A stretch of 64,000 nucleotides of DNA from Vicinamibacteria bacterium. Lineage in GTDB: Bacteria; Acidobacteriota; Vicinamibacteria; Vicinamibacterales; UBA8438. The stretch covers positions 700-64,699 of the forward strand of contig CAUZIB010000011.1 in the NCBI GenBank assembly GCA_963579735.1, read 5' to 3'. The translations under genes and the position numbers were made by a program. The notes below the pieces were generated by a model that made no database searches, was not told the origin of the DNA, and saw nothing but the letters and a program-made list of their open reading frames with translations. Below are positions 1-64,000 of the stretch, in pieces. The first letter of the stretch is position 1. The number at the start of each line of letters is the position of its first letter.

Positions 1-58
1 CTTCGGGCGAGAGGAACCGTGGCCCTCTCTTTGAGAGCCTGAGACGGGAGACTGAGCC

Positions 59-1958
59 ATGAAAAGGGCGCCAAGGGATCGACATGGGATGCCGGTGGAC
101 CGTCGGGGTTTTCTGAAAGGGGCCGCCGCCGGAGCGGCGCTCTTTGCGGACAGCGGGGCAAGCCCCAGCGCCGAGGCGGCGCCGTTGCCTCTCCCTCCGG
201 CTCCGCGCGTCCCGGCGGTGCTGCCTCCGACCGAGGCCCAGCTGAGCGCCGAGACCCAAGCGTAGCCTCGGACCCCGGCCGTTGACGCCTATATCGTGGA
301 ACATCCGGGTTCCGACCATATGGTGGATGTGCTCCGGGCGCTGGATATCGAGTACTGCGCATCGAATTGCGGTTCGAGCTTCGAGGGGCTCCGGGAATCG
401 ATCGTCAACTACGGCGAGAACCGGATGCCCGAGTTCTTGACCTGTCTGCACGAAGAGTCGGCCGTTGCTATGGCCCACGGTTACGCCAAGATCGAGGGCA
501 AGCCGATGATGGCGCTGCTTCACGGCACCGTTGGCATTCAGCACGCCGCGATGGCCATCTCGCCTATTGTGACCGCGTGCCTGTCTGTCTGGTAGCCGGT
601 CTGGATCACGAGGGCCCGGTTACTGCCCACAACGCCACGGACATGGCCGCGATGGTGCGTGATTTTGTGAAGTGGGATCATCAACCGAAATCTCTCGACA
701 AGTTCGGGCGCTCCATTGTCCGCGCCTACGCCATCGCCACCACGCCCCCGATGGCGCCGGTGCTTGTGGTGGTTGACGCAAAGATTCAAAAAGCTGCGAT
801 GACGGGGAACCCGGTGGTGCCGCCGATCCCTTCGGCGAAATTTCCCAGCGCCGACCTTGGGTCGGTGCGGGAGATCGCCAGAATTCTCGTGGGCGCGGAG
901 AATCCGCGTATAGACGCCGGCCGATTCGCTCGTACACAGGAGGGCATCGACCTGCTGGTTGAACTTGCGGAGCTCTTGCAGTTGCCTGTGAATGACGGCA
1001 GCGCCCGGCTCAACTTTCCCAACCGGCATCCTTGGCCGGGACCGGTATCGGTAGGCCAGATGTCGTCTTGAACCTAGAGCCTGTCGGCCGCGGTGGCCTG
1101 TCGGGTGGGGCCGCTGGCGCGCGGACCATCACGATCAGCTCCGCGGAGTTCTTGATTGCCAGCAACTTCAACGTGAACGGGAGCGGCGCCGGTCAGGCGG
1201 ACATCCTCATCGCCGCCGACGCGCAAGCCTCCTTGCCGGCGCTTATCGAAGAGGTGTCGCGTCTTCTCACCGATGACCGGAGACGGTTCGTTGAGGACCG
1301 TGGGACCCAAATCGCGTCGGCCCATGCCGAGCGGCGACGGCAGGCCATTGCGACTGCCCGTTATGGGTGGGATGCCCGTCCGGTCAGTATGGCCCGGGTC
1401 GCGGCCGAGCTCTGGCCGCTCATCAAAGACGAGGACTGGTCGTTTTCGTCGCCTCAAGGGTTTATAGGCGGATGGCCAGGCCGGCTCTGGGACATGAAGA
1501 AGTCGTATCACGCGATCGGTTCACAGGGTGGCGGTGGTATCGGGTACTCGCTGCCCGCATCCGTCGGGGCCGCGCTCGCCAACAAGCAGCATGGGCGGAT
1601 CACGGTCAACATCAACGGGGATGGCGACCTCAACTACGCACCCGGTGCGTTGTGGACGGCCGTGCATCATCAGATTCCACTGCTGACGGTCGTGCACAAT
1701 AACCGCGCCTATCATCAGGAGCTCATGTATCTCCAACAGCAAGGTGCCGCGCGGAACCGGGGAGCGGAGCGCGCACCCATCGGGACGACGATTACCGACC
1801 CCAATATCGACTACGCAACCATGGCACGCGCCTACGGCATGTTCGCCGAGGGCCCGATCGAGAACCCCGGCGACCTCGGCCCGGCCCTCCGGCGGAGCGT
1901 CGAGCGGATCAAGTCGGGCGAACCAGCGCTCATAGACGTCGTGAGCCAACCGCGATGA
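59..1958 (+). pseudogene. Tat-leader thiamine-diphosphate (TPP)-dependent enzyme of the acetolactate synthase / pyruvate oxidase / benzoylformate decarboxylase superfamily, disrupted by one in-frame TAG and two frameshifts
   Basis: ORF 59-265 has a twin-arginine leader (DRRGFLKGAAAGAALF). The same frame continues past TAG 263-265 into the TPP N-terminal domain (ORF 296-595: LHEESAVAMAHGYAKIEGKPMMALLHGTVG). The middle domain lies in the frame of ORF 367-1071 (AYCDRVPV...VVVDAKIQ). The C-terminal PP domain lies in ORF 1032-1958 (GIGYSLPASVGAA...NINGDGDLNY...VVHNNRAYH). Frame switches fall near 558-565 and 1030-1036. Confidence 0.7.
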
Positions 1959-2392
1959 TCGCGATGACGATGACGAGAACACGAAGAACCACTTCTGTTC
2001 TCAGTGTCGCCGGTGCGCTCGTGATCGTGGCTGGTGTCGTGGGGACTCGTGGGGGAGAACCGACGATTGCCGCGCAGGAGCTGGCCGTCCCCGAGGGCGA
2101 CGCAGAGCGCGGACGCTTGCTCTTTACCGATTACACGTGCTTCGGTTGCCACGGGTATACAGGAGAGACCGGTCGTGACCCCAGATTGAACCCACTACGA
2201 CTCAGCCAGGACGGCTTTGTCGCGTATTTCCGGAATCCACCAAACCCGCGCCGAATGCCGCCCTATCGGCAGGCGGATGTCTCCGACCAGAAGCTGGTCG
2301 ATGTTTACGCGTTCCTCCGTTCGTTGCCATCGGGGTCACCCGAGGCGGAGAGCATTCCGGTGCTGAGCGACATTCTCAAAGAGATTCGTTAG
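1955..2392 (+). CDS. membrane-anchored monohaem c-type cytochrome
   Basis: N-terminal hydrophobic anchor (VLSVAGALVIVAGVV), a single CFGCH haem motif and a distal Met candidate (RRMPPY). Its ATG overlaps the TGA of the upstream TPP gene (ATGA). Confidence 0.8.
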   Translation: MIAMTMTRTRRTTSVLSVAGALVIVAGVVGTRGGEPTIAAQELAVPEGDAERGRLLFTDYTCFGCHGYTGETGRDPRLNPLRLSQDGFVAYFRNPPNPRRMPPYRQADVSDQKLVDVYAFLRSLPSGSPEAESIPVLSDILKEIR

Positions 2393-2456
2393 TGGTGTCT
2401 GTGACTCGGCGCACGCTGCCGACACGACTTCCACCACGGGCGGCTGGGCTTACGGT

Positions 2457-4022
2457 TTACGGTAGCGCCGGTGTCGTTGACGGCGGCTGACGGCGAAGCG
2501 TGCCCTGCTCGTAGGCATAGCCAAGTTTGAGCAGCAGCGCCTCACTGAAAGGCCGTCCGAGAAACTCGAGCCCGACGGGGAGACCGCGAGCGGTAAAGCC
2601 CGCCGGCACGGTCACGGCCGGAAATCCGGTCACCGGGCTGAGGTATCGATTGTTGCCTCGAGCGTAGGCGTCGTCCGTGTCCGCGTTGGTGAGGGCGTCG
2701 GGTGCGATCAGCGTCGTTTCGTGGTCAAACGTCGCGTAGACCACGGCGTCGAGGCCGTGGTCACCCATCGAGCTCAACACGGCTCGTCGCAGCCGCTCCC
2801 GGGCGTGCAGGATGGCGAGATAGCCGCTGTCCTCGGTCGACTTTCCAACCACGTTCATCAAACCTTTGGCTCGCCACGGCGTGACCACACCCGACAGCAA
2901 AATGTCTCGGACGCTGCGAATGGGCGCGTGGTCCTGGGCGTTCAAATACGCGTTCATGGCGGCCTCGGTCTCGTAGTTGTTTCTCACATAAGCTTGCTGT
3001 GCGGTCGCCAGGTTGGGCACGACCACGGGGTCGACGATAACGGCCCCGAGCGACTGCATGTCGGCGATTGACTGATCAATCACGCCGCGTACTTGGAGGT
3101 AGTCGTCAGCCTCGGGGTCAGTGTTTGGATCCATCGATTCTCGGATCACGCCAATCCGCGCGCCGCGAAGCACGTCCGTCGCAAGACTATCGGTATACGA
3201 CTCCGGTATCTGGCCCACGGCGTAGGCCGTGACGGGGTCCTGGGGGTCATACCCGGCCAGGACATCGAGGAGAGTCGCGGCGTCGCGCACAGTACGGGTT
3301 ATGGGTCCAAGGGTGTCACTGGATGGATTCGCCGGCATCATGCCATAACGACTCACCAGCGGAACCGTCGGTCTAAGGCCGACCAGACTATGGACCGCCG
3401 CTGGACCTCGGATCGATCCTCCGGTGTCTTCGCCGATCCCGATCATTCCAAAGTTGGCGGCGATTCCAGCGCCCGTGCCTCCCGACGAACCGCTAGGGTT
3501 CCGGGTGGGGTCATAGGCATTGCGGATTGCGCCAAAGGCGGACCCGACATAGCGCGACGCAAACTCACCCATATTCGTTTTGGCCAAAATGATCGCGCCC
3601 GCTTCTCGCATCCGGACAACGATTGTGGCGTCCCGTCCGGACACAAAACCGTCAAACAACGCCGAGCCATACGTCGTCGGCATCTCACGTGTCTCGACCT
3701 GGTCCTTGAGGAGCACGGGGATACAGTGGAGCGGTCCCACCAGACCCGACGCGGCGAAATCCGCGTCGAGCGAATCCGCTTTATCCAGCGCCGCAGGGTT
3801 GATGTATTGGATGGCATTGAGTGCCGGGCCGTCCTGGTCATACGCTTCGATACGATCGAGATACTGCTGAACAAGAGCACGGCAGCTAATCTCGCCGGAG
3901 GCGAAGGCCGTATGCACGTCATTGATCGTTGCTTCCAGTAGCTGAAAACTCTGGGCGCTGGCGACCCGGGAGGCCATCAGCACTGCTATCACGCCGTACG
4001 CGATTCGCCGTCTGTTACGCAT
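2457..4022 (-). CDS. amidase-signature family amidase with signal peptide
   Basis: 521-aa ORF with signal peptide MRNRRRIAYGVIAVLMASRVASAQ. The amidase-signature Gly/Ser-rich core is present (NPSGSSGGTGAGIAANF...GEDTGGSIRGPAA) with an upstream Lys (LLKDQVET). Confidence 0.9.
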   Translation of the reverse strand: MRNRRRIAYGVIAVLMASRVASAQSFQLLEATINDVHTAFASGEISCRALVQQYLDRIEAYDQDGPALNAIQYINPAALDKADSLDADFAASGLVGPLHCIPVLLKDQVETREMPTTYGSALFDGFVSGRDATIVVRMREAGAIILAKTNMGEFASRYVGSAFGAIRNAYDPTRNPSGSSGGTGAGIAANFGMIGIGEDTGGSIRGPAAVHSLVGLRPTVPLVSRYGMMPANPSSDTLGPITRTVRDAATLLDVLAGYDPQDPVTAYAVGQIPESYTDSLATDVLRGARIGVIRESMDPNTDPEADDYLQVRGVIDQSIADMQSLGAVIVDPVVVPNLATAQQAYVRNNYETEAAMNAYLNAQDHAPIRSVRDILLSGVVTPWRAKGLMNVVGKSTEDSGYLAILHARERLRRAVLSSMGDHGLDAVVYATFDHETTLIAPDALTNADTDDAYARGNNRYLSPVTGFPAVTVPAGFTARGLPVGLEFLGRPFSEALLLKLGYAYEQGTLRRQPPSTTPALP

Positions 4023-4030
4023 GGCCTATT

Positions 4031-4816
4031 ATGGTGCACCCCATGAAATTCTTGTCGCTCGCAACGTGTGTGGTGGTCGTGATGTGGGTGTCGGTACTTG
4101 GCGTCTTTTGCGTGTCGCCCGCGGCGGCGTGGCAGGACCGTGAAAACGAGCAGGGCCAGCGGCTGTACGAAAGCCAGTGCGGCAGCTGTCACGGGCCGCA
4201 GGGAAATGGCGGCAAGGGAGCCAATCTCGCGCAACCAACGCTACGGCGCGCGTCGAGTGACGCGGCGCTATTCACCATCATTCGTCGCGGCATCAGCGGA
4301 ACCGAGATGCCGGGTTCGCCGCTCACGCCGGGCCAAGTGTCGAGCATCGCGGCCTACGTGAGGACGCTGGGCCGTGTCGCGACGGAGAACGTCCCAGGCG
4401 ATGGAACCCGGGGCGAGGCCGTCTATAGGCAGCTCGATTGCGCGCGGTGCCACACCGTGGATGGCCGCGGCGGCGTCATTGGTCCTGGTCTCGAGGACAT
4501 CGGCGCGCGTCGCAGCGCCGCTCATCTGCGCGAGGCCCTGCTGGCCCCAGAGGTCGCGGTGCCAAGCGGTTTTCTTCAGGTCCGGGCGGTCACCCGAGAT
4601 GGCCGCATGTTCACCGGTGTCCGGGTCAATGAAGATGGATTCTCAATACAGTTCAGAGACCTGAGCGGCCAATTTCTATCATTTTGGAAAGACGAGCTCG
4701 ATGTGCTCGACCGTGAGTGGCAACGCTCGCCGATGCCGAGCTACGAAGGGCGTTTGACACCCGATCAAACCGACGACCTCGTCGCGTATCTGGTATCGCT
4801 CAAGGGAACCTCATGA
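4031..4816 (+). CDS. dihaem c-type cytochrome, likely electron acceptor of the downstream quinoprotein
   Basis: Two CxxCH motifs (CGSCHG, CARCHT) after a signal or anchor peptide (MKFLSLATCVVVVMWVSVLG). The C-terminal part resembles the haem-binding domain common in Planctomycetes/Verrucomicrobia (GPGLEDIG...SPMPSY...DLVAYLVSL). The stop overlaps the start of the PQQ gene. The start could instead be ATG 4043. The ORF-track start at 3929 is an over-extension into the divergent amidase gene. Confidence 0.8.
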   Translation: MVHPMKFLSLATCVVVVMWVSVLGVFCVSPAAAWQDRENEQGQRLYESQCGSCHGPQGNGGKGANLAQPTLRRASSDAALFTIIRRGISGTEMPGSPLTPGQVSSIAAYVRTLGRVATENVPGDGTRGEAVYRQLDCARCHTVDGRGGVIGPGLEDIGARRSAAHLREALLAPEVAVPSGFLQVRAVTRDGRMFTGVRVNEDGFSIQFRDLSGQFLSFWKDELDVLDREWQRSPMPSYEGRLTPDQTDDLVAYLVSLKGTS

Positions 4817-6402
4817 AGACCCTCCTTGTCTTGTTGTCGCTCGTCATGGCTTCCCCCGTCGTTGCCCAGGTGCCGTATGAACGGATCTTGGAGGCCTCGT
4901 CCGAACCTGGTCATTGGTTGACCTACTCTGGAACATATGGAGCGCAACGCTTTTCGACGCTCGACCAGATCAATCGCGACAACGTCGACGAGCTTCGGCC
5001 CGCCTGGACCTACCAAGCTCGGTCGCTGCAAAAGTTCGAAGTCTCACCGCTCGTCGTGGACGGCGTGATGTATATCACCGAGGCGCCGAGCGATGCCACC
5101 GCGCTCGACCTTCGCACGGGACGTCCGATCTGGCAGTATCGCCGGTCCCTCCCAGACGGCATCGTGACCTGTTGCGGGCAGGTAAACCGCGGGGTCGCGC
5201 TCCTTGACGACCAGGTCTTTCTCGGGACAGTCGATGCCCATCTGGTGGCACTCGACGCGCGGACCGGTCGGGTGCGGTGGGACATCGAGGTTGCCGACTA
5301 CACGCTTGGATATTCAGTGACGGTGGCGCCACTCGCCCTCGAAGACAAGATCATCGTGGGTATCTCCGGTGGCGAATACGGGATCCGGGGGTTTCTTGAC
5401 GCTTACGACCCCGTCACTGGCGACCGGCTGTGGCGGTTCTGGACGGTGCCCGGCCCCGGTGAGCCCGGACACGACACGTGGTCTGGTGACAGCTGGAAAC
5501 GAGGCGGCGCCCCCACGTGGGTCACCGGTGCCTATGACCCCGAGCTTGACTTGCTCTATTGGGGTACGGGCAATCCCGGGCCGGACTTTATCGGCGAAGT
5601 ACGCGAAGGGGACAACCTCTACTCGGAGGCTCTCCTCGCGCTCGACCCGGACACCGGACAGCTCGTCTGGCATTTCCAGTTTCTCCCTCACGACATCCAC
5701 GATTACGACTCGACTCAGGTTCCGGTTCTGCTCGACGCAGAGCTTGACGGTGAACCGAGACAGCTCGTCCTGTTCCCAAACCGGAACGGCTTCTACTATG
5801 TGCTCGACCGCGCCACCGGGGAGTTCTTGGTGGGAAAGCCCTTCGCCAAGCAGACATGGGCGCTGGGGTTGGACGCACACGGACGGCCCATCGAGAACCC
5901 CGACACCATACCCAGCGCGGAAGGCGCACTGGTATATCCAGATGACGATGGGGCGGCCAACTGGTATAGCCCGACGTATAGTCCGCAGACCGATCTCATC
6001 TATCAGAACGTCCGGGAGAAAGGTGGCATCTACTACCTGGCCGACGCGACCTATGAGCCCGGCGAGATCTATATGGGTGCGAGTCGACGCGTCGTGACGG
6101 GAGAAGACCCGGGCGGATTCTTGCGCGCCCTCGAACCCTTGACCGGCGATCTCGTGTGGGAGCTCGCGGTTCACTCTCCACCCTGGGCCGGGCTCATGTC
6201 GACGGCAGGCGGCCTGGTCTTTTCAGGAACCATGGAGGGCGACTTTTTTGCGGCGGACGCCCTGACCGGCGATGTGCTCTGGCGATTTCAGACGGGGGGC
6301 GCTGTGTATGCAAACCCGATTACGTATCTCAGCGAAGGCCGCCAGTTTGTCGCCATTGCCGCCGGGAACGCCCTCGTCACGTTCGCCCTACCGCCGGAGT
6401 AA
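4813..6402 (+). CDS. PQQ-dependent alcohol dehydrogenase, methanol/ethanol family, XoxF/ExaF/PedH-like
   Basis: Signal peptide MKTLLVLLSLVMASPVVAQ, vicinal Cys pair (GIVTCCGQVNRG) and eight-bladed propeller-type W motifs. The segment LPHDIHDYDS aligns with the catalytic Asp-x-Asp of lanthanide-type enzymes. ATGA coupling to the upstream cytochrome gene. Confidence 0.85.
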   Translation: MKTLLVLLSLVMASPVVAQVPYERILEASSEPGHWLTYSGTYGAQRFSTLDQINRDNVDELRPAWTYQARSLQKFEVSPLVVDGVMYITEAPSDATALDLRTGRPIWQYRRSLPDGIVTCCGQVNRGVALLDDQVFLGTVDAHLVALDARTGRVRWDIEVADYTLGYSVTVAPLALEDKIIVGISGGEYGIRGFLDAYDPVTGDRLWRFWTVPGPGEPGHDTWSGDSWKRGGAPTWVTGAYDPELDLLYWGTGNPGPDFIGEVREGDNLYSEALLALDPDTGQLVWHFQFLPHDIHDYDSTQVPVLLDAELDGEPRQLVLFPNRNGFYYVLDRATGEFLVGKPFAKQTWALGLDAHGRPIENPDTIPSAEGALVYPDDDGAANWYSPTYSPQTDLIYQNVREKGGIYYLADATYEPGEIYMGASRRVVTGEDPGGFLRALEPLTGDLVWELAVHSPPWAGLMSTAGGLVFSGTMEGDFFAADALTGDVLWRFQTGGAVYANPITYLSEGRQFVAIAAGNALVTFALPPE

Positions 6403-6892
6403 GCGTTTCAGGCAGATCGTTGCGTTTTTGCACGCTAAGCCTGGCGCTTCTGGCGAGCGGCTGAGGTGCCGTCGCACAAGGCTCGTGACCTCGTAGAATC
6501 GATGGGCGTGCGAGACTGTCGGTTTTCCTCGGAGAGGCCGGGTTGGTCACGGATACGTAGTGCGGCTGATGGAGAAGCGGATGGACGGCAAGACGTGAGA
6601 GGCCGACGAGCGGGGGCGCCTGTAGGCACTGAGCCTCTTTGAGTGGCTCTGTGGTCGGTATCCTGGTCGCTTTCAGCCGGCCTCCGGACGTTGCAGCGCC
6701 GGGTACGCGACTGGCACGCGCAGCACGAGCTGGAGGTCGAAGTGGATTTTTGAGCAGGTCGCGGTTCCGGGCCGCGAGGCCGCGCCGGATTTCACCGACA
6801 CGGGGGACCTTGGCGTCACGATTCAAGGCGAGGACGCCGAGAGTCGGCTAGTATGTCAATCGTGCGGCTATAGCCCATTTTTATTCGCGGTT

Positions 6893-8093
6893 TTGATTTC
6901 CACGGCGTTGATCGTGGCCGCCGTGATCGTGAACTCCCGACGACCCGCGCTCCAGACCGAGCGTGCCAGCGCGACCCAAGTGACCGCGACCGGCCGGTGC
7001 GCGGCGTGCCACCGAGATGTGGCCTCGGCGGTCGTGCACGAGTATGAGATGAGCCGTCATGCGAATCAGGGCGTGAGTTGTCTCGACTGTCATCAGCCTG
7101 CGGATGGGCAGGCAACCGATGACCACAACGGGTTCATGATCTCGACGGAGCTGACGGCGAAGAACTGCTCGTCGTGTCATCCTCGGGAATACGACCAGTT
7201 CCTGCGTAGCCGTCACGCGGCGCCGGCCGTGGCCGCGGTGACGGGGCCGGCTGGTTTTTCGGCCGAGCAGATTGCGCTCGCCGAGGGTTATCACCCGGGT
7301 ATGGTCGAGCGGCCGGCCAATGCGCTGGCCGGCCTCGAGGGCGAGACCGCCATCCAAGTGGGCTGTACCAAGTGCCATCAGATCGGGGCGCCAAATCGAG
7401 ATGGATCGATCGGCCGCTGCACCGAGTGCCACGCACGACACAATGCATCGATCCAGCTGGCTCGAACCCCAGAAACCTGTGGTCAGTGTCATATGGGACC
7501 GGACCACTCGCAACTCGATATTTACTACGAGTCGAAGCACGGGATTTTGTTCAACGACGAGCGCAACCGGATAGCGTATGGCCGTACCACCGGCGGAACT
7601 CACGACCGTGGACATGCCGGTGCCAACCTGCGCGACGTGCCATCTGAGTGGTCTCAACGGACTCGGCGTGACGCACGACACGACGGAGCGGTTGTCATGG
7701 CTGCTGTATGCACCGATTTCGGAGAAGCGGAGTGGCTACCAGCAAGGGCAGAACGCGATGCAGGCGACGTGTCTCCAATGTCATACCTCGGGAACCGTGA
7801 CCGAGTTCTATGCGGACGCAGAAGCGGTGGTCGAGAGCACCAACGCGAAGGTGCGCGAGGCGTTGCAGATTGTCGAAGCGGCTCGGGCTGACGGTCTTCT
7901 CACGCCTGCGCCTTTTGACGAAGAGTTCGAGTTTCTGGAATTCCATCTCTGGCACTACTTTGGCCGCACCGCAAAGGACGGCGCCTTTATGGGTGGTGCC
8001 GACTTTGTGCAGTGGCACGGGAACTACGAGCTGTTGCACTACCGAACGCAGATCGAGAAAGCCGTAACCGAGTTCCGTGATACTCAGCAATAG
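6893..8093 (+). CDS. octahaem cytochrome c of the hydroxylamine oxidoreductase (HAO/HDH) family, with an apparent single frameshift
   Basis: Eight CxxCH motifs across two frames: CAACH, CLDCH, CSSCH, CTKCH, CTECH and CGQCH in ORF 6893-7891, then CATCH and CLQCH in ORF 7578-8093. HAO-type block RCTECHARHNASIQLARTPETCGQCHMGPDHSQLDIYYESKHG and C-terminal block HLWHYFGRTAKDGAFMGGADFVQWHGNYEL. N-terminal TM anchor. The frame switch lies about 7575-7585, just after the stop at 7572-7574 in the second frame. Confidence 0.8.
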
Positions 8094-8881
8094 CCCGGCG
8101 CTCCGCCGCTGGGCCGTCGAGATTTTCGCCGCGACCAATCTTGGCTTTCTGGTCGTGGACATCTCGTTCGCGCACTCCATGAATGCGTTCCACCACTCGG
8201 CCGAGTGGATTCCGCTCGTGTTCTCGATCCTCGCGCCTGCGTTTCTGATCCCCGGGTTGTGGTCCGGGAATCCTGGCGCCGGCACCTCCAGGCTTGTAGG
8301 GGTGGTGGTCGGTGCCGTGAGCGTCGTCATCGGCGTCGCGGGTCTGTTGTGGTATTTGAATGGCACGTTCTTTGCGGAGCAGACCCTGCACAATCTGGTA
8401 CACACGGCGCCGTTCGCGGCGCCGCTCTCCTACGCGGGGCTGGGGTTTCTTCTCATCCTCAATCGAACCGAAGCTCCGGACAGGCCTGCGTACGGCCAGT
8501 GGGTGACGCTGTTCGCGGCGGGCGGGTTCGCGGGCAATCTTGGGCTCACACTCGGTGACCATGCACAGAACGGTTTCTTCTATCCATCGGAATGGGTCGG
8601 GGTCGTGGCGGCAGCGGTGGGGCTGGCATTCTTGTTGACGGCGACGTGGGCCCACCAAAATCGACAGTATCTCCAACTCTGTTCTGTGGGTCCTGATGGC
8701 CCAGGTGTTCGTGGGGTTCGTCGGGGCCGGTTTGCATCTGCGAGCGATCGCGGCCGGGCCCAGCGACTCATGGCTGGACAACGCGATCTATACGGCGCCG
8801 CTGTTTGCGCCGCTGCTGTTCGTTGATCTGGCGATTCTCGGCGCGCTCGGGTTGTGGTGTAGTCGATCGACCGCTCCGTGA
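8077..8881 (+). CDS. polytopic membrane protein downstream of the HAO-like gene, with an apparent single frameshift
   Basis: ORF 8077-8826 is hydrophobic with several TM segments and His residues (SFAHSMNAFHHSAEW) until about 8650, then turns Arg-rich. ORF 8696-8881 in another frame continues as membrane helices (VLWVLMAQVFVGFVGAGLHL...LFAPLLFVDLAILGALGLW). The frame switch lies near 8640-8660, at an A4 run. It overlaps the HAO stop by 17 nt. Confidence 0.55.
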
Positions 8882-8995
8882 TCTCACGGTCGTTTCGTTC
8901 TTTGAAGCAGTTCTACACTGTCGCGATGGATACAGATTCTCGATACGCATGGAGCTCGTGACAATGGCGAGCAGCAACACAGGTGATGTTGCCGG

Positions 8996-10225
8996 TCAGT
9001 CGGGTCGCAGATGCGAATCTCGGCGACGGCTTCCGCCCGCGAGCCGCACCGCGTCATAGCCAAAGCGCGCGCGTATTGCGTCCACTGCCACCTCTCGCCG
9101 TCGATCGTTCTTGAATAGCGCGAGCTGACTGTCAAAGAGGCCAAGATGAGAGAGGGCGACGCCGAGGAGCCGCACGCCACGCCGCCCATCTCGGGCTCCG
9201 ATATACAGGTCTTTGACCACGGAGTAGACTTCGATGTCCGAGGACGTCGGCGAGATCGTGCGCGACCGAGTGAGGGTCTGAAAGTTGGAGTAGCGCAGCT
9301 TCACTGTCACGGTGCGCGCCTTCACGCCACGCCGCCGTACCCGCCAGCAGACTCGCTCGCACAACGAGCACAGCTGTGATTCGATGGTTGCCGAGTCACC
9401 GACGTCCGCGCGGAAGGTGCGTTCGTTGGAAATACTCCCGACCGAATCCCCTTCGACGTCGTGCTCCCGAAAGGCGGGTCGGTCACGGCTCAGGTCTGCA
9501 GAGCCGAGCCCCCGAGCACTGTCCTTCACATGCTCTGCCCACGCACCGAAGATTCGTCGCAGGTCGGAAAGCGGCATCGCCGCCACCTGGCCGAGCGTCG
9601 TGAGACCGGCACGCTCGAGCTTCTTCTCGGCCACCGGACCGATCCCCGGCAGCTTGCGCACCGGGAGCGGCGCCAGCAGAGCCGCCTCGCTGCCGGCCGG
9701 CACCAACAGAACACCGGCTGGCTTGGCGAGCCCGCTCCCGATCTTTGCCATCGAACGGCTGGTGCCGATTCCCGCGCTGGACGGAAGCCCAAGCTCGTCC
9801 TGAATTACCGCCGTCATCTCCTGCACGGTCCGCTCGATGGTTGCGTCGTCGGACGCGTCTCCAGACTTCCGGTAAAGACGCTCGCAGCCCGCGAAATCCA
9901 TATACAACTCATCGATACTGGCGACCTGAATTACTGGCGAGTAGCGACTGGCGATCTTCCGTACCTTCGCTGAGAACTCGCTATACACACCGTCCCGCAC
10001 TGGAAGATAAACTGCGTGAGGAGCGAGTTTCCCAGCTTCGGTGAGGGACATACCCGAACGCACCCCCACCTCGCGGACCTCGTAGCTGCAGGCCGTAACC
10101 ACGCCGCGCGTCCCCGGGCGCCCTCCCACGACAACCGGCTTGCCCTCGAGAGACGGGTCGAGAGTTCTCTCGATAGAGACAAAGAAGGTGTCCAGGTCGA
10201 GGCAGCAGATACGCGGAGCAGTCAT
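8996..10225 (-). CDS. dinB: DNA polymerase IV (Y-family)
   Basis: N-terminus MTAPRICCLDLDTFFVSIERTLDPSLEGKPVVVGG, followed by SIDELYMD and the little-finger region. The start is set at the ATG at 10225; the ORF-track start at 10303 runs into the upstream gene. Confidence 0.9.
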   Translation of the reverse strand: MTAPRICCLDLDTFFVSIERTLDPSLEGKPVVVGGRPGTRGVVTACSYEVREVGVRSGMSLTEAGKLAPHAVYLPVRDGVYSEFSAKVRKIASRYSPVIQVASIDELYMDFAGCERLYRKSGDASDDATIERTVQEMTAVIQDELGLPSSAGIGTSRSMAKIGSGLAKPAGVLLVPAGSEAALLAPLPVRKLPGIGPVAEKKLERAGLTTLGQVAAMPLSDLRRIFGAWAEHVKDSARGLGSADLSRDRPAFREHDVEGDSVGSISNERTFRADVGDSATIESQLCSLCERVCWRVRRRGVKARTVTVKLRYSNFQTLTRSRTISPTSSDIEVYSVVKDLYIGARDGRRGVRLLGVALSHLGLFDSQLALFKNDRRREVAVDAIRARFGYDAVRLAGGSRRRDSHLRPD

Positions 10226-10268
10226 GGCGCTTGACGATAGTTTCTGACGACCGACAGGGTCTAAGGCG

Positions 10269-12266
10269 TTAGGGCAGCGCGAGCGCGACCCACTCAGGTG
10301 CATGCTCCGACCCGCCGACGGACACGACGACGTATTGCTTGCCGTTGAACATGTAGGTCATAGGGGCGGCGGTCGTCCCCGACGGAAGCTCAGTCTCCCA
10401 GATCACCTCACCCGTCGCCTTGTCATAGGCTCGAAACGTCTTCCCCCACCGCCAGGACTGGTCGAGCTCCGGGTCGGTGCCGTCGTCGACCCCACGTCTC
10501 GTTCCGATGATCGCATCGCTCCCTTCGCCGATCAGGAGTAGGGTCTTGGTGACGAGCGGGGCCGGTCTATTGGGCGTTCCCAGGGGAGGCAAATCCAGAT
10601 CCTTGAGGAGCGGATGGTCCCGGGGACCGTCGCCGTTCGGCACCATCCACGCCAATTCGCCACGATTGAGGTCGAGGGCGGTGATCCGACCATAGGGCGG
10701 CTTGGTAATCGGCAGGCCGTGTGGCCGTGGCGTGCGGTTCGCATCTCCTTGCGGTGTGGCCCAGTCCAATGTGGCGTCCGGTGAAGTCGTGGGTGCAACG
10801 CTCCATACGGTCGGCATCGTATGGGAGACGGCGTAATACATCCCCGTCTCGGGGTCGAATGCTCCGGTGTGCCAATTTCCGGCACCCCATCCACCGGGTG
10901 CGGTCAAGGTCCCCTGTTTGGCCGTGGGGTCGTCGCTGGTGGGCCACGGTGGCGTGAACAGTGGACCGAGGACGAGTGACTCCACCGCTTCGAGCGCCTC
11001 GGCTCTGAGCTCGGGCGTGAAATCGATCAGGTCATCTTCGGTGATGCCCTGCAAATCGAATGGTGGGGGCTTGGTCGGGAATGGCTGTGTCGACGAGGTC
11101 CGCTCACCGGGGACAATCGACTGCGGAACCTTGCGCTCCTCGATCGGCCAGACGGGTTCGCCGGTTTCCCGGTCAAACACATAGAGGAACGCTGTCTTGC
11201 TTGGTTGCATCACAGCTCTCACCCGTCGACCGTCGACGGTGATATCGCCAAGGATCGGCGGCCCCACCGTGTCGTATTCCCAGACGTCATGGTGGACCAT
11301 CTGAAAGTGCCAGACGCGCTGCCCGGTCGAGGCATCGAGGGCCACGAGACTGTCGGAGAAAAGGTTGTCACCCGGTCGGTGTCCGCCGTAGACCATTCCG
11401 GTGGGTGCCGACAGCGGAACAAAGACGTATCCGAGTGTCTCGTCGGCGGTGAGACAGCACCACGAACCGAGGTCTCCGGAGTAGTCACCCGATCCGTCGC
11501 CCCACGTGTCGGCCCCGAATTCCCCGGCGCGCGGCACGACGTGAAAGGTCCAAAGGAGTCGTCCAGTGCGGACGTCAAAGCCTCGCACATCTTCGGGCGC
11601 GGCTTCACGCACGACGCCGCCATCTCCAGCCCCGCCGGTAATGCCGGCCACGACCACCACATCGCCTACGACAATGGGACCGGCCGTCCAGTTGAAGTTG
11701 CGTGCCCGCGGGGCGTCAAAGTTCAGGTCGATGCGTCCCTGGTCGACAAGCCCAAACTCCGCGTATCGGGCGCCCGTGGCCATGTTGATCGCGTAGAGAT
11801 ACCGCCCACGCACGAGAAACATCCGTCGGCCGGACCCATCTGTCCAGAAGTCCAGCCCCCGCGTGCTTGCCCCTGAAACTTCCTGAAGCGTGGGCACGAC
11901 CGGTTCCTGCACCCACAGCGTTTCGCCTGTTCCCGCGTCAAACGCCTCGACAAACCCGAGCGCATTCGAGGCGTAGAGCACCCCGTCGATCATCAACGGT
12001 GTCGACCGGAGATAGCGATTCGGTTCGAGCTCCGGGAATGCCTCGTCTGTCCACCGCGTGGCGGTCGCCGGTCGCCGCCAGACGATCTCGAGATTTCTGA
12101 CGTTGTGTCGATTGATCTGGTCGAGAGGCGAGTACCGTGTGAATGCTCTATCGCCGCCGTAGTAACGCCATTCCCCGTGTGACGCGCTCTCCTGCGTTTC
12201 GGCCGGTGCCGCGCCGAAGCCGATGAAGGACACGCACAGAAGGAACGTGGATCGCCGCCGTCCCAT
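10269..12266 (-). CDS. soluble PQQ-dependent dehydrogenase (quinoprotein, glucose/sorbosone-type propeller) with signal peptide
   Basis: 665-673 aa. WRYYGGDRAFTRYSPLDQINRHNVRNLEIVWR is a typical quinoprotein N-terminus, followed by repeated propeller motifs. It is a close paralogue of 35505-37499. The alternative start is at 12290. Confidence 0.85.
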   Translation of the reverse strand: MGRRRSTFLLCVSFIGFGAAPAETQESASHGEWRYYGGDRAFTRYSPLDQINRHNVRNLEIVWRRPATATRWTDEAFPELEPNRYLRSTPLMIDGVLYASNALGFVEAFDAGTGETLWVQEPVVPTLQEVSGASTRGLDFWTDGSGRRMFLVRGRYLYAINMATGARYAEFGLVDQGRIDLNFDAPRARNFNWTAGPIVVGDVVVVAGITGGAGDGGVVREAAPEDVRGFDVRTGRLLWTFHVVPRAGEFGADTWGDGSGDYSGDLGSWCCLTADETLGYVFVPLSAPTGMVYGGHRPGDNLFSDSLVALDASTGQRVWHFQMVHHDVWEYDTVGPPILGDITVDGRRVRAVMQPSKTAFLYVFDRETGEPVWPIEERKVPQSIVPGERTSSTQPFPTKPPPFDLQGITEDDLIDFTPELRAEALEAVESLVLGPLFTPPWPTSDDPTAKQGTLTAPGGWGAGNWHTGAFDPETGMYYAVSHTMPTVWSVAPTTSPDATLDWATPQGDANRTPRPHGLPITKPPYGRITALDLNRGELAWMVPNGDGPRDHPLLKDLDLPPLGTPNRPAPLVTKTLLLIGEGSDAIIGTRRGVDDGTDPELDQSWRWGKTFRAYDKATGEVIWETELPSGTTAAPMTYMFNGKQYVVVSVGGSEHAPEWVALALP

Positions 12267-12351
12267 GAGACACTCCCTGCCGGCCGACATTCGTAGCTGG
12301 GGTCACAAAGAGGCCGAGCCGACAAGCATAATAGGTATCACCAGGCTGACC

Positions 12352-12434
12352 TGACGTCAAACGGAGAGTTGGCTCTGGCTGAGCGATGAGCCCACGTGGG
12401 AATCGGCGGGCAACTACGTTTGACGTCGACGTCA
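12352..12434. promoter_or_regulatory. pair of TGACGTCA-type palindromes in a divergent promoter region
   Basis: TGACGTCA lies at 12352-12359 and the perfect 14-bp palindrome TGACGTCGACGTCA at 12421-12434. The flanks form an 11-bp inverted repeat (GACGTCAAACG 12353-12363 / CGTTTGACGTC 12417-12427). The centres are about 72 bp apart. The sites lie between the divergent PQQ dehydrogenase and the LVIVD-repeat gene. Confidence 0.3.
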
Positions 12435-12615
12435 ATGCCGGTGATGAGCTGGCGCCATCGCCACTTCGCACACGTGACGGGAGGGGAAGAAAGCCGCTAC
12501 GCGAACGTCGGTGAATGATACCCTCCACCGAACGGAGGGTCCTTGTGAAATCACGCGCTGAATCGTTTTTTGTGATCCTGCGCCGGTTGGCGTATTCCCC
12601 CGAAAGGAGGGGTTC

Positions 12616-14082
12616 GTGCTGGATGACAAGAACCGTGTAGCGTCGGGGCGGGTCGTTCGCGTCGCCCTTCTGGCCGGGTTGCTAGCCGGTGCCGTCTTGT
12701 CCGAGCCGTTCGCGCAAGGGCACGGCGAGGAACAGCACAACACGCGTCTTGTCGGCACGGACGATCTGCAGGCGCGTTCGGCCTACCAGCCGCTCCCGGT
12801 CGAGCAGGATGGCCGCTACATTCTGTATGTCGGGCATCACGCCGGTGCGATGCTGAACCCGCTCACGGACCGGATCGAGGTCAACGGCACATCGATCGTG
12901 GATGTCAGTGATCCTGTCCGTCCGCGCTATCTGCATCATATTCCCGCCAGGGGGGATGCGCAGGGCGCCCAGATGGTCCAAGTGTGTTCCGGTGAGGACC
13001 TCCCCGATGCGGCCGCCGGAACCACTTTTCTTCTACGTAGCAACGGAAATCAGAGCCACGAAGTCTGGGACGTGTCCGACCCGGCTTCTCCTGACCTCGT
13101 GACAACGGTCGTGCAGTTGGGGCGGACGCCGGACGGCCGGCAGAACACGCACAAGAACTGGTGGGAGTGCGAGACCGGTCTGGCGTATCTGGTCGGGACC
13201 GTCGACGGTTGGCGAGCGCCGCGGGTAGTGCAGGTCTTCGACCTGTCGAGTCCCGACCAGCCGCGTCTGGTGCGAGACTTCAGCCTCGACGGTGTGCAGC
13301 CTGACGCGGCGGGACCGACGCCGGGCGGTTCGGGCGCGCACGAGGTGGTGCGGGTCGGCAACCGGCTCTACATCAGCTATGGCACGTCTCAGAACGGGGT
13401 GCTGCAGATCGTCGACCGGGAGCGGCTACTTCGGGGCGATGACACCGCAGCCGCACCGCTCGCGGCCAGCCCCGCCGGTCTGCGGTTCCCTCAGGTCGGT
13501 CGTCTCGACATGCCGTCATTTTGGGGTGGACACACCGCCTTTCCTTTGCTCGACGTCGAGGTCGCAGACTACGCGACGAACCGCGACCAACAGAGACGTG
13601 ACTTCTTGGTGCTCGTATCGGAGTCCGTGGCCAATCAGTGTCAGGAAGCTCGCCACGTCGTGTCATTTGTCGACATTACCGACGAATCCCATCCCTGGCC
13701 GGTCTCGACGTTCCAGGTGCCCGAGTCCTCCGGTGGCTTCTGTGACCGGGGCGGGCGGTTTGGACCACACGGAACGCAGTGGGCGATGGGACCCGCCTTT
13801 TATAAGAAGGTGCAGGTGTTCTCTTGGTTCAACGCGGGGATGCGGGCGGTCGATGTGAGAAATCCGTTCGAGCCAATCGAAGTCGCATCGTATATCCCGG
13901 CGACGACTGCGAATACCGATCAACGTTGTGTCACCATCGACGACGTCGAGAGCTGTAAGACGGCGATTCAAACCAACAACGTCGAGGTCGACGATCGGGG
14001 CTTTATCTACCTGGTCGACCGAGCCAACACTGGTCTGCATATTGTTGAGTTGACGGGGCCAGCGGCGGCCCTCATCCAATGA
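12616..14082 (+). CDS. secreted beta-propeller protein with LVIVD-type repeats
   Basis: GGAGG RBS before GTG 12616 and a signal peptide. Repeated xDxSxPxxP motifs are present (IVDVSDPVRP, VFDLSSPDQP, FVDITDESHP, AVDVRNPFEP), plus FIYLVDRANTGLHIVEL. Confidence 0.6.
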   Translation: MLDDKNRVASGRVVRVALLAGLLAGAVLSEPFAQGHGEEQHNTRLVGTDDLQARSAYQPLPVEQDGRYILYVGHHAGAMLNPLTDRIEVNGTSIVDVSDPVRPRYLHHIPARGDAQGAQMVQVCSGEDLPDAAAGTTFLLRSNGNQSHEVWDVSDPASPDLVTTVVQLGRTPDGRQNTHKNWWECETGLAYLVGTVDGWRAPRVVQVFDLSSPDQPRLVRDFSLDGVQPDAAGPTPGGSGAHEVVRVGNRLYISYGTSQNGVLQIVDRERLLRGDDTAAAPLAASPAGLRFPQVGRLDMPSFWGGHTAFPLLDVEVADYATNRDQQRRDFLVLVSESVANQCQEARHVVSFVDITDESHPWPVSTFQVPESSGGFCDRGGRFGPHGTQWAMGPAFYKKVQVFSWFNAGMRAVDVRNPFEPIEVASYIPATTANTDQRCVTIDDVESCKTAIQTNNVEVDDRGFIYLVDRANTGLHIVELTGPAAALIQ

Positions 14083-14117
14083 TCATGCCCGCCCTTGAAA
14101 GAGAAAAGAGGTTCCGG

Positions 14118-15092
14118 ATGATGCGTCGCGCGCGAACGACCGTGGTAATGGTGATGACGTCACTCACGCTGGTGCTGGTCTCCGCGCCGGCGTCAGCGCA
14201 GACTCGGACAGCGTGGGGTGACCCCGATCTGCAAGGCATCTGGTCGTATGCCAGCATCACGCCGTTGCAGCGCCCGGCCGAGCTGGCCGGTCGAGAGTTT
14301 TTGACCCCCGAGGAGGTGGCGCTCCAGAATGAGGACGCGGCGACACGTGCTTCGTCTGAACGCCGGGACGAGCTCTCGGCCGAACGGGACCTCGGTCTGG
14401 CGTACAACCAGGTGTGGTGGGACCGCGGTCTTTCGACGGGTCGTACCTCGTTGATTGTGGACCCCGAAGACGGGAGGCTCCCACCGCTGACACCCGAGGG
14501 CGAGCGATACCGTGCGGAACGACAGTCACATCGGGAGGCACACCCGTATGACTCGTGGGAGGACCGACCCCTACAAGAACGGTGCATGACATACCAGCGC
14601 GCACCCCCGGTCCCGTCCGGCTACAACAACACATACCACATCCTCCAGGCCCCGGGTTATGTGGTCATTCTCAACGAGATGATTCACGACGTGCGTATCG
14701 TGCCTCTAGACGGACGTCCGCACGCGAATCCACGTATTCGACAGTGGAACGGCGATGTGCGTGGCCATTGGGAAAACGACACCCTGGTGATCGAGTCCAC
14801 CAACTACAGCGACAAGACGACGTGGCGTGGCTTCCCGGGTGCGGGTCGCACGTTGCGAGCGGTCGAGCGACTCACGCGGACCGACAATGACACCATCGAC
14901 TATCGCTATACCATCGACGACCCGACGACGTATACGCGACCCTGGACGGTCGAGTTGCCTCTCGTCCATCGTCCGGACTACGTGATCTACGAGTATGCAT
15001 GTCACGAAGGGAACTACTCGATTGCGAATGTGCTGATCGGCGCGCGCGCCCAGGAAAGAGCAGCCGAAGAAAAGATCAACGGGTCGCGGTAG
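14118..15092 (+). CDS. secreted protein, uncharacterised CHEGN-motif family (paralogue P1)
   Basis: RBS AGAGG before ATG 14118 and signal peptide MMRRARTTVVMVMTSLTLVLVSAPASAQ. Motifs WGDPDLQGIW, TSLIVDPEDGRLPPLT, EMIHDVRIVPLDGRPH, GDVRGHWENDTLVIEST and YEYACHEGNY. Homologous to 18638-19777, 23138-24169 and 52190-53116, and more distantly to 19805-20782. Confidence 0.75.
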   Translation: MMRRARTTVVMVMTSLTLVLVSAPASAQTRTAWGDPDLQGIWSYASITPLQRPAELAGREFLTPEEVALQNEDAATRASSERRDELSAERDLGLAYNQVWWDRGLSTGRTSLIVDPEDGRLPPLTPEGERYRAERQSHREAHPYDSWEDRPLQERCMTYQRAPPVPSGYNNTYHILQAPGYVVILNEMIHDVRIVPLDGRPHANPRIRQWNGDVRGHWENDTLVIESTNYSDKTTWRGFPGAGRTLRAVERLTRTDNDTIDYRYTIDDPTTYTRPWTVELPLVHRPDYVIYEYACHEGNYSIANVLIGARAQERAAEEKINGSR

Positions 15093-15230
15093 ACAGCGAC
15101 GGTGTGTCCGTTCAGGCAAGAATGCGACACGCCGTCCGTCGTGACTCGGACAGGATCACGTGCGGCCGGAGTGGCAACGACCGCGGACCGTCTCTAACCA
15201 GACCTTCGCTGGATTGAGATGGTGAGAAGG

Positions 15231-16670
15231 CTAGAAGTCTGGTTCTTGCCAGCGCTCGCGGCGTAGCAGCTCGCCGCTGCCGGCGGTCCCAAGGACCTCG
15301 CCGTCGCGATAGACGATGTCGCCGCGTCGCAACGTCAGGGTCGGCCACCCGGTGACGACGGTGCCGGCGTGCACGGAGTAGCCGCTGCCAGAGAACATGT
15401 CTTCGTTGCGGATCGTGCGTGTGTCGTCCGGGTCCCACACGACGAGATCCGCGTCTGACCCGACGGCGATGGCGCCTTTCCGCGGATACACTCCAAAGAG
15501 CTTCGCCGGATTCGACGATGTGACTTCGACGAATCGCTCGAGGCTGATCCGTCCGGTGCGCACGCCTTCCGAAAAGATCATCGGCAGCATGACCTGGAGG
15601 TTGCTCATTCCCGCGCGATGCCGGGCCACCGTCTGCGATGGGTCGAGTTTTTGTTCGCGTGTATAGGCGACGTGGTCCGAGCCGACGACGTGGATCGTCC
15701 CGCGGGCAAGTCCATCCCAGAGGGCGTCTTGGTCGTTCGCCGTGCGCAGCGGTGGCTGTCCGATATAGAGCCCGGGGGTAGGGCCGTCGAATCGCTCACG
15801 CGTGAGATGAAGATAGATCGGACGAGTCTCGACGTAGACCGGTAGGCCGCGCGTCTGTGCGTCCTCCGCAACCCGGAGCGCGCGTTCTGACGATAGGTGC
15901 ACGATATAGATCGGCGCGCCCGTCGCTTCCGCCATGGCCACCGCCCGCTGGGTCGCGGCCACTTCCGCCGAGACAGACCGCGCGTCGGCGAAGTTTGACA
16001 GTGAGCCTCGTCCCTCGGCCACCATCTGTTCCGCGGTGGTCTGGATAATGGACGCATCCTCACAGTGCATCATCAACAGCACACCGGTCGCGCGCGCTGC
16101 CTGCATCGTGTGGATAAAACCCGTGACGTTCTGCTCGAACGTCGGTCGCACCATGAATACCTTGATCGTCGTCTGACCGGCGGCGGCCAGTCGATCGAGT
16201 GTCTCGCGGGTGGCTGTCGCTGGGTCGCTGATGATCGGGTGAAAGATGACGTCGGCGATGGTCTCGTCTCGAATCGCGGGCGTCGCTTGCGCGACTGTTT
16301 CGGCCGGTGTCTCGCCTGTGCCTACGGCGCCGAAGTTGGAGATGGTCGTGATCCCGCCCGCGAGTGCGGCGGCTGACCCGCTCGTATAGTCGTCGACTCG
16401 CCCGCTGAGATGCACGTGAGGGTCAATGCCGCCCGGCAGCACAAGTCGACCCCGCGCGTCGATCACTTGCGTGCGCTCGTCGCGAGGGGCAAGCCCCGCC
16501 CCGAGCTCAGCGATGGTCGCGCCGACGATACGAATGTCGGTCTGGCGTCGACCGTCCGGCGTGACAACATCGCCGCCCCGGATGAGGGTTTCAGGGCCAG
16601 TTTGGGCCAGACTGACGACCGAGGTCGACCCGAACACGGTCAGAACTGCCAGAGCGCGCAACCAATACAT
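15231..16670 (-). CDS. cyclic amidohydrolase (dihydropyrimidinase / D-hydantoinase-like) with signal peptide
   Basis: The start is set at ATG 16670 (MYWLRALAVLTVFGSTSVVSLAQ). Motifs GGIDPHVHL, TIKVFM (carbamylated-Lys context), MMHCED, IYIVHLSS and VVGSDHVAY. The ORF-track start at 17027 is an over-extension. Confidence 0.85.
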   Translation of the reverse strand: MYWLRALAVLTVFGSTSVVSLAQTGPETLIRGGDVVTPDGRRQTDIRIVGATIAELGAGLAPRDERTQVIDARGRLVLPGGIDPHVHLSGRVDDYTSGSAAALAGGITTISNFGAVGTGETPAETVAQATPAIRDETIADVIFHPIISDPATATRETLDRLAAAGQTTIKVFMVRPTFEQNVTGFIHTMQAARATGVLLMMHCEDASIIQTTAEQMVAEGRGSLSNFADARSVSAEVAATQRAVAMAEATGAPIYIVHLSSERALRVAEDAQTRGLPVYVETRPIYLHLTRERFDGPTPGLYIGQPPLRTANDQDALWDGLARGTIHVVGSDHVAYTREQKLDPSQTVARHRAGMSNLQVMLPMIFSEGVRTGRISLERFVEVTSSNPAKLFGVYPRKGAIAVGSDADLVVWDPDDTRTIRNEDMFSGSGYSVHAGTVVTGWPTLTLRRGDIVYRDGEVLGTAGSGELLRRERWQEPDF

Positions 16671-16763
16671 CGCGTATCCTCCCGTTGGATTCTCGCGAAT
16701 CCTCTCACACGATTCTCGCGATTGCGAGCGATGTTTGAGTTCGCGCCGTAGAAGGTTTGGAGC

Positions 16764-18410
16764 GTGGTGACACAGGCGCAGTTCGATACCACAGATGAGA
16801 GGGACGGCTTCACCCTCTCGCTGCCAGCAATCTGTGGGTTGACAGCGAGCCTCGCCATCGGTCTCTCTTGTTTCGGTTTTTTCGACGCAGCTCGAGGCAA
16901 CGCAGCGCTCCAGTGGTCGTTCATCGGACCCGGCGTGCTGCTGCTGGCGTGGACCGGCGTCCTGGTCGGACGTGCGCAGCGCACGGGGCGGGTCTTGGGC
17001 GTGCGGGTCGCCTTGCGACCACAGCACTATGTTCAGGCGCTCGCGCAGGGTGTCTTCCTACTGTATTGGGGCTGGCACTGGCGCCCAGTCTACGATTCCG
17101 CGTTTCTCATTGCCTCCCAGCTGGTTTTCGCCTACGCGTTCGACATGTTGTTGTGCTGGTCGCGCCGGGACACCTACACCCTCGGATTCGGACCGGTCCC
17201 GGTCATCTTCAGTATCAATCTCTTCCTGTGGTTTGCCGACGATTGGTTCTATCTGCAATTTCTCCTAGTGGCGGTGGGCTTCGCCGTCAAAGAGCTGATC
17301 CGATGGGAGAAGGCCGGTCGGCAGGTTCACATATTCAATCCGTCATCGTTTCCCCTGGCGATTGTCTCGCTGGCCTTGATTCTCACCGGCACAAGCGACG
17401 TCACTTGGGGCCAGGACATCGCGACGACACAATTTTTCCCACCTCATGTGTATCTGGCGCTGTTTCTCGTGGGCTTGCCGGGGCAATACCTCTTTGGCGT
17501 GACATTGATGACGATGTCCGCCGTGGCCGTGACCTATCTGTTTGGGCTTCTCTACTTTGCCGCCACGGGTGTCTATTTTTTTTACGATTCGTATATACCC
17601 GTCGCCGTGTTTCTTGGCATGCACTTGTTGTTTACAGACCCGTCGACAGCGCCGCGGACCGAGATGGGGCGAATCCTATTTGGCGCACTGTATGGCTTGA
17701 GCACGGTCGCGCTCTACGCGATTCTGACGCGCGCTGGCGTTCCGCCGTTCTACGACAAGTTGCTTCAAGTGCCCGTCCTCAACCTTTCCATTCAGTGGCT
17801 GGACCGCTTCGCGTCCGGGCGGTGGCTGCGCGTGGTCGATCCCGCGCCCGGTCGCTCCCTTACGCCCCGTCAGCGGAATCTCGCCTACATGACACTCTGG
17901 GCGGTGCTGTTCGCTGTCATGACCACGACCAATACGGTTGGTGACCACCACCCGGGGCAATGGGTGCCTTTTTGGCAGGGCGCATGCGCCGACGAACGGC
18001 CCTCTGCCTGCTCCTATCTGGCGGACATGCATTTGCGGTCTTGCCGAACCGGTTCAGGCTGGGCGTGCAACGAAGCCGGCACGCTTGAGGCGGTGGTGTC
18101 CCCGACGGGTGAGGTTCGGCGTTGGCTCGAACTGACCGACGCGGCGGATGTGCTCGAGCGAGGTTGTGCGCTGGGTTTCGAAGCGGCCTGCCGCAACCTT
18201 GGCCTGTTGCGTGTCGGCCGAGGTCCGGCCGAGCATCCGCCGCCGACGTTGGACGACTATCCGATACTCCTCCGGGGCACAAAAGGACCAGTGGTGGACC
18301 GCTCGGCCGAGGCGCTCTTCGCGCGTGCGTGTCGCCAGGGATGGGCTGACACCTGTGGGCGGTCGGAGAACGGCGCCCTTGGATCCGATGACTCGCGTGA
18401 CTTTGACTAG
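16764..18410 (+). CDS. polytopic membrane protein with a C-terminal Cys-rich (4 x C-x7-C) repeat tail
   Basis: About 400 aa of TM helices (FNPSSFPLAIVSLALIL, FFYDSYIPVAVFLGMHLLFTDP). The soluble tail carries CADERPSAC, CRTGSGWAC, CALGFEAAC and CRQGWADTC. Confidence 0.6.
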   Translation: MVTQAQFDTTDERDGFTLSLPAICGLTASLAIGLSCFGFFDAARGNAALQWSFIGPGVLLLAWTGVLVGRAQRTGRVLGVRVALRPQHYVQALAQGVFLLYWGWHWRPVYDSAFLIASQLVFAYAFDMLLCWSRRDTYTLGFGPVPVIFSINLFLWFADDWFYLQFLLVAVGFAVKELIRWEKAGRQVHIFNPSSFPLAIVSLALILTGTSDVTWGQDIATTQFFPPHVYLALFLVGLPGQYLFGVTLMTMSAVAVTYLFGLLYFAATGVYFFYDSYIPVAVFLGMHLLFTDPSTAPRTEMGRILFGALYGLSTVALYAILTRAGVPPFYDKLLQVPVLNLSIQWLDRFASGRWLRVVDPAPGRSLTPRQRNLAYMTLWAVLFAVMTTTNTVGDHHPGQWVPFWQGACADERPSACSYLADMHLRSCRTGSGWACNEAGTLEAVVSPTGEVRRWLELTDAADVLERGCALGFEAACRNLGLLRVGRGPAEHPPPTLDDYPILLRGTKGPVVDRSAEALFARACRQGWADTCGRSENGALGSDDSRDFD

Positions 18411-18637
18411 TGCACCGCCGTCGGGTGAGCGTCCCGCTGCAAGTTCGGGCAACATTTCTTCGCGACATTCCGCGAGATCGAGCGCGCTGCAGTGGGCTTT
18501 GACAGGGTATGGTAGCCCGGGTATAGTCGAGCCTTTCCGAGAGTTACAGGCATGACGCGATGTCGGTTGGCGGTTCACAGTTGCGTTGAGGTCAGCGCGG
18601 GGTCATCGCCAGGGGCACGAACGCGGGAGGACCGAAG

Positions 18638-19777
18638 ATGAGTCGACGACTGCTCGAGTCGTTCGGTACGGCAACGGTGTTCGCAACCGTCATGACGCTT
18701 CTGCAACTCACGGCGGTGCCGGTGGAAGGACAGGCTCCACCGACGACGGCCTGGGGCCATCCAAACCTGGAGGGTATTTGGCTCGATGTGTATGACACGC
18801 CATTCGAGCGGGCGGTCGAATTGGGTGACCGCGAGCTCGCGACGGCCGAAGAGCGGGCCGCCCGCGACGAGGCTCGGATGATGAGCCCGGGGCGCAACCG
18901 GCGTGGGGAAGATGGTCGGCAAGACGTGGCGGGGGCATACAACGCCGTCTATACGTCGGCGAGACCCGCCGGCCCCCGCACATCGCTCGTCGTCGATCCG
19001 CCAAACGGGAGGATTCCCGCCCTGACGGTCGAGATGCAGCGTCAGAACGAGATCCAGCAACAATGGCGGCTCATGCTGTTGCGTAACACCGAGACGTGTG
19101 AGATTGGCGCGCCCGGCTGTTCTGGTGGTCAGTACGGAGAGCCATCGCCCGATCGATTCGATGTCGCGCCTTTCTACAACACGGGGCGGATGAATCGTCA
19201 TGACGGCCCCGAGGATCAAAGCTCCGGCGATCGTTGCATGTCGGGGCGCACGCCTGACCTGAGAGGATTTCGTCGGATCGTCCAGGGAGCGGATTCTGTG
19301 GCCATCGGTTATGACACCGGACAGGGGCAGGGATTCCAGCGTGTCGTCAACCTGAGCGGCGGCCATCCGCCGAGTCAGATCCGTCTTCGGCATGGGGACT
19401 CACGCGGTCACTGGGAGGGCGAGACCCTGGTGATCGAGACGACCAATTTCTCATCAAAGTTTCTGTATCGTGGTGCAGGTGCGAACCGTCGACTCGTCGA
19501 ACGCTATAGCCGGGTTGACGATGACACGCTGACGTATGAGATGACGATTGAAGATTCCACCGTGTGGACGGCACCCTGGACGATCCGGCAGGAGCTCAAG
19601 CGCCAGAGCGACGAGCAGAATCGGATCTACTATGAGCCTCGGTGTCACGAAGGAAACTACGGGCTCCCGGCGTTGCTCATCGGTGCGAGGATGGATGAGC
19701 AGGCTTTTGCGGAGGGGAGCGGGCCGAATCCGTTCTCCATGGACACCGCCACCTGTGTCAATGGCTTACAAGACTAA
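18638..19777 (+). CDS. secreted protein, CHEGN-motif family (paralogue P2, with a Cys-containing insertion)
   Basis: GGGAGG RBS and a signal peptide. Motifs WGHPNLEGIW, TSLVVDPPNGRIPALT, HGDSRGHWEGETLVIETTNF and YEPRCHEGNY. It has an extra roughly 60-aa insert (ETCEIGAPGCSGGQYG...). Confidence 0.75.
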   Translation: MSRRLLESFGTATVFATVMTLLQLTAVPVEGQAPPTTAWGHPNLEGIWLDVYDTPFERAVELGDRELATAEERAARDEARMMSPGRNRRGEDGRQDVAGAYNAVYTSARPAGPRTSLVVDPPNGRIPALTVEMQRQNEIQQQWRLMLLRNTETCEIGAPGCSGGQYGEPSPDRFDVAPFYNTGRMNRHDGPEDQSSGDRCMSGRTPDLRGFRRIVQGADSVAIGYDTGQGQGFQRVVNLSGGHPPSQIRLRHGDSRGHWEGETLVIETTNFSSKFLYRGAGANRRLVERYSRVDDDTLTYEMTIEDSTVWTAPWTIRQELKRQSDEQNRIYYEPRCHEGNYGLPALLIGARMDEQAFAEGSGPNPFSMDTATCVNGLQD

Positions 19778-19804
19778 GCAAACGAGAGAGAGCAAGGAGC
19801 GACA

Positions 19805-20782
19805 ATGAAAATCCGGTTCAGAGGCTCGACCGTTGTCACGGCCCTTGCCGCCGCCACCGTGGGTGCGTTCATCTCCGTCGCGGTAACGAGTACCGCCAGC
19901 CAAAGCCAGGGTCAGGCGCCGCGCCCGGCCGAGACCCCGGACGGACGGCCAAACTTCAACGGCGTGTGGCAAGCCAACAACGAAGCGCATTGGGACTTGG
20001 AAGCCCACGAGGCACGCCCCGGCATGGTGACGCAGCCGGGGGTGTATGAGTACGAGTATGCCGAGGTGCCGGCGGCCCCCGTGCTGGCGCTAGGCGCGGC
20101 GGCAGGCGTACCCGGGTCGTTGGGTGTCGTGCAGGGTGATGGTCGGATTCCCTACACCGCGGAGGCGCTGAGCATCAAGCAGGAGAACGCCGCGAACTGG
20201 ATCGACCGGGACCCCGAGCTCAAGTGCTACTTGCCGGGTATTCCACGGGCGATGTACATGCCCTACCCGTTTCAGATCGTCCAGAGCGACGACAAGATCC
20301 ACATGACGTTCGGCTTTTCAAACGCGGCACGGGTGATCCATCTCGACACGGTCGACCTTCCGCCGGACTATACCTACATGGGGCACTCGCTGGGACGATG
20401 GGAAGGAGATACTCTCGTGGTCGATGTGACCGAGTTCAACGGGAGGACCTGGTTCGACCGCGCCGGGAATTTTCATAGTGAAGCCCTTCAGCTTACCGAG
20501 CGCTTCTCGCAGATGACGCCAGATGTGATCTGGTATGAAGTCACGATGACGGACCCGCAGACCTTTACCGAGCCGTGGACGATCGGCATGCCAATTTATC
20601 GGCGGATGGACCCCAACGCGACGGTCCTGGACTATCCTTGCATCGAATTCGCCGAAGAGTTCATGTATGGACATCTGCGGAGAGAGCAGTTGGTCGAGCG
20701 CTGGGAAGGCGAGACCATGATTATCGACATCACACGAAAGATTCCGCCTGGCGACGAGCTCCACCAATGGTATCGTCGGTAG
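19805..20782 (+). CDS. secreted protein, divergent member of the CHEGN-motif superfamily (P3; CHEGN motif itself lost)
   Basis: AAGGAG RBS and a signal peptide. MGHSLGRWEGDTLVVDVTEFNGRTWFD...TERFSQMTPDVIWYEVTMTDPQTFTEPWT aligns with the core of P1, P2, P4 and P5. It lies 27 nt downstream of P2. Confidence 0.7.
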   Translation: MKIRFRGSTVVTALAAATVGAFISVAVTSTASQSQGQAPRPAETPDGRPNFNGVWQANNEAHWDLEAHEARPGMVTQPGVYEYEYAEVPAAPVLALGAAAGVPGSLGVVQGDGRIPYTAEALSIKQENAANWIDRDPELKCYLPGIPRAMYMPYPFQIVQSDDKIHMTFGFSNAARVIHLDTVDLPPDYTYMGHSLGRWEGDTLVVDVTEFNGRTWFDRAGNFHSEALQLTERFSQMTPDVIWYEVTMTDPQTFTEPWTIGMPIYRRMDPNATVLDYPCIEFAEEFMYGHLRREQLVERWEGETMIIDITRKIPPGDELHQWYRR

Positions 20783-20865
20783 CCGGCCGGTACGACCGAC
20801 CGTGCAGAAGTTTGGTAGCAACAGGCATCGACCCGAGACGCAGTAACAGCTGAGAGGTAATACCC

Positions 20866-21327
20866 ATGAGAGCGAGAACAGTGATTCTTTGCGTGAGCGC
20901 GGTTGTCGGGTTTTGTGGGTGGTTTGCGGGAACCGCCGAGCCCGTCGCGGCCCATCACGCCTTTGCAGCCGAATTCGATGGCGACCGACCGGTCGAGTTC
21001 AGCGGCTCGGTCACAAAGGTCGAGTGGATCAACCCGCACGTATGGATCCACGTTGACGTAGAGCGGGACGACGGCGCCATTGAAGAGTGGGCATTTGAAG
21101 CCGGCACGCCAAACGTGTTGTTCCGACGAGGCTTTACCAGACGCTCGCTACTACCGGGAACCGAGGTGCTCGTCGACGGGTATCAGGCGAAAGATGGTAC
21201 GAACCGGGCGAACGGCCGGGACATTACATTCGGCGACGGCACAAAGCTCTTTCTCGGGTCGTCCGGGACCGGGGCCCCCTGGGAACTCGCGCGACCTGGT
21301 GTAGACACGGCCGACCCGGCTCGCTGA
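20866..21327 (+). CDS. small secreted protein, DUF6152-like
   Basis: Signal peptide, then mature AHHAFAAEFD...SGSVTKVEWINPHVWIHVDV...EEWAFEAGTPNVLFRRGF...LLPGTEVLVDGYQAKDG. This pattern matches my recollection of the DUF6152 family (HHS...WxNPH...). Confidence 0.65.
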   Translation: MRARTVILCVSAVVGFCGWFAGTAEPVAAHHAFAAEFDGDRPVEFSGSVTKVEWINPHVWIHVDVERDDGAIEEWAFEAGTPNVLFRRGFTRRSLLPGTEVLVDGYQAKDGTNRANGRDITFGDGTKLFLGSSGTGAPWELARPGVDTADPAR

Positions 21328-21364
21328 TTGCCGCCCGGTTCGGGCCCACACCTCTTCTTTTGGT

Positions 21365-21404
21365 CTGGGTGATGTTCGACGCCTCCTGTGTTGACATCAC
21401 CCAG
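21365..21404. terminator. hairpin between convergent genes (11-bp perfect stem, 18-nt loop)
   Basis: CTGGGTGATGT (21365-21375) pairs with ACATCACCCAG (21394-21404). It lies between the DUF6152-like gene (+) and the MarR remnant (-). There is no clear U-tract. Confidence 0.35.
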
Positions 21405-21460
21405 CGCTTTGCACTCGAAGCAGATTGCTTCAACGTTGGCTCTGGCTCGAGGCGCCTCTC

Positions 21461-21736
21461 TCATGCGGATGACTCTTCTTGTTTCTCCGCACCGAGTACT
21501 TTTGAGAGTATTCGGCTGAGGGCGCCGACGTCGTCCTGATCCAGGTGAGCCAAGAAGTGACGAGCGACCTGGCGTAAATGACCCGGCGTCGTCCGCGCCA
21601 GCGTCTGTTGTCCCTCCTCTGTTAGCATCGCCTACTGGCCGCGACGGTCGAACCTTGCACGGTTGTCGAAGAATCAGTCCGGCCCGGCCGGCGCATGGTC
21701 AACTGTATCTCTGCGACGAGTATGGGTGCTGACCGT
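21461..21736 (-). pseudogene. remnant of a MarR-family regulator (C-terminal half only, with in-frame stops)
   Basis: Manual translation of the minus strand gives ...DTVDHAPAGPD*FFDNRARFDRRGQ*AMLTEEGQQTLARTTPGHLRQVARHFLAHLDQDDVGALSRILSKVLGAEKQEESSA*. This fits the MarR wing and C-terminal helix pattern (DRR...LTeeG...). The stops lie at complement 21674-21676 (TGA) and 21632-21634 (TAG). The N-terminal wHTH half is absent. Confidence 0.45.
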
Positions 21737-22012
21737 TCAGGACGGGCGGGTCCCGCACTTCGGACAGATATAGCCGCGGTCGTCGTTGCGGAGACGGATC
21801 CCATCGATGTGGTTCACCACAAAGTCCTGTATGAACGCGTAGCGCTCGGCGCCGTTGTTCACATGGATCTGGCGGTCCCGGGCGGTCTGTCGGATTTCTC
21901 CGTCGTACTCATATCGTCCCCAGCAATTGGCGCAGGCGCCCTCTGGCGCGTCGCTAGCAGTCTCCTCCGCAGGACGGGAGAAGAAGGCCGACGACGTGTC
22001 GAGCAGGCTCAT
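21737..22012 (-). CDS. small conserved hypothetical protein with a four-Cys zinc-ribbon-like arrangement
   Basis: From ATG 22012: MSLLDTSS...GACANCWGRYEYDGEIRQTARDRQIHVNNGAERYAFIQDFVVNHIDGIRL...YICPKCG. It has a CxxC...CxxC arrangement. The ORF-track start at 22249 is an over-extension. Confidence 0.55.
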   Translation of the reverse strand: MSLLDTSSAFFSRPAEETASDAPEGACANCWGRYEYDGEIRQTARDRQIHVNNGAERYAFIQDFVVNHIDGIRLRNDDRGYICPKCGTRPS

Positions 22013-22181
22013 GGGAACCTCCGGTCGGGATGGGCAATTGGTGAGCTCCGGTATACGAGCGCTTCGGCTATGCGCTTGGACGTGCCGGCTGTTTGGGGAG
22101 TCCGTGAAGGCGGGAGGAGGGGACCGTCGGTCCCGCCCTCCCTGTTGAGTCACGCCTTGATCCACACCGGCGGGCGCGATG

Positions 22182-23048
22182 TCAGCCCAGCGCGTTTTCG
22201 AACAAGACGAGTAGACGGCTCCACGCTCGTTCGGCCTGTGCTTCGTCATACACGGTCGAATCGGGGGGGCACCAGCCGTGCATCGCCCCGTCGTAGACCT
22301 CGACTTCCGCCGGTAACCCCGCCTGTGCGAACGCGTCGCGTAGCACGTCCTTGGCTTCGGGCTGGTTCTCGTCGTCGTTGGCAGCGATGGCGAACAGATA
22401 GTGCGCCTCCATTTGCGGGACGAGAAGATGAGGGCTATCCGGTTGATCGGTCACGAGGCCACCACCGTGGAAGGACGCGGCCGCGCCGACACGATCGGGA
22501 AGGGTCGCGGCGGTTCTCATAGTGAACGGCCCGCCCATGCAATAGCCCATCGTCCCCATCTTCCGGTTGGAGTCGACCGACGCTTGGCCGTCGAGAAAGC
22601 CAACAAATGCCCTCGCGTCCGTCGCCTGGGTCTCTGCGTTCAATGACCCCATTAGCGGAACGATGATGTCGCGTACTTCGGCGAAGTTCGTGGTGTTGAC
22701 GACGGGCGCTCGTTGCGACCGGTAATACGGGTTGACCACGAGGACCGAATAGCCGGACTCCGCGAGGCGCTTGGCCATCTGCTTCTTCGCGGGCCGAAGG
22801 CCAAACGCATCGGGCCAGATGATGACACCTGGATGAGCGCCGGTCGAAGGATGGACAAAGTAACTGTCTGCCACGCCGTCCGGCGTCGTGACGTCGATCT
22901 CTGATTCCGTCACTGCCTGCGCGTTTGCGGGCCGGGGCAATAGCATTGCCAGCCCCGTGCCGGCCGATACGGCGCCAAACTGTCGCCGTGTGATCTTGTT
23001 CCCACGCAAGTATTCAGTGTTGTTGGATTCTGTTCGGTCATCACACAT
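22182..23048 (-). CDS. dienelactone hydrolase family protein with Tat leader
   Basis: Twin-arginine leader (TRRQFGAVSAGTGLAMLLPRPANAQA). Dienelactone-hydrolase-like core (GVIIWPDAFGLRP...GTMGYCMGG...FHGG...HGW). Confidence 0.85.
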   Translation of the reverse strand: MCDDRTESNNTEYLRGNKITRRQFGAVSAGTGLAMLLPRPANAQAVTESEIDVTTPDGVADSYFVHPSTGAHPGVIIWPDAFGLRPAKKQMAKRLAESGYSVLVVNPYYRSQRAPVVNTTNFAEVRDIIVPLMGSLNAETQATDARAFVGFLDGQASVDSNRKMGTMGYCMGGPFTMRTAATLPDRVGAAASFHGGGLVTDQPDSPHLLVPQMEAHYLFAIAANDDENQPEAKDVLRDAFAQAGLPAEVEVYDGAMHGWCPPDSTVYDEAQAERAWSRLLVLFENALG

Positions 23049-23137
23049 TGGTGCCTCCTCAGGGACGAGTTACGGCGGGCGAAGTGTACGTTTCGGTCGC
23101 GTTCTCCGGCGACGGTGGTGCCGTCGCCGATGTGCAT

Positions 23138-24169
23138 CTACTTTGATCCAGTCTTCATTACCGCTGCCGCCGCCTCTTGCATCCGAGCGCCGGCAAGGAT
23201 GTTGGGGATGGCGTAGTTTCCTTCGTGGCAGGCGTATTCGTAGATCACATAGTCAGGCTCGGCCGTGAGCGGAATCGACATCGTCCACGGCGCAGTGTAG
23301 ACATTCGGATCATCGACTGTGACGGTCCACATGATCGTGGTCTCCGACACGCGCTCGTAGCGCTCGACCACATGGAGCCTCGTGCTGGTTGGGATGCCCT
23401 TCAAGCGCCGACCAGCGCCGCTCGTCGCGATCCAGCCGCGGTTGTGGAAGTTCCGTGTCTCCACCACGAGGACCTCTCCTTCCCAATGCGCGCGCGCGTC
23501 ACCCATCCAGAGATCGATGCGGTCATCGATGTGCGGATGGTCCGACAACGGAATAACGCGTAGGTCGTGGATCATCTCGTGCTGCAGGACGATGTGGTCG
23601 CGGGTTTGCACGATGCGGTGCGTGTTGTTGTATCCCGCCGGAAGCATCGAGCCCGGCACACCCCGCGACAGACACCGGTCCAGCGTGCTCAAGTGCCGAT
23701 AGTGGTCACCCTCGTGGGCGAGATTGTATGCCTTGGCCTCGGTCGCCCATGTCTTGATAGGTGCCCGGCCGTCCGGCGGGTCGACGATGAGCGACGTCTG
23801 ACCGGTCGACAAAACCGTGTCGCCCGAGTCGAGCCAGTAACTCCCGTAGGCACCAAGCTGGCCGCCGGCTTCGGTGCGTTGGGCGGGCGCGGCGTCCTGC
23901 GCTGCCAGGGCTTGCACCCGTTGCGCGTGAGCCGCCGCCATCTCTTCATCCGTCAGAAACGCTCGTCCCTCCGCGGAATCGGGACGTTCCGTCGGGGTGA
24001 TGGTCTTGTTCCCCCAGAGGCCCTGAAGGTCCGGATGTCCGTGAGCCGTGCGAGGCGTGGTCCAGTTGGGGTCCGCGACTCGTTCCACCTGAGCGGTGGC
24101 CGACGGAGCAGCCAGCGCGCAGGTGAGGGCCGCGGCGGCGAGAGTGAACGGTATGGGGCGTGCTGACAT
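23138..24169 (-). CDS. secreted protein, CHEGN-motif family (paralogue P4)
   Basis: AAGAGGAG RBS and signal peptide MSARPIPFTLAAAALTCALAAPSATAQ. Motifs HGHPDLQGLW, TSLIVDPPDGRAP, HEMIHDLRVIPL, GDARAHWEGEVLVVETRNF and YEYACHEGNY. Confidence 0.8.
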   Translation of the reverse strand: MSARPIPFTLAAAALTCALAAPSATAQVERVADPNWTTPRTAHGHPDLQGLWGNKTITPTERPDSAEGRAFLTDEEMAAAHAQRVQALAAQDAAPAQRTEAGGQLGAYGSYWLDSGDTVLSTGQTSLIVDPPDGRAPIKTWATEAKAYNLAHEGDHYRHLSTLDRCLSRGVPGSMLPAGYNNTHRIVQTRDHIVLQHEMIHDLRVIPLSDHPHIDDRIDLWMGDARAHWEGEVLVVETRNFHNRGWIATSGAGRRLKGIPTSTRLHVVERYERVSETTIMWTVTVDDPNVYTAPWTMSIPLTAEPDYVIYEYACHEGNYAIPNILAGARMQEAAAAVMKTGSK

Positions 24170-24507
24170 GCAATAACTCCTCTTTCGTGGACGTGACGGA
24201 ATGCTCGTCGATCCTACTGCCGCCCGCTACGGCGTTCAATGCTGCCTTAGACCGGTCCGCCGCTGGGACAATCCTCTCGCGGGGGCCACAGCTATTGACT
24301 CGCAACTGCGGTGTCTCTCTCGAGACCGTTTCCCAAGAGGCTCTGGTCGGCCGGGCGCCTCGCCGTGAGCGGTGTCGCCAGCGACCTCCACCGCGGGCTG
24401 CTAGACTCGCGCCGTAGGTTGTGCTTCGCCCGCAGGTTGAGGCTGAACGAGGGGCGCCGGACCTGACCGGCGTAGCACCGTGAACGGAACGTAAACGGAG
24501 GTTTCCC

Positions 24508-25467
24508 GTGAGTTCAAGTTCCGACGCTGATCTGCAGTTCGACCGTGCCAAGTACAGCCAGGAGACGGAGGACGGTCTTAGAAAGTGTGTTTCATGCGGG
24601 ACGGAACTCCTGCGTGAGTAGTACACCGCCAATGGCAATCTCATCTGTCCCGCGTGTCATTCTCAGCTTCTCGTCGGTACGGCGGAAGGCTCCGCGCTTG
24701 GACGATTCTTTCGCGCGACTGGTCTCGGCCTCGCGGGAGGAGGAGCAGTGGGAGCGGCGATCTATTTTGCGATCGTGACGCTCACCGGTTACGAGACCGG
24801 GTTAGTAGCCATAGCCGTTGGGTTTCTGGTTGGGGCCGGTGTTCGAATGGGTTCCCACGGGAAGGGTGGAATGCCGTATCAAGCACTCGCCTTGGCCGTC
24901 ACGTACTTTGTCGTCGTCACATATGTGCCATTCATCATTGAAGGCATGTTTGTCCCGCTTGAAGTTGCCCCGGAAGAGATGGCCAAGGTTATTGTCCGAA
25001 GCGACGACTCGATCGTACTAAACGGATCACCCGTTACGGTCGAAGAGGCCGTTACCGGATTGGAGCGGTTCAGCGAATCTGGCGTGGTCTGGTACTACCA
25101 GGAACAGTCGGACCAGGAGGAGATTTGCGCCGCCGCTGTTTCTGTGTTCGCCGCTATTACGAAGCAAAATCTGTACGTGTACCTCTTTCACGACCCGGGC
25201 TTCACCGAGCCTGAGAATTTTTGGAGAGACATGCAACGTCGGGACCTCCAGGGCAGAGGAACGATCTGGGCGTTCGTCTTCGCGACGGCCGTAGCCGCAC
25301 CTTTTTATGATCTGCCGGGCAACATCATCGGGTTGGCCATCATAGGATTCGCCCTCTTTCAGGCCTGGAAGATGAACCGGCGAGAGCGAATTGCGTTGAC
25401 CGGGCCGTTTGAGATCTCTCAACTCGCGGGCGCGCGAGTGTCCTCCTCATCCGCGCTCCGCGACTGA
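24508..25467 (+). CDS. zinc-ribbon / multi-TM membrane protein interrupted by an in-frame TAG
   Basis: GGAGG RBS 7 nt before GTG 24508. Manual translation gives VSSSSDADLQFDRAKYSQETEDGLRKCVSCGTELLRE*YTANGNLICPACHSQLL...GLAGGGAVGAAIYFAIVTL..., so TAG 24619-24621 splits a CxxC...CxxC ribbon. The frame is identical to ORF 24748-25467. The TGA overlaps the ATG of the next gene. Confidence 0.6.
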
Positions 25468-26512
25468 TGGCGCTCCCGATGGGAGGCCTTGCTGGGGCGT
25501 GCCCTCGGTGCGCTACCCAGGTGTCGAGCGGCTTGGTGAGTTGTCCGTCGTGCCACGCTCTGCTGCACGCGGAGCAATTACGGAAGCTCGTCGCGGGGGG
25601 AGAAAGACGCCGCGTCTCCGGGGGCTTCACTGGCGCGCTAGCCTCGTGGCGACAGGCGTTGGAGCTCCTGCCTCCCGCATCGAGACAATACGACGCCGTC
25701 TCCGCAAAGGTTGCCGCGCTCACCCGTGACGGTCGTGAGTCAGGCGCTGGGGGGGGGGCGACACAGGTGTCGCCCGATCGGGGCTGGTGGACAAGAGGCT
25801 GTCCGCGGCCGGGGCACTGGGTCTTGCGCTCTGGAAGTTCAAGTTCCTCGGAGCCTTCGTCGCCACAAAAGGCAAGCTATTGCTCCTAGGCCTGACAAAG
25901 GGCAGCACCTTCTTGTCGATGATCCTCTCGCTCGGCGTCTACTGGACCGCCTGGGGATGGAAATTTGCGCTGGGGCTGGTGGTGTCCATCTACGTGCATG
26001 AGATGGGACATGTCGCAATGTTGCGCTATTAGGGCATCAAGAGCGCTCTGCCCACGTTCATTCCAGGCCTCGGCGCGGTGATTAGACTCAAACAGTATCC
26101 GCACACCGTCATCGAGAACGCCCGCGTCGGTCTCGCCGGCCCCTGGTGGGGTCTTGGTGCGGCCATCGCGGCGTTTGCCGTTCACCTTGTCACTGGCTGG
26201 CAGAGTTGGGCGGCCATCGCCCGGGTCGGCGCATGGATCAATTTATTGAATCTTGTTCCCATCTGGCAACTGGATGGAGGTCGTGGCTTCGCGGCACTGA
26301 CGCGTTCTCACCGTTGGATCGTCGTTCTCGTTGCGACAGTGGCCTGGTTTCTAAGCGGCGAAGGCATGTTGATTCTGCTGTTGATTGCCGCAGTCGTACA
26401 GACGCTGGGCGGGAAGGCGCCGACAGACGAGGCCCCGCGTACGCTAGTTGAGTACGTTCTTTTGCTCTGTGTGTTGTCCTGGATGACGACCATCTCCGCA
26501 TCGGTCGAGTGA
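25467..26512 (+). CDS. site-2-protease-like (M50, HExxH) membrane metalloprotease with an N-terminal zinc ribbon, disrupted by a frameshift at a G10 run and an in-frame TAG
   Basis: The N-terminus has CPRCATQVSSGLVSCPSCH (ORF 25467-25889). After the G10 run the reading continues in the frame of ORF 25787-26032 (LALWKFKFLGAF...VSIYVHEMGHVAMLRY). TAG 26030-26032 follows, then the same frame continues (GIKSALPTFIPGLGAVIRLKQ...GLAGPWWG...NLLNLVPIWQLDGGR, ORF 26078-26512). Confidence 0.7.
25749..25758 (+). repeat. G10 homopolymer coinciding with the frame switch inside the M50 protease gene
   Basis: Ten consecutive G at 25749-25758. The upstream frame is frame 0 and the downstream protease frame opens only after the stop at 25736-25738. 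Confidence 0.9.
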
Positions 26513-27039
26513 GCGGTGCACTAGCGGTGCCAACGATTGTTATCAGCCGAATCGACTCCGGGGTTGGTGCCGTAGACTGACTATGGTGACTCGCACGTCG
26601 ATGGCGGCGAAGCTTCTCATTGCGCTCGGACTGTTTCGTGATGGAGAGGCGCTCATGAGGCAGAATCTGCGTCGTAGCCGGCCCGGCGCATCCGAGCATG
26701 AGGTGGAGCAGGAGTCGCGAAAGTCGGTCACCTCGTTGCGGTCAAGCTCCTGGCTCGTTCTGAAGACCGTCCACAGGACGAGGTTGATCTCCGAGCCTTG
26801 ATAGACGCCGCGGAAGAATCCGACCTTGCTCTCGCTCACGAAGCAGTGGGCTTGATTGAAGGGAGAGGTTTTGCGCGCGGTCGTGACCTGCGGGCCGCGC
26901 TAGCCGAGGTTCTCGCGCGCTAGCGGTGGGTGCGTTTCGGTGGCCCAACGGTGTTTCCCGTCCGCGCGTTGTTACGGTTGCGCCGACCGGTATACTTTGG
27001 CGACTTGAGTCTCCCGAGTCTTTCTCCCAGGAGGGCACT

Positions 27040-27969
27040 ATGTGGAAAATGCGAGGGCTGTGCATCTCGGTGGCGGTTATGGCGGCGGTTGTGGCGGGAC
27101 CCGGTGCGGCGGATGCCCAGCTGAGCGACACCACGGCGTTTCTGGCGGACCTCTCCAATCAGTATCGCGTTATCCCGAACGTGGTCTACCACGTCGCGAA
27201 CAACCACGAGAACAAGCTCGACCTGTATCTGCCCGCCAACACCAGCGACCCGGTCCCGGTGCTGATGATGATCCACGGAGGTGGCTGGGTCGCGGGGACG
27301 AAAGAGTCTCAGTTGTTGCGCGCGATGCCCTATCTCGAGCAGGGGTGGGCGGTTGTGAACGTGACCTATCGATTGGTCCAGGTGTCGCGTGCCCCGGCGG
27401 CCGTCGAAGACTGCTTGTGCGCGCTGCAGTGGATTGCGCGCAACGCGGAGAACTACAACTTTGACCTGGCGCGGATCGTCACGACCGGGAACTCGGCCGG
27501 CGGTCACCTGGCGCTGACCACCGGCATGGTCCCCGCCTCGGCGGGGCTCGGACGCGAGTGCTCTTCGGGCAGCTTCTCCGGGCCACCGACGATACCGTCG
27601 GTCGAAGTGGCGGCCATCATCAATTGGTATGGCATCACCGACGTGGCTGATCTCGCGCACGGCCCCAACACCAAGGGCTACGCGGTCCAGTGGCTGGGCG
27701 GTCTCGCGAATCGCGACGATGTTGCCCGGCTGACTTCGCCGCTCACGTATGTGCGCGCCGGGTTACCGCCGGTACTGACGATTCACGGGGACGCCGATCC
27801 GATCGTGCCCTATGAACACGCCGTTCGGTTGCATGACGCCCTCGAGGACGCAGGTGTCGAGACGGAATTGCACACCGTGGCCGGCGGTGGCCACGGTGGC
27901 TTCGACACTGCCGAAACGCTGGCCATCTTTGCGACGATCCAGCGGTTTCTGAGCCGACAGGGGCTCTGA
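27040..27969 (+). CDS. secreted alpha/beta-hydrolase fold esterase/lipase (HGGG type)
   Basis: GGAGGG RBS before ATG 27040 and signal peptide MWKMRGLCISVAVMAAVVAGPGAADAQ. Oxyanion motif IHGGGW, nucleophile elbow GNSAGG, and the C-terminal HGDADPIVP...GGGHG. Confidence 0.85.
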   Translation: MWKMRGLCISVAVMAAVVAGPGAADAQLSDTTAFLADLSNQYRVIPNVVYHVANNHENKLDLYLPANTSDPVPVLMMIHGGGWVAGTKESQLLRAMPYLEQGWAVVNVTYRLVQVSRAPAAVEDCLCALQWIARNAENYNFDLARIVTTGNSAGGHLALTTGMVPASAGLGRECSSGSFSGPPTIPSVEVAAIINWYGITDVADLAHGPNTKGYAVQWLGGLANRDDVARLTSPLTYVRAGLPPVLTIHGDADPIVPYEHAVRLHDALEDAGVETELHTVAGGGHGGFDTAETLAIFATIQRFLSRQGL

Positions 27970-27971
27970 CG

Positions 27972-28655
27972 CTACTTCAATGTGAAGTTGACCGTCACCG
28001 TCACAATGACTGCTACCGGGGTCCCATTGAGCAACGGCGGTGTGTAGCGCCACTGCCGCACCGCGTCGAGAGCAGCGTCGTCAAGCAGTGGCACGGAACG
28101 TAGAACCCTGACCTCGGTCACGCGCCCGGTCGTACCGATAATCGCCTCGAGAATGACGACGCCCTGAACTCGCGCCGCCTGAGCGACGGGTGGATATACA
28201 GGCGGAACGTCGGCCACCTTTGTTGGCGACCAAACGTTGCCGCCGATCCGGACCGGATTCTTCGGTACTGGCGGGGTCGGCGTGGCCAGGCGCAAGTATG
28301 TGCCGCCCACAACGGTTTTTCCCGCGGCCGTGCTTTCCACGCCATTCAAGTCAAAAAGTGGCTCTGTGACAGTCTTGTCTGGCGGGACGATGGGCGGAAG
28401 ACTGGAATCGCCCTCTTCTACAGGCGTTGGAACGTCGATGACAGGACCCGGCGGCGGTGGTGGAGGCGGTGGCGCCGCCACAAAGGTCAGCATCGATACT
28501 GGGGTGGGGAGTGCGTCGACCGCCATCAAAGGAACGACGGCAATCGCAGAGATTGCGGCAAGGTGAATCATGATGGATAGCGGGACGGTGTACCAGCTTT
28601 TCGCACCGACTCTGATACCGGGATTCGCGACCTCCCGAAACATGTGATCGGTCAT
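27972..28655 (-). CDS. TonB-family energy transducer
   Basis: From ATG 28655: an N-terminal TM helix (WYTVPLSIMIHLAAISAIAVVPL), a Pro-rich spacer (PPPPPPPPGP) and a TonB C-terminal domain (PVYPPVAQAARVQGVVILEAIIGTTGRVTEVRVLRSVPLLDDAALDAVRQWRYTP). No exbBD genes are adjacent. Confidence 0.8.
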   Translation of the reverse strand: MTDHMFREVANPGIRVGAKSWYTVPLSIMIHLAAISAIAVVPLMAVDALPTPVSMLTFVAAPPPPPPPPGPVIDVPTPVEEGDSSLPPIVPPDKTVTEPLFDLNGVESTAAGKTVVGGTYLRLATPTPPVPKNPVRIGGNVWSPTKVADVPPVYPPVAQAARVQGVVILEAIIGTTGRVTEVRVLRSVPLLDDAALDAVRQWRYTPPLLNGTPVAVIVTVTVNFTLK

Positions 28656-28968
28656 AGATACCTTCGTGGCTATTGGCGTTCTTGCCCGAGCCCGAATGTC
28701 CTCGCGGAGGCCAGTCTGTGCCCGTCCGAGAACGTGCTCTTCGCCGCGGAGACCTCGAACTCGCGGGTCCTTGCGCATAGAATGAGCGCTCGGTGACCCG
28801 ATCGCTGACGTGTCCAACGAGGCCGGTTTCTTGGTCGCACACAACGTCTGGAGGACGCCATTGTCCGTAACAAAGGTCTCTGGGTTTGTCGTGTTGGGTT
28901 TGGTCGTTTGGGGTGGAATCAACAGCCGTGCGCAAGTCGGCGACACGCCTCAGGAATGGCTCGACGCG

Positions 28969-31206
28969 ATGGGGATCGTCGGCTACGCCGATCGGTTGAG
29001 TGTGCAGCCGGGCGAGACCATCCAGTTCATGGTGAGTAGCCAGTTGCCACGGTATGAAGCACAGATTGTGCGTCTCATTCATGGCGATCCGAACCCGCTG
29101 GGACCAGGAATGAAAGAGGAGGTCTTGGAGACCTCAGCAAACGGAGAGTATGCCGGACGGCATCAGCCACTTGTCGTCGGGTCGTATGTCACGGTGCCCG
29201 ACGCACCGGCTCTGCGGCTGGAGGGCAGTTTTACGATCACGGCGTGGATTGCCGCGACCCGGCCGGGAGAGGTTGGCTGGTCGAATGAACCGGACGCTCA
29301 AGGCATCGTCACCAAGTGGTCCGAGGCCGATGGACAGGGATACGGGCTCTTCATTGATGCGGATGGTCGGTTGTCAGTCCGGGTCGGGGCGGGGTCGGGG
29401 CAAGTGGCGACAGTGGTCGCAGAGCCGCCTTTGCGCCCATGGGTGCCCGCCATCGTTGGTGGGACGAGTCCGCGCCCCCACGGCGTACCAACGGTGTGGT
29501 ATTTCGTCGCGGCGAGCTTTGACGCAGCCAGCAAGCAACTGACGGTCTATCAACGACCCCTCGACGCTCATCCAAGTGACCCAACCCGGGTGACGGTGGC
29601 GGAGACGACCGAGGTGTCCGGACCTGCGCCGACCGACGTCCCATTGCTAATGGCGGCGCGCTGGGCAGAGGACGGAGACGTTGGCGGGTTCTACAGCGGA
29701 AAGATCGACGACCCCAGGGTCTACAACCGTGCTCTGAGCACGGAGGAGGTGGATTCCATTGAGCAGGGTGGGGGACCCTTAGACGCGGTGGCGGCCTGGG
29801 ACTTTTCCGCGGACATCGCCACGGATCGCGTGCGCGACACCGCGCCGCGCGGGCTCGACGGTCGGACGATAAATCTTCCGACCCGGGCGGTGACGGGACA
29901 CCGCTGGGACGCGACCGAGATGGATTACCGGCAGGCGCTCGACCAGTATTCGGCGATCTACTTTCACGACGACGATTTGCTGGATGCCGCGTGGGATGTT
30001 GGCTTTGCCTTCGATGTGCCGGACGACTTGCCGAGCGGCGTTTACGCCGCCCGGCTCCAGACGACGACGAGCGAGGACTATGTCCCGTTCTTTGTTCGGC
30101 CATTGCAGGGGACGGCGACGGCAAAGATTGCCCTCTTGATTCCGACGTTTAGCTACCTGGCGTATGCGAGCACTGGGTCCAGCAGTTTTCCGAGACGGAT
30201 GAGCACATACGCCGGGCACACCGATGGCAGTGGGGTGACGTATTCGACCCGGCTCCGACCTGTGACGGACATGCGGCCCAAGATTGCGTCGAGGAACCCG
30301 TGGCAGTTTATGGCTGATACCCACCTCGTCGACTGGCTGGACGTCAAGGGATTCGACGTCGACATCATTACGGATGGTGATCTGCATTTCGAGGGTCCTG
30401 AGCTGCTCGAGCCGTATAACGTCATCATGACCGGCACGCACCCTGAGTATTACTCGTGGGAGATGTTGCAGGGGATGCGGACGTATCTCGAACAAGGCGG
30501 CCGCATGATGTATATGGGCGGTAACGGCTTTTATTGGGTGACGCCGATGGATCCAACCGGCACGTTCATCGAGCTTCGGCGCCGCGACGGGACCGAGGCC
30601 TGGCAGGGGGCACCCGGTGAGAGCCACCACAGCCTTACGGGTGAGCCGGGCGGCTTGTGGCGGTTTCGGGGCCTCGCCCCGCAGTGGCTCGTAGGAGTGG
30701 GATTCACTGCGCAGGGGTTTGACCGAAACTCACCGTTTCAGCGGATGCCCGGCAGTTTCGATCCGCGGGTTGCCTTTGTGTTTGAGGGGATCGGGGACAA
30801 CGAACTGATCGGGAATCATCCATCGTTGGTGTTGGAATTCGGTGGCGCCGGCTCGGAGCTTGACCGCGTGGACTTTGCTCTGGGGTCGCCCCCGCACACA
30901 TTGGTCTTGGCCAGCTCGTTTGGTCACTCCGACGCGTACCAGCACGTAGTCGAAGAGCTCAATACGAGTGACTCTCGACAAGGCGGCACGGTAAACCCGC
31001 TCGTAAAGGCGGATATGGCGTATCTCGAGTACCCAAACGGCGGCGCTGTGTTCTCAACGAGCTCAATTGCGTGGGGCGGGAGTTTGTCATTCAACGACTA
31101 CGACAACAACGTCTCGCGGATTACCGAGAATGTTCTGCGGCGTTTCGCCCAGGACGAGCCGTTGCCAGGTCCGCACAAGGAGCCGTCCGCCGGCGACTCG
31201 CCCTGA
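28969..31206 (+). CDS. homologue of the N,N-dimethylformamidase large (beta) subunit
   Basis: MGIVGYADRLSVQPGETIQFMVSS...VRLIHGDPNPLGPGMKEE... followed by a LamG-like segment, KIALLIPTFSYLAYAS, and C-terminal SSIAWGGSLSFNDYDNNVSRITENVLRRF. These closely follow the DmfA2 pattern as I recall it. An upstream in-frame extension to 28810 is possible but atypical for the family. Confidence 0.75.
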   Translation: MGIVGYADRLSVQPGETIQFMVSSQLPRYEAQIVRLIHGDPNPLGPGMKEEVLETSANGEYAGRHQPLVVGSYVTVPDAPALRLEGSFTITAWIAATRPGEVGWSNEPDAQGIVTKWSEADGQGYGLFIDADGRLSVRVGAGSGQVATVVAEPPLRPWVPAIVGGTSPRPHGVPTVWYFVAASFDAASKQLTVYQRPLDAHPSDPTRVTVAETTEVSGPAPTDVPLLMAARWAEDGDVGGFYSGKIDDPRVYNRALSTEEVDSIEQGGGPLDAVAAWDFSADIATDRVRDTAPRGLDGRTINLPTRAVTGHRWDATEMDYRQALDQYSAIYFHDDDLLDAAWDVGFAFDVPDDLPSGVYAARLQTTTSEDYVPFFVRPLQGTATAKIALLIPTFSYLAYASTGSSSFPRRMSTYAGHTDGSGVTYSTRLRPVTDMRPKIASRNPWQFMADTHLVDWLDVKGFDVDIITDGDLHFEGPELLEPYNVIMTGTHPEYYSWEMLQGMRTYLEQGGRMMYMGGNGFYWVTPMDPTGTFIELRRRDGTEAWQGAPGESHHSLTGEPGGLWRFRGLAPQWLVGVGFTAQGFDRNSPFQRMPGSFDPRVAFVFEGIGDNELIGNHPSLVLEFGGAGSELDRVDFALGSPPHTLVLASSFGHSDAYQHVVEELNTSDSRQGGTVNPLVKADMAYLEYPNGGAVFSTSSIAWGGSLSFNDYDNNVSRITENVLRRFAQDEPLPGPHKEPSAGDSP

Positions 31207-31251
31207 GGGTGGGGGGGACACCGAGGTCGTATCGGCGCGCGGGGTAAGCCG

Positions 31252-32523
31252 ATGTATCAGATCGAGGCCTGGGCCGGGTTGCGAAAGGCCCGCCGCGATG
31301 CCAAGGGCACCACGTCATGGTCGAGCGTTCATCGCAACGTCTGGGCGCTTGGCTTTACGAGCTTTTTCACCGACGTATCGTCGGAGATGGTCAGCACCGT
31401 CCTTCCCATATATCTGGTGCTGTATCTTGGTCTCACCCCGTTTCATTACGGTCTCGTCGACGGACTTCAACACGGGGGCACGGCGCTGCTGCGTCTCTTT
31501 GGCGGCGTCGCCGTCGACCGTACACGGCGCTGCAAGGAGCTTGCGATCGCCGGCTATAGCGTGTCCGCATTCTCTCGACTGGGGCTCTTGGCGGCCGGTG
31601 CCTCCTGGCCGCTTGTCGCCACCGTGGTTGCGGTCGACCGCGCGGCCAAGGGCCTGCGCACTGTCCCTCGGGACGTCCTCATTTCGCTGAGCAGCGGCTC
31701 AAGTGCGCTCGCAACATCGTTTGGTGTGCATCGGGCGCTCGATAGCGCGGGGGCGATGCTCGGACCTCTCGTGGCGCTCGGTATTTTGGCGGCCCTCCCA
31801 GAGGCGTTCGATGTGGTGTTTGTGTCGAGCTTTAGCGTGGCGGTCTGCGGAATGGGGGTCATCTGGCTTTTTGTCCGAAACGTCGACCCGGCAGTACTGA
31901 CGGGGGCCGTGTCGCCACCGATCCCGGCCGGACTGCGGAGTGTTCTTCACGACACCGGGCTGTCACGCGTGATGGTCGCGGCGACATTACTCAGCGCGGC
32001 CACGGTCAGCGACGCGTTTCTTTATCTTGTGCTGCAGCGGGAGGTCGGTTTCAATGCCGGGCTGTTTCCGTTGCTCTATGTGGGAACAGCGGGGAGCTAT
32101 CTGCTCTGTGCCGTGCCGGCTGGGCGGCTGGCGGACCGCATCGGACGTCGGACCGCGTTCCTCGGCGGCTATCTCTTTCTCGCTGCGGCGTATGTGGTCG
32201 CGATGCAGTCCGAACCCGGTGTGGGCGCCGTCGCTCTGTGTCTCCTTCTCCTGGGGGGACACTATGCGTTGACCGATGGTGTACTCATGGCACTGACCAG
32301 CGGGTTGTTGCCCCCGGCCCGTCGCGGGACTGGGTTTGCTGTGGTCACCACCGCGACAAGCGTGACCCGTGTGGTCGCATCAGTTGGTTTTGGGGCATTG
32401 TGGACACAGCTCGGGGCGCGCGTCGCTCTCGCTTGGTTCTTGACCGGTTTACTAGTCGCCATCGTCATCACGCGTCTTGTCGTGAGACCGGGCGTCGAGC
32501 GGGGCACCGACACGCGTGGCTGA
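31252..32523 (+). CDS. MFS transporter
   Basis: 423 aa with about 12 hydrophobic segments and MFS-type loops (RLADRIGRR). It lies 45 nt after the DMFase-like gene. Confidence 0.85.
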   Translation: MYQIEAWAGLRKARRDAKGTTSWSSVHRNVWALGFTSFFTDVSSEMVSTVLPIYLVLYLGLTPFHYGLVDGLQHGGTALLRLFGGVAVDRTRRCKELAIAGYSVSAFSRLGLLAAGASWPLVATVVAVDRAAKGLRTVPRDVLISLSSGSSALATSFGVHRALDSAGAMLGPLVALGILAALPEAFDVVFVSSFSVAVCGMGVIWLFVRNVDPAVLTGAVSPPIPAGLRSVLHDTGLSRVMVAATLLSAATVSDAFLYLVLQREVGFNAGLFPLLYVGTAGSYLLCAVPAGRLADRIGRRTAFLGGYLFLAAAYVVAMQSEPGVGAVALCLLLLGGHYALTDGVLMALTSGLLPPARRGTGFAVVTTATSVTRVVASVGFGALWTQLGARVALAWFLTGLLVAIVITRLVVRPGVERGTDTRG

Positions 32524-33721
32524 GTCTCGGAGTCGCCCTGGGGTCGTATTCGCAGGTCTGTGCGTGGCCTGCCTTGTGCTTGCCGTCGGGTACGCTTGGC
32601 ACGCGTCCGTGCGGCGGGCGACCCTCTTTGAAGGTCCTGCGCTTCCAGAGGTCACGAGTCTCGACAGACGGGTCGCCCTGTCGGAAGACCTGCTCGCCGC
32701 GTCAGGAGTAACCGCGTCGTCGAGTGAGTCGGCCCCCCCAGAGGATCTCGGCGCTGGACCGGATGGCGACAGCACTGAATCGCAAGACGTAGTTGCTGAC
32801 GAAAGGACGGGCCTGGACCCACCGTCGGAGCCGATCTTTCTCATACGCCATACGGGCCTCGACGCGAGCTATGGCGTCATGAGTGTGATACGTCTGGACA
32901 ACTCCGGAGAAGCCCGTCGAGGGACGCCGTTGCGATGCGATCGCCTCGATTTTGTGAACGAGCGAGGTGTCTGTCTTGCCACGGACCGCTTCTATACGAC
33001 TCACTCCATCATGGTGTTCGATCGGTCGTTCGAACCGCTGCACACGCTTCCGTTGAATGGGGTTCCGAGCCGGGTGCGTCTCTCTCGCGACGGGCGTCGG
33101 GCCGCGGTCACCGTTTTTGTCTCTGGTCACTCATATGCCGATGAGGGGTTTTCGACAGAGACGAGTCTGATCGATACCTACACGGGCGAACGGCTTGTCA
33201 GGAACTTGGAAGAGTTTGAGGTCCGCCAGGATGGCGCGCGTCTCAGAGCCGTGGATCTGAATTTCTGGGGCGTCACTTTCACCGATGATCACGATCGGTT
33301 CTTGGCGACACTTGGTACCGGCGGCCGAGTCTATCTGGTCGAGGGCAGCGTGTCGGACCGGCGAGTTACGGTGTTGCGCGAAGGCGTCGAGTGCCCCGCC
33401 CTGTCACCCGACCAGACCCGCGTCGCCTTCAAGAGACGGATATCCACCGGCACCGACTTCGCATGGCGTCTTTTTGTATTGGACTTGAGGACCCTTGTCG
33501 AAACCCCGCTGGCCGAGACTCGGCACGTCGACGATCAGGTCGCATGGCTGGACGACGACGTGATCCTGTACGCCCTGCCCGACCCGTCTGCGCCGACACC
33601 TCGCGTTACTGACATATGGCAAGTGCCGGCGGACGGCGGAGGAGAGTCCGAGCTCTTTCTTCGGCACGCATTCTCGCCCGCGGTGTTGCACGCAGACGGT
33701 CAGGACGACCCGGGACACTAA
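32516..33721 (+). CDS. membrane-anchored beta-propeller (TolB/WD40-like) protein
   Basis: GTG start overlapping the MFS stop by 8 nt. N-terminal TM helix (VVFAGLCVACLVLAVGYAW). Repeated strand motifs (RLSRDGRRAAVTVF, LSPDQTRVAFKR, AWRLFVLDL). Confidence 0.5.
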   Translation: MAESRSRPGVVFAGLCVACLVLAVGYAWHASVRRATLFEGPALPEVTSLDRRVALSEDLLAASGVTASSSESAPPEDLGAGPDGDSTESQDVVADERTGLDPPSEPIFLIRHTGLDASYGVMSVIRLDNSGEARRGTPLRCDRLDFVNERGVCLATDRFYTTHSIMVFDRSFEPLHTLPLNGVPSRVRLSRDGRRAAVTVFVSGHSYADEGFSTETSLIDTYTGERLVRNLEEFEVRQDGARLRAVDLNFWGVTFTDDHDRFLATLGTGGRVYLVEGSVSDRRVTVLREGVECPALSPDQTRVAFKRRISTGTDFAWRLFVLDLRTLVETPLAETRHVDDQVAWLDDDVILYALPDPSAPTPRVTDIWQVPADGGGESELFLRHAFSPAVLHADGQDDPGH

Positions 33722-33862
33722 GCCAGCGTTTCCGAAGTTAGAGTCGCCTGGCTCAACTCCACGGCTACAGGGGACGAGTCGGGTGAGCGCGACGAGCCGA
33801 TCGTGCGTCGTAAGGGGGTGTCTTGGTGTACGACGGGCAACGGAAATTGATACCGTAGGGCG

Positions 33863-34401
33863 ATGCGGGTAGTGATTACCGACTGGTTCCGGGTCTTGTC
33901 GCTTGGGGTGGCCGCCATTTGCGGTTGTCACGCGATTCCCTCCGCCCCAACCGACGCCGGACCGTTGGCGTCGCAATTGGCGTCCGGCCAGCCGACGGGA
34001 CAGTGGGATGTGGCCGTGGATGCTGAGGGCACCGGAACCCAGACGGCGCCCTTTGGCCGTATTCAAGATGCGCTCGATGTCGCCCGACCCGGAGACGCCG
34101 TCGTGATCTCGGGCGGGACCTATCGCGAGAGTATCGTCACTCGGCGGGACGACATACGGCTGGTAGGCGCCGGTGACGTGACGGTGACGGCGTCCGGTCG
34201 TGTGGTCGATGTCGGTCACTCGACAAGCTTTGAGAACCTTGCATTCGATGGTCAGTTCGGCACTCGGCTGACGTTCGTCTGTCCAACTCGTCCATTGCCG
34301 ATAGCGACCGCGGCATTCGCTATGAGGACGGCATCGTCGAGCACTCGCTCGTCGCCGTCACCTTCGACAATGTGTCCCGAGAGATCCAACGGGCGAACTA
34401 G
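33863..34401 (+). pseudogene. short or truncated right-handed beta-helix (DUF1565-like) protein with a frameshift
   Basis: Signal or lipoprotein-like N-terminus, then PFGRIQDALDVARPGDAVVISGGTYRESI. After ...FENLAFDGQFG the sensible reading moves to another frame (SADVRLSNSSIADSDRGIRYEDGIVEHSLVAVTFDNVSREIQRAN*, stop at 34399-34401). The frame switch lies about 34255-34265. Confidence 0.45.
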
Positions 34402-34468
34402 TGGCATCTCGACGGCGGTGCTCTAGACCATGCGAGCGGGTGGTGACCGGGTGGTAAGAGGAAGCAAC

Positions 34469-35500
34469 ATGAGCAATTGCTATCGATACGTCCTAGCGGT
34501 CCTTGCGTGTGTCCCAACGCTTGGGTGTGGCGAGGCGCCGGTGCCGACCGAACCGGCGAGGTCAGCGGGTGCGGACGATGCATCCGCGTTGAGCGATCGG
34601 CTTCCCTTCGTCGGGGCGTGGTCACTGGCGACGATCGAGCGGCGAAGCGCTGAAGGCGAATTGTTGTCGCCCCCGATTGAAGACCGTCTCGGTTATATCA
34701 TTTATGACGCGGCGGGTTTCATGGGCGTGACAATCATGCGGCCCGGCCGGATGCCGTATACCGAGGATGGACCGACTGCGGACGAGGCGCTCGCGCAATT
34801 CGGCAGCTACACGTCGTATTTTGGACGGTTCACCGTCGACCCGGCTCAGGGCACCGTCACCCATCATGTGGAGGGGAGCCTGAATCCGAATGGTGCGGGG
34901 TCCGACTACGAACGTGTCTTCACCTTCAGCGAAGACCGGCTCATTCTGCAGCCCCCGTCTGGGGAGGACAGGTCGAAGACATTGCTCTCCTGGGAGCGAC
35001 TGCCGGCTATGCCTCTGTCCGAGGTAACCGACACGCACCGCCTGCTCTTTGGTGCCTATCGGGTCGAGTCCGTGACGCGTTACACCACCGACGGGTACTC
35101 GCTACCTGTGGACCAGTATGAGTCGGCGTACATCTTGTACGCGCCGTCGGGTTATATGTCCGTGCATCTTATGCGACCGGGGCGTGCTGCCTACGCGGGT
35201 GATCAGCCGACGGCCGAGGAAGCGCTGAGGACGACCGAGACGTATGGGAGCTACTTCGGTCCTTTCTCAGTGCATGAGGTGGAAGGCTGTATCACCTGCC
35301 CCGGACCACGTGACCAGGGATACGTCGTCCACCACCGGGTGGGGAGCGAGAATCCTGGCGACAGCGGAACCGATGCGCGGCGCTACTACGAGCTGACCGA
35401 CACGCATCTCACGTTGCGGCCGCCGCCGCGCCAGGATGACGAGGGACGACAGGTGATTACCGTGCTCCGGTGGGCCCGGCTGTCGTCGGCGGCGCACTAG
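34469..35500 (+). CDS. lipoprotein with two tandem lipocalin-like domains
   Basis: ATG 34469 with RBS AGAGGAAG and lipobox (VPTLGC). There is an internal duplication: GAWSLATIE...GYIIYDAAGFMGVTIMRPGR...YTSYFGRFTVD...HHVEGS, and again GAYRVESVT...AYILYAPSGYMSVHLMRPGR...YGSYFGPFSV...HHRVGS. Confidence 0.7.
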   Translation: MSNCYRYVLAVLACVPTLGCGEAPVPTEPARSAGADDASALSDRLPFVGAWSLATIERRSAEGELLSPPIEDRLGYIIYDAAGFMGVTIMRPGRMPYTEDGPTADEALAQFGSYTSYFGRFTVDPAQGTVTHHVEGSLNPNGAGSDYERVFTFSEDRLILQPPSGEDRSKTLLSWERLPAMPLSEVTDTHRLLFGAYRVESVTRYTTDGYSLPVDQYESAYILYAPSGYMSVHLMRPGRAAYAGDQPTAEEALRTTETYGSYFGPFSVHEVEGCITCPGPRDQGYVVHHRVGSENPGDSGTDARRYYELTDTHLTLRPPPRQDDEGRQVITVLRWARLSSAAH

Positions 35501-35504
35501 TCCG

Positions 35505-37499
35505 GTGAGAACGGTGTTGGGGCTCAGGTCGTCGGGATTGGGGGCGGATATGGTTGGGAATGTTGGGCGCAGCGTCGGCGTCGCTCTCCTGATGGTGCTC
35601 GTGGGGGGCGCCGGCTTGCGGGCGCAGGATGATGTGGACGCCGGCCGCACAGACTGGACCTATTTCGGGGGAACGACGGAGTTCACGCGATATTCGGCTG
35701 CCGATCAGATTGACGCGACCAACGTACGGAATCTGCAGATCCTATGGCGCCGGCCAGCGCTGGCCTCGGTTTTCAGGGAAAGCTTCCCCGAGCTCCGACC
35801 GTCGAATTACCTCCGCTCGACACCAATCTTGATCAATGACGTGCTGTATGCGTCAAATGCGGTTGGTCTGGTGGAAGCCTTTCGTCCGGATACCGGAGAG
35901 ACTGTCTGGATCCAGCCGCCGGTCTCCCAAACGTTGGAGGGCGTCGCCGGTCGTGCCGCCTATGGCGTGGGCTTTTGGACCGATGGGGTCGATGCGCGCA
36001 TCTTGTCGTTACGTCAGCGGCATCTGTACGCACTCGACGCCGCGACCGGGCGACCGATTCCTGGCTTTGGCGAGAATGGGCGCGTCGACCTGACACCAGC
36101 CGGGGCTCGGGTCGCCAACGGTGGCTCCAGTCCGATTGTGGTTGGCGATATCGTGGTGGTCGCCGGTACCGTTGACGGCGCGGGTGATAGCGGTTCGCGG
36201 TGGAGAGGGAGTCTCCCCGAGAACATACGCGGGTATGACGTCCGGACCGGGAACCTCCGGTGGACCTTCCATGTCGTGCCGCGGCCCGGCGAGTTTGGGG
36301 CCGAGAGCTGGGGTGCCGGTTCGTTGACCGCGTCGGGCGACCTGGGGGCGTGGTGTTGTGTGAGCGCCGATCTCGAGCTGGGTTATGTCTATGTTCCGCT
36401 GACCGCGCCGACGGCCGCGTATTACGGCGGTCATCGACCCGGCGACAACTTGTTTTCGAACAGCCTGGTCGCGCTCAATGCCGAGACCGGCGAGCGGGTC
36501 TGGCACTTCCAGATGGTCCATCACGACCTGTGGGAGTACGACACGATTGGTCCGCCGACGCTTGGCGAGGTCACAGTCGCCGGACGTCGGATCAAGACGG
36601 TCATGCAGCCCAGCAAGACCGGATTTCTCTATGTTTTCGACCGCGAGACAGGCGAGCCCGTGTGGCCAATCGAAGAGCGGCCGGTGCCGCCATCCACTGT
36701 TCCCGGTGAGCGTGCGTCGCCGACCCAGCCCTTCCCGACCAAACCGCCGCCGTTCGCTCGTCAGGGCGTGGCTGAGGACGACCTTATCGATTTCACCTCA
36801 GAACTCGCGACCCGCGCCCGCGACGTTGCGAACACGTTCGTCATCGGTCCGATCTTTACACCGCCGTCCGTAGTCGATGAGACGGAAGGTGGGACGCAGG
36901 GAACGCTGGCGTTGCCCGGGTCGTGGGGTTCGGGGAACTGGAACACCGGCGCTTTTGACCCAGAGACCGGCTACTACTACGCGTTTTCGCATGTGGTGCC
37001 GCGGGTCTATCGACTTGCGGATGCCACCGACCAGCCGGCAACCGAAATGGCGTATTACAGTCCCAATCGAGACGCGCCGTATCTGGATGGGATCCCACTC
37101 GTCAAACCGCCCTGGGGTCGGCTCACCGCGATTGATCTCACTCGTGGCGAGCACGCATGGGTCGTCGCCAACGGAGGAGGGATTCGAGACCACACGGCGC
37201 TGCGTGGTTTGGACCTTCCGCGATTGGGCGTGGCGAGTCGGCCGGTCGCTTTGGTGACAAAAACACTTCTTTTTATCGGTGAGGGCGGAAACGTATTTGG
37301 TGGGATCCAGCCGAATATGTGGGGAGCGGGGTTTCGCGCCTACGACAAAGAGGCAGGGTATGTGGTCTGGGAAACGGAGCTGCCGGCGGGGACAACCGGC
37401 GGACCGATGACCTATGTCTTCGAGGGAAAGCAATACATCGTCGTACCGATCGGTGGGAGCGACTACCCAGCGGAGTGGGTTGCGCTGGGACTCCCCTAG
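35505..37499 (+). CDS. soluble PQQ-dependent dehydrogenase, paralogue of 10269-12266
   Basis: [33 protein letters not shown]. It is collinear along its whole length with the 10269-12266 protein (for example [42 protein letters not shown] versus [42 protein letters not shown]). The start may be ATG 35550. Confidence 0.85.
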   Translation: [664 protein letters not shown]

Positions 37500-37638
37500 T
37501 AGGGCGCGGTCCGTGGGGGGACGCCCGGTGAGGCACCCTGGTTGGGTGGGGCTGCGCAGGGCGGGGCCAGGAAGCTGTCTTCGCCAAAGTGGGCCGTGCC
37601 CGGCGATTCGCTATCGGCAATATTGGAGAGCATCAACA

Positions 37639-39060
37639 ATGTCTCGACCTTCTCTGCTCGTAGCCAGATCCCTTCTCCGCGCCACCCGGTGGCGTGTCCT
37701 CGCCGCCGCCACCACCGTCGCGCTTGGCGCCGCGATCACTCCTAGCGTCGTGTTTGGTCAAGAAGGCGAACCAACCGCCGGTATCGATTGGCCGCAATTT
37801 CGCGGGATTGGCGCGCGCGGCTCGGCGGAGGGATGGACCACCCCAGTTCATTGGAATGGTGAGACGGGGGAGAACATCGCATGGAAAGTGCCGGTCTCCG
37901 GTCTCGGTCACTCGAGCCCTGTCGTGTGGGGAGATACCATTTGCGTCACGACGGCGGTCGGTGGTGGTGACGCCCTCTTGAAGGTTGGCTTGTATGGCGA
38001 TATCGAGCCGGTCGTAAACGAGGGAGAGCATCAATGGGTCGTTCTGTGCTTTGACAAGCACACCGGGACTGAGAGGTGGACGGCGGTGGCGACTGCGGGA
38101 GAGCCGATAATCCCACGGCATCCGAAGTCGACGCACGCCAACTCGACCCTCGCCACCGACGGTGAATCGCTTGTTGCCTTGTTTGGGTCGGAGGGTCTGT
38201 TTTCGTATTTTCTCGACTCTGGAGTGCTTCGCTGGCGGAGAGATCTCGGCGTCCTGAGATCAGGATTCTTTGACGTCCCGGAAGCTCTGTGGGGCTATGC
38301 GGCGTCGCCCGTTATCTACGACGGATTGGTCGTCGTACAGGCCGATGTGCTCAACGAGTCCTTTCTGGTCGCCCTCGACGCCGATACGGGTGACGAGTTG
38401 TGGCGCACGTCTCGCGATGACGTCCCGACGTGGAGCACCCCAACCGTCCACGTGGTCGACGGCGTGGCTCAGGTGATCGTGAATGGGTATCGCCACATCG
38501 GCGGATACGACCTCCACTCCGGTCGGGAGGTCTGGAGAATGGAAGGGGGTGGCGACATCCCGGTGCCCACGCCCATTGTCCACGACGGCCTGATCTTTAT
38601 CACCAATGCCCACGGACCTGGCGCTCCGGTCATTGCGGTGAGCGACGGCGCCTCGGGCAACATCTCACTCGCCGCGAACCAAACATCGAATGACCACGTC
38701 GTGTGGAGCCAGCCGCGTGGCGGCGGCTATATGCCGACCCCACTTGTCGTCGATGGATATCTACACGTGCTTCGCGACATTGGCGCGGTGGCTGTTTACG
38801 ATACGACCACCGGTCGCCGACACTACCAAGAGCGGGTTGCCGGTGGGGGCTCTGGATACACCGCCTCGCCTGTGGCCGGCGACGGGAAGCTCTACGTGTC
38901 GAGCGAGGACGGCACCATCCATGTCCTCCGGACGGGGCCGGAGTTTCAGCATCTCGCCGCGAATCCGATGGGCGAGACCCTGATGGCGACCCCCGCCCTA
39001 TCGGAAGGGATGTTGTTTGTGCGGACCCGGGGGCATCTCGTTGCGATAGCGGGCTCGTAG
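37639..39060 (+). CDS. PQQ-like (BamB-type) beta-propeller repeat protein, secreted
   Basis: ATG 37639 with a GGAG RBS and a signal peptide. WPQFRGIGARGS...HSSPVVWGDTICV, with repeated propeller blades. Same family as 46500-47879. Confidence 0.8.
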   Translation: MSRPSLLVARSLLRATRWRVLAAATTVALGAAITPSVVFGQEGEPTAGIDWPQFRGIGARGSAEGWTTPVHWNGETGENIAWKVPVSGLGHSSPVVWGDTICVTTAVGGGDALLKVGLYGDIEPVVNEGEHQWVVLCFDKHTGTERWTAVATAGEPIIPRHPKSTHANSTLATDGESLVALFGSEGLFSYFLDSGVLRWRRDLGVLRSGFFDVPEALWGYAASPVIYDGLVVVQADVLNESFLVALDADTGDELWRTSRDDVPTWSTPTVHVVDGVAQVIVNGYRHIGGYDLHSGREVWRMEGGGDIPVPTPIVHDGLIFITNAHGPGAPVIAVSDGASGNISLAANQTSNDHVVWSQPRGGGYMPTPLVVDGYLHVLRDIGAVAVYDTTTGRRHYQERVAGGGSGYTASPVAGDGKLYVSSEDGTIHVLRTGPEFQHLAANPMGETLMATPALSEGMLFVRTRGHLVAIAGS

Positions 39061-39094
39061 TCGCGGCGCGCCGCGAGACGAGCAAGAGATACGA

Positions 39095-39574
39095 GTGGGA
39101 CGCTTACTGCTGCTCTTTGTCACCCTTCCGGTCGTTGAACTGTTCCTCCTTATAGAGGTCGGACAACGTATTGGGACCGTGATGACGATCGTGCTCATAG
39201 TGGGCACGGGGATCGTCGGGGCGTCGCTGGCACGGCAGCAAGGTCTCAGCACGCTGGCACGTCTGCGCAAGGATCTCGCTGAGGGGCGGTCGCCTGCCGA
39301 ACCGCTTCTTGACGGTGCGCTCATTCTCGTCGCGGCGGCGGTACTTGTGACGCCGGGCGTGCTGACTGACCTCTTTGGATTCTTGTGCCTCATCCCGTTT
39401 TTCCGGCGCTTGCTCAATCGGTATCTCCAGATACGATTTACCAACTCGCTACGGTCGTCCACGCCTGGCGAGTCTGCGGTGCGCGACAGCGCCGATTTCT
39501 CAGGCCCTCGACCCATAAAGAATGTGACTCCGCCGTCCCCCGGGCGTGGGCCCCGTCCATCCCATCGTCCCTAG
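39095..39574 (+). CDS. fxsA: FxsA family membrane protein
   Basis: LLLFVTLPVVELFLLIEVGQRIGTVMTIVLIVGTGIVGASLARQQG...LDGALILVAAAVLVTPGVLTDLFGFLCLIP is the typical FxsA/UPF0716 pattern. Confidence 0.8.
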   Translation: MGRLLLLFVTLPVVELFLLIEVGQRIGTVMTIVLIVGTGIVGASLARQQGLSTLARLRKDLAEGRSPAEPLLDGALILVAAAVLVTPGVLTDLFGFLCLIPFFRRLLNRYLQIRFTNSLRSSTPGESAVRDSADFSGPRPIKNVTPPSPGRGPRPSHRP

Positions 39575-39581
39575 TGGCTCT

Positions 39582-39746
39582 TCAAACGCTTATTTGTAGG
39601 TTGCCGGTGAGGGCTCGTTGGTCCTCGCCAGGCGGGCGGAGCGCGCAATTCTGGAAATCTGAAGCGACGGCTAACGCCGCGAGCAGCGACGCTTGATTGA
39701 GCAACATGAGGAGCATCAGCGCAGACGCGATACGTATGTGTTTCAT
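39582..39746 (-). CDS. possible small secreted peptide (54 aa), below the ORF-track cutoff
   Basis: AAGAGGA RBS about 6 nt before ATG 39746. Manual translation gives MKHIRIASALMLLMLLNQASLLAALAVASDFQNCALRPPGEDQRALTGNLQISV*. The N-terminus is signal-peptide-like. I recognise no homology. Confidence 0.3.
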   Translation of the reverse strand: MKHIRIASALMLLMLLNQASLLAALAVASDFQNCALRPPGEDQRALTGNLQISV

Positions 39747-39804
39747 ACGATCCTCTTTTTTTCGGTGTCGTCACCAACGTTTGACCCCGATGCGGGAGAA
39801 TCGG

Positions 39805-40673
39805 TCAGCTTTCACCTCGGCGCTCCGCCGTCCTCGGTATTTTTGGCACGAACGCACAGAATCGGCGCGAGTTGTCGACCAGAATGCGTCTGAGCGTCTC
39901 TTCATCCACACCGGCCCGACGCAGCTTTGGAACAAACACCGTCACGGTCCTCGAAATACCAGGACCGCCGTTTTGCTGCCAATTTGGCCAGGCATTCACG
40001 CCGAAGTCGGCGGAAATCAATAGCCGATTCTCGTAGCCCGCTTCGAGGAGCTTGAGGATCATCGGCACGTTGCGGTCGTCGCTGCCCCCGCCCTGTCGGT
40101 CAAAACCCACAAACGCCCCGCGTCGCGTGATGGCCTTGTGGACCTCCACCTCTGGTGCCACCAGGCTACCGAGATGACCGATTGCGACACGGTCGGGCTG
40201 GACTCCCATCGATTCCAGGATGTCGAGTTGTTCCTCCGCACACTTTCCGTTCTCGGTGGGCGTGAAGATCGGGAGGTTCGTTGCAACGTGCGCTCTGCCG
40301 ACAGCGCGGAATACTTTCCGCTCGTTTGGCGTGATTTCGTCCGAGGTGCCCATTTCTCCAATGGACAGCCCGTGATGGGGTCACGAACCAGTGGCCGGCG
40401 AGGTCGGCCCGCCCGTGACGGCCGGGCAGCCATCCTCGCGTTCCAATCAGCGCCGTGGGTCAAGTGCTCATGAAACAGCGTCGTCCCGCCACCGAGCCTC
40501 GCGGGGGACAGGTCCTCGAGGACTGTCCGAATGACCGCCCCGTCGGGAAACTCTGGCCCTTGCGCGCCAAAGACGGTGTGTGGCGATCGCGCCACGGCCG
40601 CGCCTGCGCCGAGAACCCTCAGTGCTTCTCGGCGGGTGACGGCTGGCAATCGACACATCACTTCGTCAGACAT
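39805..40673 (-). pseudogene. phosphotriesterase-family (amidohydrolase) protein with Tat leader, disrupted by a frameshift and apparent internal deletion
   Basis: ORF 40059-40673 begins with a Tat leader (VTRREALRVLGAGAAV) and TLFHEHL (HxH metal site), then becomes nonsense. ORF 39805-40353 in another frame gives LSIGEMGTSDEITPNERKVFRAVGRAHVATNLPIF...VAIGHL...LLISADFG. Only about 38 codons separate HEHL from IGEMG, against roughly 100 in intact family members as I recall them. A metal-binding His position reads TPT. Confidence 0.6.
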
Positions 40674-40930
40674 GACCCTCTTTCGATCGGTTCACGACAC
40701 CCGATACTCATCAGCCGGGTTAAGACGTGTCCAAACACCAAACAGCGGCCCAGGCCGTGTTGCTCAACCCCCTGTGACTCTCCCGCTCGAACACAAGATG
40801 TGATGCCGTGCACCAGACACCGAGTTCAAGGCGTAGCTGCGCGGCCCTTGGCACGCCCGTCGGTCCTTGACGGTTGTGACCGGGCAGGCCTACACTTCGA
40901 CCACTGTTGGTACTGCTTCGAGGAGGGTAG

Positions 40931-43405
40931 ATGCGAAGACCGTTACGCGCCACACCGTGCGGATACATCGTCGCGGTCGTCGCATTAGGGTATGCGCAAC
41001 TTGCGTTTGCGCAGGGCTCTCCCACGGCGCTTCCCGCAGCGCCCTCTGATCCCCAAGTTCTGCTCGACGAGTATTGCGTCGCCTGCCACAACGAGCGGAC
41101 CCTGACCGCCGGCCTCTCGCTGGAGATGCGCGATGTTCACGACATCGGCGACGGTGCCGAGATCTGGGAGAAAGTGGTAGGCAAGCTTCGGAGTGGCGCG
41201 ATGCCGCCGCTCGGTCGCCCGCGTCCTGACGAGGCTACCCTGGACGGCTTTGTGACGTGGCTCGAAACAGAGCTCGACGGTGAGGCTGCCCGTCATCCGA
41301 ACCCTGGCCGAACCGCGGATCACCGCCTGAACCGGGTGGAGTATGGCAATGCCATTCGTGACCTCCTGGCGCTGGAGATTGATCCGGCGGCGTTACTCCC
41401 GGCCGATGAATCGGATCATGGCTTTGACAACATCGCCGAAGTGCTGTCAATGTCGCCCACGCTGCTTGAGCGATATCTGTTCGCGGCGAGGAAAATCAGC
41501 CGACTGGCGATCGGGGATCCGACGGCCGGCCCCGCCGTCGAGACCTTTAACCTTTCGCGTGGGTTGCGACAAGACCAGCGCATGAGTGAGGACCTCCCGT
41601 ATGGCACGCGTGGAGGCGCGTCGATACGGCACTATTTTCCTCTGGACGGCGAGTATGTCGTAAAGATCCGACTGGGTCGCAACTACACCAACTCGCAGAT
41701 TCGGGCGATCAAGACCCGGGAAGAGATCGACGTGCTGCTCGACGGCGCGCCCGTGACCAGATTCACAATCGGCGGGCAATGTGGTGACGCCGACCCGCAA
41801 GACCCTGCGTGCATCGGGTCCGGCATCTATCGGACGTCCGCCTACCAGCTCACTGCCGATGAAGCCCTCGAGGTCCGGTTTCCCGCCGAGGCCGGGATGC
41901 ATGCGCTCGGCGTGGCGTTTGTAAGGAAGAGCGTATTGACGGAAGGGCCGGCTCCCGCCTTGCTCCCACCACGACACACGAGCTCGACATATCAGGCGCC
42001 ACGCATGGATATCGACTACGTGCGTCTGGAAGGACCGTTCAACCCCACCGGTCCTGGGGACACCGAGAGCCGTCGCCGAATTTTTGTGTGTCACCCGGCC
42101 GAGATGACCGGGGGCTCCGCGGCGGATATAGACGACGAGACCTGTGCGCGCGAGATTCTCACGACGCTGGCTGGTCGTGCCTATCGTCGCCCGTCGACAG
42201 ATGCAGATGTCGACACGCTGCTCCAGTTCTACGATGCGGGTCGTGACGCTGTCGGCGGAACCTTTGAGCGGGGCATTCAAGAGGCGCTCACGCGGCTACT
42301 CGTCTCACCCCATTTCTTGTTTCGTACTGAGCGTGATCCGCAGGAGGCGACCGCCGCCGGCGTGTATCGAATCAGTGACTATGAGTTGGCGTCGCGTCTA
42401 TCTTTCTTCCTGTGGAGCAGTATTCCGGATGAGGCCTTGCTCGACGCCGCGAAACGCGGGACTTTGGGTGATCCGGAGGGCCTGGCCGCACAGGTAAAGC
42501 GGATGCTGGCCGACCCGCGGGCCTCGGCGCTGACACAGAACTTTGGTGGACAGTGGTTATTTACACGGAATCTCAAGGCCGTCGACCCCGACGCCAGCGC
42601 GTTTCCCGACTTTGACGACAACCTGCGCGCCGCGTTCCAGCGCGAGACGGAGCTGTTTCTCGAGAACCAAATGCGCGACGACCGTCCGCTCGGAGAGCTG
42701 TTGACCGCGCGGCACACATTTGTCAACGAGCGTCTTGCCCGCTTCTATGGGATCCCGAATGTGTATGGAGCGCACTTTCGGCGAGCGGAACATCAAGACC
42801 CGAACCGAGCGGGGCTGTTGGGACAGGGCAGCGTGCTCACCGTGACGTCGTATGCAACTCGGACATCGCCAGTGATTCGAGGCAAGTATCTTCTCGACAA
42901 TATCCTCGGGGCGCCGCCGCCGCCTCCTCCTGCGAATGTACCGGCACTCGAGGACTCGGACCAGGCCGGTCACCCGCTTGCGTCGATGCGCGATCGGATG
43001 GCATCGCATCGGCGGAACGCCGCGTGCGCGAGCTGTCATGCCAGGATGGACCCGCTGGGGTTTGCCTTGGAAAACTTTGACGGGATTGGACGATGGCGCA
43101 CGATGGACGGTGCGTCCGTGATTGATGCGTCGGGCGTGCTTCCGGATGGGACCACGTTTGGCGGACCCGCCGAGTTCAGGGAGGCCCTTCTGGCTCATCG
43201 TGAGGAATTTGTCAGGACCTTTACGGAAAAGCTTCTAACGTATGCGCTCGGCCGCGCAGTGCAGCACTATGACAAACCGACCATCCGGTCGATCGTGCGG
43301 GACGCCGCCTCTAGCGACCACCGATGGTCGTCGCTGGTGCTCGGTATCGTAAAGAGTCGGCCGTTTCAGATGCGAACGGTTCAGGACGCTGAGACGGGAT
43401 TGTAG
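40931..43405 (+). CDS. DUF1592/DUF1588/DUF1587/DUF1585/DUF1595-type ('PSD/PSCyt3') protein with two CxxCH motifs (copy 1)
   Basis: AGGAGGG RBS and a signal peptide. N-terminal YCVACHN...GAMPP, C-terminal CASCHARMDPLGFALENFDGIGRWR, and internal blocks (LNRVEYGNAIRDLL, FGGQWLFTRNL, LTARHTFVNERLARFYGIP, TSPVIRGKYL) that are typical of this family. Confidence 0.85.
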   Translation: MRRPLRATPCGYIVAVVALGYAQLAFAQGSPTALPAAPSDPQVLLDEYCVACHNERTLTAGLSLEMRDVHDIGDGAEIWEKVVGKLRSGAMPPLGRPRPDEATLDGFVTWLETELDGEAARHPNPGRTADHRLNRVEYGNAIRDLLALEIDPAALLPADESDHGFDNIAEVLSMSPTLLERYLFAARKISRLAIGDPTAGPAVETFNLSRGLRQDQRMSEDLPYGTRGGASIRHYFPLDGEYVVKIRLGRNYTNSQIRAIKTREEIDVLLDGAPVTRFTIGGQCGDADPQDPACIGSGIYRTSAYQLTADEALEVRFPAEAGMHALGVAFVRKSVLTEGPAPALLPPRHTSSTYQAPRMDIDYVRLEGPFNPTGPGDTESRRRIFVCHPAEMTGGSAADIDDETCAREILTTLAGRAYRRPSTDADVDTLLQFYDAGRDAVGGTFERGIQEALTRLLVSPHFLFRTERDPQEATAAGVYRISDYELASRLSFFLWSSIPDEALLDAAKRGTLGDPEGLAAQVKRMLADPRASALTQNFGGQWLFTRNLKAVDPDASAFPDFDDNLRAAFQRETELFLENQMRDDRPLGELLTARHTFVNERLARFYGIPNVYGAHFRRAEHQDPNRAGLLGQGSVLTVTSYATRTSPVIRGKYLLDNILGAPPPPPPANVPALEDSDQAGHPLASMRDRMASHRRNAACASCHARMDPLGFALENFDGIGRWRTMDGASVIDASGVLPDGTTFGGPAEFREALLAHREEFVRTFTEKLLTYALGRAVQHYDKPTIRSIVRDAASSDHRWSSLVLGIVKSRPFQMRTVQDAETGL

Positions 43406-43434
43406 AACGCGAGACTCGAGATAGGAGTGTCTGA

Positions 43435-44793
43435 ATGGTGATTACAAAGAAGTGCCTGTCGCGTCGCACCCTGCTGCGCGGTTTGGGTGCGAGTATCGCG
43501 CTCCCGTTGCTCGACGGAATGGTGCCAGCACTCGCTGCGATGCGTAACACGGCCGCGCGTCCCGTCAAACGGCTCGGTGCGGTGTATGTGCCAAACGGCA
43601 TGAGTATGGCTCGCTGGTTGCCGACGGCCGAAGGCCGCTTGGAGCTGACGCCGATCCTCTCGCCGCTCGCGCCCGTGCAAGACCAGGTGACGGTCTTGAG
43701 CGGGATGGCGAACCAGGAGGCAAGGCAATGGCTCGATGAAGGGGATGGCGACCATTCGCGGTGTCAAGCCGCCTATCTCACCGGCGCCCACGCCAAAAAA
43801 GCCTCGGGGGCCAACACAACCCTCGAGGTTGGCATATCGATGGACCAGCTCGCGGCCCGGGAGCTGCGAGAGGACACGCAGCTCGCCTCGCTCGAGCTGT
43901 CTTTGGAAGCCAATGAGCTGGTGGGGCAATGCGAAGACGGGTATGGGTGCGCCTATAGCGCCACTCTTGCGTGGCGGGACGCGAACACGCCGTTGCCGAT
44001 GGAGACAAACCCGCGTGCCGCCTTCGAGCATCTCTTTGGAGCCGTGGGTAGCACGGGTCGCGAAGCTCGGCTCCGCGCCCTGCAGTCGGACAAGAGCATT
44101 CTCGATTCGGTCAGTGAGGAGCTGACAAAGTTGCAGCGCGTGCTCGGTCGAGGCGACCGCTCAAAGCTGGGCGGTTATCTCGATTCGGTGCGGGATATCG
44201 AGCGGCGTATCCAGATTGCCGAAACACAAGCTGACCGCGAGCTTCCCGAAGTCGTGCAGCCGGCGGGTATTCCGGCCACCTTCGAGGACTACGCCAGCTT
44301 GATGTTTGACCTGATGTTTGTGGCGTATCAGGCTGATCTGACCCGAGTTGCAACGTTCTTGATTGGCCGGGAGAAGAGCGTCCGAACCTACCCAGAGATC
44401 GGTGTCGCGGAACCGCACCACCCTGTTTCTCATCACCGACAGAGTCCAGAACAGCTCGAGAAGCTGGCAAAGATCAATACCTTCCATATGCAGATCTTTG
44501 GGCGTTTCCTGGAACGGCTCCGGTCGACCAATGATGGCGACGGCTCGTTGCTGGACCATTCGATGATCATCTATGGTGCGGGGATGGGTAATAGCAACGC
44601 GCACGACCCACTGGATCTTCCGATCGTCCTGGCGGGTGGAGGCGGGGGCACGATCACTGGGGGACGGCACGTCCGGCTGCCAGAGGGGACGCCGCTGTCC
44701 AACATGCATCTGACGGTGCTCGAGAACATGGGGATTCCGGCCGAACGGCTTGGCGATAGCACGGGCGGGTTGCCAGTGCTGTCCGAGGTCTAG
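43435..44793 (+). CDS. DUF1552 family protein with Tat-type leader (copy 1)
   Basis: MVITKKCLSRRTLLRGLGASIALPLLDGMVPA leader. It is collinear with 57259-58614 (VAYQADLTRVATF, HHPVSHH, GDGSLLDHSMIIYG). Confidence 0.85.
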   Translation: MVITKKCLSRRTLLRGLGASIALPLLDGMVPALAAMRNTAARPVKRLGAVYVPNGMSMARWLPTAEGRLELTPILSPLAPVQDQVTVLSGMANQEARQWLDEGDGDHSRCQAAYLTGAHAKKASGANTTLEVGISMDQLAARELREDTQLASLELSLEANELVGQCEDGYGCAYSATLAWRDANTPLPMETNPRAAFEHLFGAVGSTGREARLRALQSDKSILDSVSEELTKLQRVLGRGDRSKLGGYLDSVRDIERRIQIAETQADRELPEVVQPAGIPATFEDYASLMFDLMFVAYQADLTRVATFLIGREKSVRTYPEIGVAEPHHPVSHHRQSPEQLEKLAKINTFHMQIFGRFLERLRSTNDGDGSLLDHSMIIYGAGMGNSNAHDPLDLPIVLAGGGGGTITGGRHVRLPEGTPLSNMHLTVLENMGIPAERLGDSTGGLPVLSEV

Positions 44794-44807
44794 TTGAGAG
44801 GCGTGAG

Positions 44808-46280
44808 ATGCATACCATCCAAAGAATGACCGGGGTCGCCGTCTTCATCGTTGTCGCCGCGGTTCAGAGTCTTGCGGTGGCGGCGCCCGACGTCCGGCTG
44901 GCCACGGCCGCCAAGAATCATGACGCCGAGTCTGTCCGGACGTTGTTGACCGAGGGCGTCGCCGTGAATGCCACGCCGCCCGATGGCGTCACCGCACTGC
45001 ACTGGGCGGTTCAATGGAACCACGAGGCGATGGCTGACCTCCTGATCGGCGCGGGTGCCGCCGTGAATGCGGCGGATCACTATCAAGTGACACCGCTCGC
45101 GCTCGCCTGTACCAACGGGAGCGCTGGGATGGTTCACCGTTTACTGAAGGCTGGCGCGGATGTGAACGCCACCCAGGCAACCGGGGAAACCGCGTTGATG
45201 ACATGCGCGCGGTCGGGCGTGGTTGGCGCCGTGAGACCGCTTCTCGCGCGCGCGGTCGATGTGAACGCAGCAGAGGTCGCGCACGGACAGACCGCGCTCA
45301 TGTGGGCCACGTGGGAAGGTCATACGGAGGTCGTGCGCGCCTTGCTCGAGCATGGTGCCGATGTCGGGGCGCGGACGACGACCGGATACACGGCATTGTT
45401 GTTGGCGGCGCGTGAGGGTTATCAGGAGACAACTCAGACACTCCTCAATGCCGGCGCGGACATAAATGACACTGCGGAAGATGGGACGACAGCGTTGGTC
45501 GTTGCGACCATCCGACGGCACACGTCATACGCCGAGTACTTGCTCGACCACGGGGCAGACCCTAATCTGGGGCCCGGGTTTACGCCGCTGCACTGGGCGG
45601 CCGGCGAGTGGGACACCGAGTTGAACGACCTGTCCAATGGCGTCGCCGAGGGCAACGACTGGAGCGCATTCGGAGGACTACGCGCCCCGGATAGACTAGA
45701 CATGGTGCGGTTGCTCCTCGGTCACGGCGCGGATCCGAACCAGCGGACCGACCGAACTCCGGGGTTTGGTATCGCGGTGAAGGGCCATCTGGGCAACATC
45801 ACCGGCGGTACGCCGTTTCTGATTGCGGCGCGGGCGAACGATGTCGCCGTGATGCGCGAGTTGCTCACGCACGGCGCTGATCCGCTGATCCCGACGCGTA
45901 ACGGGACGACACCGCTCATGATGGCGGCCGGGATTGGCCACTCGCCAGGTATCACCCGTTCGAGCGAGGACGAGGCGCTCGACGCGGTCTATCTGTGCGT
46001 CGAGGTCGGCGCCGATGTCACCGCAGTCAACGACTCTGGCGACACGGCTCTGCATGGTGCCGCGTGGCGGGAACGAGCAGATTCGATTGTGCAGTTTCTC
46101 GTGGACCGTGGCGCTGAGATGGACGTAAAGAACAACCGAGACTGGACCCCGCTCGTCATCGCCGAAGGGATCCATACCGGGGGAAACTTCATCAAGTCGG
46201 ATACGACGTCCGCGTTGCTTCTCGAGCTCGGCGCGACCCCCAGCCCGCTTGATATCTCGAGAGAGCCACAGGCGAGATAG
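44808..46280 (+). CDS. secreted ankyrin-repeat protein (copy 1)
   Basis: Signal peptide (MTGVAVFIVVAAVQSLAVAAP) followed by multiple ANK repeats (G.TALHWA...LL..GA.VN). It lies 14 nt after the DUF1552 gene. Confidence 0.9.
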   Translation: MHTIQRMTGVAVFIVVAAVQSLAVAAPDVRLATAAKNHDAESVRTLLTEGVAVNATPPDGVTALHWAVQWNHEAMADLLIGAGAAVNAADHYQVTPLALACTNGSAGMVHRLLKAGADVNATQATGETALMTCARSGVVGAVRPLLARAVDVNAAEVAHGQTALMWATWEGHTEVVRALLEHGADVGARTTTGYTALLLAAREGYQETTQTLLNAGADINDTAEDGTTALVVATIRRHTSYAEYLLDHGADPNLGPGFTPLHWAAGEWDTELNDLSNGVAEGNDWSAFGGLRAPDRLDMVRLLLGHGADPNQRTDRTPGFGIAVKGHLGNITGGTPFLIAARANDVAVMRELLTHGADPLIPTRNGTTPLMMAAGIGHSPGITRSSEDEALDAVYLCVEVGADVTAVNDSGDTALHGAAWRERADSIVQFLVDRGAEMDVKNNRDWTPLVIAEGIHTGGNFIKSDTTSALLLELGATPSPLDISREPQAR

Positions 46281-46499
46281 CGCAGTTGGTCTGCAGAGCC
46301 CATCGCTGTGGGAGCGGCGCTACCGCGTGGCCGCAGGGCACGTTTTACATCTCTTCCTGCACGAGGCGCACGCGACCGGAGAGCGACCTCCTTTGCTGTG
46401 TCTAGTGGACGGCCTAGAGAGGAGAGGGCTTACCATCTTCCGGCCGGGCAGGGATGACGGTAAGACCTTGCTCCAAGACAGCCCACTAGTCGTGTCCGG

Positions 46500-47879
46500 T
46501 CAGTAGTCGTCCGCCGCCAACGAGACGCGGATGATTTCGGCGTTGTTCCGGTGCACGATGTGCTTGTTGGCGTAGGCCGGGTGCGTCCAGTTGATGGCGC
46601 GTTGGAATCGATCGGGACGGCCGCGGACGGCCGCGCCGGAGCTGCCGTCCGGCTCAATCAACAGGGTCCGGTCGAGTTCCACATAGCCTTCCGGCGTGAA
46701 CTGCGCGATCATCAAATACCCATCGTCATTGTTGACGAAGTATCGGTCGCCGTGCCGCACGATGAACGCGGCGCCCCAACGTGCTTGCGCCGTCATTTCG
46801 TCACTCATCCAGACCCGTTCGCCGGTCCGCGCGTTGAGGGCGCGTAGTTCTCCGTAGCTCCCCACCCCGTAGATATAGTCGCCGATGATGAGCGGGGTCG
46901 TGATGAGCGAGTGCAACCCGTCGGTCTGGTCCGGGAGCTCGCTCCGACTCGTGCCTTGCCACAGCATCGACGCGGTCGGGCGGTCCTGACTGAGTCGCAT
47001 CATCATGGACCCGTTGTAGAACTGCGAGACCACTAGGTAGTCCCCGCTGAGGACCGGGGTCGCCACGGACAGACCGGAGCCCGCCTCCCAGTCCTGGCTC
47101 CAGTAGACATCGCCGGTGTCTGGGTCGAGCGAGACGAGCGCCGCCGCGTGCCAGACAATCAGCTGCCGCGCGCCACCCGCTTCATAAATGACCGGCTGGC
47201 CGTAGCCCATCTCCCCGACCACTGTCACCGCGCGCCAAATCTCGTCACCGGTCTGTTTGTCGAAGGCCATCACGAGGGCATCCGGCTCGCCGCCGACCAC
47301 GGTGATCAGCTTGTCCCCGTCCACGAGAGGGGCGCTGGCGACTCCCCACGTCGGGATACTGGTGTTGTAGTCCGCGACGTAGTCCTTCTCCCAGATGACC
47401 GTGCCCGTCGCGACGTCCAGACAGAAGAGACGCCCGGTGGCACCGACGACATAGACTCGGTCGCCATCGACCGTCGGTGTGGCGCGGGGACCCACCGCAT
47501 ACGACGCCATCAGCATGCGGTAGCTCGTCGGCCACTCATGCGTCCAGAGCACCGCCCCGGTCTCTTCGTCGAGGGCTACCGCCCGTTCAATCCCGTCGAG
47601 CGTCCGTGACTCGGGATCCTCCTGCCAATCAACGACAAACACCCGACCGTCCGCGACCGCCGGCCCCGAATAGCCCGAACGAAGCGGTGTACGCCACGTC
47701 ACGTCGAGTCCATCCTCAGGAAACGACTCGATGATGCCGTCTTCGTGCCAGACCCCCAACCGGTCAGTTCCGCGCCACTGGGCCCAGTCGTCCGCCCCGA
47801 GCGCCGTGGCCCCGAGCCATATTGCCAGTGCGGCCGTCGTGCACCACGTCGTCCAGATCGTCGATTTCACAGATGTCAT
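46500..47879 (-). CDS. PQQ-like (BamB-type) beta-propeller repeat protein, secreted
   Basis: Signal peptide. DDWAQWRGTDRLGVW...YSGPAVADGRVFVVD, with repeated blade motifs. Same family as 37639-39060. Confidence 0.8.
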   Translation of the reverse strand: MTSVKSTIWTTWCTTAALAIWLGATALGADDWAQWRGTDRLGVWHEDGIIESFPEDGLDVTWRTPLRSGYSGPAVADGRVFVVDWQEDPESRTLDGIERAVALDEETGAVLWTHEWPTSYRMLMASYAVGPRATPTVDGDRVYVVGATGRLFCLDVATGTVIWEKDYVADYNTSIPTWGVASAPLVDGDKLITVVGGEPDALVMAFDKQTGDEIWRAVTVVGEMGYGQPVIYEAGGARQLIVWHAAALVSLDPDTGDVYWSQDWEAGSGLSVATPVLSGDYLVVSQFYNGSMMMRLSQDRPTASMLWQGTSRSELPDQTDGLHSLITTPLIIGDYIYGVGSYGELRALNARTGERVWMSDEMTAQARWGAAFIVRHGDRYFVNNDDGYLMIAQFTPEGYVELDRTLLIEPDGSSGAAVRGRPDRFQRAINWTHPAYANKHIVHRNNAEIIRVSLAADDY

Positions 47880-47935
47880 GATTCGATATTGTGCCCGATG
47901 TGCCCGGTCTCAAGATAGAAGGGTGGGTCGCGTGC

Positions 47936-48451
47936 TCATGTGCGGCTCTCTTGGAGCGCGCGCCGCCTCACGAGTTCACGCTCCAGTCCTTCTCGTCCCC
48001 GTTGCATCGCCCATCTGTGGTTCGCCGAGAAGATCGGACGCAATAGAAACGACAGATATCTGAGAAGCGGCTTATCGGCTCGCACGCTCCAGTCATAGGT
48101 GATGTCCAGATCGCGGCTTCTCTGCTCAAACGTCCAGACCCCGCGACCGACCGGGTCGCCGGTGGCCTCCACCGACAAATTGTGGGGTCGGTTGGAGCCT
48201 ACGACCGTCATCTGCCACCGTAGCGTGTAGAGCAGCTTCCCGCGCGTCAGCAGCAGCACGGTCTTACCAACGCCATCCGGGTTTCCGCGTCGCAAGACAT
48301 CGACGTCGAGAGATAGACCGCCGACCACCAATCGGTGAGCGACTCCACATCACTCAGCACGTCCCAGACCTCGTCTGCCGACGCGCACATGCGCCAATGC
48401 GTCGTGAATGTGAATGTGCCATAGGCAGGCTGGGATCTGTCGACCCTGCAT
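47936..48451 (-). pseudogene. SRPBCC (START/polyketide-cyclase-like) family protein, frameshifted
   Basis: ORF 47936-48331 holds the C-terminal two thirds (GNPDGVGKTV...GDPVGRGVWTFEQ...YDWSVRADKPLLRYLSFLLRPIFSANHRWAMQRG). The N-terminal strand and helix (YGTFTFTTHWRMCASADEVWDVLSDVESLTDWWSAVYLS) lie in a different frame, upstream of about 48310. The only upstream ATG (48451) is in a third frame. Confidence 0.5.
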
Positions 48452-48549
48452 CAACGATGCGTCATGCGCTGTTCTGCACCGCACGACGGTTGACCGCGGT
48501 GGGACGAACGGTCGAGGATCTGATAAGCGACGGGTGGCCGGCGCCCTAC

Positions 48550-49383
48550 CTACATCGCGTACTCAAAACCAATCAACGGCGTGACGTTGTCGCGCAAGCC
48601 GTTGTCGTCGAGTCGGAACAGGACGTTGAAGTCGAGGAGGAGCTCGCCCGCGATGTTGAGCTTGACGCCGATCGCGCCGTCGTGTTCCGTAAAGGTTTGG
48701 TTTGTGAAGCGGATGTTCGGGAACGTCGTGACGCCGTCGGGCGATCGGAACTGGTCCCGCTGAATTCTTGGGGCGTCCAGATATACCCGCCCCAATACGT
48801 CGAACGCGACGGTCACTCGTGACCCGATCGGCATGTCGGCACCGATTGTGTAGAACATCTGGTCCGCAAGATCGGCCGACTCACCCTCGGCGACGTTGCC
48901 GGCCAGAACGCTCGATCCATTCCACAGATAGCCGGCGTTGAAGTGCGGCGATATGGTCGCGGCCGAGGCCGACCACGCCACGAAGGGTCGAACGCCCGGC
49001 GTGCCGGACCCCAGCAGGTTCTTTTCGTCACCCGTCGGGATTCTCAAATCGACACCCACGGCGAACCCATGACGTCCACGCTGCCCCGCCACGCCGTCCG
49101 AAGCGCGTCCGTGAGTATGTCTTCCGTCCGCGGCCTCTAGACGGATGTGAGTCATCCCCATCCGGCCCCATCCTCCCTTGATGGGCGCGTAGACGTCGGG
49201 CTGCTCGGCCACGAAGTCGGCCTGCTGCTCCGGCGACAGCATGAGGTTGCCATACCCTTCGGAGATCGACGCCAGCGTGGCGAAGATCCGCCCCCCTACC
49301 CGGAAGTCGGCGGCCCCCATGTGGCTTCGCTCTTCCGCCCCGTCGAAGCCGAGCGCGATACGCCTGAAATCCTCGGCGATCAT
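48550..49383 (-). pseudogene. chimeric ORF: N-terminal YjbR/MmcQ-like domain fused in frame to the C-terminal part of an outer-membrane beta-barrel (MetA/phenol-degradation-like)
   Basis: The first 95 or so residues (MIAEDFRRIALGFDGAEERSHMGAADFRVGGRIFATL...PIKGGWGRMGMTHIRLEAAD) fit the YjbR pattern but lack its C-terminus. The remainder (GFAVGVDLRIPTGDEKNLLGSGTPGV...LFRLDDNGLRDNVTPLIGFEYAM*) looks like beta-barrel strands with no signal peptide or N-terminal strands. The junction lies about 49077-49128. Confidence 0.5.
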
Positions 49384-49600
49384 CGTGCGTCTCGACCCAG
49401 CCCTTCCTCCCAAGCCACCCTCCTCACCACAGAAGCGAGACCGTTCTCGCTCGCCAATAGGCTATCGCGTCCATCTTCTGGTCAGGAATCCTCGGCCGAG
49501 CGGGAACTTGGTCTTCATCTGCCCGCCACGGAGATACGCCGCGTGTCGGCGAGGAGAAGCGCAGGCTGCGTCGGGCCGAAATCACGCATGTGGACTACCG

Positions 49601-49766
49601 CTAGTGTCCCAGGTCAGTGATTCGTTGCATAAGTTGCCGCGCGCGGCGCGCGGCTGGCAAGGCGCGACGATGGAGCAAATTTGGCATTTGTGACCGAGGA
49701 GCAACGCCGCCAGACGGGATGCCCCGCCCGGGACTTATGTAAGGAATCGCTGACCTGGGGCACTAG
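49601..49766. repeat. 166-bp imperfect palindrome (37-nt terminal arms): MITE-like element or structured RNA
   Basis: Left arm 49601-49637 (CTAGTGTCCCAGGTCAGTGATTCGTTGCATAAGTTGC) against the reverse complement of right arm 49730-49766 (CTAGTGCCCCAGGTCAGCGATTCCTTACATAAGTCCC). I count 31 Watson-Crick matches, 4 transition differences and 2 mismatches. An inner GC hairpin GCCGCGCGCGGCGCGCGGC lies at 49636-49654. Confidence 0.6.
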
Positions 49767-49908
49767 GTCCAGGTCCCATATGAACGGGAACACAGGTCCG
49801 TGACGATGCCCTCACGCGCGCAACACTGTCCTCGGCACCACGTCCACGCTGGCTTCTTGGTCGCCGCCTGAACGTGCGTCGCGCGTGGTTCGCCCGTCTC
49901 GGATTCGT

Positions 49909-52002
49909 CTAGTCGAGAATCGCGCGGTTCTCGGCCTCTTGGATATATCGATCGACATCCTCGTCGAGTAGGAGCCGCTCTTGCTGTAGCTGCCGGGCGG
50001 CCCGGCTTACCGCCTCTACGTAGGCCTGGTGTGTTTCGTAGCGTTCTTCCAGCGAGAGTCGCGGGTCGCCAGACGCCAGTCGCTCGTCCCGAGTCGTGGC
50101 GAACGGCACGTATTGCCCGGCGCTTTCGCAGCCATCACCGAGGCCATATCCTTTACGGCGTAGCGCCCAACCCGTGGTGGTTGCGACTGGTGCGGCGACG
50201 GGCGGCAATCGGATGCCCGCGATTTCGTTGCCATCCTGGTCAGTTTTTGACACAAACGAGGGATAGGTTGGTTGGCCCTCGAATGCCGGCGGATAGTGAT
50301 TGACTCGGCCTTCATCGAACTGTGACCCGAAGTCGAACAGATACCGCGTCGTCGTGAGTCCGGTGTATGTGAGGCCCGGGATATCGGGGAACCCGAGATC
50401 GCTCTGTGGCACGATGCCTGTCACTGACCCGGGTTGAGGCACGGAAAACACGGCTGTTCCATCTGCCACTCTCGGGACCCGGCTATCGGGCGGCGTGACA
50501 TTCTGTGTGACCCATTCGTCGAGGGCGACCAGCAGCGCCCGGAGCGCTGGTGCCGCGTCGGTGGGATTCTGGAATTGCTGGCAGGGACCCTTGGCACGCA
50601 GGTCGCCCCGTCCGTGCTGTGCTCCGGCGATCAAGAAGAACCGAACATGGTTGGGGTCGGCGAGATCACGCCCCGCGGGGTCGGTGTGGAGCAGCGAGCT
50701 GGCCTTGGCCCAATACTCGTTTGCCGAATTGACCTCGAACACCTTCGCGCAGGTGCCCGACGCCAAACACCGCCCACTGCGACCCGCGGTTTTACCCGAC
50801 ACCGGGTCAGAAAGCTCCGGATACGCGAACGGAAAGATTCCCTCAGGGTAGAAGTGGTGCTGGCGGTTGCGTTCCGTTCGGTAGGTGTGCGCGAACCGGT
50901 AGTTGATTCCGACACCACCGCTTCCCGCGATCCAGTTCTCGATGCCGTCGAGCACGCGCTGGCCGTTCTCGTCCTGGTTGAAGCCAAGAGTCTGAAAATC
51001 GTTGAGATAGCGTCCAGGCTGGGACATGGTCCAGGCCAGCGTGGACCGCACGTCTCCCGCGAGGGGGTTGCGCGTCCCGAAGTCATCGTGTTCGGCATGC
51101 CGCAAGAAGGACATAAAGTCCCGGGTTGCGGCGAGTCCGAGTCCCGCGACCAACGGGTCCCGCGCGGTGTAGGTGAGCTCATAAATGTGACTTTGCTTGA
51201 ACGGTGTTCCGGCGGGGAGTAAGCGAATGGTCCGCTCGTCGACGAACTCCCATTCATCTGGACCGAGCGGCATCGGCGTGTCGTTCAAGAGCTGCTTCAC
51301 GGTCAGGGTCGAGAGACGCCTGTCGTCGTCGGCGTTCACGGTCACGGCCGGATAGGCCAACCGGTAGGTCGTGGTGTCGTTGGAATCTATGTTGATGTAC
51401 TCATACGAGGGTCCCTCGATGACAGACCCGTCGGCATTGCGCGCGATGGGGACGGTGATTGTCAGGCGGTCATTGCCGGTGTCAGCAGAAATGTCCCAGC
51501 CATTCCAGACCAGCGTATAGCCGCGGTCCATGAGAAAGCCGTTGCCGAGGTCAGCCGCCGTGGTGGGGTCATTGATTCGGGGGGCGTCGTTCAACCTGCC
51601 AAACAGTTTGTTTCCACGGTTGTTCACTTCGAGAAAAAGTGTGCGATTGCCGCGGTCGAGGTCGACGGGTTTGAGGATGTAGACATCCATCGAATACTCG
51701 ACCATACCGTCTGAGTTCCGGGGCGCGAGCGCGATGTCGGTAATGACTGCGTTCCGGGGAGCTTGCGGGTCGACCTCGCCATAGGCCTTTCCGCGCAGTT
51801 TTTCGTAGGCACCCACCGCCCCGAAACGCTTGCCGTCGGCCGTCGGAGACTCGACGGTCGTGATCTCGATACGTGTGATCCGCGCGTCCGCCGGGCTGAC
51901 CCATGCCCCGCTGACGCTCACAAATATGTACAGGAGCGATACGGTCAGTCGGGTCGACGATGACGCGGTGTGTCGGATGTGCGGTGGTTGCGACGTGCTC
52001 AT
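49909..52002 (-). CDS. large secreted protein of unknown function (possibly an alpha/beta-hydrolase-domain family)
   Basis: AGGAG RBS and a signal peptide (RLTVSLLYIFVSVSGAWVSPADA). The N-terminal block ITRIEITTVESPTADGKRFGAVGAYEKLRGKAYGEVDPQAPRNAVITDIALAPRNSDGMVEYSMDVYILKPVD...LFLEVNNRGNK matches a conserved hypothetical family I recall from Proteobacteria. I cannot confirm the family name. Confidence 0.6.
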   Translation of the reverse strand: MSTSQPPHIRHTASSSTRLTVSLLYIFVSVSGAWVSPADARITRIEITTVESPTADGKRFGAVGAYEKLRGKAYGEVDPQAPRNAVITDIALAPRNSDGMVEYSMDVYILKPVDLDRGNRTLFLEVNNRGNKLFGRLNDAPRINDPTTAADLGNGFLMDRGYTLVWNGWDISADTGNDRLTITVPIARNADGSVIEGPSYEYINIDSNDTTTYRLAYPAVTVNADDDRRLSTLTVKQLLNDTPMPLGPDEWEFVDERTIRLLPAGTPFKQSHIYELTYTARDPLVAGLGLAATRDFMSFLRHAEHDDFGTRNPLAGDVRSTLAWTMSQPGRYLNDFQTLGFNQDENGQRVLDGIENWIAGSGGVGINYRFAHTYRTERNRQHHFYPEGIFPFAYPELSDPVSGKTAGRSGRCLASGTCAKVFEVNSANEYWAKASSLLHTDPAGRDLADPNHVRFFLIAGAQHGRGDLRAKGPCQQFQNPTDAAPALRALLVALDEWVTQNVTPPDSRVPRVADGTAVFSVPQPGSVTGIVPQSDLGFPDIPGLTYTGLTTTRYLFDFGSQFDEGRVNHYPPAFEGQPTYPSFVSKTDQDGNEIAGIRLPPVAAPVATTTGWALRRKGYGLGDGCESAGQYVPFATTRDERLASGDPRLSLEERYETHQAYVEAVSRAARQLQQERLLLDEDVDRYIQEAENRAILD

Positions 52003-52189
52003 ATTTACTCCTGCGCTGCTGGGGTCCCCGCGACGAGTGTCGTGTCACCGTCCTGCCTTGACAGTGTCCGGGCGAGGCAACCCGTCTGGCCGCGTTGCTC
52101 CTCGCTCAATTTGCCCAACAAGCTCCCTCGTCTCGCCGGCCGGGTGCGGCACTCCGGAATCACTGTCAAGGCAAGACCGAGACACGACA

Positions 52190-53116
52190 CTACCGGGACG
52201 CCCCGGGGTCACGTTCCGCGGTCTCTGTCGCTTCGATGTTGCGATTGACTTCGAGGATGCCCGCCAGACCGTCGTTGCCTTCGTGACAGGCGTATTCATA
52301 GAGGCGGCCCTCATTCCGGTTGAAGGGGATCTGCGCCGTCCAAGACCGGCTCCAGGTTGTCGCATCCGAGGCGGTGAAACGGTAGTCGATCGTGTCGGCG
52401 TCGACGCGGACCAATCGTTCGACGAGGTGCAGGTTTCGAGCCGACCCCCGGAAATTTGTCCTCGAGGTGAAGTTCGTCGTCTCGATGACAAGCGTCTCTT
52501 CCTCCCAGTGTCCGCGCGAATCTCCGTTCCATTGCCGGATGTGCTCGGCGAGATGGAGACGTCCGTCCAACGGAACGATACGAGCGTGATGGATCATCTC
52601 GCTGAAGATGACAACGTAGCCCGGCGCCTGAAGAATCTGATAGTGGTTGTTATACAGACCGGGCAGACGTGGTACGGTGCGGGTGATACAGCGTTCGCTG
52701 GGGTTGCGCTCCTCCGGAGCATTCACACCCTGGCTACGACCCGCCTCCATTCGACGCTGGCCTGCAGGAGTGAGCGGTGGGACTCGGCCATCGACTGGAT
52801 CGATGATTAAAGACGTGCGTCGATTGCTGACCGTTTTGATCCCGCGATCCCAGTAGTAGCGGTCGTTGACCCGCTGTTCGGCTGTCGCCGCTTCATAGGC
52901 GACAGCTTCCTCGGCGGTAAGACTCGGCCGTTCGGCGAATTGTTGCGGCCGCTCCAGCGGGGTGATCGTGCGGTTGTCCCACACCCCCTGCAGGTCTGGA
53001 TCACCCCAGGGCGTGCGGGGTGGCTCTTGGACTGCTGATTGAGCCGACGTCGTCGACGAAATACCAAGCGCGAGAACGGCGCACAGTACACTCGCGTTCG
53101 CGGTGTTCAGAGTCAC
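52190..53116 (-). CDS. secreted protein, CHEGN-motif family (paralogue P5)
   Basis: The start is set at GTG 53116, preceded by a GAGGAGG RBS; the ORF-track start at 53167 is less likely. Motifs WGDPDLQGVW, TSLIIDPVDGRVPPLT, EMIHHARIVPLDGRLH, GDSRGHWEEETLVIETTNF and YEYACHEGN. Confidence 0.8.
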   Translation of the reverse strand: MTLNTANASVLCAVLALGISSTTSAQSAVQEPPRTPWGDPDLQGVWDNRTITPLERPQQFAERPSLTAEEAVAYEAATAEQRVNDRYYWDRGIKTVSNRRTSLIIDPVDGRVPPLTPAGQRRMEAGRSQGVNAPEERNPSERCITRTVPRLPGLYNNHYQILQAPGYVVIFSEMIHHARIVPLDGRLHLAEHIRQWNGDSRGHWEEETLVIETTNFTSRTNFRGSARNLHLVERLVRVDADTIDYRFTASDATTWSRSWTAQIPFNRNEGRLYEYACHEGNDGLAGILEVNRNIEATETAERDPGASR

Positions 53117-53315
53117 AGTCGTCCTCCTCGCCGCAGATGTGGTGGCGGCTCGTACTTCCCGAGCCACAGTCTATTGGATCGTCCCGTAGGGCGCGGAACC
53201 ATCCTCCGGGGCGTTGGCACTCGTCCACGTGCGGAATCGGCCTGGAACATGCCGCCCTCCTACTATACGATTCAATCGGACGGTTCGCGGTCAGGTCCTT
53301 GACTCCGGAAAGCCT

Positions 53316-54917
53316 ATGAGACGATTTACTCACCCGCTGACGGCGGCCGTCGTCATTACTGTCGGATGGCCGGGGATGGCCACGACATCTGCTCAGCCCG
53401 CATCTGTCTCCACCCACGATCTCCGTCTTGTCGAAGCGGCCGAACGACAGGAGATGAGTGCGGTGCAATCGCTGCTCGCGCAAGGGGTGGGCGTGGATGC
53501 TCCGCAGGCGGACGGCGCGACGGCCCTGGCCTGGACGGTGCATTGGGACGACCGGCCGATGACCGACCTGCTGATCGCGGCCGGTGCCGACGTGAATCTT
53601 TCCAACGACCTCGGGGTCACGGCCCTTATGCTCGCCTGCGCAAACGGGAGCGCAGGGATGGTCGAGACGTTGCTCCAGGCCGGCGCCGATCCAAATTTGG
53701 CCCGCTCAACGGGAGAGACGCCGTTGATGATTGCATCGCGCACAGGCAATGTCTTGGTGGTGAGGCAGCTGGTCGCGAGGGGTGCCAACATCGACGCGGC
53801 GACGCACGGGGGGCACACGGCACTCATGTGGGCGGCGGCCGAACAGCATGCTGGGATCGTGACCGTCCTGGCGGAGGTCGGTGCGAATGTGCACGCACGC
53901 ACCGCCGTCGTTACGCCACCGTCGAGAACGCGCGTTCGAGAGGCCACCGTGCTCAGCCGATACGAAGCCGTCAATCCGGCCGACATACCGCGAGATGGGG
54001 ATAGCGACCCACCTCGCGCCCAAGGTGGTTTCACGCCGTTGCTGCACGCGGTGCTGGCCGGAGACCTCGCGACAGTGGGGGTACTGCTGGCCGCCGGCGC
54101 AGATGTAGACGAAGCCGCACCCGACGGCGTCACCGCTCTGATGTTGGCTCTGACCAAGCGTCACGAGACGGTCGCGCTGTACCTGATTGAACGAGGTGCG
54201 GACCCTCGGTCGGCCGAGACGGGCTATACCGCCCTCCACCTCGCTAGTGCGACTGGGCAGCATGCCGCCGCGCGCGCCCTGCTCGCGAGCGGGGCGGACC
54301 CGAACCAACGGATGGAGATGCCCCAGCGTTTGACCACCGCATTCGAGATCGGCGTCTTCTCATCGCCGGGATCGGGCCGTCTCACCCAGCGGGGATCGTC
54401 GCCGTTTCTGGTGGCGGCCAAGTCTGCCGATGCGGTCATGATGGAGCTGCTGGCTGAGGGGGGCGCCGACCCCATGCTCACCACCGACGACGGAACGACC
54501 GCTCTGATGCTGGCGGCCGGTCTTGGCAAGCGGGCGGCGTCGGACATCACCTATTACGAATGGAACGAAGCGAAAGCCGTCGCGGCGCTCAGTGTCGGGC
54601 TTGAGTTGGGGCTTGATCTCGACGCGACGAATGACCATGGCGAGACGGCGCTGCACGCGGCGGCCTATCATAATGCCAACGACGTCATCGAGTTTCTGGT
54701 GAGCGCCGGTGCGAACATCGACGTAACGAACGCGGCGGAGCAAACACCGTTGCGGGTCGCCGAAGGCCACCTGATCTGCTGTACGACCTATGTGCGCCAC
54801 CTAGAGGCGGCGACGCGTCTGCGTGAGCTAGGTGCGGACCGCACCGCCGGTATGCAGTTGACGTTTGGGCTGACGAACTTCGGTGACCAGGACGAGTCGG
54901 GCGAGCCAGAGGAATGA
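53316..54917 (+). CDS. secreted ankyrin-repeat protein (copy 2)
   Basis: ATG 53316 and signal peptide (MRRFTHPLTAAVVITVGWPGMATTSAQP). It is collinear with copy 1 (GVTALMLACANGSAGMVETLLQAGADPN versus VTPLALACTNGSAGMVHRLLKAGADVN). The stop overlaps the next start (ATGA). Confidence 0.9.
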   Translation: MRRFTHPLTAAVVITVGWPGMATTSAQPASVSTHDLRLVEAAERQEMSAVQSLLAQGVGVDAPQADGATALAWTVHWDDRPMTDLLIAAGADVNLSNDLGVTALMLACANGSAGMVETLLQAGADPNLARSTGETPLMIASRTGNVLVVRQLVARGANIDAATHGGHTALMWAAAEQHAGIVTVLAEVGANVHARTAVVTPPSRTRVREATVLSRYEAVNPADIPRDGDSDPPRAQGGFTPLLHAVLAGDLATVGVLLAAGADVDEAAPDGVTALMLALTKRHETVALYLIERGADPRSAETGYTALHLASATGQHAAARALLASGADPNQRMEMPQRLTTAFEIGVFSSPGSGRLTQRGSSPFLVAAKSADAVMMELLAEGGADPMLTTDDGTTALMLAAGLGKRAASDITYYEWNEAKAVAALSVGLELGLDLDATNDHGETALHAAAYHNANDVIEFLVSAGANIDVTNAAEQTPLRVAEGHLICCTTYVRHLEAATRLRELGADRTAGMQLTFGLTNFGDQDESGEPEE

Positions 54918-57262
54918 CACGACTATCAACGTTCGCCCTGGGGCTCGTCACGTGGCTAGGGGTGATCACCACGCCGGTCACCGTTGTCTACGGGCAGCAG
55001 CTCGTGGGCGAGTCCGCAGAAGTTCCGTCCGTTACAGAGGTGCTCGACCGCTACTGCGTGACGTGCCACAACCAGCGTCTCCAGACCGGCGGGCTGACTC
55101 TCGATACGGTTGACGCGGACCACGTGGGCGACGATGCAGCGGTGTGGGAAAAGGTGGTCCGCAAGCTGCGGACCGGGCTCATGCCGCCCTCGTCCCGGCC
55201 CCGTCCGGACGCTGATACCTATGCCAGACTCGTGTCCCATTTCGAGACCGCGCTAGACCGGGCGGCTGCCGCCAACCCCAATCCGGGGCGGCCAGTCGTC
55301 CAGCGCCTCAACCGGACGGAGTACGCGAATGCCGTGCGCGATCTGCTGGCGCTCGAGGTCGACGGTCGGGCCCTGCTGCCGGCCGACGAGTCCGGATACG
55401 GGTTTGACAACATCGGCGATGTTCTGTCCGTCTCGCCGGGGTTGCTCGAGCGCTATTTGCTAGCCGCCGCGAAAATCAGTCGGCAAGCGGTGGGCGATCC
55501 AACGCTGAGACCGGCCACGGCCGTGTACAAGACCTCGCCGCTTCTGGCGCAGAACGACCGGGTGAGCGAGGCGCTGCCCTTTGGTTCTCGCGGCGGTATT
55601 GCGGCGCGTCATCACTTTCCGCTCGATGCCGAGTATCTCGTCAAGGTGTATCTGCGGGGCAGGGCGCGGGCGGGTCATCAGTTGGAAGTTCGGCTTGACC
55701 GAGAGCGGGTTCGACTCTTTGACCTGGCCGACCGCGGGCCGCTGCAGATTCGTCTCTCGGTCCGGGCGGGTACGCGGTTGCTGGGCGTGTCGTTTGTCGG
55801 CGCGCTCGAGCATTCGCTTCCTGTGGACGGTCGTCCGCCACCCCCGTCGATTACTAGTTTCGCGTTTACGCTGTATCCGAACGACCCGTCCGTAGAACGC
55901 GTCGAAGTCGTGGGGCCGTATGACGGCCAGGTGCCGGCCGATACGCCGAGCCGACGGGCCATTTTTGGGTGCTACCCGGAAGTCGTCGCGGACGAGCCGC
56001 ACTGCGCCACGCAGATTCTCTCCTCGCTTGCACGCCGGGCGTATCGGCGACCGGTCACTGAGTCCGACCTCGCGCCCTTGCTGGCCTCGTATGAGAGTGG
56101 TCGTCGCGACGGAGGCGGGTTCGATGACGGCATCCGCTGGGCGCTCGAGATGCTCCTGGTGTCGCCGAAATTTTTGTTCCGGATGGAGCACGACCCGCGC
56201 GATGTGGCGCCGGGTACACCGTATCCCATCACTGACCTCGAGCTGGCGTCCCGGTTGGCGTTCTTTCTCTGGAGTAGTCTTCCCGACGACGAGCTCCTGG
56301 ACCTGGGCGAACGCGAAGTCCTCAGCGAGCCCGCGGCGCTTGACCGACAGGTCCGTCGGATGCTCGCTGACCCGCGCTCCACGGCGCTGGTCGAGAATTT
56401 TGCCGGCCAGTGGCTCTATCTGCGCAACCTACGGTCCGTGGCGCCGGATACCGTCCAGTTTCCAGATTTTGATGACAACCTGAGAGTCGCGCTCCGACGA
56501 GAGACCGAGCTGCTGGTCGAGAGTCAGCTGCGTGAGAATCGCAGCGTGCATGATCTCTTGCGGGCCGACTATACCTTTCTAAACGAGCGGTTGGCCCGAC
56601 ACTACGAGATACCGAATATCTATGGAAGTCACTTCCGGCGCGTGACCCACCGGGACGACCAACGGGCAGGTTTGCTGGGGCAGGGCAGTATTCTGACCGT
56701 GACGTCCTATCCGCATCGGACGTCACCCGTGGTTCGGGGCAAGTGGCTGCTAGAGAATCTGTTGGGGTCACCGCCACCCCCGCCTCCCGCGGACGTTCCC
56801 GGTTTGCCAGAAACGACGAATGACCGACAACCGGTGTCGATGCGTGAGCGGATGGCGGAGCACCGCGCGAACCCGGTCTGCGCGACGTGTCACGCGCAGA
56901 TCGACCCGCTGGGATTTGCGCTCGAGAATTTTGACGCCGTGGGGAGATGGCGGACGAGCGAGGGCGCCGCCGACACACTGATCGATGCCTCGGGCGAGCT
57001 GCCCGACGGCGCTGCGTTTGATGGCCCGGCGGCGTTCCGCGATGCGTTGCTCCGAGAGCCGTGGAGTCGCGAATTTGTCGGCACGGTGACGGAGAAGCTA
57101 TTGACCTACGCCCTTGGCCGCGGTCTCGAGTATTACGACGCACCGGTGGTGCGTCGCATTCTCGCGGACGCTGAACCCGACGGCTATCGGTGGTCGGATT
57201 TGATTTCGGGGATCGTTACGAGCACGCCGTTTCAGATGCGGCGAACGCAGGAGAAGCCATGA
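54914..57262 (+). CDS. DUF1592-type protein with two CxxCH motifs (copy 2)
   Basis: YCVTCHN...GLMPP at the N-terminus and CATCHAQIDPLGFALENFDAVGRWR at the C-terminus. It is collinear with 40931-43405 throughout. Confidence 0.85.
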   Translation: MTRLSTFALGLVTWLGVITTPVTVVYGQQLVGESAEVPSVTEVLDRYCVTCHNQRLQTGGLTLDTVDADHVGDDAAVWEKVVRKLRTGLMPPSSRPRPDADTYARLVSHFETALDRAAAANPNPGRPVVQRLNRTEYANAVRDLLALEVDGRALLPADESGYGFDNIGDVLSVSPGLLERYLLAAAKISRQAVGDPTLRPATAVYKTSPLLAQNDRVSEALPFGSRGGIAARHHFPLDAEYLVKVYLRGRARAGHQLEVRLDRERVRLFDLADRGPLQIRLSVRAGTRLLGVSFVGALEHSLPVDGRPPPPSITSFAFTLYPNDPSVERVEVVGPYDGQVPADTPSRRAIFGCYPEVVADEPHCATQILSSLARRAYRRPVTESDLAPLLASYESGRRDGGGFDDGIRWALEMLLVSPKFLFRMEHDPRDVAPGTPYPITDLELASRLAFFLWSSLPDDELLDLGEREVLSEPAALDRQVRRMLADPRSTALVENFAGQWLYLRNLRSVAPDTVQFPDFDDNLRVALRRETELLVESQLRENRSVHDLLRADYTFLNERLARHYEIPNIYGSHFRRVTHRDDQRAGLLGQGSILTVTSYPHRTSPVVRGKWLLENLLGSPPPPPPADVPGLPETTNDRQPVSMRERMAEHRANPVCATCHAQIDPLGFALENFDAVGRWRTSEGAADTLIDASGELPDGAAFDGPAAFRDALLREPWSREFVGTVTEKLLTYALGRGLEYYDAPVVRRILADAEPDGYRWSDLISGIVTSTPFQMRRTQEKP

Positions 57263-58614
57263 TCATCACGAAGAAGTGCGTGCCTCGGCGAACGGTCTTG
57301 CGCGGTTTGGGAGCGTCTCTGGCGTTGCCACTGCTGGACGGGATGGTGCCGGCGTTGTCCGCGACCCGCACCACGGCCGCCCACCCGGTCCGCCGTCTGG
57401 GGGCCATTTATGTTCCCAATGGGGTCGAGATGCGCTCGTGGACGCCGACCGCGGGCGGCACGTCGCTCGAGCTCACGCCAGTGCTGGCCCCCCTCGACCC
57501 GGTGCGTCATCAGGTCAACGTACTCTCGGGCTTGGCCGATAAGGTCGCGATTCCTCGTGACGGCGAAGGCGTGGGCGACCACGCTCGCGCGGCATCCACT
57601 TGGCTGACCGGCATGCATGTGAAGAAGACCGAGGGACCGGATATCCGGGCTGGTATCTCCGTCGACCAGATCGCGGCGCAGACACTCGGTAACGACACAC
57701 AGCTTGCATCCCTGGAGCTGGCGATCGACTCGGTCGAGGTGCTGGGCGCCTGCGACCAAGGGTATAGCTGCGCGTATGCGAACACGATCGCCTGGCGCAC
57801 GCCAACCACGCCGCTCCCGATGGAGAACAACCCCCGCGCGGTGTTCGAGCGCTTGTTTGGCGCAGCCGACAGCACGGACATACGGTCTCGGCTGGCACGG
57901 ATTCGTCAGGACCGCAGCATTCTCGACTTCGTGACCGACGAGGCGAACGAGCTTCGGCACACCCTCGGCGCGGGTGACCAAATCAAACTTGCGCAGTATC
58001 TCGACGCCGTGCGCGACACCGAGCGACGTATCCAGAAGGCCGAGGAGCAGAGCGACCGCGAAATGCCGGTCGTGGACCAACCGGTTGGTATTCCCGGCAC
58101 GTTCGAAGAGCACTGTCGTCTCATGTTTGACCTGCTGGCCCTCGCTTATCAAACCGACCTGACACGGGTGAGCACGTTCATGTTTGGCAAAGAGGTCAGT
58201 GGTCGCTCGTTTCCGGAGATTGGTGTCCCCGGCGGACACCACGGGTATTCGCATCACCAGAATGATCCTGAGAATCTGGCGATGCTGGCCAAGATCAACA
58301 CGCACCACATTCGGCAGTTCGGTTACTTTCTCGAAAAGCTCGATGCGACCCCGGACGGGGATGGATCGCTGCTTGACCACTCGCTCTTCATCTATGGTTC
58401 CGGTATCAGCGACGGCAACCTGCACTTCCACCTCGACCTGCCGACGCTGCTGGCGGGAGGCGGAGGCGGGCACGTCAAGGGCGGCCGGCATCTCCGTTAT
58501 CCAACCGAGACCCCGCTCGCGAACCTCCACGTCTCAGTGCTCGACAAGCTTGGGCTGCCAGTGGAGACGTTCGGCGATAGCACCGGTGCGCTGGGCTACC
58601 TATCTGATCTCTAG
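57259..58614 (+). CDS. DUF1552 family protein with Tat-type leader (copy 2)
   Basis: MIITKKCVPRRTVLRGLGASLALPLLDGMVPA leader. ATGA overlap with the upstream gene. It is collinear with 43435-44793. Confidence 0.85.
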   Translation: MIITKKCVPRRTVLRGLGASLALPLLDGMVPALSATRTTAAHPVRRLGAIYVPNGVEMRSWTPTAGGTSLELTPVLAPLDPVRHQVNVLSGLADKVAIPRDGEGVGDHARAASTWLTGMHVKKTEGPDIRAGISVDQIAAQTLGNDTQLASLELAIDSVEVLGACDQGYSCAYANTIAWRTPTTPLPMENNPRAVFERLFGAADSTDIRSRLARIRQDRSILDFVTDEANELRHTLGAGDQIKLAQYLDAVRDTERRIQKAEEQSDREMPVVDQPVGIPGTFEEHCRLMFDLLALAYQTDLTRVSTFMFGKEVSGRSFPEIGVPGGHHGYSHHQNDPENLAMLAKINTHHIRQFGYFLEKLDATPDGDGSLLDHSLFIYGSGISDGNLHFHLDLPTLLAGGGGGHVKGGRHLRYPTETPLANLHVSVLDKLGLPVETFGDSTGALGYLSDL

Positions 58615-58733
58615 AGTGGACCTCTGCGTCATGCCGTGCCGGGGAACATGGACGGGCCGACGCCCTTCCAGACTGAAGGCGTTTCTCGATGGGGGCGACG
58701 CGATGACCAAGGGCGGCCGGATCGTCAAGAGAA

Positions 58734-58762
58734 GGCGGGGCCGACTGGGAGTCGGCCCCGCC
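58734..58762. terminator. GC-rich hairpin between convergent genes (12-bp perfect stem, 5-nt loop)
   Basis: GGCGGGGCCGAC (58734-58745), loop TGGGA, GTCGGCCCCGCC (58751-58762). It lies between the DUF1552 gene (+) and the BON-domain gene (-). There is no strong U-tract. Confidence 0.5.
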
Positions 58763-58774
58763 ACCTAAACCTGC

Positions 58775-59593
58775 TTAGTCGTTCGCGACCACTGCGACCG
58801 GTGCGTCGGGTTCAGCCGGTGCCTTGTCTGGAACGGCTTTCTTCATCAGCTCTGCCTTTGTCCGCAGTTGGTTGTCTACACGGATGACACCAAACGTGCG
58901 TCGCGCGACGGCCTCGACCTGGACCCGGTCACCTTGCGTCAGGACCGCGCCCTTCAAGGTCACATAGCCGTTTCTGACGATCAGATGGATGCTCGGGTCG
59001 AGACCAAGATACCGTGAGAACGTTGGGGTCCCGTAGATCCGTCGAGCCAACGCGGCGCGAAGGCGCTCGTCCCCAATGGCGGGCGACAAGATCTCGAGTT
59101 CAATCACCACCCCCTTGACGCCAGCGACGCGCGACACTCGCTCTCGAAGGTCGCCCGGCTTGTCTGGTCGGGCAGTGACCACGCCGCGGAGTGTCACGAC
59201 CGAATCGACGATCTCGCCACTGACATAGTCGAAGACGGTGTAGTACTCGTAGCGGCGAATGGCTTCCGCGACCGCGTTGGCCAGCGCTCTTGGACCATCA
59301 GCGTCTCGGATTGTGAGATAGCTGACCACGCTGACAACTCCATCGGTCTTGCTGGCTCTCTCGATCGCCCATTCGCGGTGCCACAAACTGGGGACCTCAC
59401 CTCGCAGTATGACCTCCGTATTGCTCGTTTCCACAGCAACCGCAAACCCGACGAGTTCCTCAGCGGCGAGCCGCTGCCGGACATCGTTGGTGAGGTCGGC
59501 CGACGGTGCCGCCGAGGCACCTGTCGCGACAGTGAGGCCGGCTACCAGGCACAAAACCGGGATGTGTCGTGCAACGATCTGCGTGCGTGTCAT
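58775..59593 (-). CDS. secreted BON-domain protein (three BON-like repeats)
   Basis: ATG 59593 with a GGAGAGGAG RBS and a signal peptide. Repeated motifs V.V....V.L.G.V (VAVETSNTEVILRGEV, GEIVDSVVTLRGVV, LIVRNGYVTLKGAV). The ORF-track start at 59803 is an over-extension. Confidence 0.75.
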   Translation of the reverse strand: MTRTQIVARHIPVLCLVAGLTVATGASAAPSADLTNDVRQRLAAEELVGFAVAVETSNTEVILRGEVPSLWHREWAIERASKTDGVVSVVSYLTIRDADGPRALANAVAEAIRRYEYYTVFDYVSGEIVDSVVTLRGVVTARPDKPGDLRERVSRVAGVKGVVIELEILSPAIGDERLRAALARRIYGTPTFSRYLGLDPSIHLIVRNGYVTLKGAVLTQGDRVQVEAVARRTFGVIRVDNQLRTKAELMKKAVPDKAPAEPDAPVAVVAND

Positions 59594-59907
59594 TGTGTTT
59601 TCTCCTCTCCGGGGACGCCGACGGTGTCCCGACTCAGGTGCTGTTCTGTCGGTAACTACTTCACGGAACGTGCCACCTCTCCTTCGCGGCCCGCTGATGG
59701 CTCGAAGTCCAATAAACACAACATGATGACGAGCCTGTCCGTAGTTGCCGTGCCCTGCCAGAGAGACCAATATTGGGGACACCGGCCAGCGTTTGAGGGA
59801 CACGTGCGAACGCGCGTGGAGCTTTCAGCAGTCCCGACACTGCGTTGAAATCGGCAAAGTTGCTACGATGCCGCAGTCCAATGAAACACACCCACCGGAG
59901 GTACCCC

Positions 59908-60915
59908 ATGTCACGAGCGATTTCGTTCTTCTTTCTGCTACCGGGCACCATTTTGCTGAGTCTGTCCAGCGTCAACGAGGTCTCCGCCCAGACCTGTAGT
60001 GCTGACGGCGATGTGCAGTTTGTCTGCGGCACCACTAATCCTGAAGATCTGTTCCTGATACCAGAGACTCCGTGGGTCATCGCATCCGGCCGGGTATCTG
60101 ATGTGGCGGGCCCGATCTACGCGGTGCACATTCGTGACCACAGTGTTCGGGAAATATTCCCGCAAGGCGCCTCATCGCCGGAACACGACACAACGACCTA
60201 TAGAGAGTGCCCGGGTGCGAACCCGATTTTTCAACCCCATGGTCTCACGCTACGAGAAGGGAGCGAGGGCAGGCATACCCTGTATGTGGTCGGTCATGGC
60301 GCACGGGAAGCGATTGAAGTATTCGACCTGGACGTACGCGGCGACTTTCCGTCGCTCACCTGGATCGGTTGCATAGTTGCCCCGGAAGGGACACAAAGAA
60401 TAAATTCCATCACCGCGTTGCCAAACGGCACCCTCGGCGCGACAAATTTCGATAGGGATGGTGGTGAATTGTGGGAGTGGCATCCCACGACGGGTTGGGC
60501 CGAAGTGCCGGGCAGTCAGATGCCTGGTCCCAATGGACTCGTATCTTCCGCCGACGGTCAGTGGTTTTATATTGGTGGGTGGAGTGACCAGGCCCTGGTT
60601 CGCCTCTCACGAGGACAGACACCGATTCAAGTCGATGCGGCCCCGGTGGGATTCAACGTCGACAACGTCCGTGTCGGGAACGATGGCAACATCATTGTCG
60701 CTGGTCATGTCACTCGTTGCGATGAATCCAGCGACTGTGAATTGGCGGTGGCTCGTGTTGCCAAAGTCAACCCCACGACGCTTGAGGTGCAACAACTGGT
60801 GGACTACAAGGGTAACGAGTTTTTTAGGCTGGGAACCGTGGCTATCGAAGTCGACGATGAGATCTGGGTGGGCGGTATACGGGGCAGCCTCGGGATAGCC
60901 CGTTTCCCACAGTAG
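59908..60915 (+). CDS. secreted six-bladed beta-propeller protein, SGL/paraoxonase/arylesterase-like
   Basis: GGAGG RBS and a signal peptide. Propeller-like repeats (PHGLTLREG..., PNGTLGATNF, PNGLVSSADGQWFYIGG, GNDGNIIVAGH). The family assignment is tentative. Confidence 0.45.
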   Translation: MSRAISFFFLLPGTILLSLSSVNEVSAQTCSADGDVQFVCGTTNPEDLFLIPETPWVIASGRVSDVAGPIYAVHIRDHSVREIFPQGASSPEHDTTTYRECPGANPIFQPHGLTLREGSEGRHTLYVVGHGAREAIEVFDLDVRGDFPSLTWIGCIVAPEGTQRINSITALPNGTLGATNFDRDGGELWEWHPTTGWAEVPGSQMPGPNGLVSSADGQWFYIGGWSDQALVRLSRGQTPIQVDAAPVGFNVDNVRVGNDGNIIVAGHVTRCDESSDCELAVARVAKVNPTTLEVQQLVDYKGNEFFRLGTVAIEVDDEIWVGGIRGSLGIARFPQ

Positions 60916-61101
60916 TCCGCTTGGGGTGAAGTATGCTGCGGCGGACTCGGTCTCGACCGATGGGCGCTTGAAACGCGCCCTCCGGCGCCGTCCTCGTGAC
61001 GAGGACGCGATCCGCGGCAATGCGTTGTCAAGGTCACCGTATCGGGCCGAATGGCTTGTGACCAGGCCGCGTCTCTTACGGCAGAACACGTGCGAGGAAA
61101 T

Positions 61102-62352
61102 ATGAACAGAAGCCGATTGGTAGTGGGACTGTGGGCTCTGTCGGTGGCCCTGGTCCCCGGTGTGACAACGGCCCAGCCCGAGATGCTGGTGTTGGGAGGT
61201 GAGGGCAGCCACTGCGGGGAAGACCCGGACTGCATGAACCGGTTGCATCCTGACATCCCGATGGCCGCGCGCGCGGAGCCTGGACAGACGATTCTGTTTC
61301 GGGCCCGTAACGCCAGCGACTTCGCGCTTGACCCCAGCATCACCGATGTCGACCCGCGTGAGGGCGACCCGCAGATTGGTACGGTGCATCCCCTCACCGG
61401 TCCGGTGCATATAGAGGGAGCCGCGCGAGGTGACGTGCTCGCGGTCACGTTGCTCGACATAGAGCCGGGGCCGTTCGGCTACACGTCGGTCAGTCCGATC
61501 GGGTTCGTGTCCGACCACATAAGCGGCGGATTTCGTGCCCTCTGGCGACTGAACCGGCTGGAGGCGGTGAGTGACGACGTCCCCGGCGTGCGGATTCCGA
61601 ACGCCAGTTTTCCTGGCATCGTCACGGTATTGCCTGGACCAGCGGAACTCGATGCGATGCTGTCGCGCGAGGCCGAGTTGCGCGTGCTGGGTGGTGCTGG
61701 CTTTGCGCCGCACTCACTGCACGCCTCGCCGGACGCGGTGTGTGGACCGACGGGGTCGGCCGCCTCCGAATGTCTGCGCACGTTGCCTCCGCGCGAACAT
61801 GGCGGCAACCTCGACATCCGGTATCTGCAAGTCGGCGTGACACTCTACCTGCCGTGCTACATCGAGGGATGTGGGCTCGCGATCGGCGACCCGCATTTTG
61901 CACAGGGTGACGGCGAGGTTTCGGGCACCGCCATCGAAATGGATGCCAACTTCATGGTGACCACCCGGCTCATCAAGGACGGGCCCGAACTGGTACGTGG
62001 ACCGCACTTTGAGGGCCCGGTCCGAGTGCTCGACATTCCCTCCCGTCGTTTCTATGCAACGACCGGCTTCCCGCTGAAGGGTGTGGGCGAGGTGCCACCG
62101 GACATGCGGTATCTCGGTGCGAACGAGCGTATCGCCGGGCTACGAAACCTGTCGAAGGATGTCTCCCTGGCCGCTCGAAATGCGCTACTAGAGATGATCG
62201 GCTATATCACCACGACCTACGGACTGACGCCCGAGCAAGCCTATGTCGTGGCAAGTGTCGCCGTTGACTTGCGTATCGGACAACTCGTCGACGCCCCGAA
62301 CGTTGGAGTGACGGCGCTCCTGCCCTTGGATATCTTCAACGGCGCGCGGTAG
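61102..62352 (+). CDS. acetamidase/formamidase (FmdA/AmdA) family amidohydrolase with signal peptide
   Basis: ATG 61102 and signal peptide MNRSRLVVGLWALSVALVPGVTTAQPE. Motifs HPLTGPVHIEGA.RGDVLAV, PREHGGNLDIRYL and GDPHFAQGDGEVSGTAIEM. Confidence 0.85.
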   Translation: MNRSRLVVGLWALSVALVPGVTTAQPEMLVLGGEGSHCGEDPDCMNRLHPDIPMAARAEPGQTILFRARNASDFALDPSITDVDPREGDPQIGTVHPLTGPVHIEGAARGDVLAVTLLDIEPGPFGYTSVSPIGFVSDHISGGFRALWRLNRLEAVSDDVPGVRIPNASFPGIVTVLPGPAELDAMLSREAELRVLGGAGFAPHSLHASPDAVCGPTGSAASECLRTLPPREHGGNLDIRYLQVGVTLYLPCYIEGCGLAIGDPHFAQGDGEVSGTAIEMDANFMVTTRLIKDGPELVRGPHFEGPVRVLDIPSRRFYATTGFPLKGVGEVPPDMRYLGANERIAGLRNLSKDVSLAARNALLEMIGYITTTYGLTPEQAYVVASVAVDLRIGQLVDAPNVGVTALLPLDIFNGAR

Positions 62353-62634
62353 GCACCGACATCCACTGCCGTTGAGACCATGTCAAGCACTGTGCCAGGC
62401 CACGTTAGTGCCAGGCTCGATATGCGCGTGCCGTGAACGCGGAACGAATGGAATACCACAGATGCATGGCAGAGCACTGGGACGACATGCGGCCGATTTC
62501 TTCAACGAGCCGAATGGGTTGCTCGTGAAAGACATAGTCGAAAGCAATAAACATCTATCGTAGTTGAGGAGACGCACCTTGCTGTCGGCGTCGTCTCTCT
62601 CGTCGGCCGGCTCTCGAAGGGGAAAGGAATACCG

Positions 62635-63417
62635 ATGAATATCAAGATGATGAATTGCCGCGCGGCGCTGGATATTCTCGTTCTGACGGGAGTTTTTTCG
62701 GGAGTGATCCCGCAACTCGTGTTTGCCCAGTCGACGGAGGACATCAGAGCCGTGATGCGGGTCGAGATCGAAGGCGAATCTCCTATGGACATGGAGTACT
62801 CCCTGGGCCAGGACAGGATGCGCCTCGATATGCCCCAGGAGGTGTCGGTCATCTCGACGACGGGCGCCAGTCCCTCCATGGTGATGGTCCAGCACGCCGA
62901 GCAGCGCTACATCGAGTGGGGCCCGCAGCAACTCGAAATGATGCGTCAAATGCTGCAGCGTGTGCCCGGCGCAGGCGGCGCGGAGCCCGACATCTTCGAC
63001 CCGACGACGATGGAATTCGAGGAGACCGGACAGACCGCGCAGATTGGCAATTGGAACGCGTTCGAGGTCCTGATGCGCGGCGCGGACGGTCAAGAAGGAA
63101 CGTTGTGGCTCAGTACGGAGGCGGAGGTCGGTCTTTTCGAGCTCTCGCTTCGCGCGGCAGAAGCGGCCAGCATGCTTCAGAACCCGATGACTGGAGGTGG
63201 GGCCGGCTCACAACAGTTCTTGCAATACCGTTCCCTCGCCGAGGCGCAAGGACTGCCAGACGGTCGCGTGGTGAGAATCGTGTCGAGCCCGGACGATGGC
63301 GGAGGCACCGTCACGCTCATGAGCGCCGAAACTGGACCATTGCCGGACGGCACGTTCGCACCGCCGGTGGGATACGAGCCAATGCAAATGCCCTCGATCC
63401 CTGGATTCCCGGACTGA
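62635..63417 (+). CDS. secreted hypothetical protein (DUF4412/LolA-like fold suspected)
   Basis: RBS GAAAGGA and a signal peptide (ILVLTGVFSGVIPQLVFAQS). Met-rich, with no catalytic motif recognised. Confidence 0.5.
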   Translation: MNIKMMNCRAALDILVLTGVFSGVIPQLVFAQSTEDIRAVMRVEIEGESPMDMEYSLGQDRMRLDMPQEVSVISTTGASPSMVMVQHAEQRYIEWGPQQLEMMRQMLQRVPGAGGAEPDIFDPTTMEFEETGQTAQIGNWNAFEVLMRGADGQEGTLWLSTEAEVGLFELSLRAAEAASMLQNPMTGGGAGSQQFLQYRSLAEAQGLPDGRVVRIVSSPDDGGGTVTLMSAETGPLPDGTFAPPVGYEPMQMPSIPGFPD

Positions 63418-63540
63418 CGTGAGAGGCTGATTCGTCAAACCGCTCCAAGCGGTCAGGCACATATCGCAGGTCGGCGACCCAGGCGGAGAGAATCCCGGTA
63501 AGAGTCTCTGGGTTGCGCGTTGTTGCGAGGAATCCATGTC

Positions 63541-64000
63541 TCAGGGTTGGGGGCCGAGCGTGCGGAGGTAGTTCACCAGATTCCAGATCTCGGGTTCACT
63601 GAGCCGACCGCGGTACGCGTCCATGGAGTAGGTCGGGGCGATCCCGTCACGAATGGTCGCAAAGATCTCGCCGTCGCTCGCGCCGTGCTGCCAACTGCCG
63701 TCGCGGAGATTGGACGGCCGCGAACCATAGGCGCCGGTCGCCGCGGCAAGCCGCCCGTCACCGCTACCGGTCGGGCCGTGACAGGTGGAGCACAGTGTGG
63801 CGTATGTTACGCCACTCGCCGCGAGCGACTCGCGGGTGGCCGCGACCGGGTTGCGCAGCGACTGCGCGACTGGATGGCGGTGGGGCGAGGCGGGATGCAT
63901 GGTCTCGTTGCGGCGCCCGAGATCGAGGAGCTCGGCTGTACTCTCGCGCACGAAGCTGTCTCCGGCGATGCCGTCCGCAAAGACGGCCAACTCCCGCGCG
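63541..64000 (-). CDS. c-type cytochrome domain protein (5' end probably beyond the window edge)
   Basis: CSTCHG haem motif, a Met ligand candidate (APTYSMDAY) and class-I-like C-terminus (EIWNLVNYLRTLG). No signal peptide is visible within the window, so the ORF probably continues past 64000. Confidence 0.7.
   Translation of the reverse strand, partial: ARELAVFADGIAGDSFVRESTAELLDLGRRNETMHPASPHRHPVAQSLRNPVAATRESLAASGVTYATLCSTCHGPTGSGDGRLAAATGAYGSRPSNLRDGSWQHGASDGEIFATIRDGIAPTYSMDAYRGRLSEPEIWNLVNYLRTLGPQP

Follow-up and report, generated by a model that had tools for sequence, protein, structure and literature searches.

The 64-kb window, the whole stretch of DNA that was analysed, carries five paralogous genes of a very large family of predicted exported proteins. 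Two of these genes form, together with a DUF6152 gene, a conserved operon that is transcribed as one unit in seawater. The core of the family protein is predicted to be a calycin-like beta-barrel, and we tentatively favour the view that the module of barrel proteins and DUF6152 is a periplasmic ligand-handling or accessory complex for exported oxidoreductases.

Five paralogues of a widespread family

The relevant features of the window are as follows.

14118–15092, + strand: paralogue A, 324 residues, CHEGN-type; signal peptide followed by the QTRTAWGDPDLQGIW motif
16764–18410, + strand: candidate fourth component, a polytopic membrane protein of 548 residues with a Cys-rich C-terminal part
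18540–21560, + strand: transcribed unit of B, C and DUF6152, in four seawater metatranscriptomes
18638–19777, + strand: paralogue B, 379 residues, CHEGN-type with a Cys-containing insert; gene 1 of the B–C–DUF6152 operon
19805–20782, + strand: paralogue C, 325 residues, divergent C-type with C-I-E-F in place of CHEGN; operon gene 2
20866–21327, + strand: DUF6152 protein, 153 residues; operon gene 3
23138–24169, − strand: paralogue D, 343 residues, CHEGN-type; adjoined by a dienelactone hydrolase gene
52190–53167, − strand: paralogue E, up to 325 residues, CHEGN-type reading CHEGND; alternative GTG start at 53116

All five open reading frames were found at the coordinates and on the strands of the preliminary description, and the proteins recognise one another in tblastn with identities of 26–47% and E-values of about 1e-12 to 1e-83, a similarity far above chance. 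A is 47% identical to E (E = 4e-79), 44% to D (1e-73) and 36% to B (5e-50); C is the most divergent, at 26–32% from the other four (1e-12 to 3e-18). No sixth copy was found in the window by tblastn with each of the five proteins as query. The start of A is fixed by a 92%-identical homologue of the same length, 324 residues (P0001). For E, the longest reading frame begins at the GTG at 53167 and the GTG at 53116 is internal to it; both give a signal-like N-terminus.

The signal peptides first noted on all five are borne out by inspection: each N-terminus has a positive n-region, a hydrophobic h-region and a c-region with a small-x-small site followed by Gln, a residue that is 88% conserved family-wide at mature position 1. 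From these N-termini the five are predicted to be Sec-exported periplasmic proteins. The ordered blocks said to be shared by all five are visible in their alignment, except that the GYNN and EMIH blocks are missing from B, which has an insert of about 40 residues, and that the CHEGN His is missing from C. To speak of a "fivefold expansion in one neighbourhood", as was done initially, is misleading: the copies are old subfamilies, and A and C, the two searched, have orthologues elsewhere that are 92% and 98% identical, respectively. A, D and E are solitary members of subfamilies other than those in the operon. D has no same-strand family partner upstream of the gene, and an Abhydrolase_10 gene comes after E on its strand, with an ankyrin–PSD–DUF1552 set divergent from E.

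The family comprises 26,001 clusters at 50% identity (E ≤ 1e-3), or 13,058 at E ≤ 1e-10, mainly from Acidobacteriota and with some from marine Gammaproteobacteria. At least 584 genomic copies were found, most of them in Vicinamibacterales and Bryobacterales and a few in Porticoccaceae, OM182 and Rariloculaceae. The original account of an uncharacterised exported family is upheld: no Pfam family was matched by any of 139 diverse members (the five and 134 others), even at E ≤ 1, the five window copies have no match in NCBIfam, and the family profiles match no PDB sequence. No similarity to any known enzyme or metalloprotein family was found in these searches. The source records label the proteins only as "hypothetical", and no biochemical or genetic study of any member came up in a literature search.

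Predicted fold and conserved residues

The AF2 model of A, calculated from the 139-sequence alignment (pLDDT 87.5, pTM 0.84), has an N-terminal arm, eight consecutive strands (172–284) and a C-terminal helix, with further short strands at 40–43 and 113–115. The top Foldseek matches in the PDB are all calycins (SAHS, CRABP2, FABP, nitrophorin and avidin), with probabilities of up to 1.0. The absolute similarity is weak, the best match having an E-value of 4.4e-3 and TM-scores of 0.50 on the target and 0.24 on the query over about 120 of the 324 residues; against the PDB there was no match at E ≤ 1e-3 and none across the whole protein. A calycin-like barrel is nevertheless what model and matches together predict for the core, where the preliminary description could not assign any fold.

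A G-x-W sequence in the first strand near the N-terminus is a signature of calycins. In the family, G40-x-W42 lies at the first strand, 12 residues past the predicted cleavage site, and is conserved at 99% (Gly) and 91% (Trp, with Tyr in most of the others). In calycins a basic residue from the final strand packs against that Trp; candidates for it are position 285, with Arg or Lys in 95 of the 139 sequences (68%), and position 274 (R274 in A), with Arg or Lys in 65%. None of the 139 members matched a lipocalin-like Pfam model (Lipocalin, Lipocalin_5 and others). A two-domain Lipocalin_5 (PF13924) protein is encoded at 34430–35500, 4 bases upstream of a PQQ dehydrogenase gene, and P0309, a member of the family, has a Lipocalin_5 domain at its C-terminus. 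The G-x-W starts are comparable, with FVGAW aligned to LQGVW of the family, but hhalign against the Lipocalin_5 protein of the window detected no homology (probability 0.3%, E = 0.18, 10 columns).

In the alignment of 139 sequences the residues that never vary are two Cys, two Glu, two Gly and one Pro. All of 526 full-length members keep C156 and C295, and 516 of them keep E297; the two Glu are nearly invariant in about 540 sequences, and one Arg and one Gln are near-invariant across subfamilies that are only about 25% identical. Conservation alternates along the strands, with Q177, R193, E250, Y262 and W276 falling on hydrophobic faces. The mature forms of A, C, D and E have exactly two Cys each, the equivalents of C156 and C295. 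As two invariant Cys in an exported protein, we infer that these form a structural disulfide rather than part of a metal site.

These data alter the initial picture of an invariant Cys-His-Glu triad. The Cys is invariant and the Glu nearly so, but the His is subfamily-specific: H296 is found in 88% of the 139 sequences and 72% overall (377 of about 520), and is replaced by Ile, Met or Val in the C-type subfamily, where the Asn of the CHEGN loop is lost as well. Of the His in the further blocks that had been proposed to complete a site, that of EMIH is 74% conserved, the RPH position falls below the list of positions conserved at 80%, and position 217 has Arg more often than His. A CXXCH motif is absent from all five paralogues, in which the sequence reads Y-A-C-H or P-R-C-H; it occurs only in fused N-terminal domains of some relatives, for example as CVSCH in the N-terminal extension of P0269.

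A conserved operon with DUF6152

The conserved operon consists of one C-type gene, one CHEGN-type gene and a gene for DUF6152, and is represented in the window by B–C–DUF6152. This hetero-pair operon did not feature in the earlier reading of the window. The DUF6152 protein matches PF19649 with 103.7 bits against a cut-off of 27, over profile positions 5–94 of 98. In 80 loci selected by the family, which hold 150 family genes, we found 25 same-strand adjacencies between family genes and 18 between a family gene and DUF6152. In the reverse test, 80 metagenome loci were picked by DUF6152 alone, and a same-strand family gene is adjacent in 63 of these (59 of the 71 loci that have room to show a neighbour). 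The gene orders at these loci are C-N-D, N-C-D, N-D and C-D, where C is C-type, N is CHEGN-type and D is DUF6152, and the order of the window recurs on two public contigs (L085 and L086). DUF6152 and a C-type domain are fused in a single reading frame in one locus (L020:404–1543, − strand), and two family domains are joined in a single chain in P0245. No DUF6152 gene adjoins A, D or E, and a complex built on the operon may therefore not cover every member.

Alignments of DUF6152 show invariant H30, H31, P57, H58 (NPH) and E78, and place the His-His immediately behind the signal peptide. The mature N-terminal His-His together with the further invariant His and Glu suggests a metal site, which would be comparable with metal centres built on an N-terminal His, among them the "histidine brace" that holds copper in CopC and LPMOs.

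The membrane protein at 16764–18410 is a candidate fourth component. Its similarity to RnfD/NqrB is weak, with family matches below threshold only. In four loci (L087, L088, L090 and L106) a homologue is encoded immediately downstream of DUF6152 in the same orientation, and in two (L095 and L104) one adjoins DUF6152 on the opposite strand.

In seawater, B, C and DUF6152 are co-transcribed as one unit. The RNA contigs, which carry no strand information and in which some DNA carry-over is possible, start at 18539–18556, end at 21413–21560 and span both the B/C and the C/DUF6152 junctions. Their word depth over the three genes is mostly about 4–30, compared with 0–6 in the flanks, and is the highest within a 13.5-kb stretch. 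Elsewhere the depth is 0–2.7 for A, about 0–4 for D and a patchy 0–4 for E. At 0–2, the low depth over 16764–18410 places the membrane protein gene outside the abundant transcript in the window.

Redox enzymes in the neighbourhood

Family genes occur in tight same-strand operons with PQQ dehydrogenases in L024, L035, L036, L046, L071 and L079, that is, in only about 6 of the 80 loci. The adjacency recurs in Acidobacteriota and in Gammaproteobacteria, with gaps of about 15–350 bases between the segments matched by tblastn, and in L046 and L079 the operon also includes a c-type cytochrome. Fusions to cytochrome c-family domains are found in three separate 90% clusters (P0067, P0080 and P0117), and the fusion gene of L081 overlaps a SorA-like molybdoenzyme gene at the latter's end. 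The window itself holds three full-length PQQ enzymes and two PQQ_2 proteins; because these genomes are packed with such enzymes, one within 10 kb is expected by chance. From the repeated occurrence of operons with PQQ dehydrogenases and cytochrome c, an accessory function in periplasmic oxidation may be proposed. Other neighbours are SGL gluconolactonase-like proteins, NHL propellers, metallo-beta-lactamase-fold proteins, amidohydrolases and esterases.

Possible functions of the module

In the arrangement we tentatively favour, an N-terminal arm of about 140 residues, beginning with the G-x-W strand after the signal peptide, would lead into a calycin-type barrel and a C-terminal helix. A disulfide between C156, before the barrel, and C295, in the YACHEGN sequence after it, would tie the post-barrel loop to the barrel entrance. 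Q177, R193, E250 and Y262, buried on the sides of the strands that point inwards, may form with E297 and N299 of the loop a pocket that binds a small organic ligand. A C-type subunit, a CHEGN-type subunit and DUF6152, the last binding a metal, would form a complex serving exported oxidoreductases, for example PQQ dehydrogenases with cytochrome c and SorAB-like molybdoenzymes. Such a complex might bind or present a substrate, product or cofactor and would carry no electrons of its own. Two invariant Glu with a near-invariant Arg and Gln would suit a catalytic site equally well.

That the family proteins are enzymes is a somewhat unlikely alternative. E250 and E297, aided by R193, Q177 and Y262, would then act on a small periplasmic metabolite, for example in the isomerisation, hydrolysis or elimination of products of the neighbouring dehydrogenases or lactonases, with paralogues differing in substrate. 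Glu, Arg and Gln conserved among variable surrounding positions in such distant subfamilies are a catalytic pattern, calycin folds are known in enzymes (the Foldseek matches include NanoLuc and the OlmO spirocyclase), and the neighbours are periplasmic catabolic enzymes. This alternative leaves the coupling to DUF6152 unaccounted for, the sequences resemble no known enzyme family, and the loss of the CHEGN His and Asn in the C-type hints at one non-catalytic subunit in the pair. We consider improbable the metal-binding or catalytic site that the preliminary description had placed in each protein, built from the Cys-His-Glu of CHEGN and other His blocks. C295 is invariant, E297 nearly so and H296 present in most CHEGN-type members, and the constant partner DUF6152 looks metal-binding, which would put the module in a metal context. 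Against this, the whole C-type lacks H296, the His of EMIH is only 74% conserved and position 217 is mostly Arg instead of His, C156 is as invariant as C295, the even number of Cys in the mature proteins fits a periplasmic disulfide, and no metalloprotein family is similar.

A redox-carrier role for the CHEGN-type subunit seems very improbable. The barrel would hold a cofactor, for example haem bound through His296 or Cys295 as in the single-cysteine XXXCH cytochromes, and serve as an electron relay between the PQQ or molybdenum enzymes and cytochromes. E-Y-A-C-H does have the XXXCH form, nitrophorin haem barrels are among the Foldseek matches, and the cytochrome c-domain fusions and the operons with PQQ dehydrogenase and cytochrome c fit such a role. 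Bacterial haem-attachment systems, however, normally require CXXCH, which is missing here; the C-type drops the His yet keeps the Cys, the invariant C156 is left unexplained, and the nitrophorin TM-scores are poor (0.26–0.28). It is also unlikely, though less so, that the periplasmic module of family proteins and DUF6152 is self-contained, with no specific functional coupling to oxidoreductases, for instance for metal or nutrient scavenging or envelope maintenance, and simply lies in islands dense in genes for exported proteins. PQQ enzymes and PSD/DUF1552/ankyrin sets are so common that proximity within 10 kb is expected, and most family genes have unclustered, non-conserved neighbours, DUF6152 being the sole near-obligate partner. 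The tight same-strand adjacency to PQQ dehydrogenases in two phyla and the stable cytochrome c fusions in three 90% clusters speak against such independence. A further proposal, which we hold to be doubtful, is that the C-type and CHEGN-type proteins with DUF6152, and sometimes the RnfD/NqrB-like membrane protein, make up an unrecognised multi-subunit periplasmic metalloprotein system, widespread among Acidobacteriota and marine Gammaproteobacteria. The His-His of DUF6152 would be its metal site and the barrels would hold the substrate or cofactor, in either a new oxidative enzyme or a machine delivering metal or cofactor to quinoprotein dehydrogenases.

What were five hypothetical genes become a testable unit of two barrel subunits and DUF6152, with named invariant residues and a candidate disulfide, for a family of tens of thousands of clusters that has no match in the databases, solved structures or literature searched. 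The family abounds in soil Acidobacteriota and marine bacteria, its transcripts occur in the ocean, and DUF6152 gains its first context. Were the module to take part in periplasmic oxidation pathways, as an accessory or as a catalyst, thousands of genes in each metagenome would receive an annotation, with a bearing on the extracytoplasmic processing of organic matter by oligotrophic bacteria.

Comparison with known systems

The predicted fold has the antiparallel up-and-down barrel and C-terminal helix of the calycins. Many lipocalins are also exported and have a conserved disulfide tying the C-terminal segment to the barrel, a likeness that the family would share through the disulfide we infer. 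In contrast to calycins, helices and loops amounting to about 130 residues separate the G-x-W strand of the family from the principal series of strands, and members occur as hetero-pairs with a third, unrelated protein. That protein, DUF6152, is smaller, with about 110 mature residues, has no sequence relation to the five paralogues and is itself uncharacterised in Pfam. In genomic setting the closest parallel is MxaJ/XoxJ, likewise small exported proteins whose genes share an operon with those for a PQQ dehydrogenase and a c-type cytochrome, in their case cytochrome cL. MxaJ/XoxJ have solute-binding-protein folds, not barrels; the family has no sequence relation to them, and its own association with such operons is found in a minority of loci only.

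Five paralogues of one exported family

The family comprises unnamed exported proteins, represented in the window by four members carrying a CHEGN motif (CHEGN-type) and one divergent member (C-type).

Family members in the window
14118–15092, + strand, paralogue A, CHEGN-type
18638–19777, + strand, paralogue B, CHEGN-type
19805–20782, + strand, paralogue C, C-type
23138–24169, − strand, paralogue D, CHEGN-type
52190–53116/53167, − strand, paralogue E, CHEGN-type

The preliminary description had placed five related, secreted proteins here. Open reading frames are indeed present at these positions in the window, whose DNA (G+C 62.7%) comes from a seawater acidobacterium near Vicinamibacterales MAGs. 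The kinship of the five is confirmed, as a tblastn search of the whole window with each product returned exactly the other four, and no sixth copy, with E-values from 1e-12 to 7e-83. Identities are 47% for A/E, 44% for A/D and 36% for A/B, and C is 26–32% identical to the other four. Alignment of the five reveals a signal-peptide-like N-terminus followed by Gln in every copy. The ordered motif blocks that had been reported are also seen, but not in all copies: B has an insert and is missing GYNN and EMIH, and C has C-I-E-F in place of CHEGN.

Even at E ≤ 1, Pfam gave no match to the five copies or to 134 additional diverse members. NCBIfam gave none to the five window copies, and PDB sequences gave none to single proteins or to profiles built from 5 or 139 members. 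Two word-index searches gave at least 8,000 candidates each, with matches named only "hypothetical protein", and an exhaustive profile search covering 1.84 billion 50%-identity representatives put the family at 26,001 clusters at E ≤ 1e-3, 13,058 at 1e-10 and 2,604 at 1e-30. Species-representative genomes hold at least 584 copies; the best 80 loci of these, several of which share one genome, come mostly from Vicinamibacterales and Bryobacterales, with a few from Gammaproteobacteria (Porticoccaceae, OM182, Rariloculaceae and Multivorans).

Predicted fold and conserved residues

An AlphaFold2 prediction from a 31-sequence alignment (pLDDT 70) was too uncertain around both cysteines, and we used instead a model of A built on 139 diverse sequences (pLDDT 87.5, pTM 0.84).

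Elements of the AlphaFold2 model (residue numbers follow A)
40–43, short strand, the G-x-W of WGDPDLQGIW
64–79, 88–93 and 126–141, helices
113–115, short strand (TSLIVDP)
172–284, eight consecutive strands
300–322, long C-terminal helix, following the CHEGN loop

Foldseek matched this model in the PDB to calycin barrels only (tardigrade SAHS, CRABP2, FABPs, UnaG, nitrophorins, NanoLuc and avidins), with probability up to 1.0, a best E-value of 4e-3 and a target TM-score of ~0.5 over ~120 residues; none matched over the full length of the model. The earlier view that the family could not be assigned to a characterised fold or function stands as regards sequence matches, but the predicted barrel is placed, weakly, among the calycins. 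Kinship with the Lipocalin_5 protein of the window was considered and rejected, as hhalign profile comparison gave no detectable homology. No sequence relatives were found in the PDB for that protein or for the DUF6152 protein (see below).

Invariant in the 139 sequences are G119, P122, C156, G212, E250, C295 and E297, and more than 90% conserved are G34, P36, G40, W42, R52, S111, R155, Q177, R193, G216, W218, G220, T222, L223, V224, R251, Y262, T265, D268, P275, W276, E292, N299, L306 and R310. Conservation alternates along the barrel strands, with Q177 (with I175), R193 (with I195 and L197), E250 (with L246, L248 and F252), Y262 (with L260, F264 and V266) and W276 (with A278, I280 and M282) on hydrophobic faces. 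In the model, this alternation suggests a polar cluster buried inside the barrel.

A metal or catalytic site had been proposed at a Cys-His-Glu described as invariant, together with two His-containing blocks. His296 is, however, present in only ~72% of 526 full-length sequences, C-type members having I, M or V there, and a second cysteine, C156, is as invariant as C295, so that we consider such a site very unlikely. Both cysteines occur in 526 of 526 sequences; with none lacking either, comparison of their co-loss carries no information. Given this, the variable His296 and the exactly two cysteines of mature A, C, D and E, we read C156–C295 as a probable disulfide, which would staple the loop after the barrel to the segment before it. 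That the family is a redox protein carrying a cofactor or haem is highly improbable, as CXXCH is absent and C-type members lack the His.

A conserved unit with DUF6152

DUF6152 (Pfam PF19649) is a small exported protein encoded next to C.

DUF6152 and its surroundings in the window
16764–18410, + strand, polytopic membrane protein of 548 aa, sub-threshold similarity to RnfD/NqrB, Cys-rich C-terminal part
18638–21327, + strand, B–C–DUF6152 unit, an order variant
20866–21327, + strand, DUF6152 protein

The 80 loci selected by family members contain ~150 family genes, with 25 same-strand adjacencies between family genes and 18 to DUF6152, and the recurrent gene order is C-type, CHEGN-type, DUF6152. 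Public contigs encoding an identical C protein have B, C and DUF6152 in the window's order, with the same neighbours. In the reverse test, on 80 metagenome loci selected by DUF6152 alone, a same-strand family gene adjoins DUF6152 in 63, among them 59 of the 71 with room to show a neighbour. The query was a 7-sequence DUF6152 alignment, which replaced a 16-sequence one too diverse for the collection scan. Physical association of the family proteins and DUF6152 is supported by gene fusions: one gene (L020, 404–1543, −) encodes DUF6152 at residues 34–125 with a C-type domain behind it, and protein P0245 has two family domains in tandem.

In the window protein and its homologues (loci L001–L166), the DUF6152 signal peptide is followed directly by an invariant His-His; P57-H58, preceded by a near-invariant Asn (NPH), and E78 are also invariant. 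Together these look like a candidate N-terminal-histidine metal site. Four loci have a homologue of the 548-aa membrane protein immediately following DUF6152, and two more have one alongside it on the opposite strand (L087, L088, L090, L095, L104 and L106 in all). Each of the six either carries a B-type module or lies on a contig too short for this to be judged, and the protein may belong to the module as its membrane component.

Transcription of the unit

Four seawater metatranscriptomes hold 81–98% of the sampled words of 18600–21400. Their RNA contigs start at 18539–18556, ~90 bases before the ATG of B, span both the B/C and C/DUF6152 junctions and end at 21413–21560. Word depth, a crude measure on contigs that carry no strand, is mostly ~4–30 over the unit, with one lower bin, and 0–6 in the flanks. 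A, D and E have thin RNA coverage only. In two runs, RNA contigs connect the 3′ end of B (19698) with the interior of D (23730) through 7 extra letters; they are either chimeras assembled from two paralogues or the trace of another strain in which the region is arranged differently.

Oxidoreductases and other neighbours

Gene annotation makes the window an island of exported enzymes. Besides the genes listed here, it encodes two PQQ_2 propellers, an amidohydrolase, an amidase, a formamidase, a dienelactone hydrolase, a BD-FAE esterase, an Abhydrolase_10 protein and a dimethylformamidase-like protein.

Redox genes of the window
4717–6402, + strand, PQQ alcohol-dehydrogenase-like
6893–7891, + strand, multihaem c-type cytochrome, flanked by a PQQ dehydrogenase gene and a Pol IV gene
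10269–12290, − strand, PQQ alcohol-dehydrogenase-like (PQQ_DH1)
35505–37499, + strand, PQQ alcohol-dehydrogenase-like (PQQ_DH2)
40931–46280 and 53214–58614, + strand, two sets of PSD/PSCyt multidomain cytochrome, DUF1552 (HXXSHH) and ankyrin-repeat protein

In 25–29 of 80 loci, a family gene has a PQQ dehydrogenase no more than 10 kb away. We rejected this as evidence by itself, since genes of this kind are densely packed (the 64-kb window alone has three full-length PQQ dehydrogenases plus two PQQ_2 proteins), and counted tight same-strand adjacency alone. It occurs in six loci from two phyla (L024, L035, L036, L046, L071 and L079), with the order C-type, CHEGN-type, DUF6152, PQQ dehydrogenase, cytochrome c in L046 and PSD, DUF1552, PQQ dehydrogenase, family gene in L079. 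The same caution on density applies to the PSD/DUF1552/ankyrin sets, which in other genomes are followed by a same-strand family gene, in L011, L057, L065 and L079.

An N-terminal cytochrome c domain is present in A-type orthologues of three 90%-identity clusters. In locus L081 (412–3079) the fusion gene and the end of a sulfite-oxidase-family molybdoenzyme gene overlap, and such fusions occur also in L082–L084. On the other strand beside these cytochrome-fused orthologues an amidohydrolase recurs, and one has the same placement behind A in the window. The genome set has neither the LVIVD protein found immediately upstream of A nor the amidohydrolase that follows A as a conserved neighbour (0 of 80 loci), and both were set aside. 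Among other members, P0269 has an extension with a CVSCH motif and P0309 a Lipocalin_5 domain.

Several further features were observed. The gene of a protein with two Lipocalin_5 domains (34430–35500, +) ends 4 bases before PQQ_DH2, a gap from which the two probably form one operon; this is another pairing of barrel protein and quinoprotein within the window. Both PQQ enzymes tested, PQQ_DH1 and PQQ_DH2, have a vicinal Cys-Cys, and PQQ_DH2 has W-E-Y-D where the quinohaemoprotein ADH 1kb0 has W-D-Y-T. All three PQQ genes score below threshold for the NCBIfam "acido-empty-quinoprotein group A", the highest being 4717–6402 (546 against a cut-off of 650). A Tat-signal SMP-30/gluconolactonase-like protein lies directly upstream of a family gene four times, and NHL-repeat propellers and metallo-beta-lactamase-fold proteins (12 loci) recur nearby (examples of these neighbours: L050, 15202–16287 and 4–837; L056, 714–1766). 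A phosphotriesterase-family ORF (39805–40353, −) covers only profile positions 131–296 of PF02126, and its gene may be truncated or frameshifted; ORF 40059–40673 (−), overlapping it upstream in another frame, belongs to no family.

Interpretation and comparison with known systems

The reading that we tentatively put first, at somewhat below even probability for all its parts jointly, is that of an exported, disulfide-stabilised, calycin-like ligand-binding module, accessory to periplasmic oxidoreductases. Its working form would be a C-type/CHEGN-type pair together with DUF6152; the disulfide would lend stability, and the module would handle a substrate, product or cofactor for the oxidoreductases. 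Alternatively the family may be an enzyme using its invariant Glu pair, which we regard as rather unlikely, or the module may be self-contained, with no link to oxidoreductases, which is unlikely too and would have to accommodate the tight adjacencies and cytochrome fusions.

No paper mentioning DUF6152 or the family motifs was found in the literature, and the obligate genomic partnership of the family with DUF6152 therefore appears undescribed. In SorAB-type systems the cytochrome subunit has the place that the fusion gene takes in L081. On the first strand, G40-x-W42, which is near-invariant, agrees with the calycin signature described for lipocalins. Judged by sequence, the family belongs to no described family; at the level of the predicted fold, it represents a novel elaboration of the calycin barrel.

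Follow-up and report, generated by a model that had tools for sequence, protein, structure and literature searches.

We describe a three-gene module, defined by its gene structure, domains and conserved motifs, in which a DUF1592-type dihaem c-type cytochrome, a DUF1552 protein and an exported ankyrin-repeat (ANK) protein are kept together as a unit in about 130 loci of soil bacteria from several phyla. In the reading that we favour, with a probability of roughly 55%, the module encodes an exported redox system with the ANK solenoid as its dedicated binding partner, the cytochrome being the most probable target. The window analysed, a stretch of 64,000 nucleotides, comes from a member of the Vicinamibacterales (Acidobacteriota), and this affiliation is at odds with the first-pass annotation, which held that DUF1592/DUF1552 pairs are known only in Planctomycetes-like genomes; the cytochrome family as a whole, defined by Pfam PF07626, PF07637, PF07631, PF07627 and PF07624, comprises 41,629 representative clusters.

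Results

Two copies of the module

Copy 1 consists of three tightly packed open reading frames on the plus strand (Table 1), and the intergenic gaps of 29 and 14 nt, as well as the 824- and 490-aa sizes of the first and last products, are exactly those given by the first-pass annotation. Shine–Dalgarno-like sequences precede the start codons of the DUF1552 gene (AGGAG) and the ANK gene (GAGAGG), and GAGGAGGG lies upstream of the first start codon. A candidate promoter is found 35 nt 5' of the first gene; it is the single site of its kind where 1.3 would be expected by chance. The label "copy 1" was well chosen, as a second, diverged module occupies positions 53316–58614. There the ANK gene comes first, and the other two genes follow with overlaps of 4 nt, the cytochrome gene with the ANK stop codon and the DUF1552 gene with the preceding cytochrome gene. 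The cytochrome of copy 2 has the Pfam domain pattern of copy 1, and its ANK protein, with a signal-like N-terminus, is 39% identical to the first one over the full length.

Table 1. Coordinates of the module genes, haem-binding motifs and promoter candidate in the window
Feature	Position	Strand	Basis or remark
DUF1592-type dihaem c-type cytochrome	40931..43405	+	824 aa; Pfam, motifs, AF2 model
DUF1552 (HXXSHH) protein	43435..44793	+	452 aa; Pfam, invariant columns, AF2 model, Foldseek
Exported ankyrin-repeat (ANK) protein	44808..46280	+	490 aa; Pfam, orthologues, signal, adjacency statistics
First haem-binding motif CVACH, residues 49–53	41075..41089	+	alignment columns
Second haem-binding motif CASCH, residues 699–703, PSCyt3 domain	43025..43039	+	alignment columns
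Sigma-70-like promoter candidate, TTGACG, 18 nt spacer, TACACT	40867..40896	+	consensus match
Copy 2 ANK protein	53316..54917	+	likely start ATG 53316 inside ORF 53214–54917
Copy 2 DUF1592-type dihaem cytochrome, 782 aa	54914..57262	+	51% identity to copy 1
Copy 2 DUF1552 protein, 451 aa	57259..58614	+	59% identity to copy 1

A conserved cytochrome with two haem-binding motifs

Pfam bore out the assignment of all three proteins to the DUF1592-type, DUF1552 and ANK families, and the proposed export signals, Sec on the cytochrome and the ANK protein and an RR leader on the DUF1552 protein, were all found. In the 824-aa protein, the Sec signal (residues 1–27, N-terminus MRRPLRATPCGYIVAVVALGYAQLAFA followed by QG) is succeeded by the domains PSD3, PSD5, PSD4 (DUF1592), PSCyt3 (DUF1588) and PSD2, in that order and with scores of 78–161 bits against cut-offs of 23–34; residues 37–111 match PSCyt1 and Cytochrome_CBB3 at threshold level only. 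A class-I cytochrome c domain at about 40–120, with C49xxC52H53 and M91, has a profile match to the QcrC cytochrome c in the PDB (E 7e-4), and the PSCyt3 domain contains H693 and C699xxC702H703, the CASCH motif lying inside the MDPLGFALENFD block as had been described. Close homologues of the window cytochrome carry a CBM60.

Conservation of the two CxxCH motifs, on which the earlier interpretation leaned, held at both scales considered. Both are 100% conserved in 81 locus homologues; in an alignment with 150 diverse representatives of at most 50% pairwise identity, the CVACH columns read C, C and H in 142 of the 151 aligned sequences, the remaining 9 being gapped, and the CASCH columns are present in 141–142 of 151. 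M91 and H693 are invariant among the homologues, and the second CxxCH is retained in Sphingobium-type cytochromes whose DUF1552 partners are only 25% identical to that of copy 1. We infer from these motifs that the protein is covalently loaded with haem. Its AF2 model for copy 1 is confident (pLDDT 89.6, pTM 0.90) and contains, at about 200–375, a predicted β-sandwich that resembles CBM35 and jelly-roll folds; a profile search gave no significant CBM sequence match for this region.

A DUF1552 partner with a predicted sulfatase-like fold

The 452-aa DUF1552 protein scores 317 bits with DUF1552/HXXSHH (PF07586), for which the cut-off is 30, and this is the sole match in a Pfam search up to E 10. 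Its twin-arginine leader, SRRTLLRGLG with RR at residues 10–11, is followed by a conserved ALPLLDGM. Among 37 DUF1552 proteins of the module clade the RR never varies, and it is near-invariant across the family, where R10 itself is invariant; the Pfam TAT_signal model scores 12.5 bits, below its cut-off of 22.7, and export by the Tat pathway is predicted from the leader. The motif HHPVSHH spans residues 328–334, and five residues, D137, R304, H329, D374 and H390, show no variation across the family, with almost none at H107.

The AF2 model of this protein is of moderate confidence (pLDDT 67). Its strong Foldseek matches in the PDB all belong to the alkaline-phosphatase superfamily (sulfatases, LtaS, YejM and iPGM-type enzymes), and among the 50 matches listed nearly all are to this superfamily and none to another fold; E-values range from 2e-4 to about 8e-2 and probabilities from about 0.5 to 1.0, with low TM-scores of about 0.38. 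Sequence profiles searched against the PDB gave no match above noise and no link to a solved structure. Because a sulfatase-like α/β core is predicted and several clustered His, Asp and Arg residues are invariant, the evidence suggests that DUF1552 is the metal-dependent catalytic subunit.

Linkage of the ANK gene to the pair

The 490-aa ANK protein has ANK-family Pfam matches of about 240 bits, corresponding to some 11–12 repeats, with non-repeat inserts at about 265–300 and 376–392 and the family signatures G[FV]TALHWA and ALMWAA. Its orthologues form more than 120 clusters, at 63–98% identity. Residues 1–25 are its Sec signal (N-terminus MHTIQRMTGVAVFIVVAAVQSLAVA followed by AP), and of 90 homologues 87 begin with a hydrophobic, signal-like stretch.

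The expected enrichment of ANK genes beside DUF1592–DUF1552 pairs was clear from both directions. When species genomes were scanned around DUF1552, an ANK gene lay within 700 bp in 64 of 68 evaluable pairs, and when metagenomes were scanned around ANK, the pair was present at 68 of 68 evaluable loci; isolated ANK genes in the flanks numbered 5 in about 1 Mb, or about 0.5 per 100 kb. The gene's placement is variable (among the 64, it follows the pair in 28 cases, precedes it on the same strand in 13 and is divergently oriented in 23), and its position shifts within DUF1552 clades while the adjacency stays. Hosts include Acidobacteriota, Gemmatimonadota, Gammaproteobacteria and Alphaproteobacteria, among them a cultured Novosphingobium, and many paralogous modules occur per genome. 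A single order, Vicinamibacterales, contributes the majority of the sampled loci, which would be in line with common ANK genes being carried along by descent and their adjacency having no functional meaning. Such an explanation by descent only is, however, contradicted by a linkage that is reciprocal and near-complete against a very low ANK background, and by an adjacency that has outlasted repeated changes of position and strand in a module found in four phyla; we regard its probability as negligible.

The linkage has a definite range. It is confined to one clade, in which DUF1552 identity is at least 45%, and the ANK gene is absent from the eight more distant pairs inspected (PVC, Bacteroidota and Sphingobium-type). 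The idea of a dedicated ankyrin partner therefore stands within this clade and fails for the distant pairs, and as these manage without it, ANK is not essential for the basic chemistry.

Co-divergence of the three proteins

The distance matrices of the cytochrome, DUF1552 and ANK proteins correlate at 0.82–0.90, a mirror-tree signal that is confounded by the common species phylogeny and similar evolutionary rates. The correlation between ANK and DUF1552, the sole pair permuted, was reached by 0 of 500 permutations, and in partial correlations ANK is associated with the cytochrome (0.62) and far less with DUF1552 (0.10).

An enzyme and its inhibitor could also be expected to pair one-to-one and to co-diverge. 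Periplasmic ankyrin self-protection proteins exist in predatory bacteria and, by analogy, ANK could be an immunity-type protein silencing a potentially harmful periplasmic enzyme. We consider this very unlikely: neither a toxin-like domain nor a secretion system was seen around the modules, nor any mobile-element context, the many paralogous modules per genome are unlike toxin–immunity loci, and the partners resemble respiratory or redox proteins.

PQQ dehydrogenases and other redox neighbours

Within 1 kb of the modules, genes for PQQ dehydrogenases reach a density of 8.5 per 100 kb, versus 0.3–1.3 farther away, an enrichment of about tenfold over a background that was estimated from few genes in genomes where PQQ genes are abundant. 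The orthologous loci L001–L004 share the gene order pair, ANK, PQQ dehydrogenase, and in three pairs without ANK a full PQQ dehydrogenase sits exactly at the ANK position. Five PQQ-type genes lie in the window itself; two of them closely precede copy 1 and one closely follows it, and the dehydrogenases themselves lack a CxxCH motif. In Sphingobium variants, genes for a cytochrome c' and a cytochrome b561 directly follow the pair, which, like the PQQ enrichment, speaks for the favoured reading of the module as a redox system.

Given its dehydrogenase neighbours, the module could alternatively be mainly an electron-acceptor or docking system for PQQ dehydrogenases, ANK or a propeller replacing it recruiting the quinoprotein to the dihaem cytochrome. 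The enrichment, the shared gene order, the substitutions at the ANK position and the lack of haem motifs in the neighbouring dehydrogenases would all agree with such a role. A PQQ dehydrogenase gene lies within 1 kb of only about 15% of the modules, however, and the proposal leaves DUF1552 without a role; the background being what it is, we find it decidedly improbable.

Discussion

Under the reading that we favour, the module would form a three-protein system outside the cytoplasmic membrane, inherited as a unit. The Sec-exported protein of about 800 aa would carry two covalent c-type haems, one in the N-terminal class-I domain (Met91) and one in PSCyt3 (His693), with a small carbohydrate-binding-module-like β-sandwich between the two haem domains. 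The DUF1552 protein would cross the membrane via Tat already folded, and its alkaline-phosphatase/sulfatase-like core would perform the metal-dependent catalysis. The ANK solenoid of about 12 repeats, exported via Sec, may then help to assemble the pair or serve it as a structural adaptor, while electrons would travel through the haems, linking the respiratory chain to the substrate or to a PQQ dehydrogenase encoded nearby. We infer the contact between ANK and the cytochrome, and likewise the role of ANK, the substrate and the direction of electron flow. It speaks against this reading that 23 of the 64 neighbouring ANK genes are divergently transcribed, an arrangement less typical of a stoichiometric subunit.

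A bolder version would make ANK the obligate third subunit of a new class of periplasmic respiratory enzyme, in which an alkaline-phosphatase-fold metalloprotein performs redox chemistry, the cytochrome, with its glycan-binding-like domain, carries the electrons and ANK provides the platform. The solenoid would then replace the large central cassette of the PVC homologues and recruit the substrate or a PQQ dehydrogenase. If true, no earlier bacterial complex of energy metabolism would have been built on an ankyrin scaffold, and a redox function would be new to the alkaline-phosphatase superfamily. We hold this version to be improbable.

Alternatively, ANK might be a transient, dedicated periplasmic maturation chaperone outside the working enzyme, keeping hold of the 800-aa apocytochrome, or of the partner exported via Tat, while haem or metal is inserted or the proteins assemble. 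There is a precedent in the KatB–AnkB system of Pseudomonas aeruginosa, where a periplasmic ankyrin protein is required for full catalase activity; the first-pass annotation had cited it in speculating on a maturation or scaffold role, which is still speculative. ANK is exported like its proposed clients, each paralogous pair has a single ANK gene, and its divergence tracks that of the cytochrome and not of DUF1552; divergent transcription would permit separate dosage, and pairs that do without ANK are expected of an accessory factor. On the other hand, a protein of about 12 repeats is far bigger than AnkB, and the close spacing of the genes, with overlaps of 4 nt in copy 2 and 14 nt before the ANK gene in copy 1, points to equimolar synthesis. 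A chaperone of this kind deserves serious attention, but we think it rather unlikely, and prefer the reading given above.

Comparison with known systems

AnkB is a small protein of about four repeats encoded beside the catalase gene. Like it, the window ANK is exported and encoded beside the gene of a haem protein; unlike it, the window ANK has 490 aa and 11–12 repeats, its neighbours are a dihaem c-type cytochrome and DUF1552 rather than a catalase, and no sequence relationship extends past generic ANK repeats. With the size differing and DUF1592/DUF1552 neighbours in all of the roughly 130 loci, we rejected classification as an AnkB-type protein.

Pairs of PSCyt1/PSCyt2/PSD1 (DUF1549/DUF1553) with DUF1501 share the design of a large exported PSCyt/PSD protein encoded beside a partner, and DUF1501 is Tat-exported and sulfatase-like. 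Their Pfam families differ from those of the window module, and we know of no ANK partner for them. None occurs in the scanned parts of the window; in loci L091–L094 such pairs adjoin DUF1552 pairs.

Cbp2D of Cellvibrio japonicus (CBM2-X158-FN3-X183-DUF1587-X132), whose X183 cytochrome domain reduces LPMOs (PMC8981238), is likewise a secreted multidomain protein combining c-type cytochrome domains, PSD3 (DUF1587) and a carbohydrate-binding-type module. By Pfam, however, the window cytochrome lacks CBM2, X158 (YceI-like) and FN3, PSD3 being the only family common to both, and it was thus not assigned to the Cbp2D type. A DUF1552 or ANK partner is not reported for Cbp2D.

A close relative of the module occurs in Planctomycetes and Verrucomicrobia, where PSCyt3/PSD genes are paired with DUF1552, as reportedly described by Studholme in 2004. 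Such pairs, with the domains DUF1587-DUF1595-DUF1592-DUF1588-DUF1585, are also documented by He et al. (2017, PMC5615132). They have the Pfam set and order, the two CxxCH motifs and the adjoining DUF1552 with an RR leader in common with the window module. The cytochromes of the module are, however, much shorter (780–830 versus 1360–1600 aa), the missing residues all falling between PSD3 and PSD5, and where the inspected PVC loci lack ANK and are preceded by a GntR regulator, the window module has a dedicated exported ANK gene. The first-pass annotation had thought such a partner undescribed, and our literature search agrees, having found in the library searched no paper that links ankyrin to DUF1552 or DUF1592. 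The DUF1592/DUF1552 pair is already known, if uncharacterised, and the attached ANK gene is a new variation on it.

A duplicated three-gene module

The three genes of copy 1 lie on the plus strand where the first-pass annotation had placed them, with intergenic gaps of 29 and 14 nt, and a purine-rich ribosome-binding stretch is found 5' of every one. Protein 1 has the two heme-binding-type motifs claimed for it, CVACH at residues 49–53 and CASCH at residues 699–703; protein 2 begins with an SRRTLLRG leader containing the RR pair, and both other proteins have Sec-type signal peptides. By Pfam, protein 1 has the "planctomycete" architecture PSD3-PSD5-PSD4(DUF1592)-PSCyt3(DUF1588)-PSD2, with a threshold-level match to cytochrome c at its N terminus, protein 2 is a DUF1552/HXXSHH protein (317 bits), and protein 3 is composed of ankyrin (ANK) repeats. 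A diverged whole module, copy 2, follows 7 kb downstream in the order ANK, cytochrome, DUF1552; its genes are linked by 4-nt ATGA overlaps, and its products are 39% (ANK), 51% (cytochrome) and 59% (DUF1552) identical to those of copy 1. An Rfam scan of the DNA for a riboswitch hinting at a cofactor or substrate matched no family.

Coordinates of the two modules and of neighboring features in the window
Feature	Coordinates	Strand	Remark
Protein 1, cytochrome, 824 aa	40931-43405	+	ORF, copy 1
Protein 2, DUF1552, 452 aa	43435-44793	+	ORF, copy 1
Leader with LP motif	43435-43540		in protein 2
Cys-pair loop	43927-43950		in protein 2
Protein 3, ANK, 490 aa	44808-46280	+	ORF, copy 1
ANK	53316-54917		first gene of copy 2
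Cytochrome	54914-57262		second gene of copy 2
DUF1552	57259-58614		third gene of copy 2
PQQ-type dehydrogenase/propeller	4717-6402		
PQQ-type dehydrogenase/propeller	10269-12290	-	
PQQ-type dehydrogenase/propeller	35505-37499		
PQQ-type dehydrogenase/propeller	37414-39060		
PQQ-type dehydrogenase/propeller	46500-47879	-	
Phosphotriesterase family	39805-40673	-	split gene
N-terminal part	40059-40673		ORF
Part matching Pfam PTE	39805-40353		ORF
Amide/ester-hydrolyzing	2457-4022	-	
Amide/ester-hydrolyzing	15231-17027	-	
Amide/ester-hydrolyzing	28810-33721		
Amide/ester-hydrolyzing	61051-62352		

The ankyrin gene is linked to the cytochrome–DUF1552 pair

The enrichment of ANK genes beside DUF1592/DUF1552 pairs, which the first-pass annotation had set as a test, is borne out from both directions. 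Using the DUF1552 alignment as query and one genome per species, we collected 80 loci (52–87% identity), mostly of Vicinamibacterales and also of Bryobacterales, Longimicrobiales (Gemmatimonadota) and Gammaproteobacteria, including Pseudohongiella; six-frame ORFs were searched with the window proteins, and a pair counted as evaluable when the sequence extended 1.8 kb or more beyond it on both sides. An ANK gene lies within 700 bp of 64 of the 68 evaluable pairs (94%), and the flanking DNA, about 1 Mb in all, contains only five ANK genes unattached to a pair. Conversely, a metagenome scan that started from the ANK family signatures G[FV]TALHWA and ALMWAA gave 80 loci (40–74% identity), 68 of which have the pair adjoining; in the remaining 12 the sequence stops less than 1.5 kb from the ANK gene, and none of the 68 evaluable loci was thus without a pair.

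The linkage extends to the course of sequence divergence. Across 75 triplets, the distance correlations are r = 0.90 for cytochrome and DUF1552, 0.895 for cytochrome and ANK, and 0.82 for DUF1552 and ANK, and none of 500 label permutations of ANK and DUF1552, the only pair permuted, attained the observed correlation. The ANK genes are placed downstream on the same strand (28), upstream on the same strand (13) or upstream and divergent (23), and the position varies inside single DUF1552 clades; the adjacency has therefore been retained through rearrangement and not merely inherited. The ANK protein itself is represented by more than 120 clusters of orthologues (about 489 aa, 63–98% identity), with source names of Acidobacteria proteins, and in both orthologue loci that we looked up the order is cytochrome, DUF1552, ANK. 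A positively charged N terminus followed by a hydrophobic, AxA-type segment is found in 87 of 90 ANK homologues. NCBIfam has no family for the cytochrome or the DUF1552 protein and gives only generic, subthreshold ANK matches for the third, and no ANK fusion of the Rosetta-stone kind occurs among the ten longest cytochrome homologues.

The link has limits. No ANK gene was found at the distant pairs (DUF1552 25–31% identical) of a Planctomyces plasmid, Chondrinema (Bacteroidota), Sphingobium, Novosphingobium RL4, Aquisphaera, a Verrucomicrobia metagenome contig and Pirellulales, and the ANK partner therefore marks one clade and not the whole DUF1552 family. The cultured Novosphingobium sp. KACC 22771 (DUF1552 45% identical) carries the full triplet. 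Within the clade, three pairs without ANK (loci L046, L067 and L075) have a full PQQ-dependent dehydrogenase exactly at the ANK position (a neighboring PQQ dehydrogenase of L046 lies at 11397–13868), and at the fourth exception an ANK gene is present but 3.9 kb away. In three further loci (L036, L038 and L050, approximately 10001–11320), a DUF1552 protein about 56% identical to that of the window has no recognizable DUF1592 or ANK neighbor; the upstream 2 kb of L036 holds an ORF without Pfam match, adjoining ABC-transporter genes, and no recognizable partner.

A predicted two-heme protein with a variable center

Conservation of the two CxxCH motifs proved complete: both are invariant in 81 locus homologues and in 150 representatives of at most 50% mutual identity; the cytochrome family comprises 41,629 representative clusters. 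Met91 (in GAMPP) and His693 are likewise invariant and are the likely distal heme ligands, and residues 42–117 match, by family profile, cytochrome c subunits of bc1 complexes. The PSCyt3 CxxCH is retained even in the most distant relatives, and the first cytochrome module can be a fused domain, be encoded by a separate gene (Planctomyces) or give way to adjacent cytochrome c' and b561 genes (Sphingobium), a pattern that argues for a role in electron transfer. One of the ten longest homologues (P0327) has an N-terminal WD40 propeller in place of the cytochrome c domain. The Sphingobium plasmids (L088 5307–9498 and L089 5328–9518) carry a reduced pair, in which the DUF1592 protein has 551 aa and a single CxxCH and is followed by DUF1552; the cytochrome c' and b561 genes come directly after this pair, and the gene order suggests wiring into the membrane electron-transport chain.

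The AlphaFold model of the cytochrome is of high confidence (pLDDT 89.6, pTM 0.90). In a Foldseek search of the PDB, its helical PSD domains had no counterpart, and only the β-sandwich at residues ~200–375 gave matches, weak ones, to CBM35, BcsB carbohydrate-binding domains and C1q-type jelly rolls; Pfam run on the β-sandwich alone gave no significant CBM match. This central slot between PSD3 and PSD5 is the main variable site among the homologues (P0327, P0326, P0330, P0370 and P0310, and those of loci L091, L092 and L095): the window protein has one β-sandwich there, several of the ten longest homologues have CBM60 modules, and Planctomycetes/Verrucomicrobia-type homologues of 1360–1600 aa have all their 550–800 extra residues in it.

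The DUF1552 protein as a candidate metalloenzyme

The DUF1552 protein was modeled with only moderate confidence (pLDDT 67). Nearly all of the 50 Foldseek matches listed come from the alkaline-phosphatase superfamily (sulfatases, LtaS, YejM and cofactor-independent phosphoglycerate mutase), with TM-scores of only about 0.38, and none of the 50 indicates a different fold. Searches of the PDB with our DUF1552 profile A1 and the broader A4 returned only noise, and a permissive Pfam scan gave only PF07586 and a subthreshold TAT_signal match. R10, D137, R304, H329, D374 and H390 are invariant down to 25% identity, and H107 nearly so, a pattern that would fit a metal site. Reasoning from model, leader and residues, we infer a Tat-exported metalloenzyme with an alkaline-phosphatase-like core.

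The leader combines RR with an unusually conserved LPxL(D/E). In the window and in loci L085–L090, LP[LFWY][LM][DE] directly follows the hydrophobic region and is kept at 25% overall identity; few cleavable signals would conserve such a motif, and it may denote an anchor that is retained or a site recognized by a chaperone. A Cys-pair loop, GQCEDGYGCAYS (residues ~165–172), has C166 and C172 invariant in all three aligned ANK-linked DUF1552 proteins and is absent from all four more distant proteins without an ANK partner.

PQQ dehydrogenases and other neighbors

In the 80 genome loci, the stretches up to 1 kb from the module contain PQQ dehydrogenase genes at a density of 8.5 per 100 kb, against 0.3–1.3 farther off. 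Given this roughly tenfold density and the five such genes in the window, a link of the module to quinoprotein dehydrogenases is worth considering, and we keep it as a live secondary hypothesis. The window enzymes carry no CxxCH. Assignment to the lanthanide-type PQQ dehydrogenases was dropped, the WD[YF]xG motif being absent from them. The ORF starting at 37414 shares 85 nt with the end of the PQQ dehydrogenase gene before it, and its initial 75 residues do not resemble coding sequence; translation probably begins at the Met near 37639, with a signal-like MSRPSLLVARSLL...

A phosphotriesterase-family gene is split across two reading frames, its N-terminal part (RR-type leader, HEH motif) in one ORF and Pfam PTE positions 131–296 in the other; either the gene is a pseudogene or the assembly contains an indel there. 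Amide/ester-hydrolyzing genes (amidase, amidohydrolase, an N,N-dimethylformamidase-like protein beside an MFS transporter, and formamidase/acetamidase) are abundant around the modules, and the surroundings hint at a catabolic region.

How the module would work

The module itself is solidly established. On the most economical reading, it is probably an extracytoplasmic redox system, in which DUF1552 would be the catalytic metalloprotein, the two-heme protein would serve as its electron conduit and bear a small target-binding β-sandwich, and the ANK solenoid would be a dedicated binding partner. A weak pointer to the cytochrome as what ANK binds comes from the partial correlations, 0.62 for ANK and cytochrome with DUF1552 controlled and 0.10 for ANK and DUF1552 with the cytochrome controlled. 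The close translational coupling of the genes in copy 1 and copy 2 favors ANK as a stable subunit of this redox system. The divergent arrangements, with 23 ANK genes transcribed away from the pair, and the distant clades that do without ANK favor an accessory factor, such as an assembly factor of the AnkB type; the first-pass annotation had speculated on a maturation or scaffold role by analogy with AnkB, the periplasmic ankyrin supporting KatB in Pseudomonas aeruginosa.

Discussion of bacterial ankyrin repeats has mostly concerned effectors directed at eukaryotic hosts; the large, conserved ankyrin family described here would serve the bacterium internally, as a partner of its extracytoplasmic redox proteins. 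Soil and aquatic bacteria abound in members of the very large PSCyt/PSD cytochrome families and of their DUF1552/DUF1501 partner families, and the clade with its own exported ANK protein is widespread. The link gives a defined three-component unit for joint expression and purification, a handle for pull-downs and complex prediction, and a cultured host.

Comparison with known systems

He et al. 2017 (PMC5615132) mention the DUF1592/DUF1552 pair only as an unexplained co-occurrence, and our full-text literature searches found neither a mention of an ankyrin partner nor a paper assigning a function to either family; the pair is already known, uncharacterized, and the attached ankyrin partner is what is new. 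AnkB and the window ANK protein are alike only as exported ANK proteins encoded beside a heme protein, and membership of the AnkB type is excluded by the large size of the latter and its lack of a catalase neighbor. Among proteins studied experimentally, the closest is Cbp2D of Cellvibrio japonicus, whose X183 domain can reduce LPMOs (PMC8981238) and which has a DUF1587 domain and c-type cytochrome modules in common with the window cytochrome.
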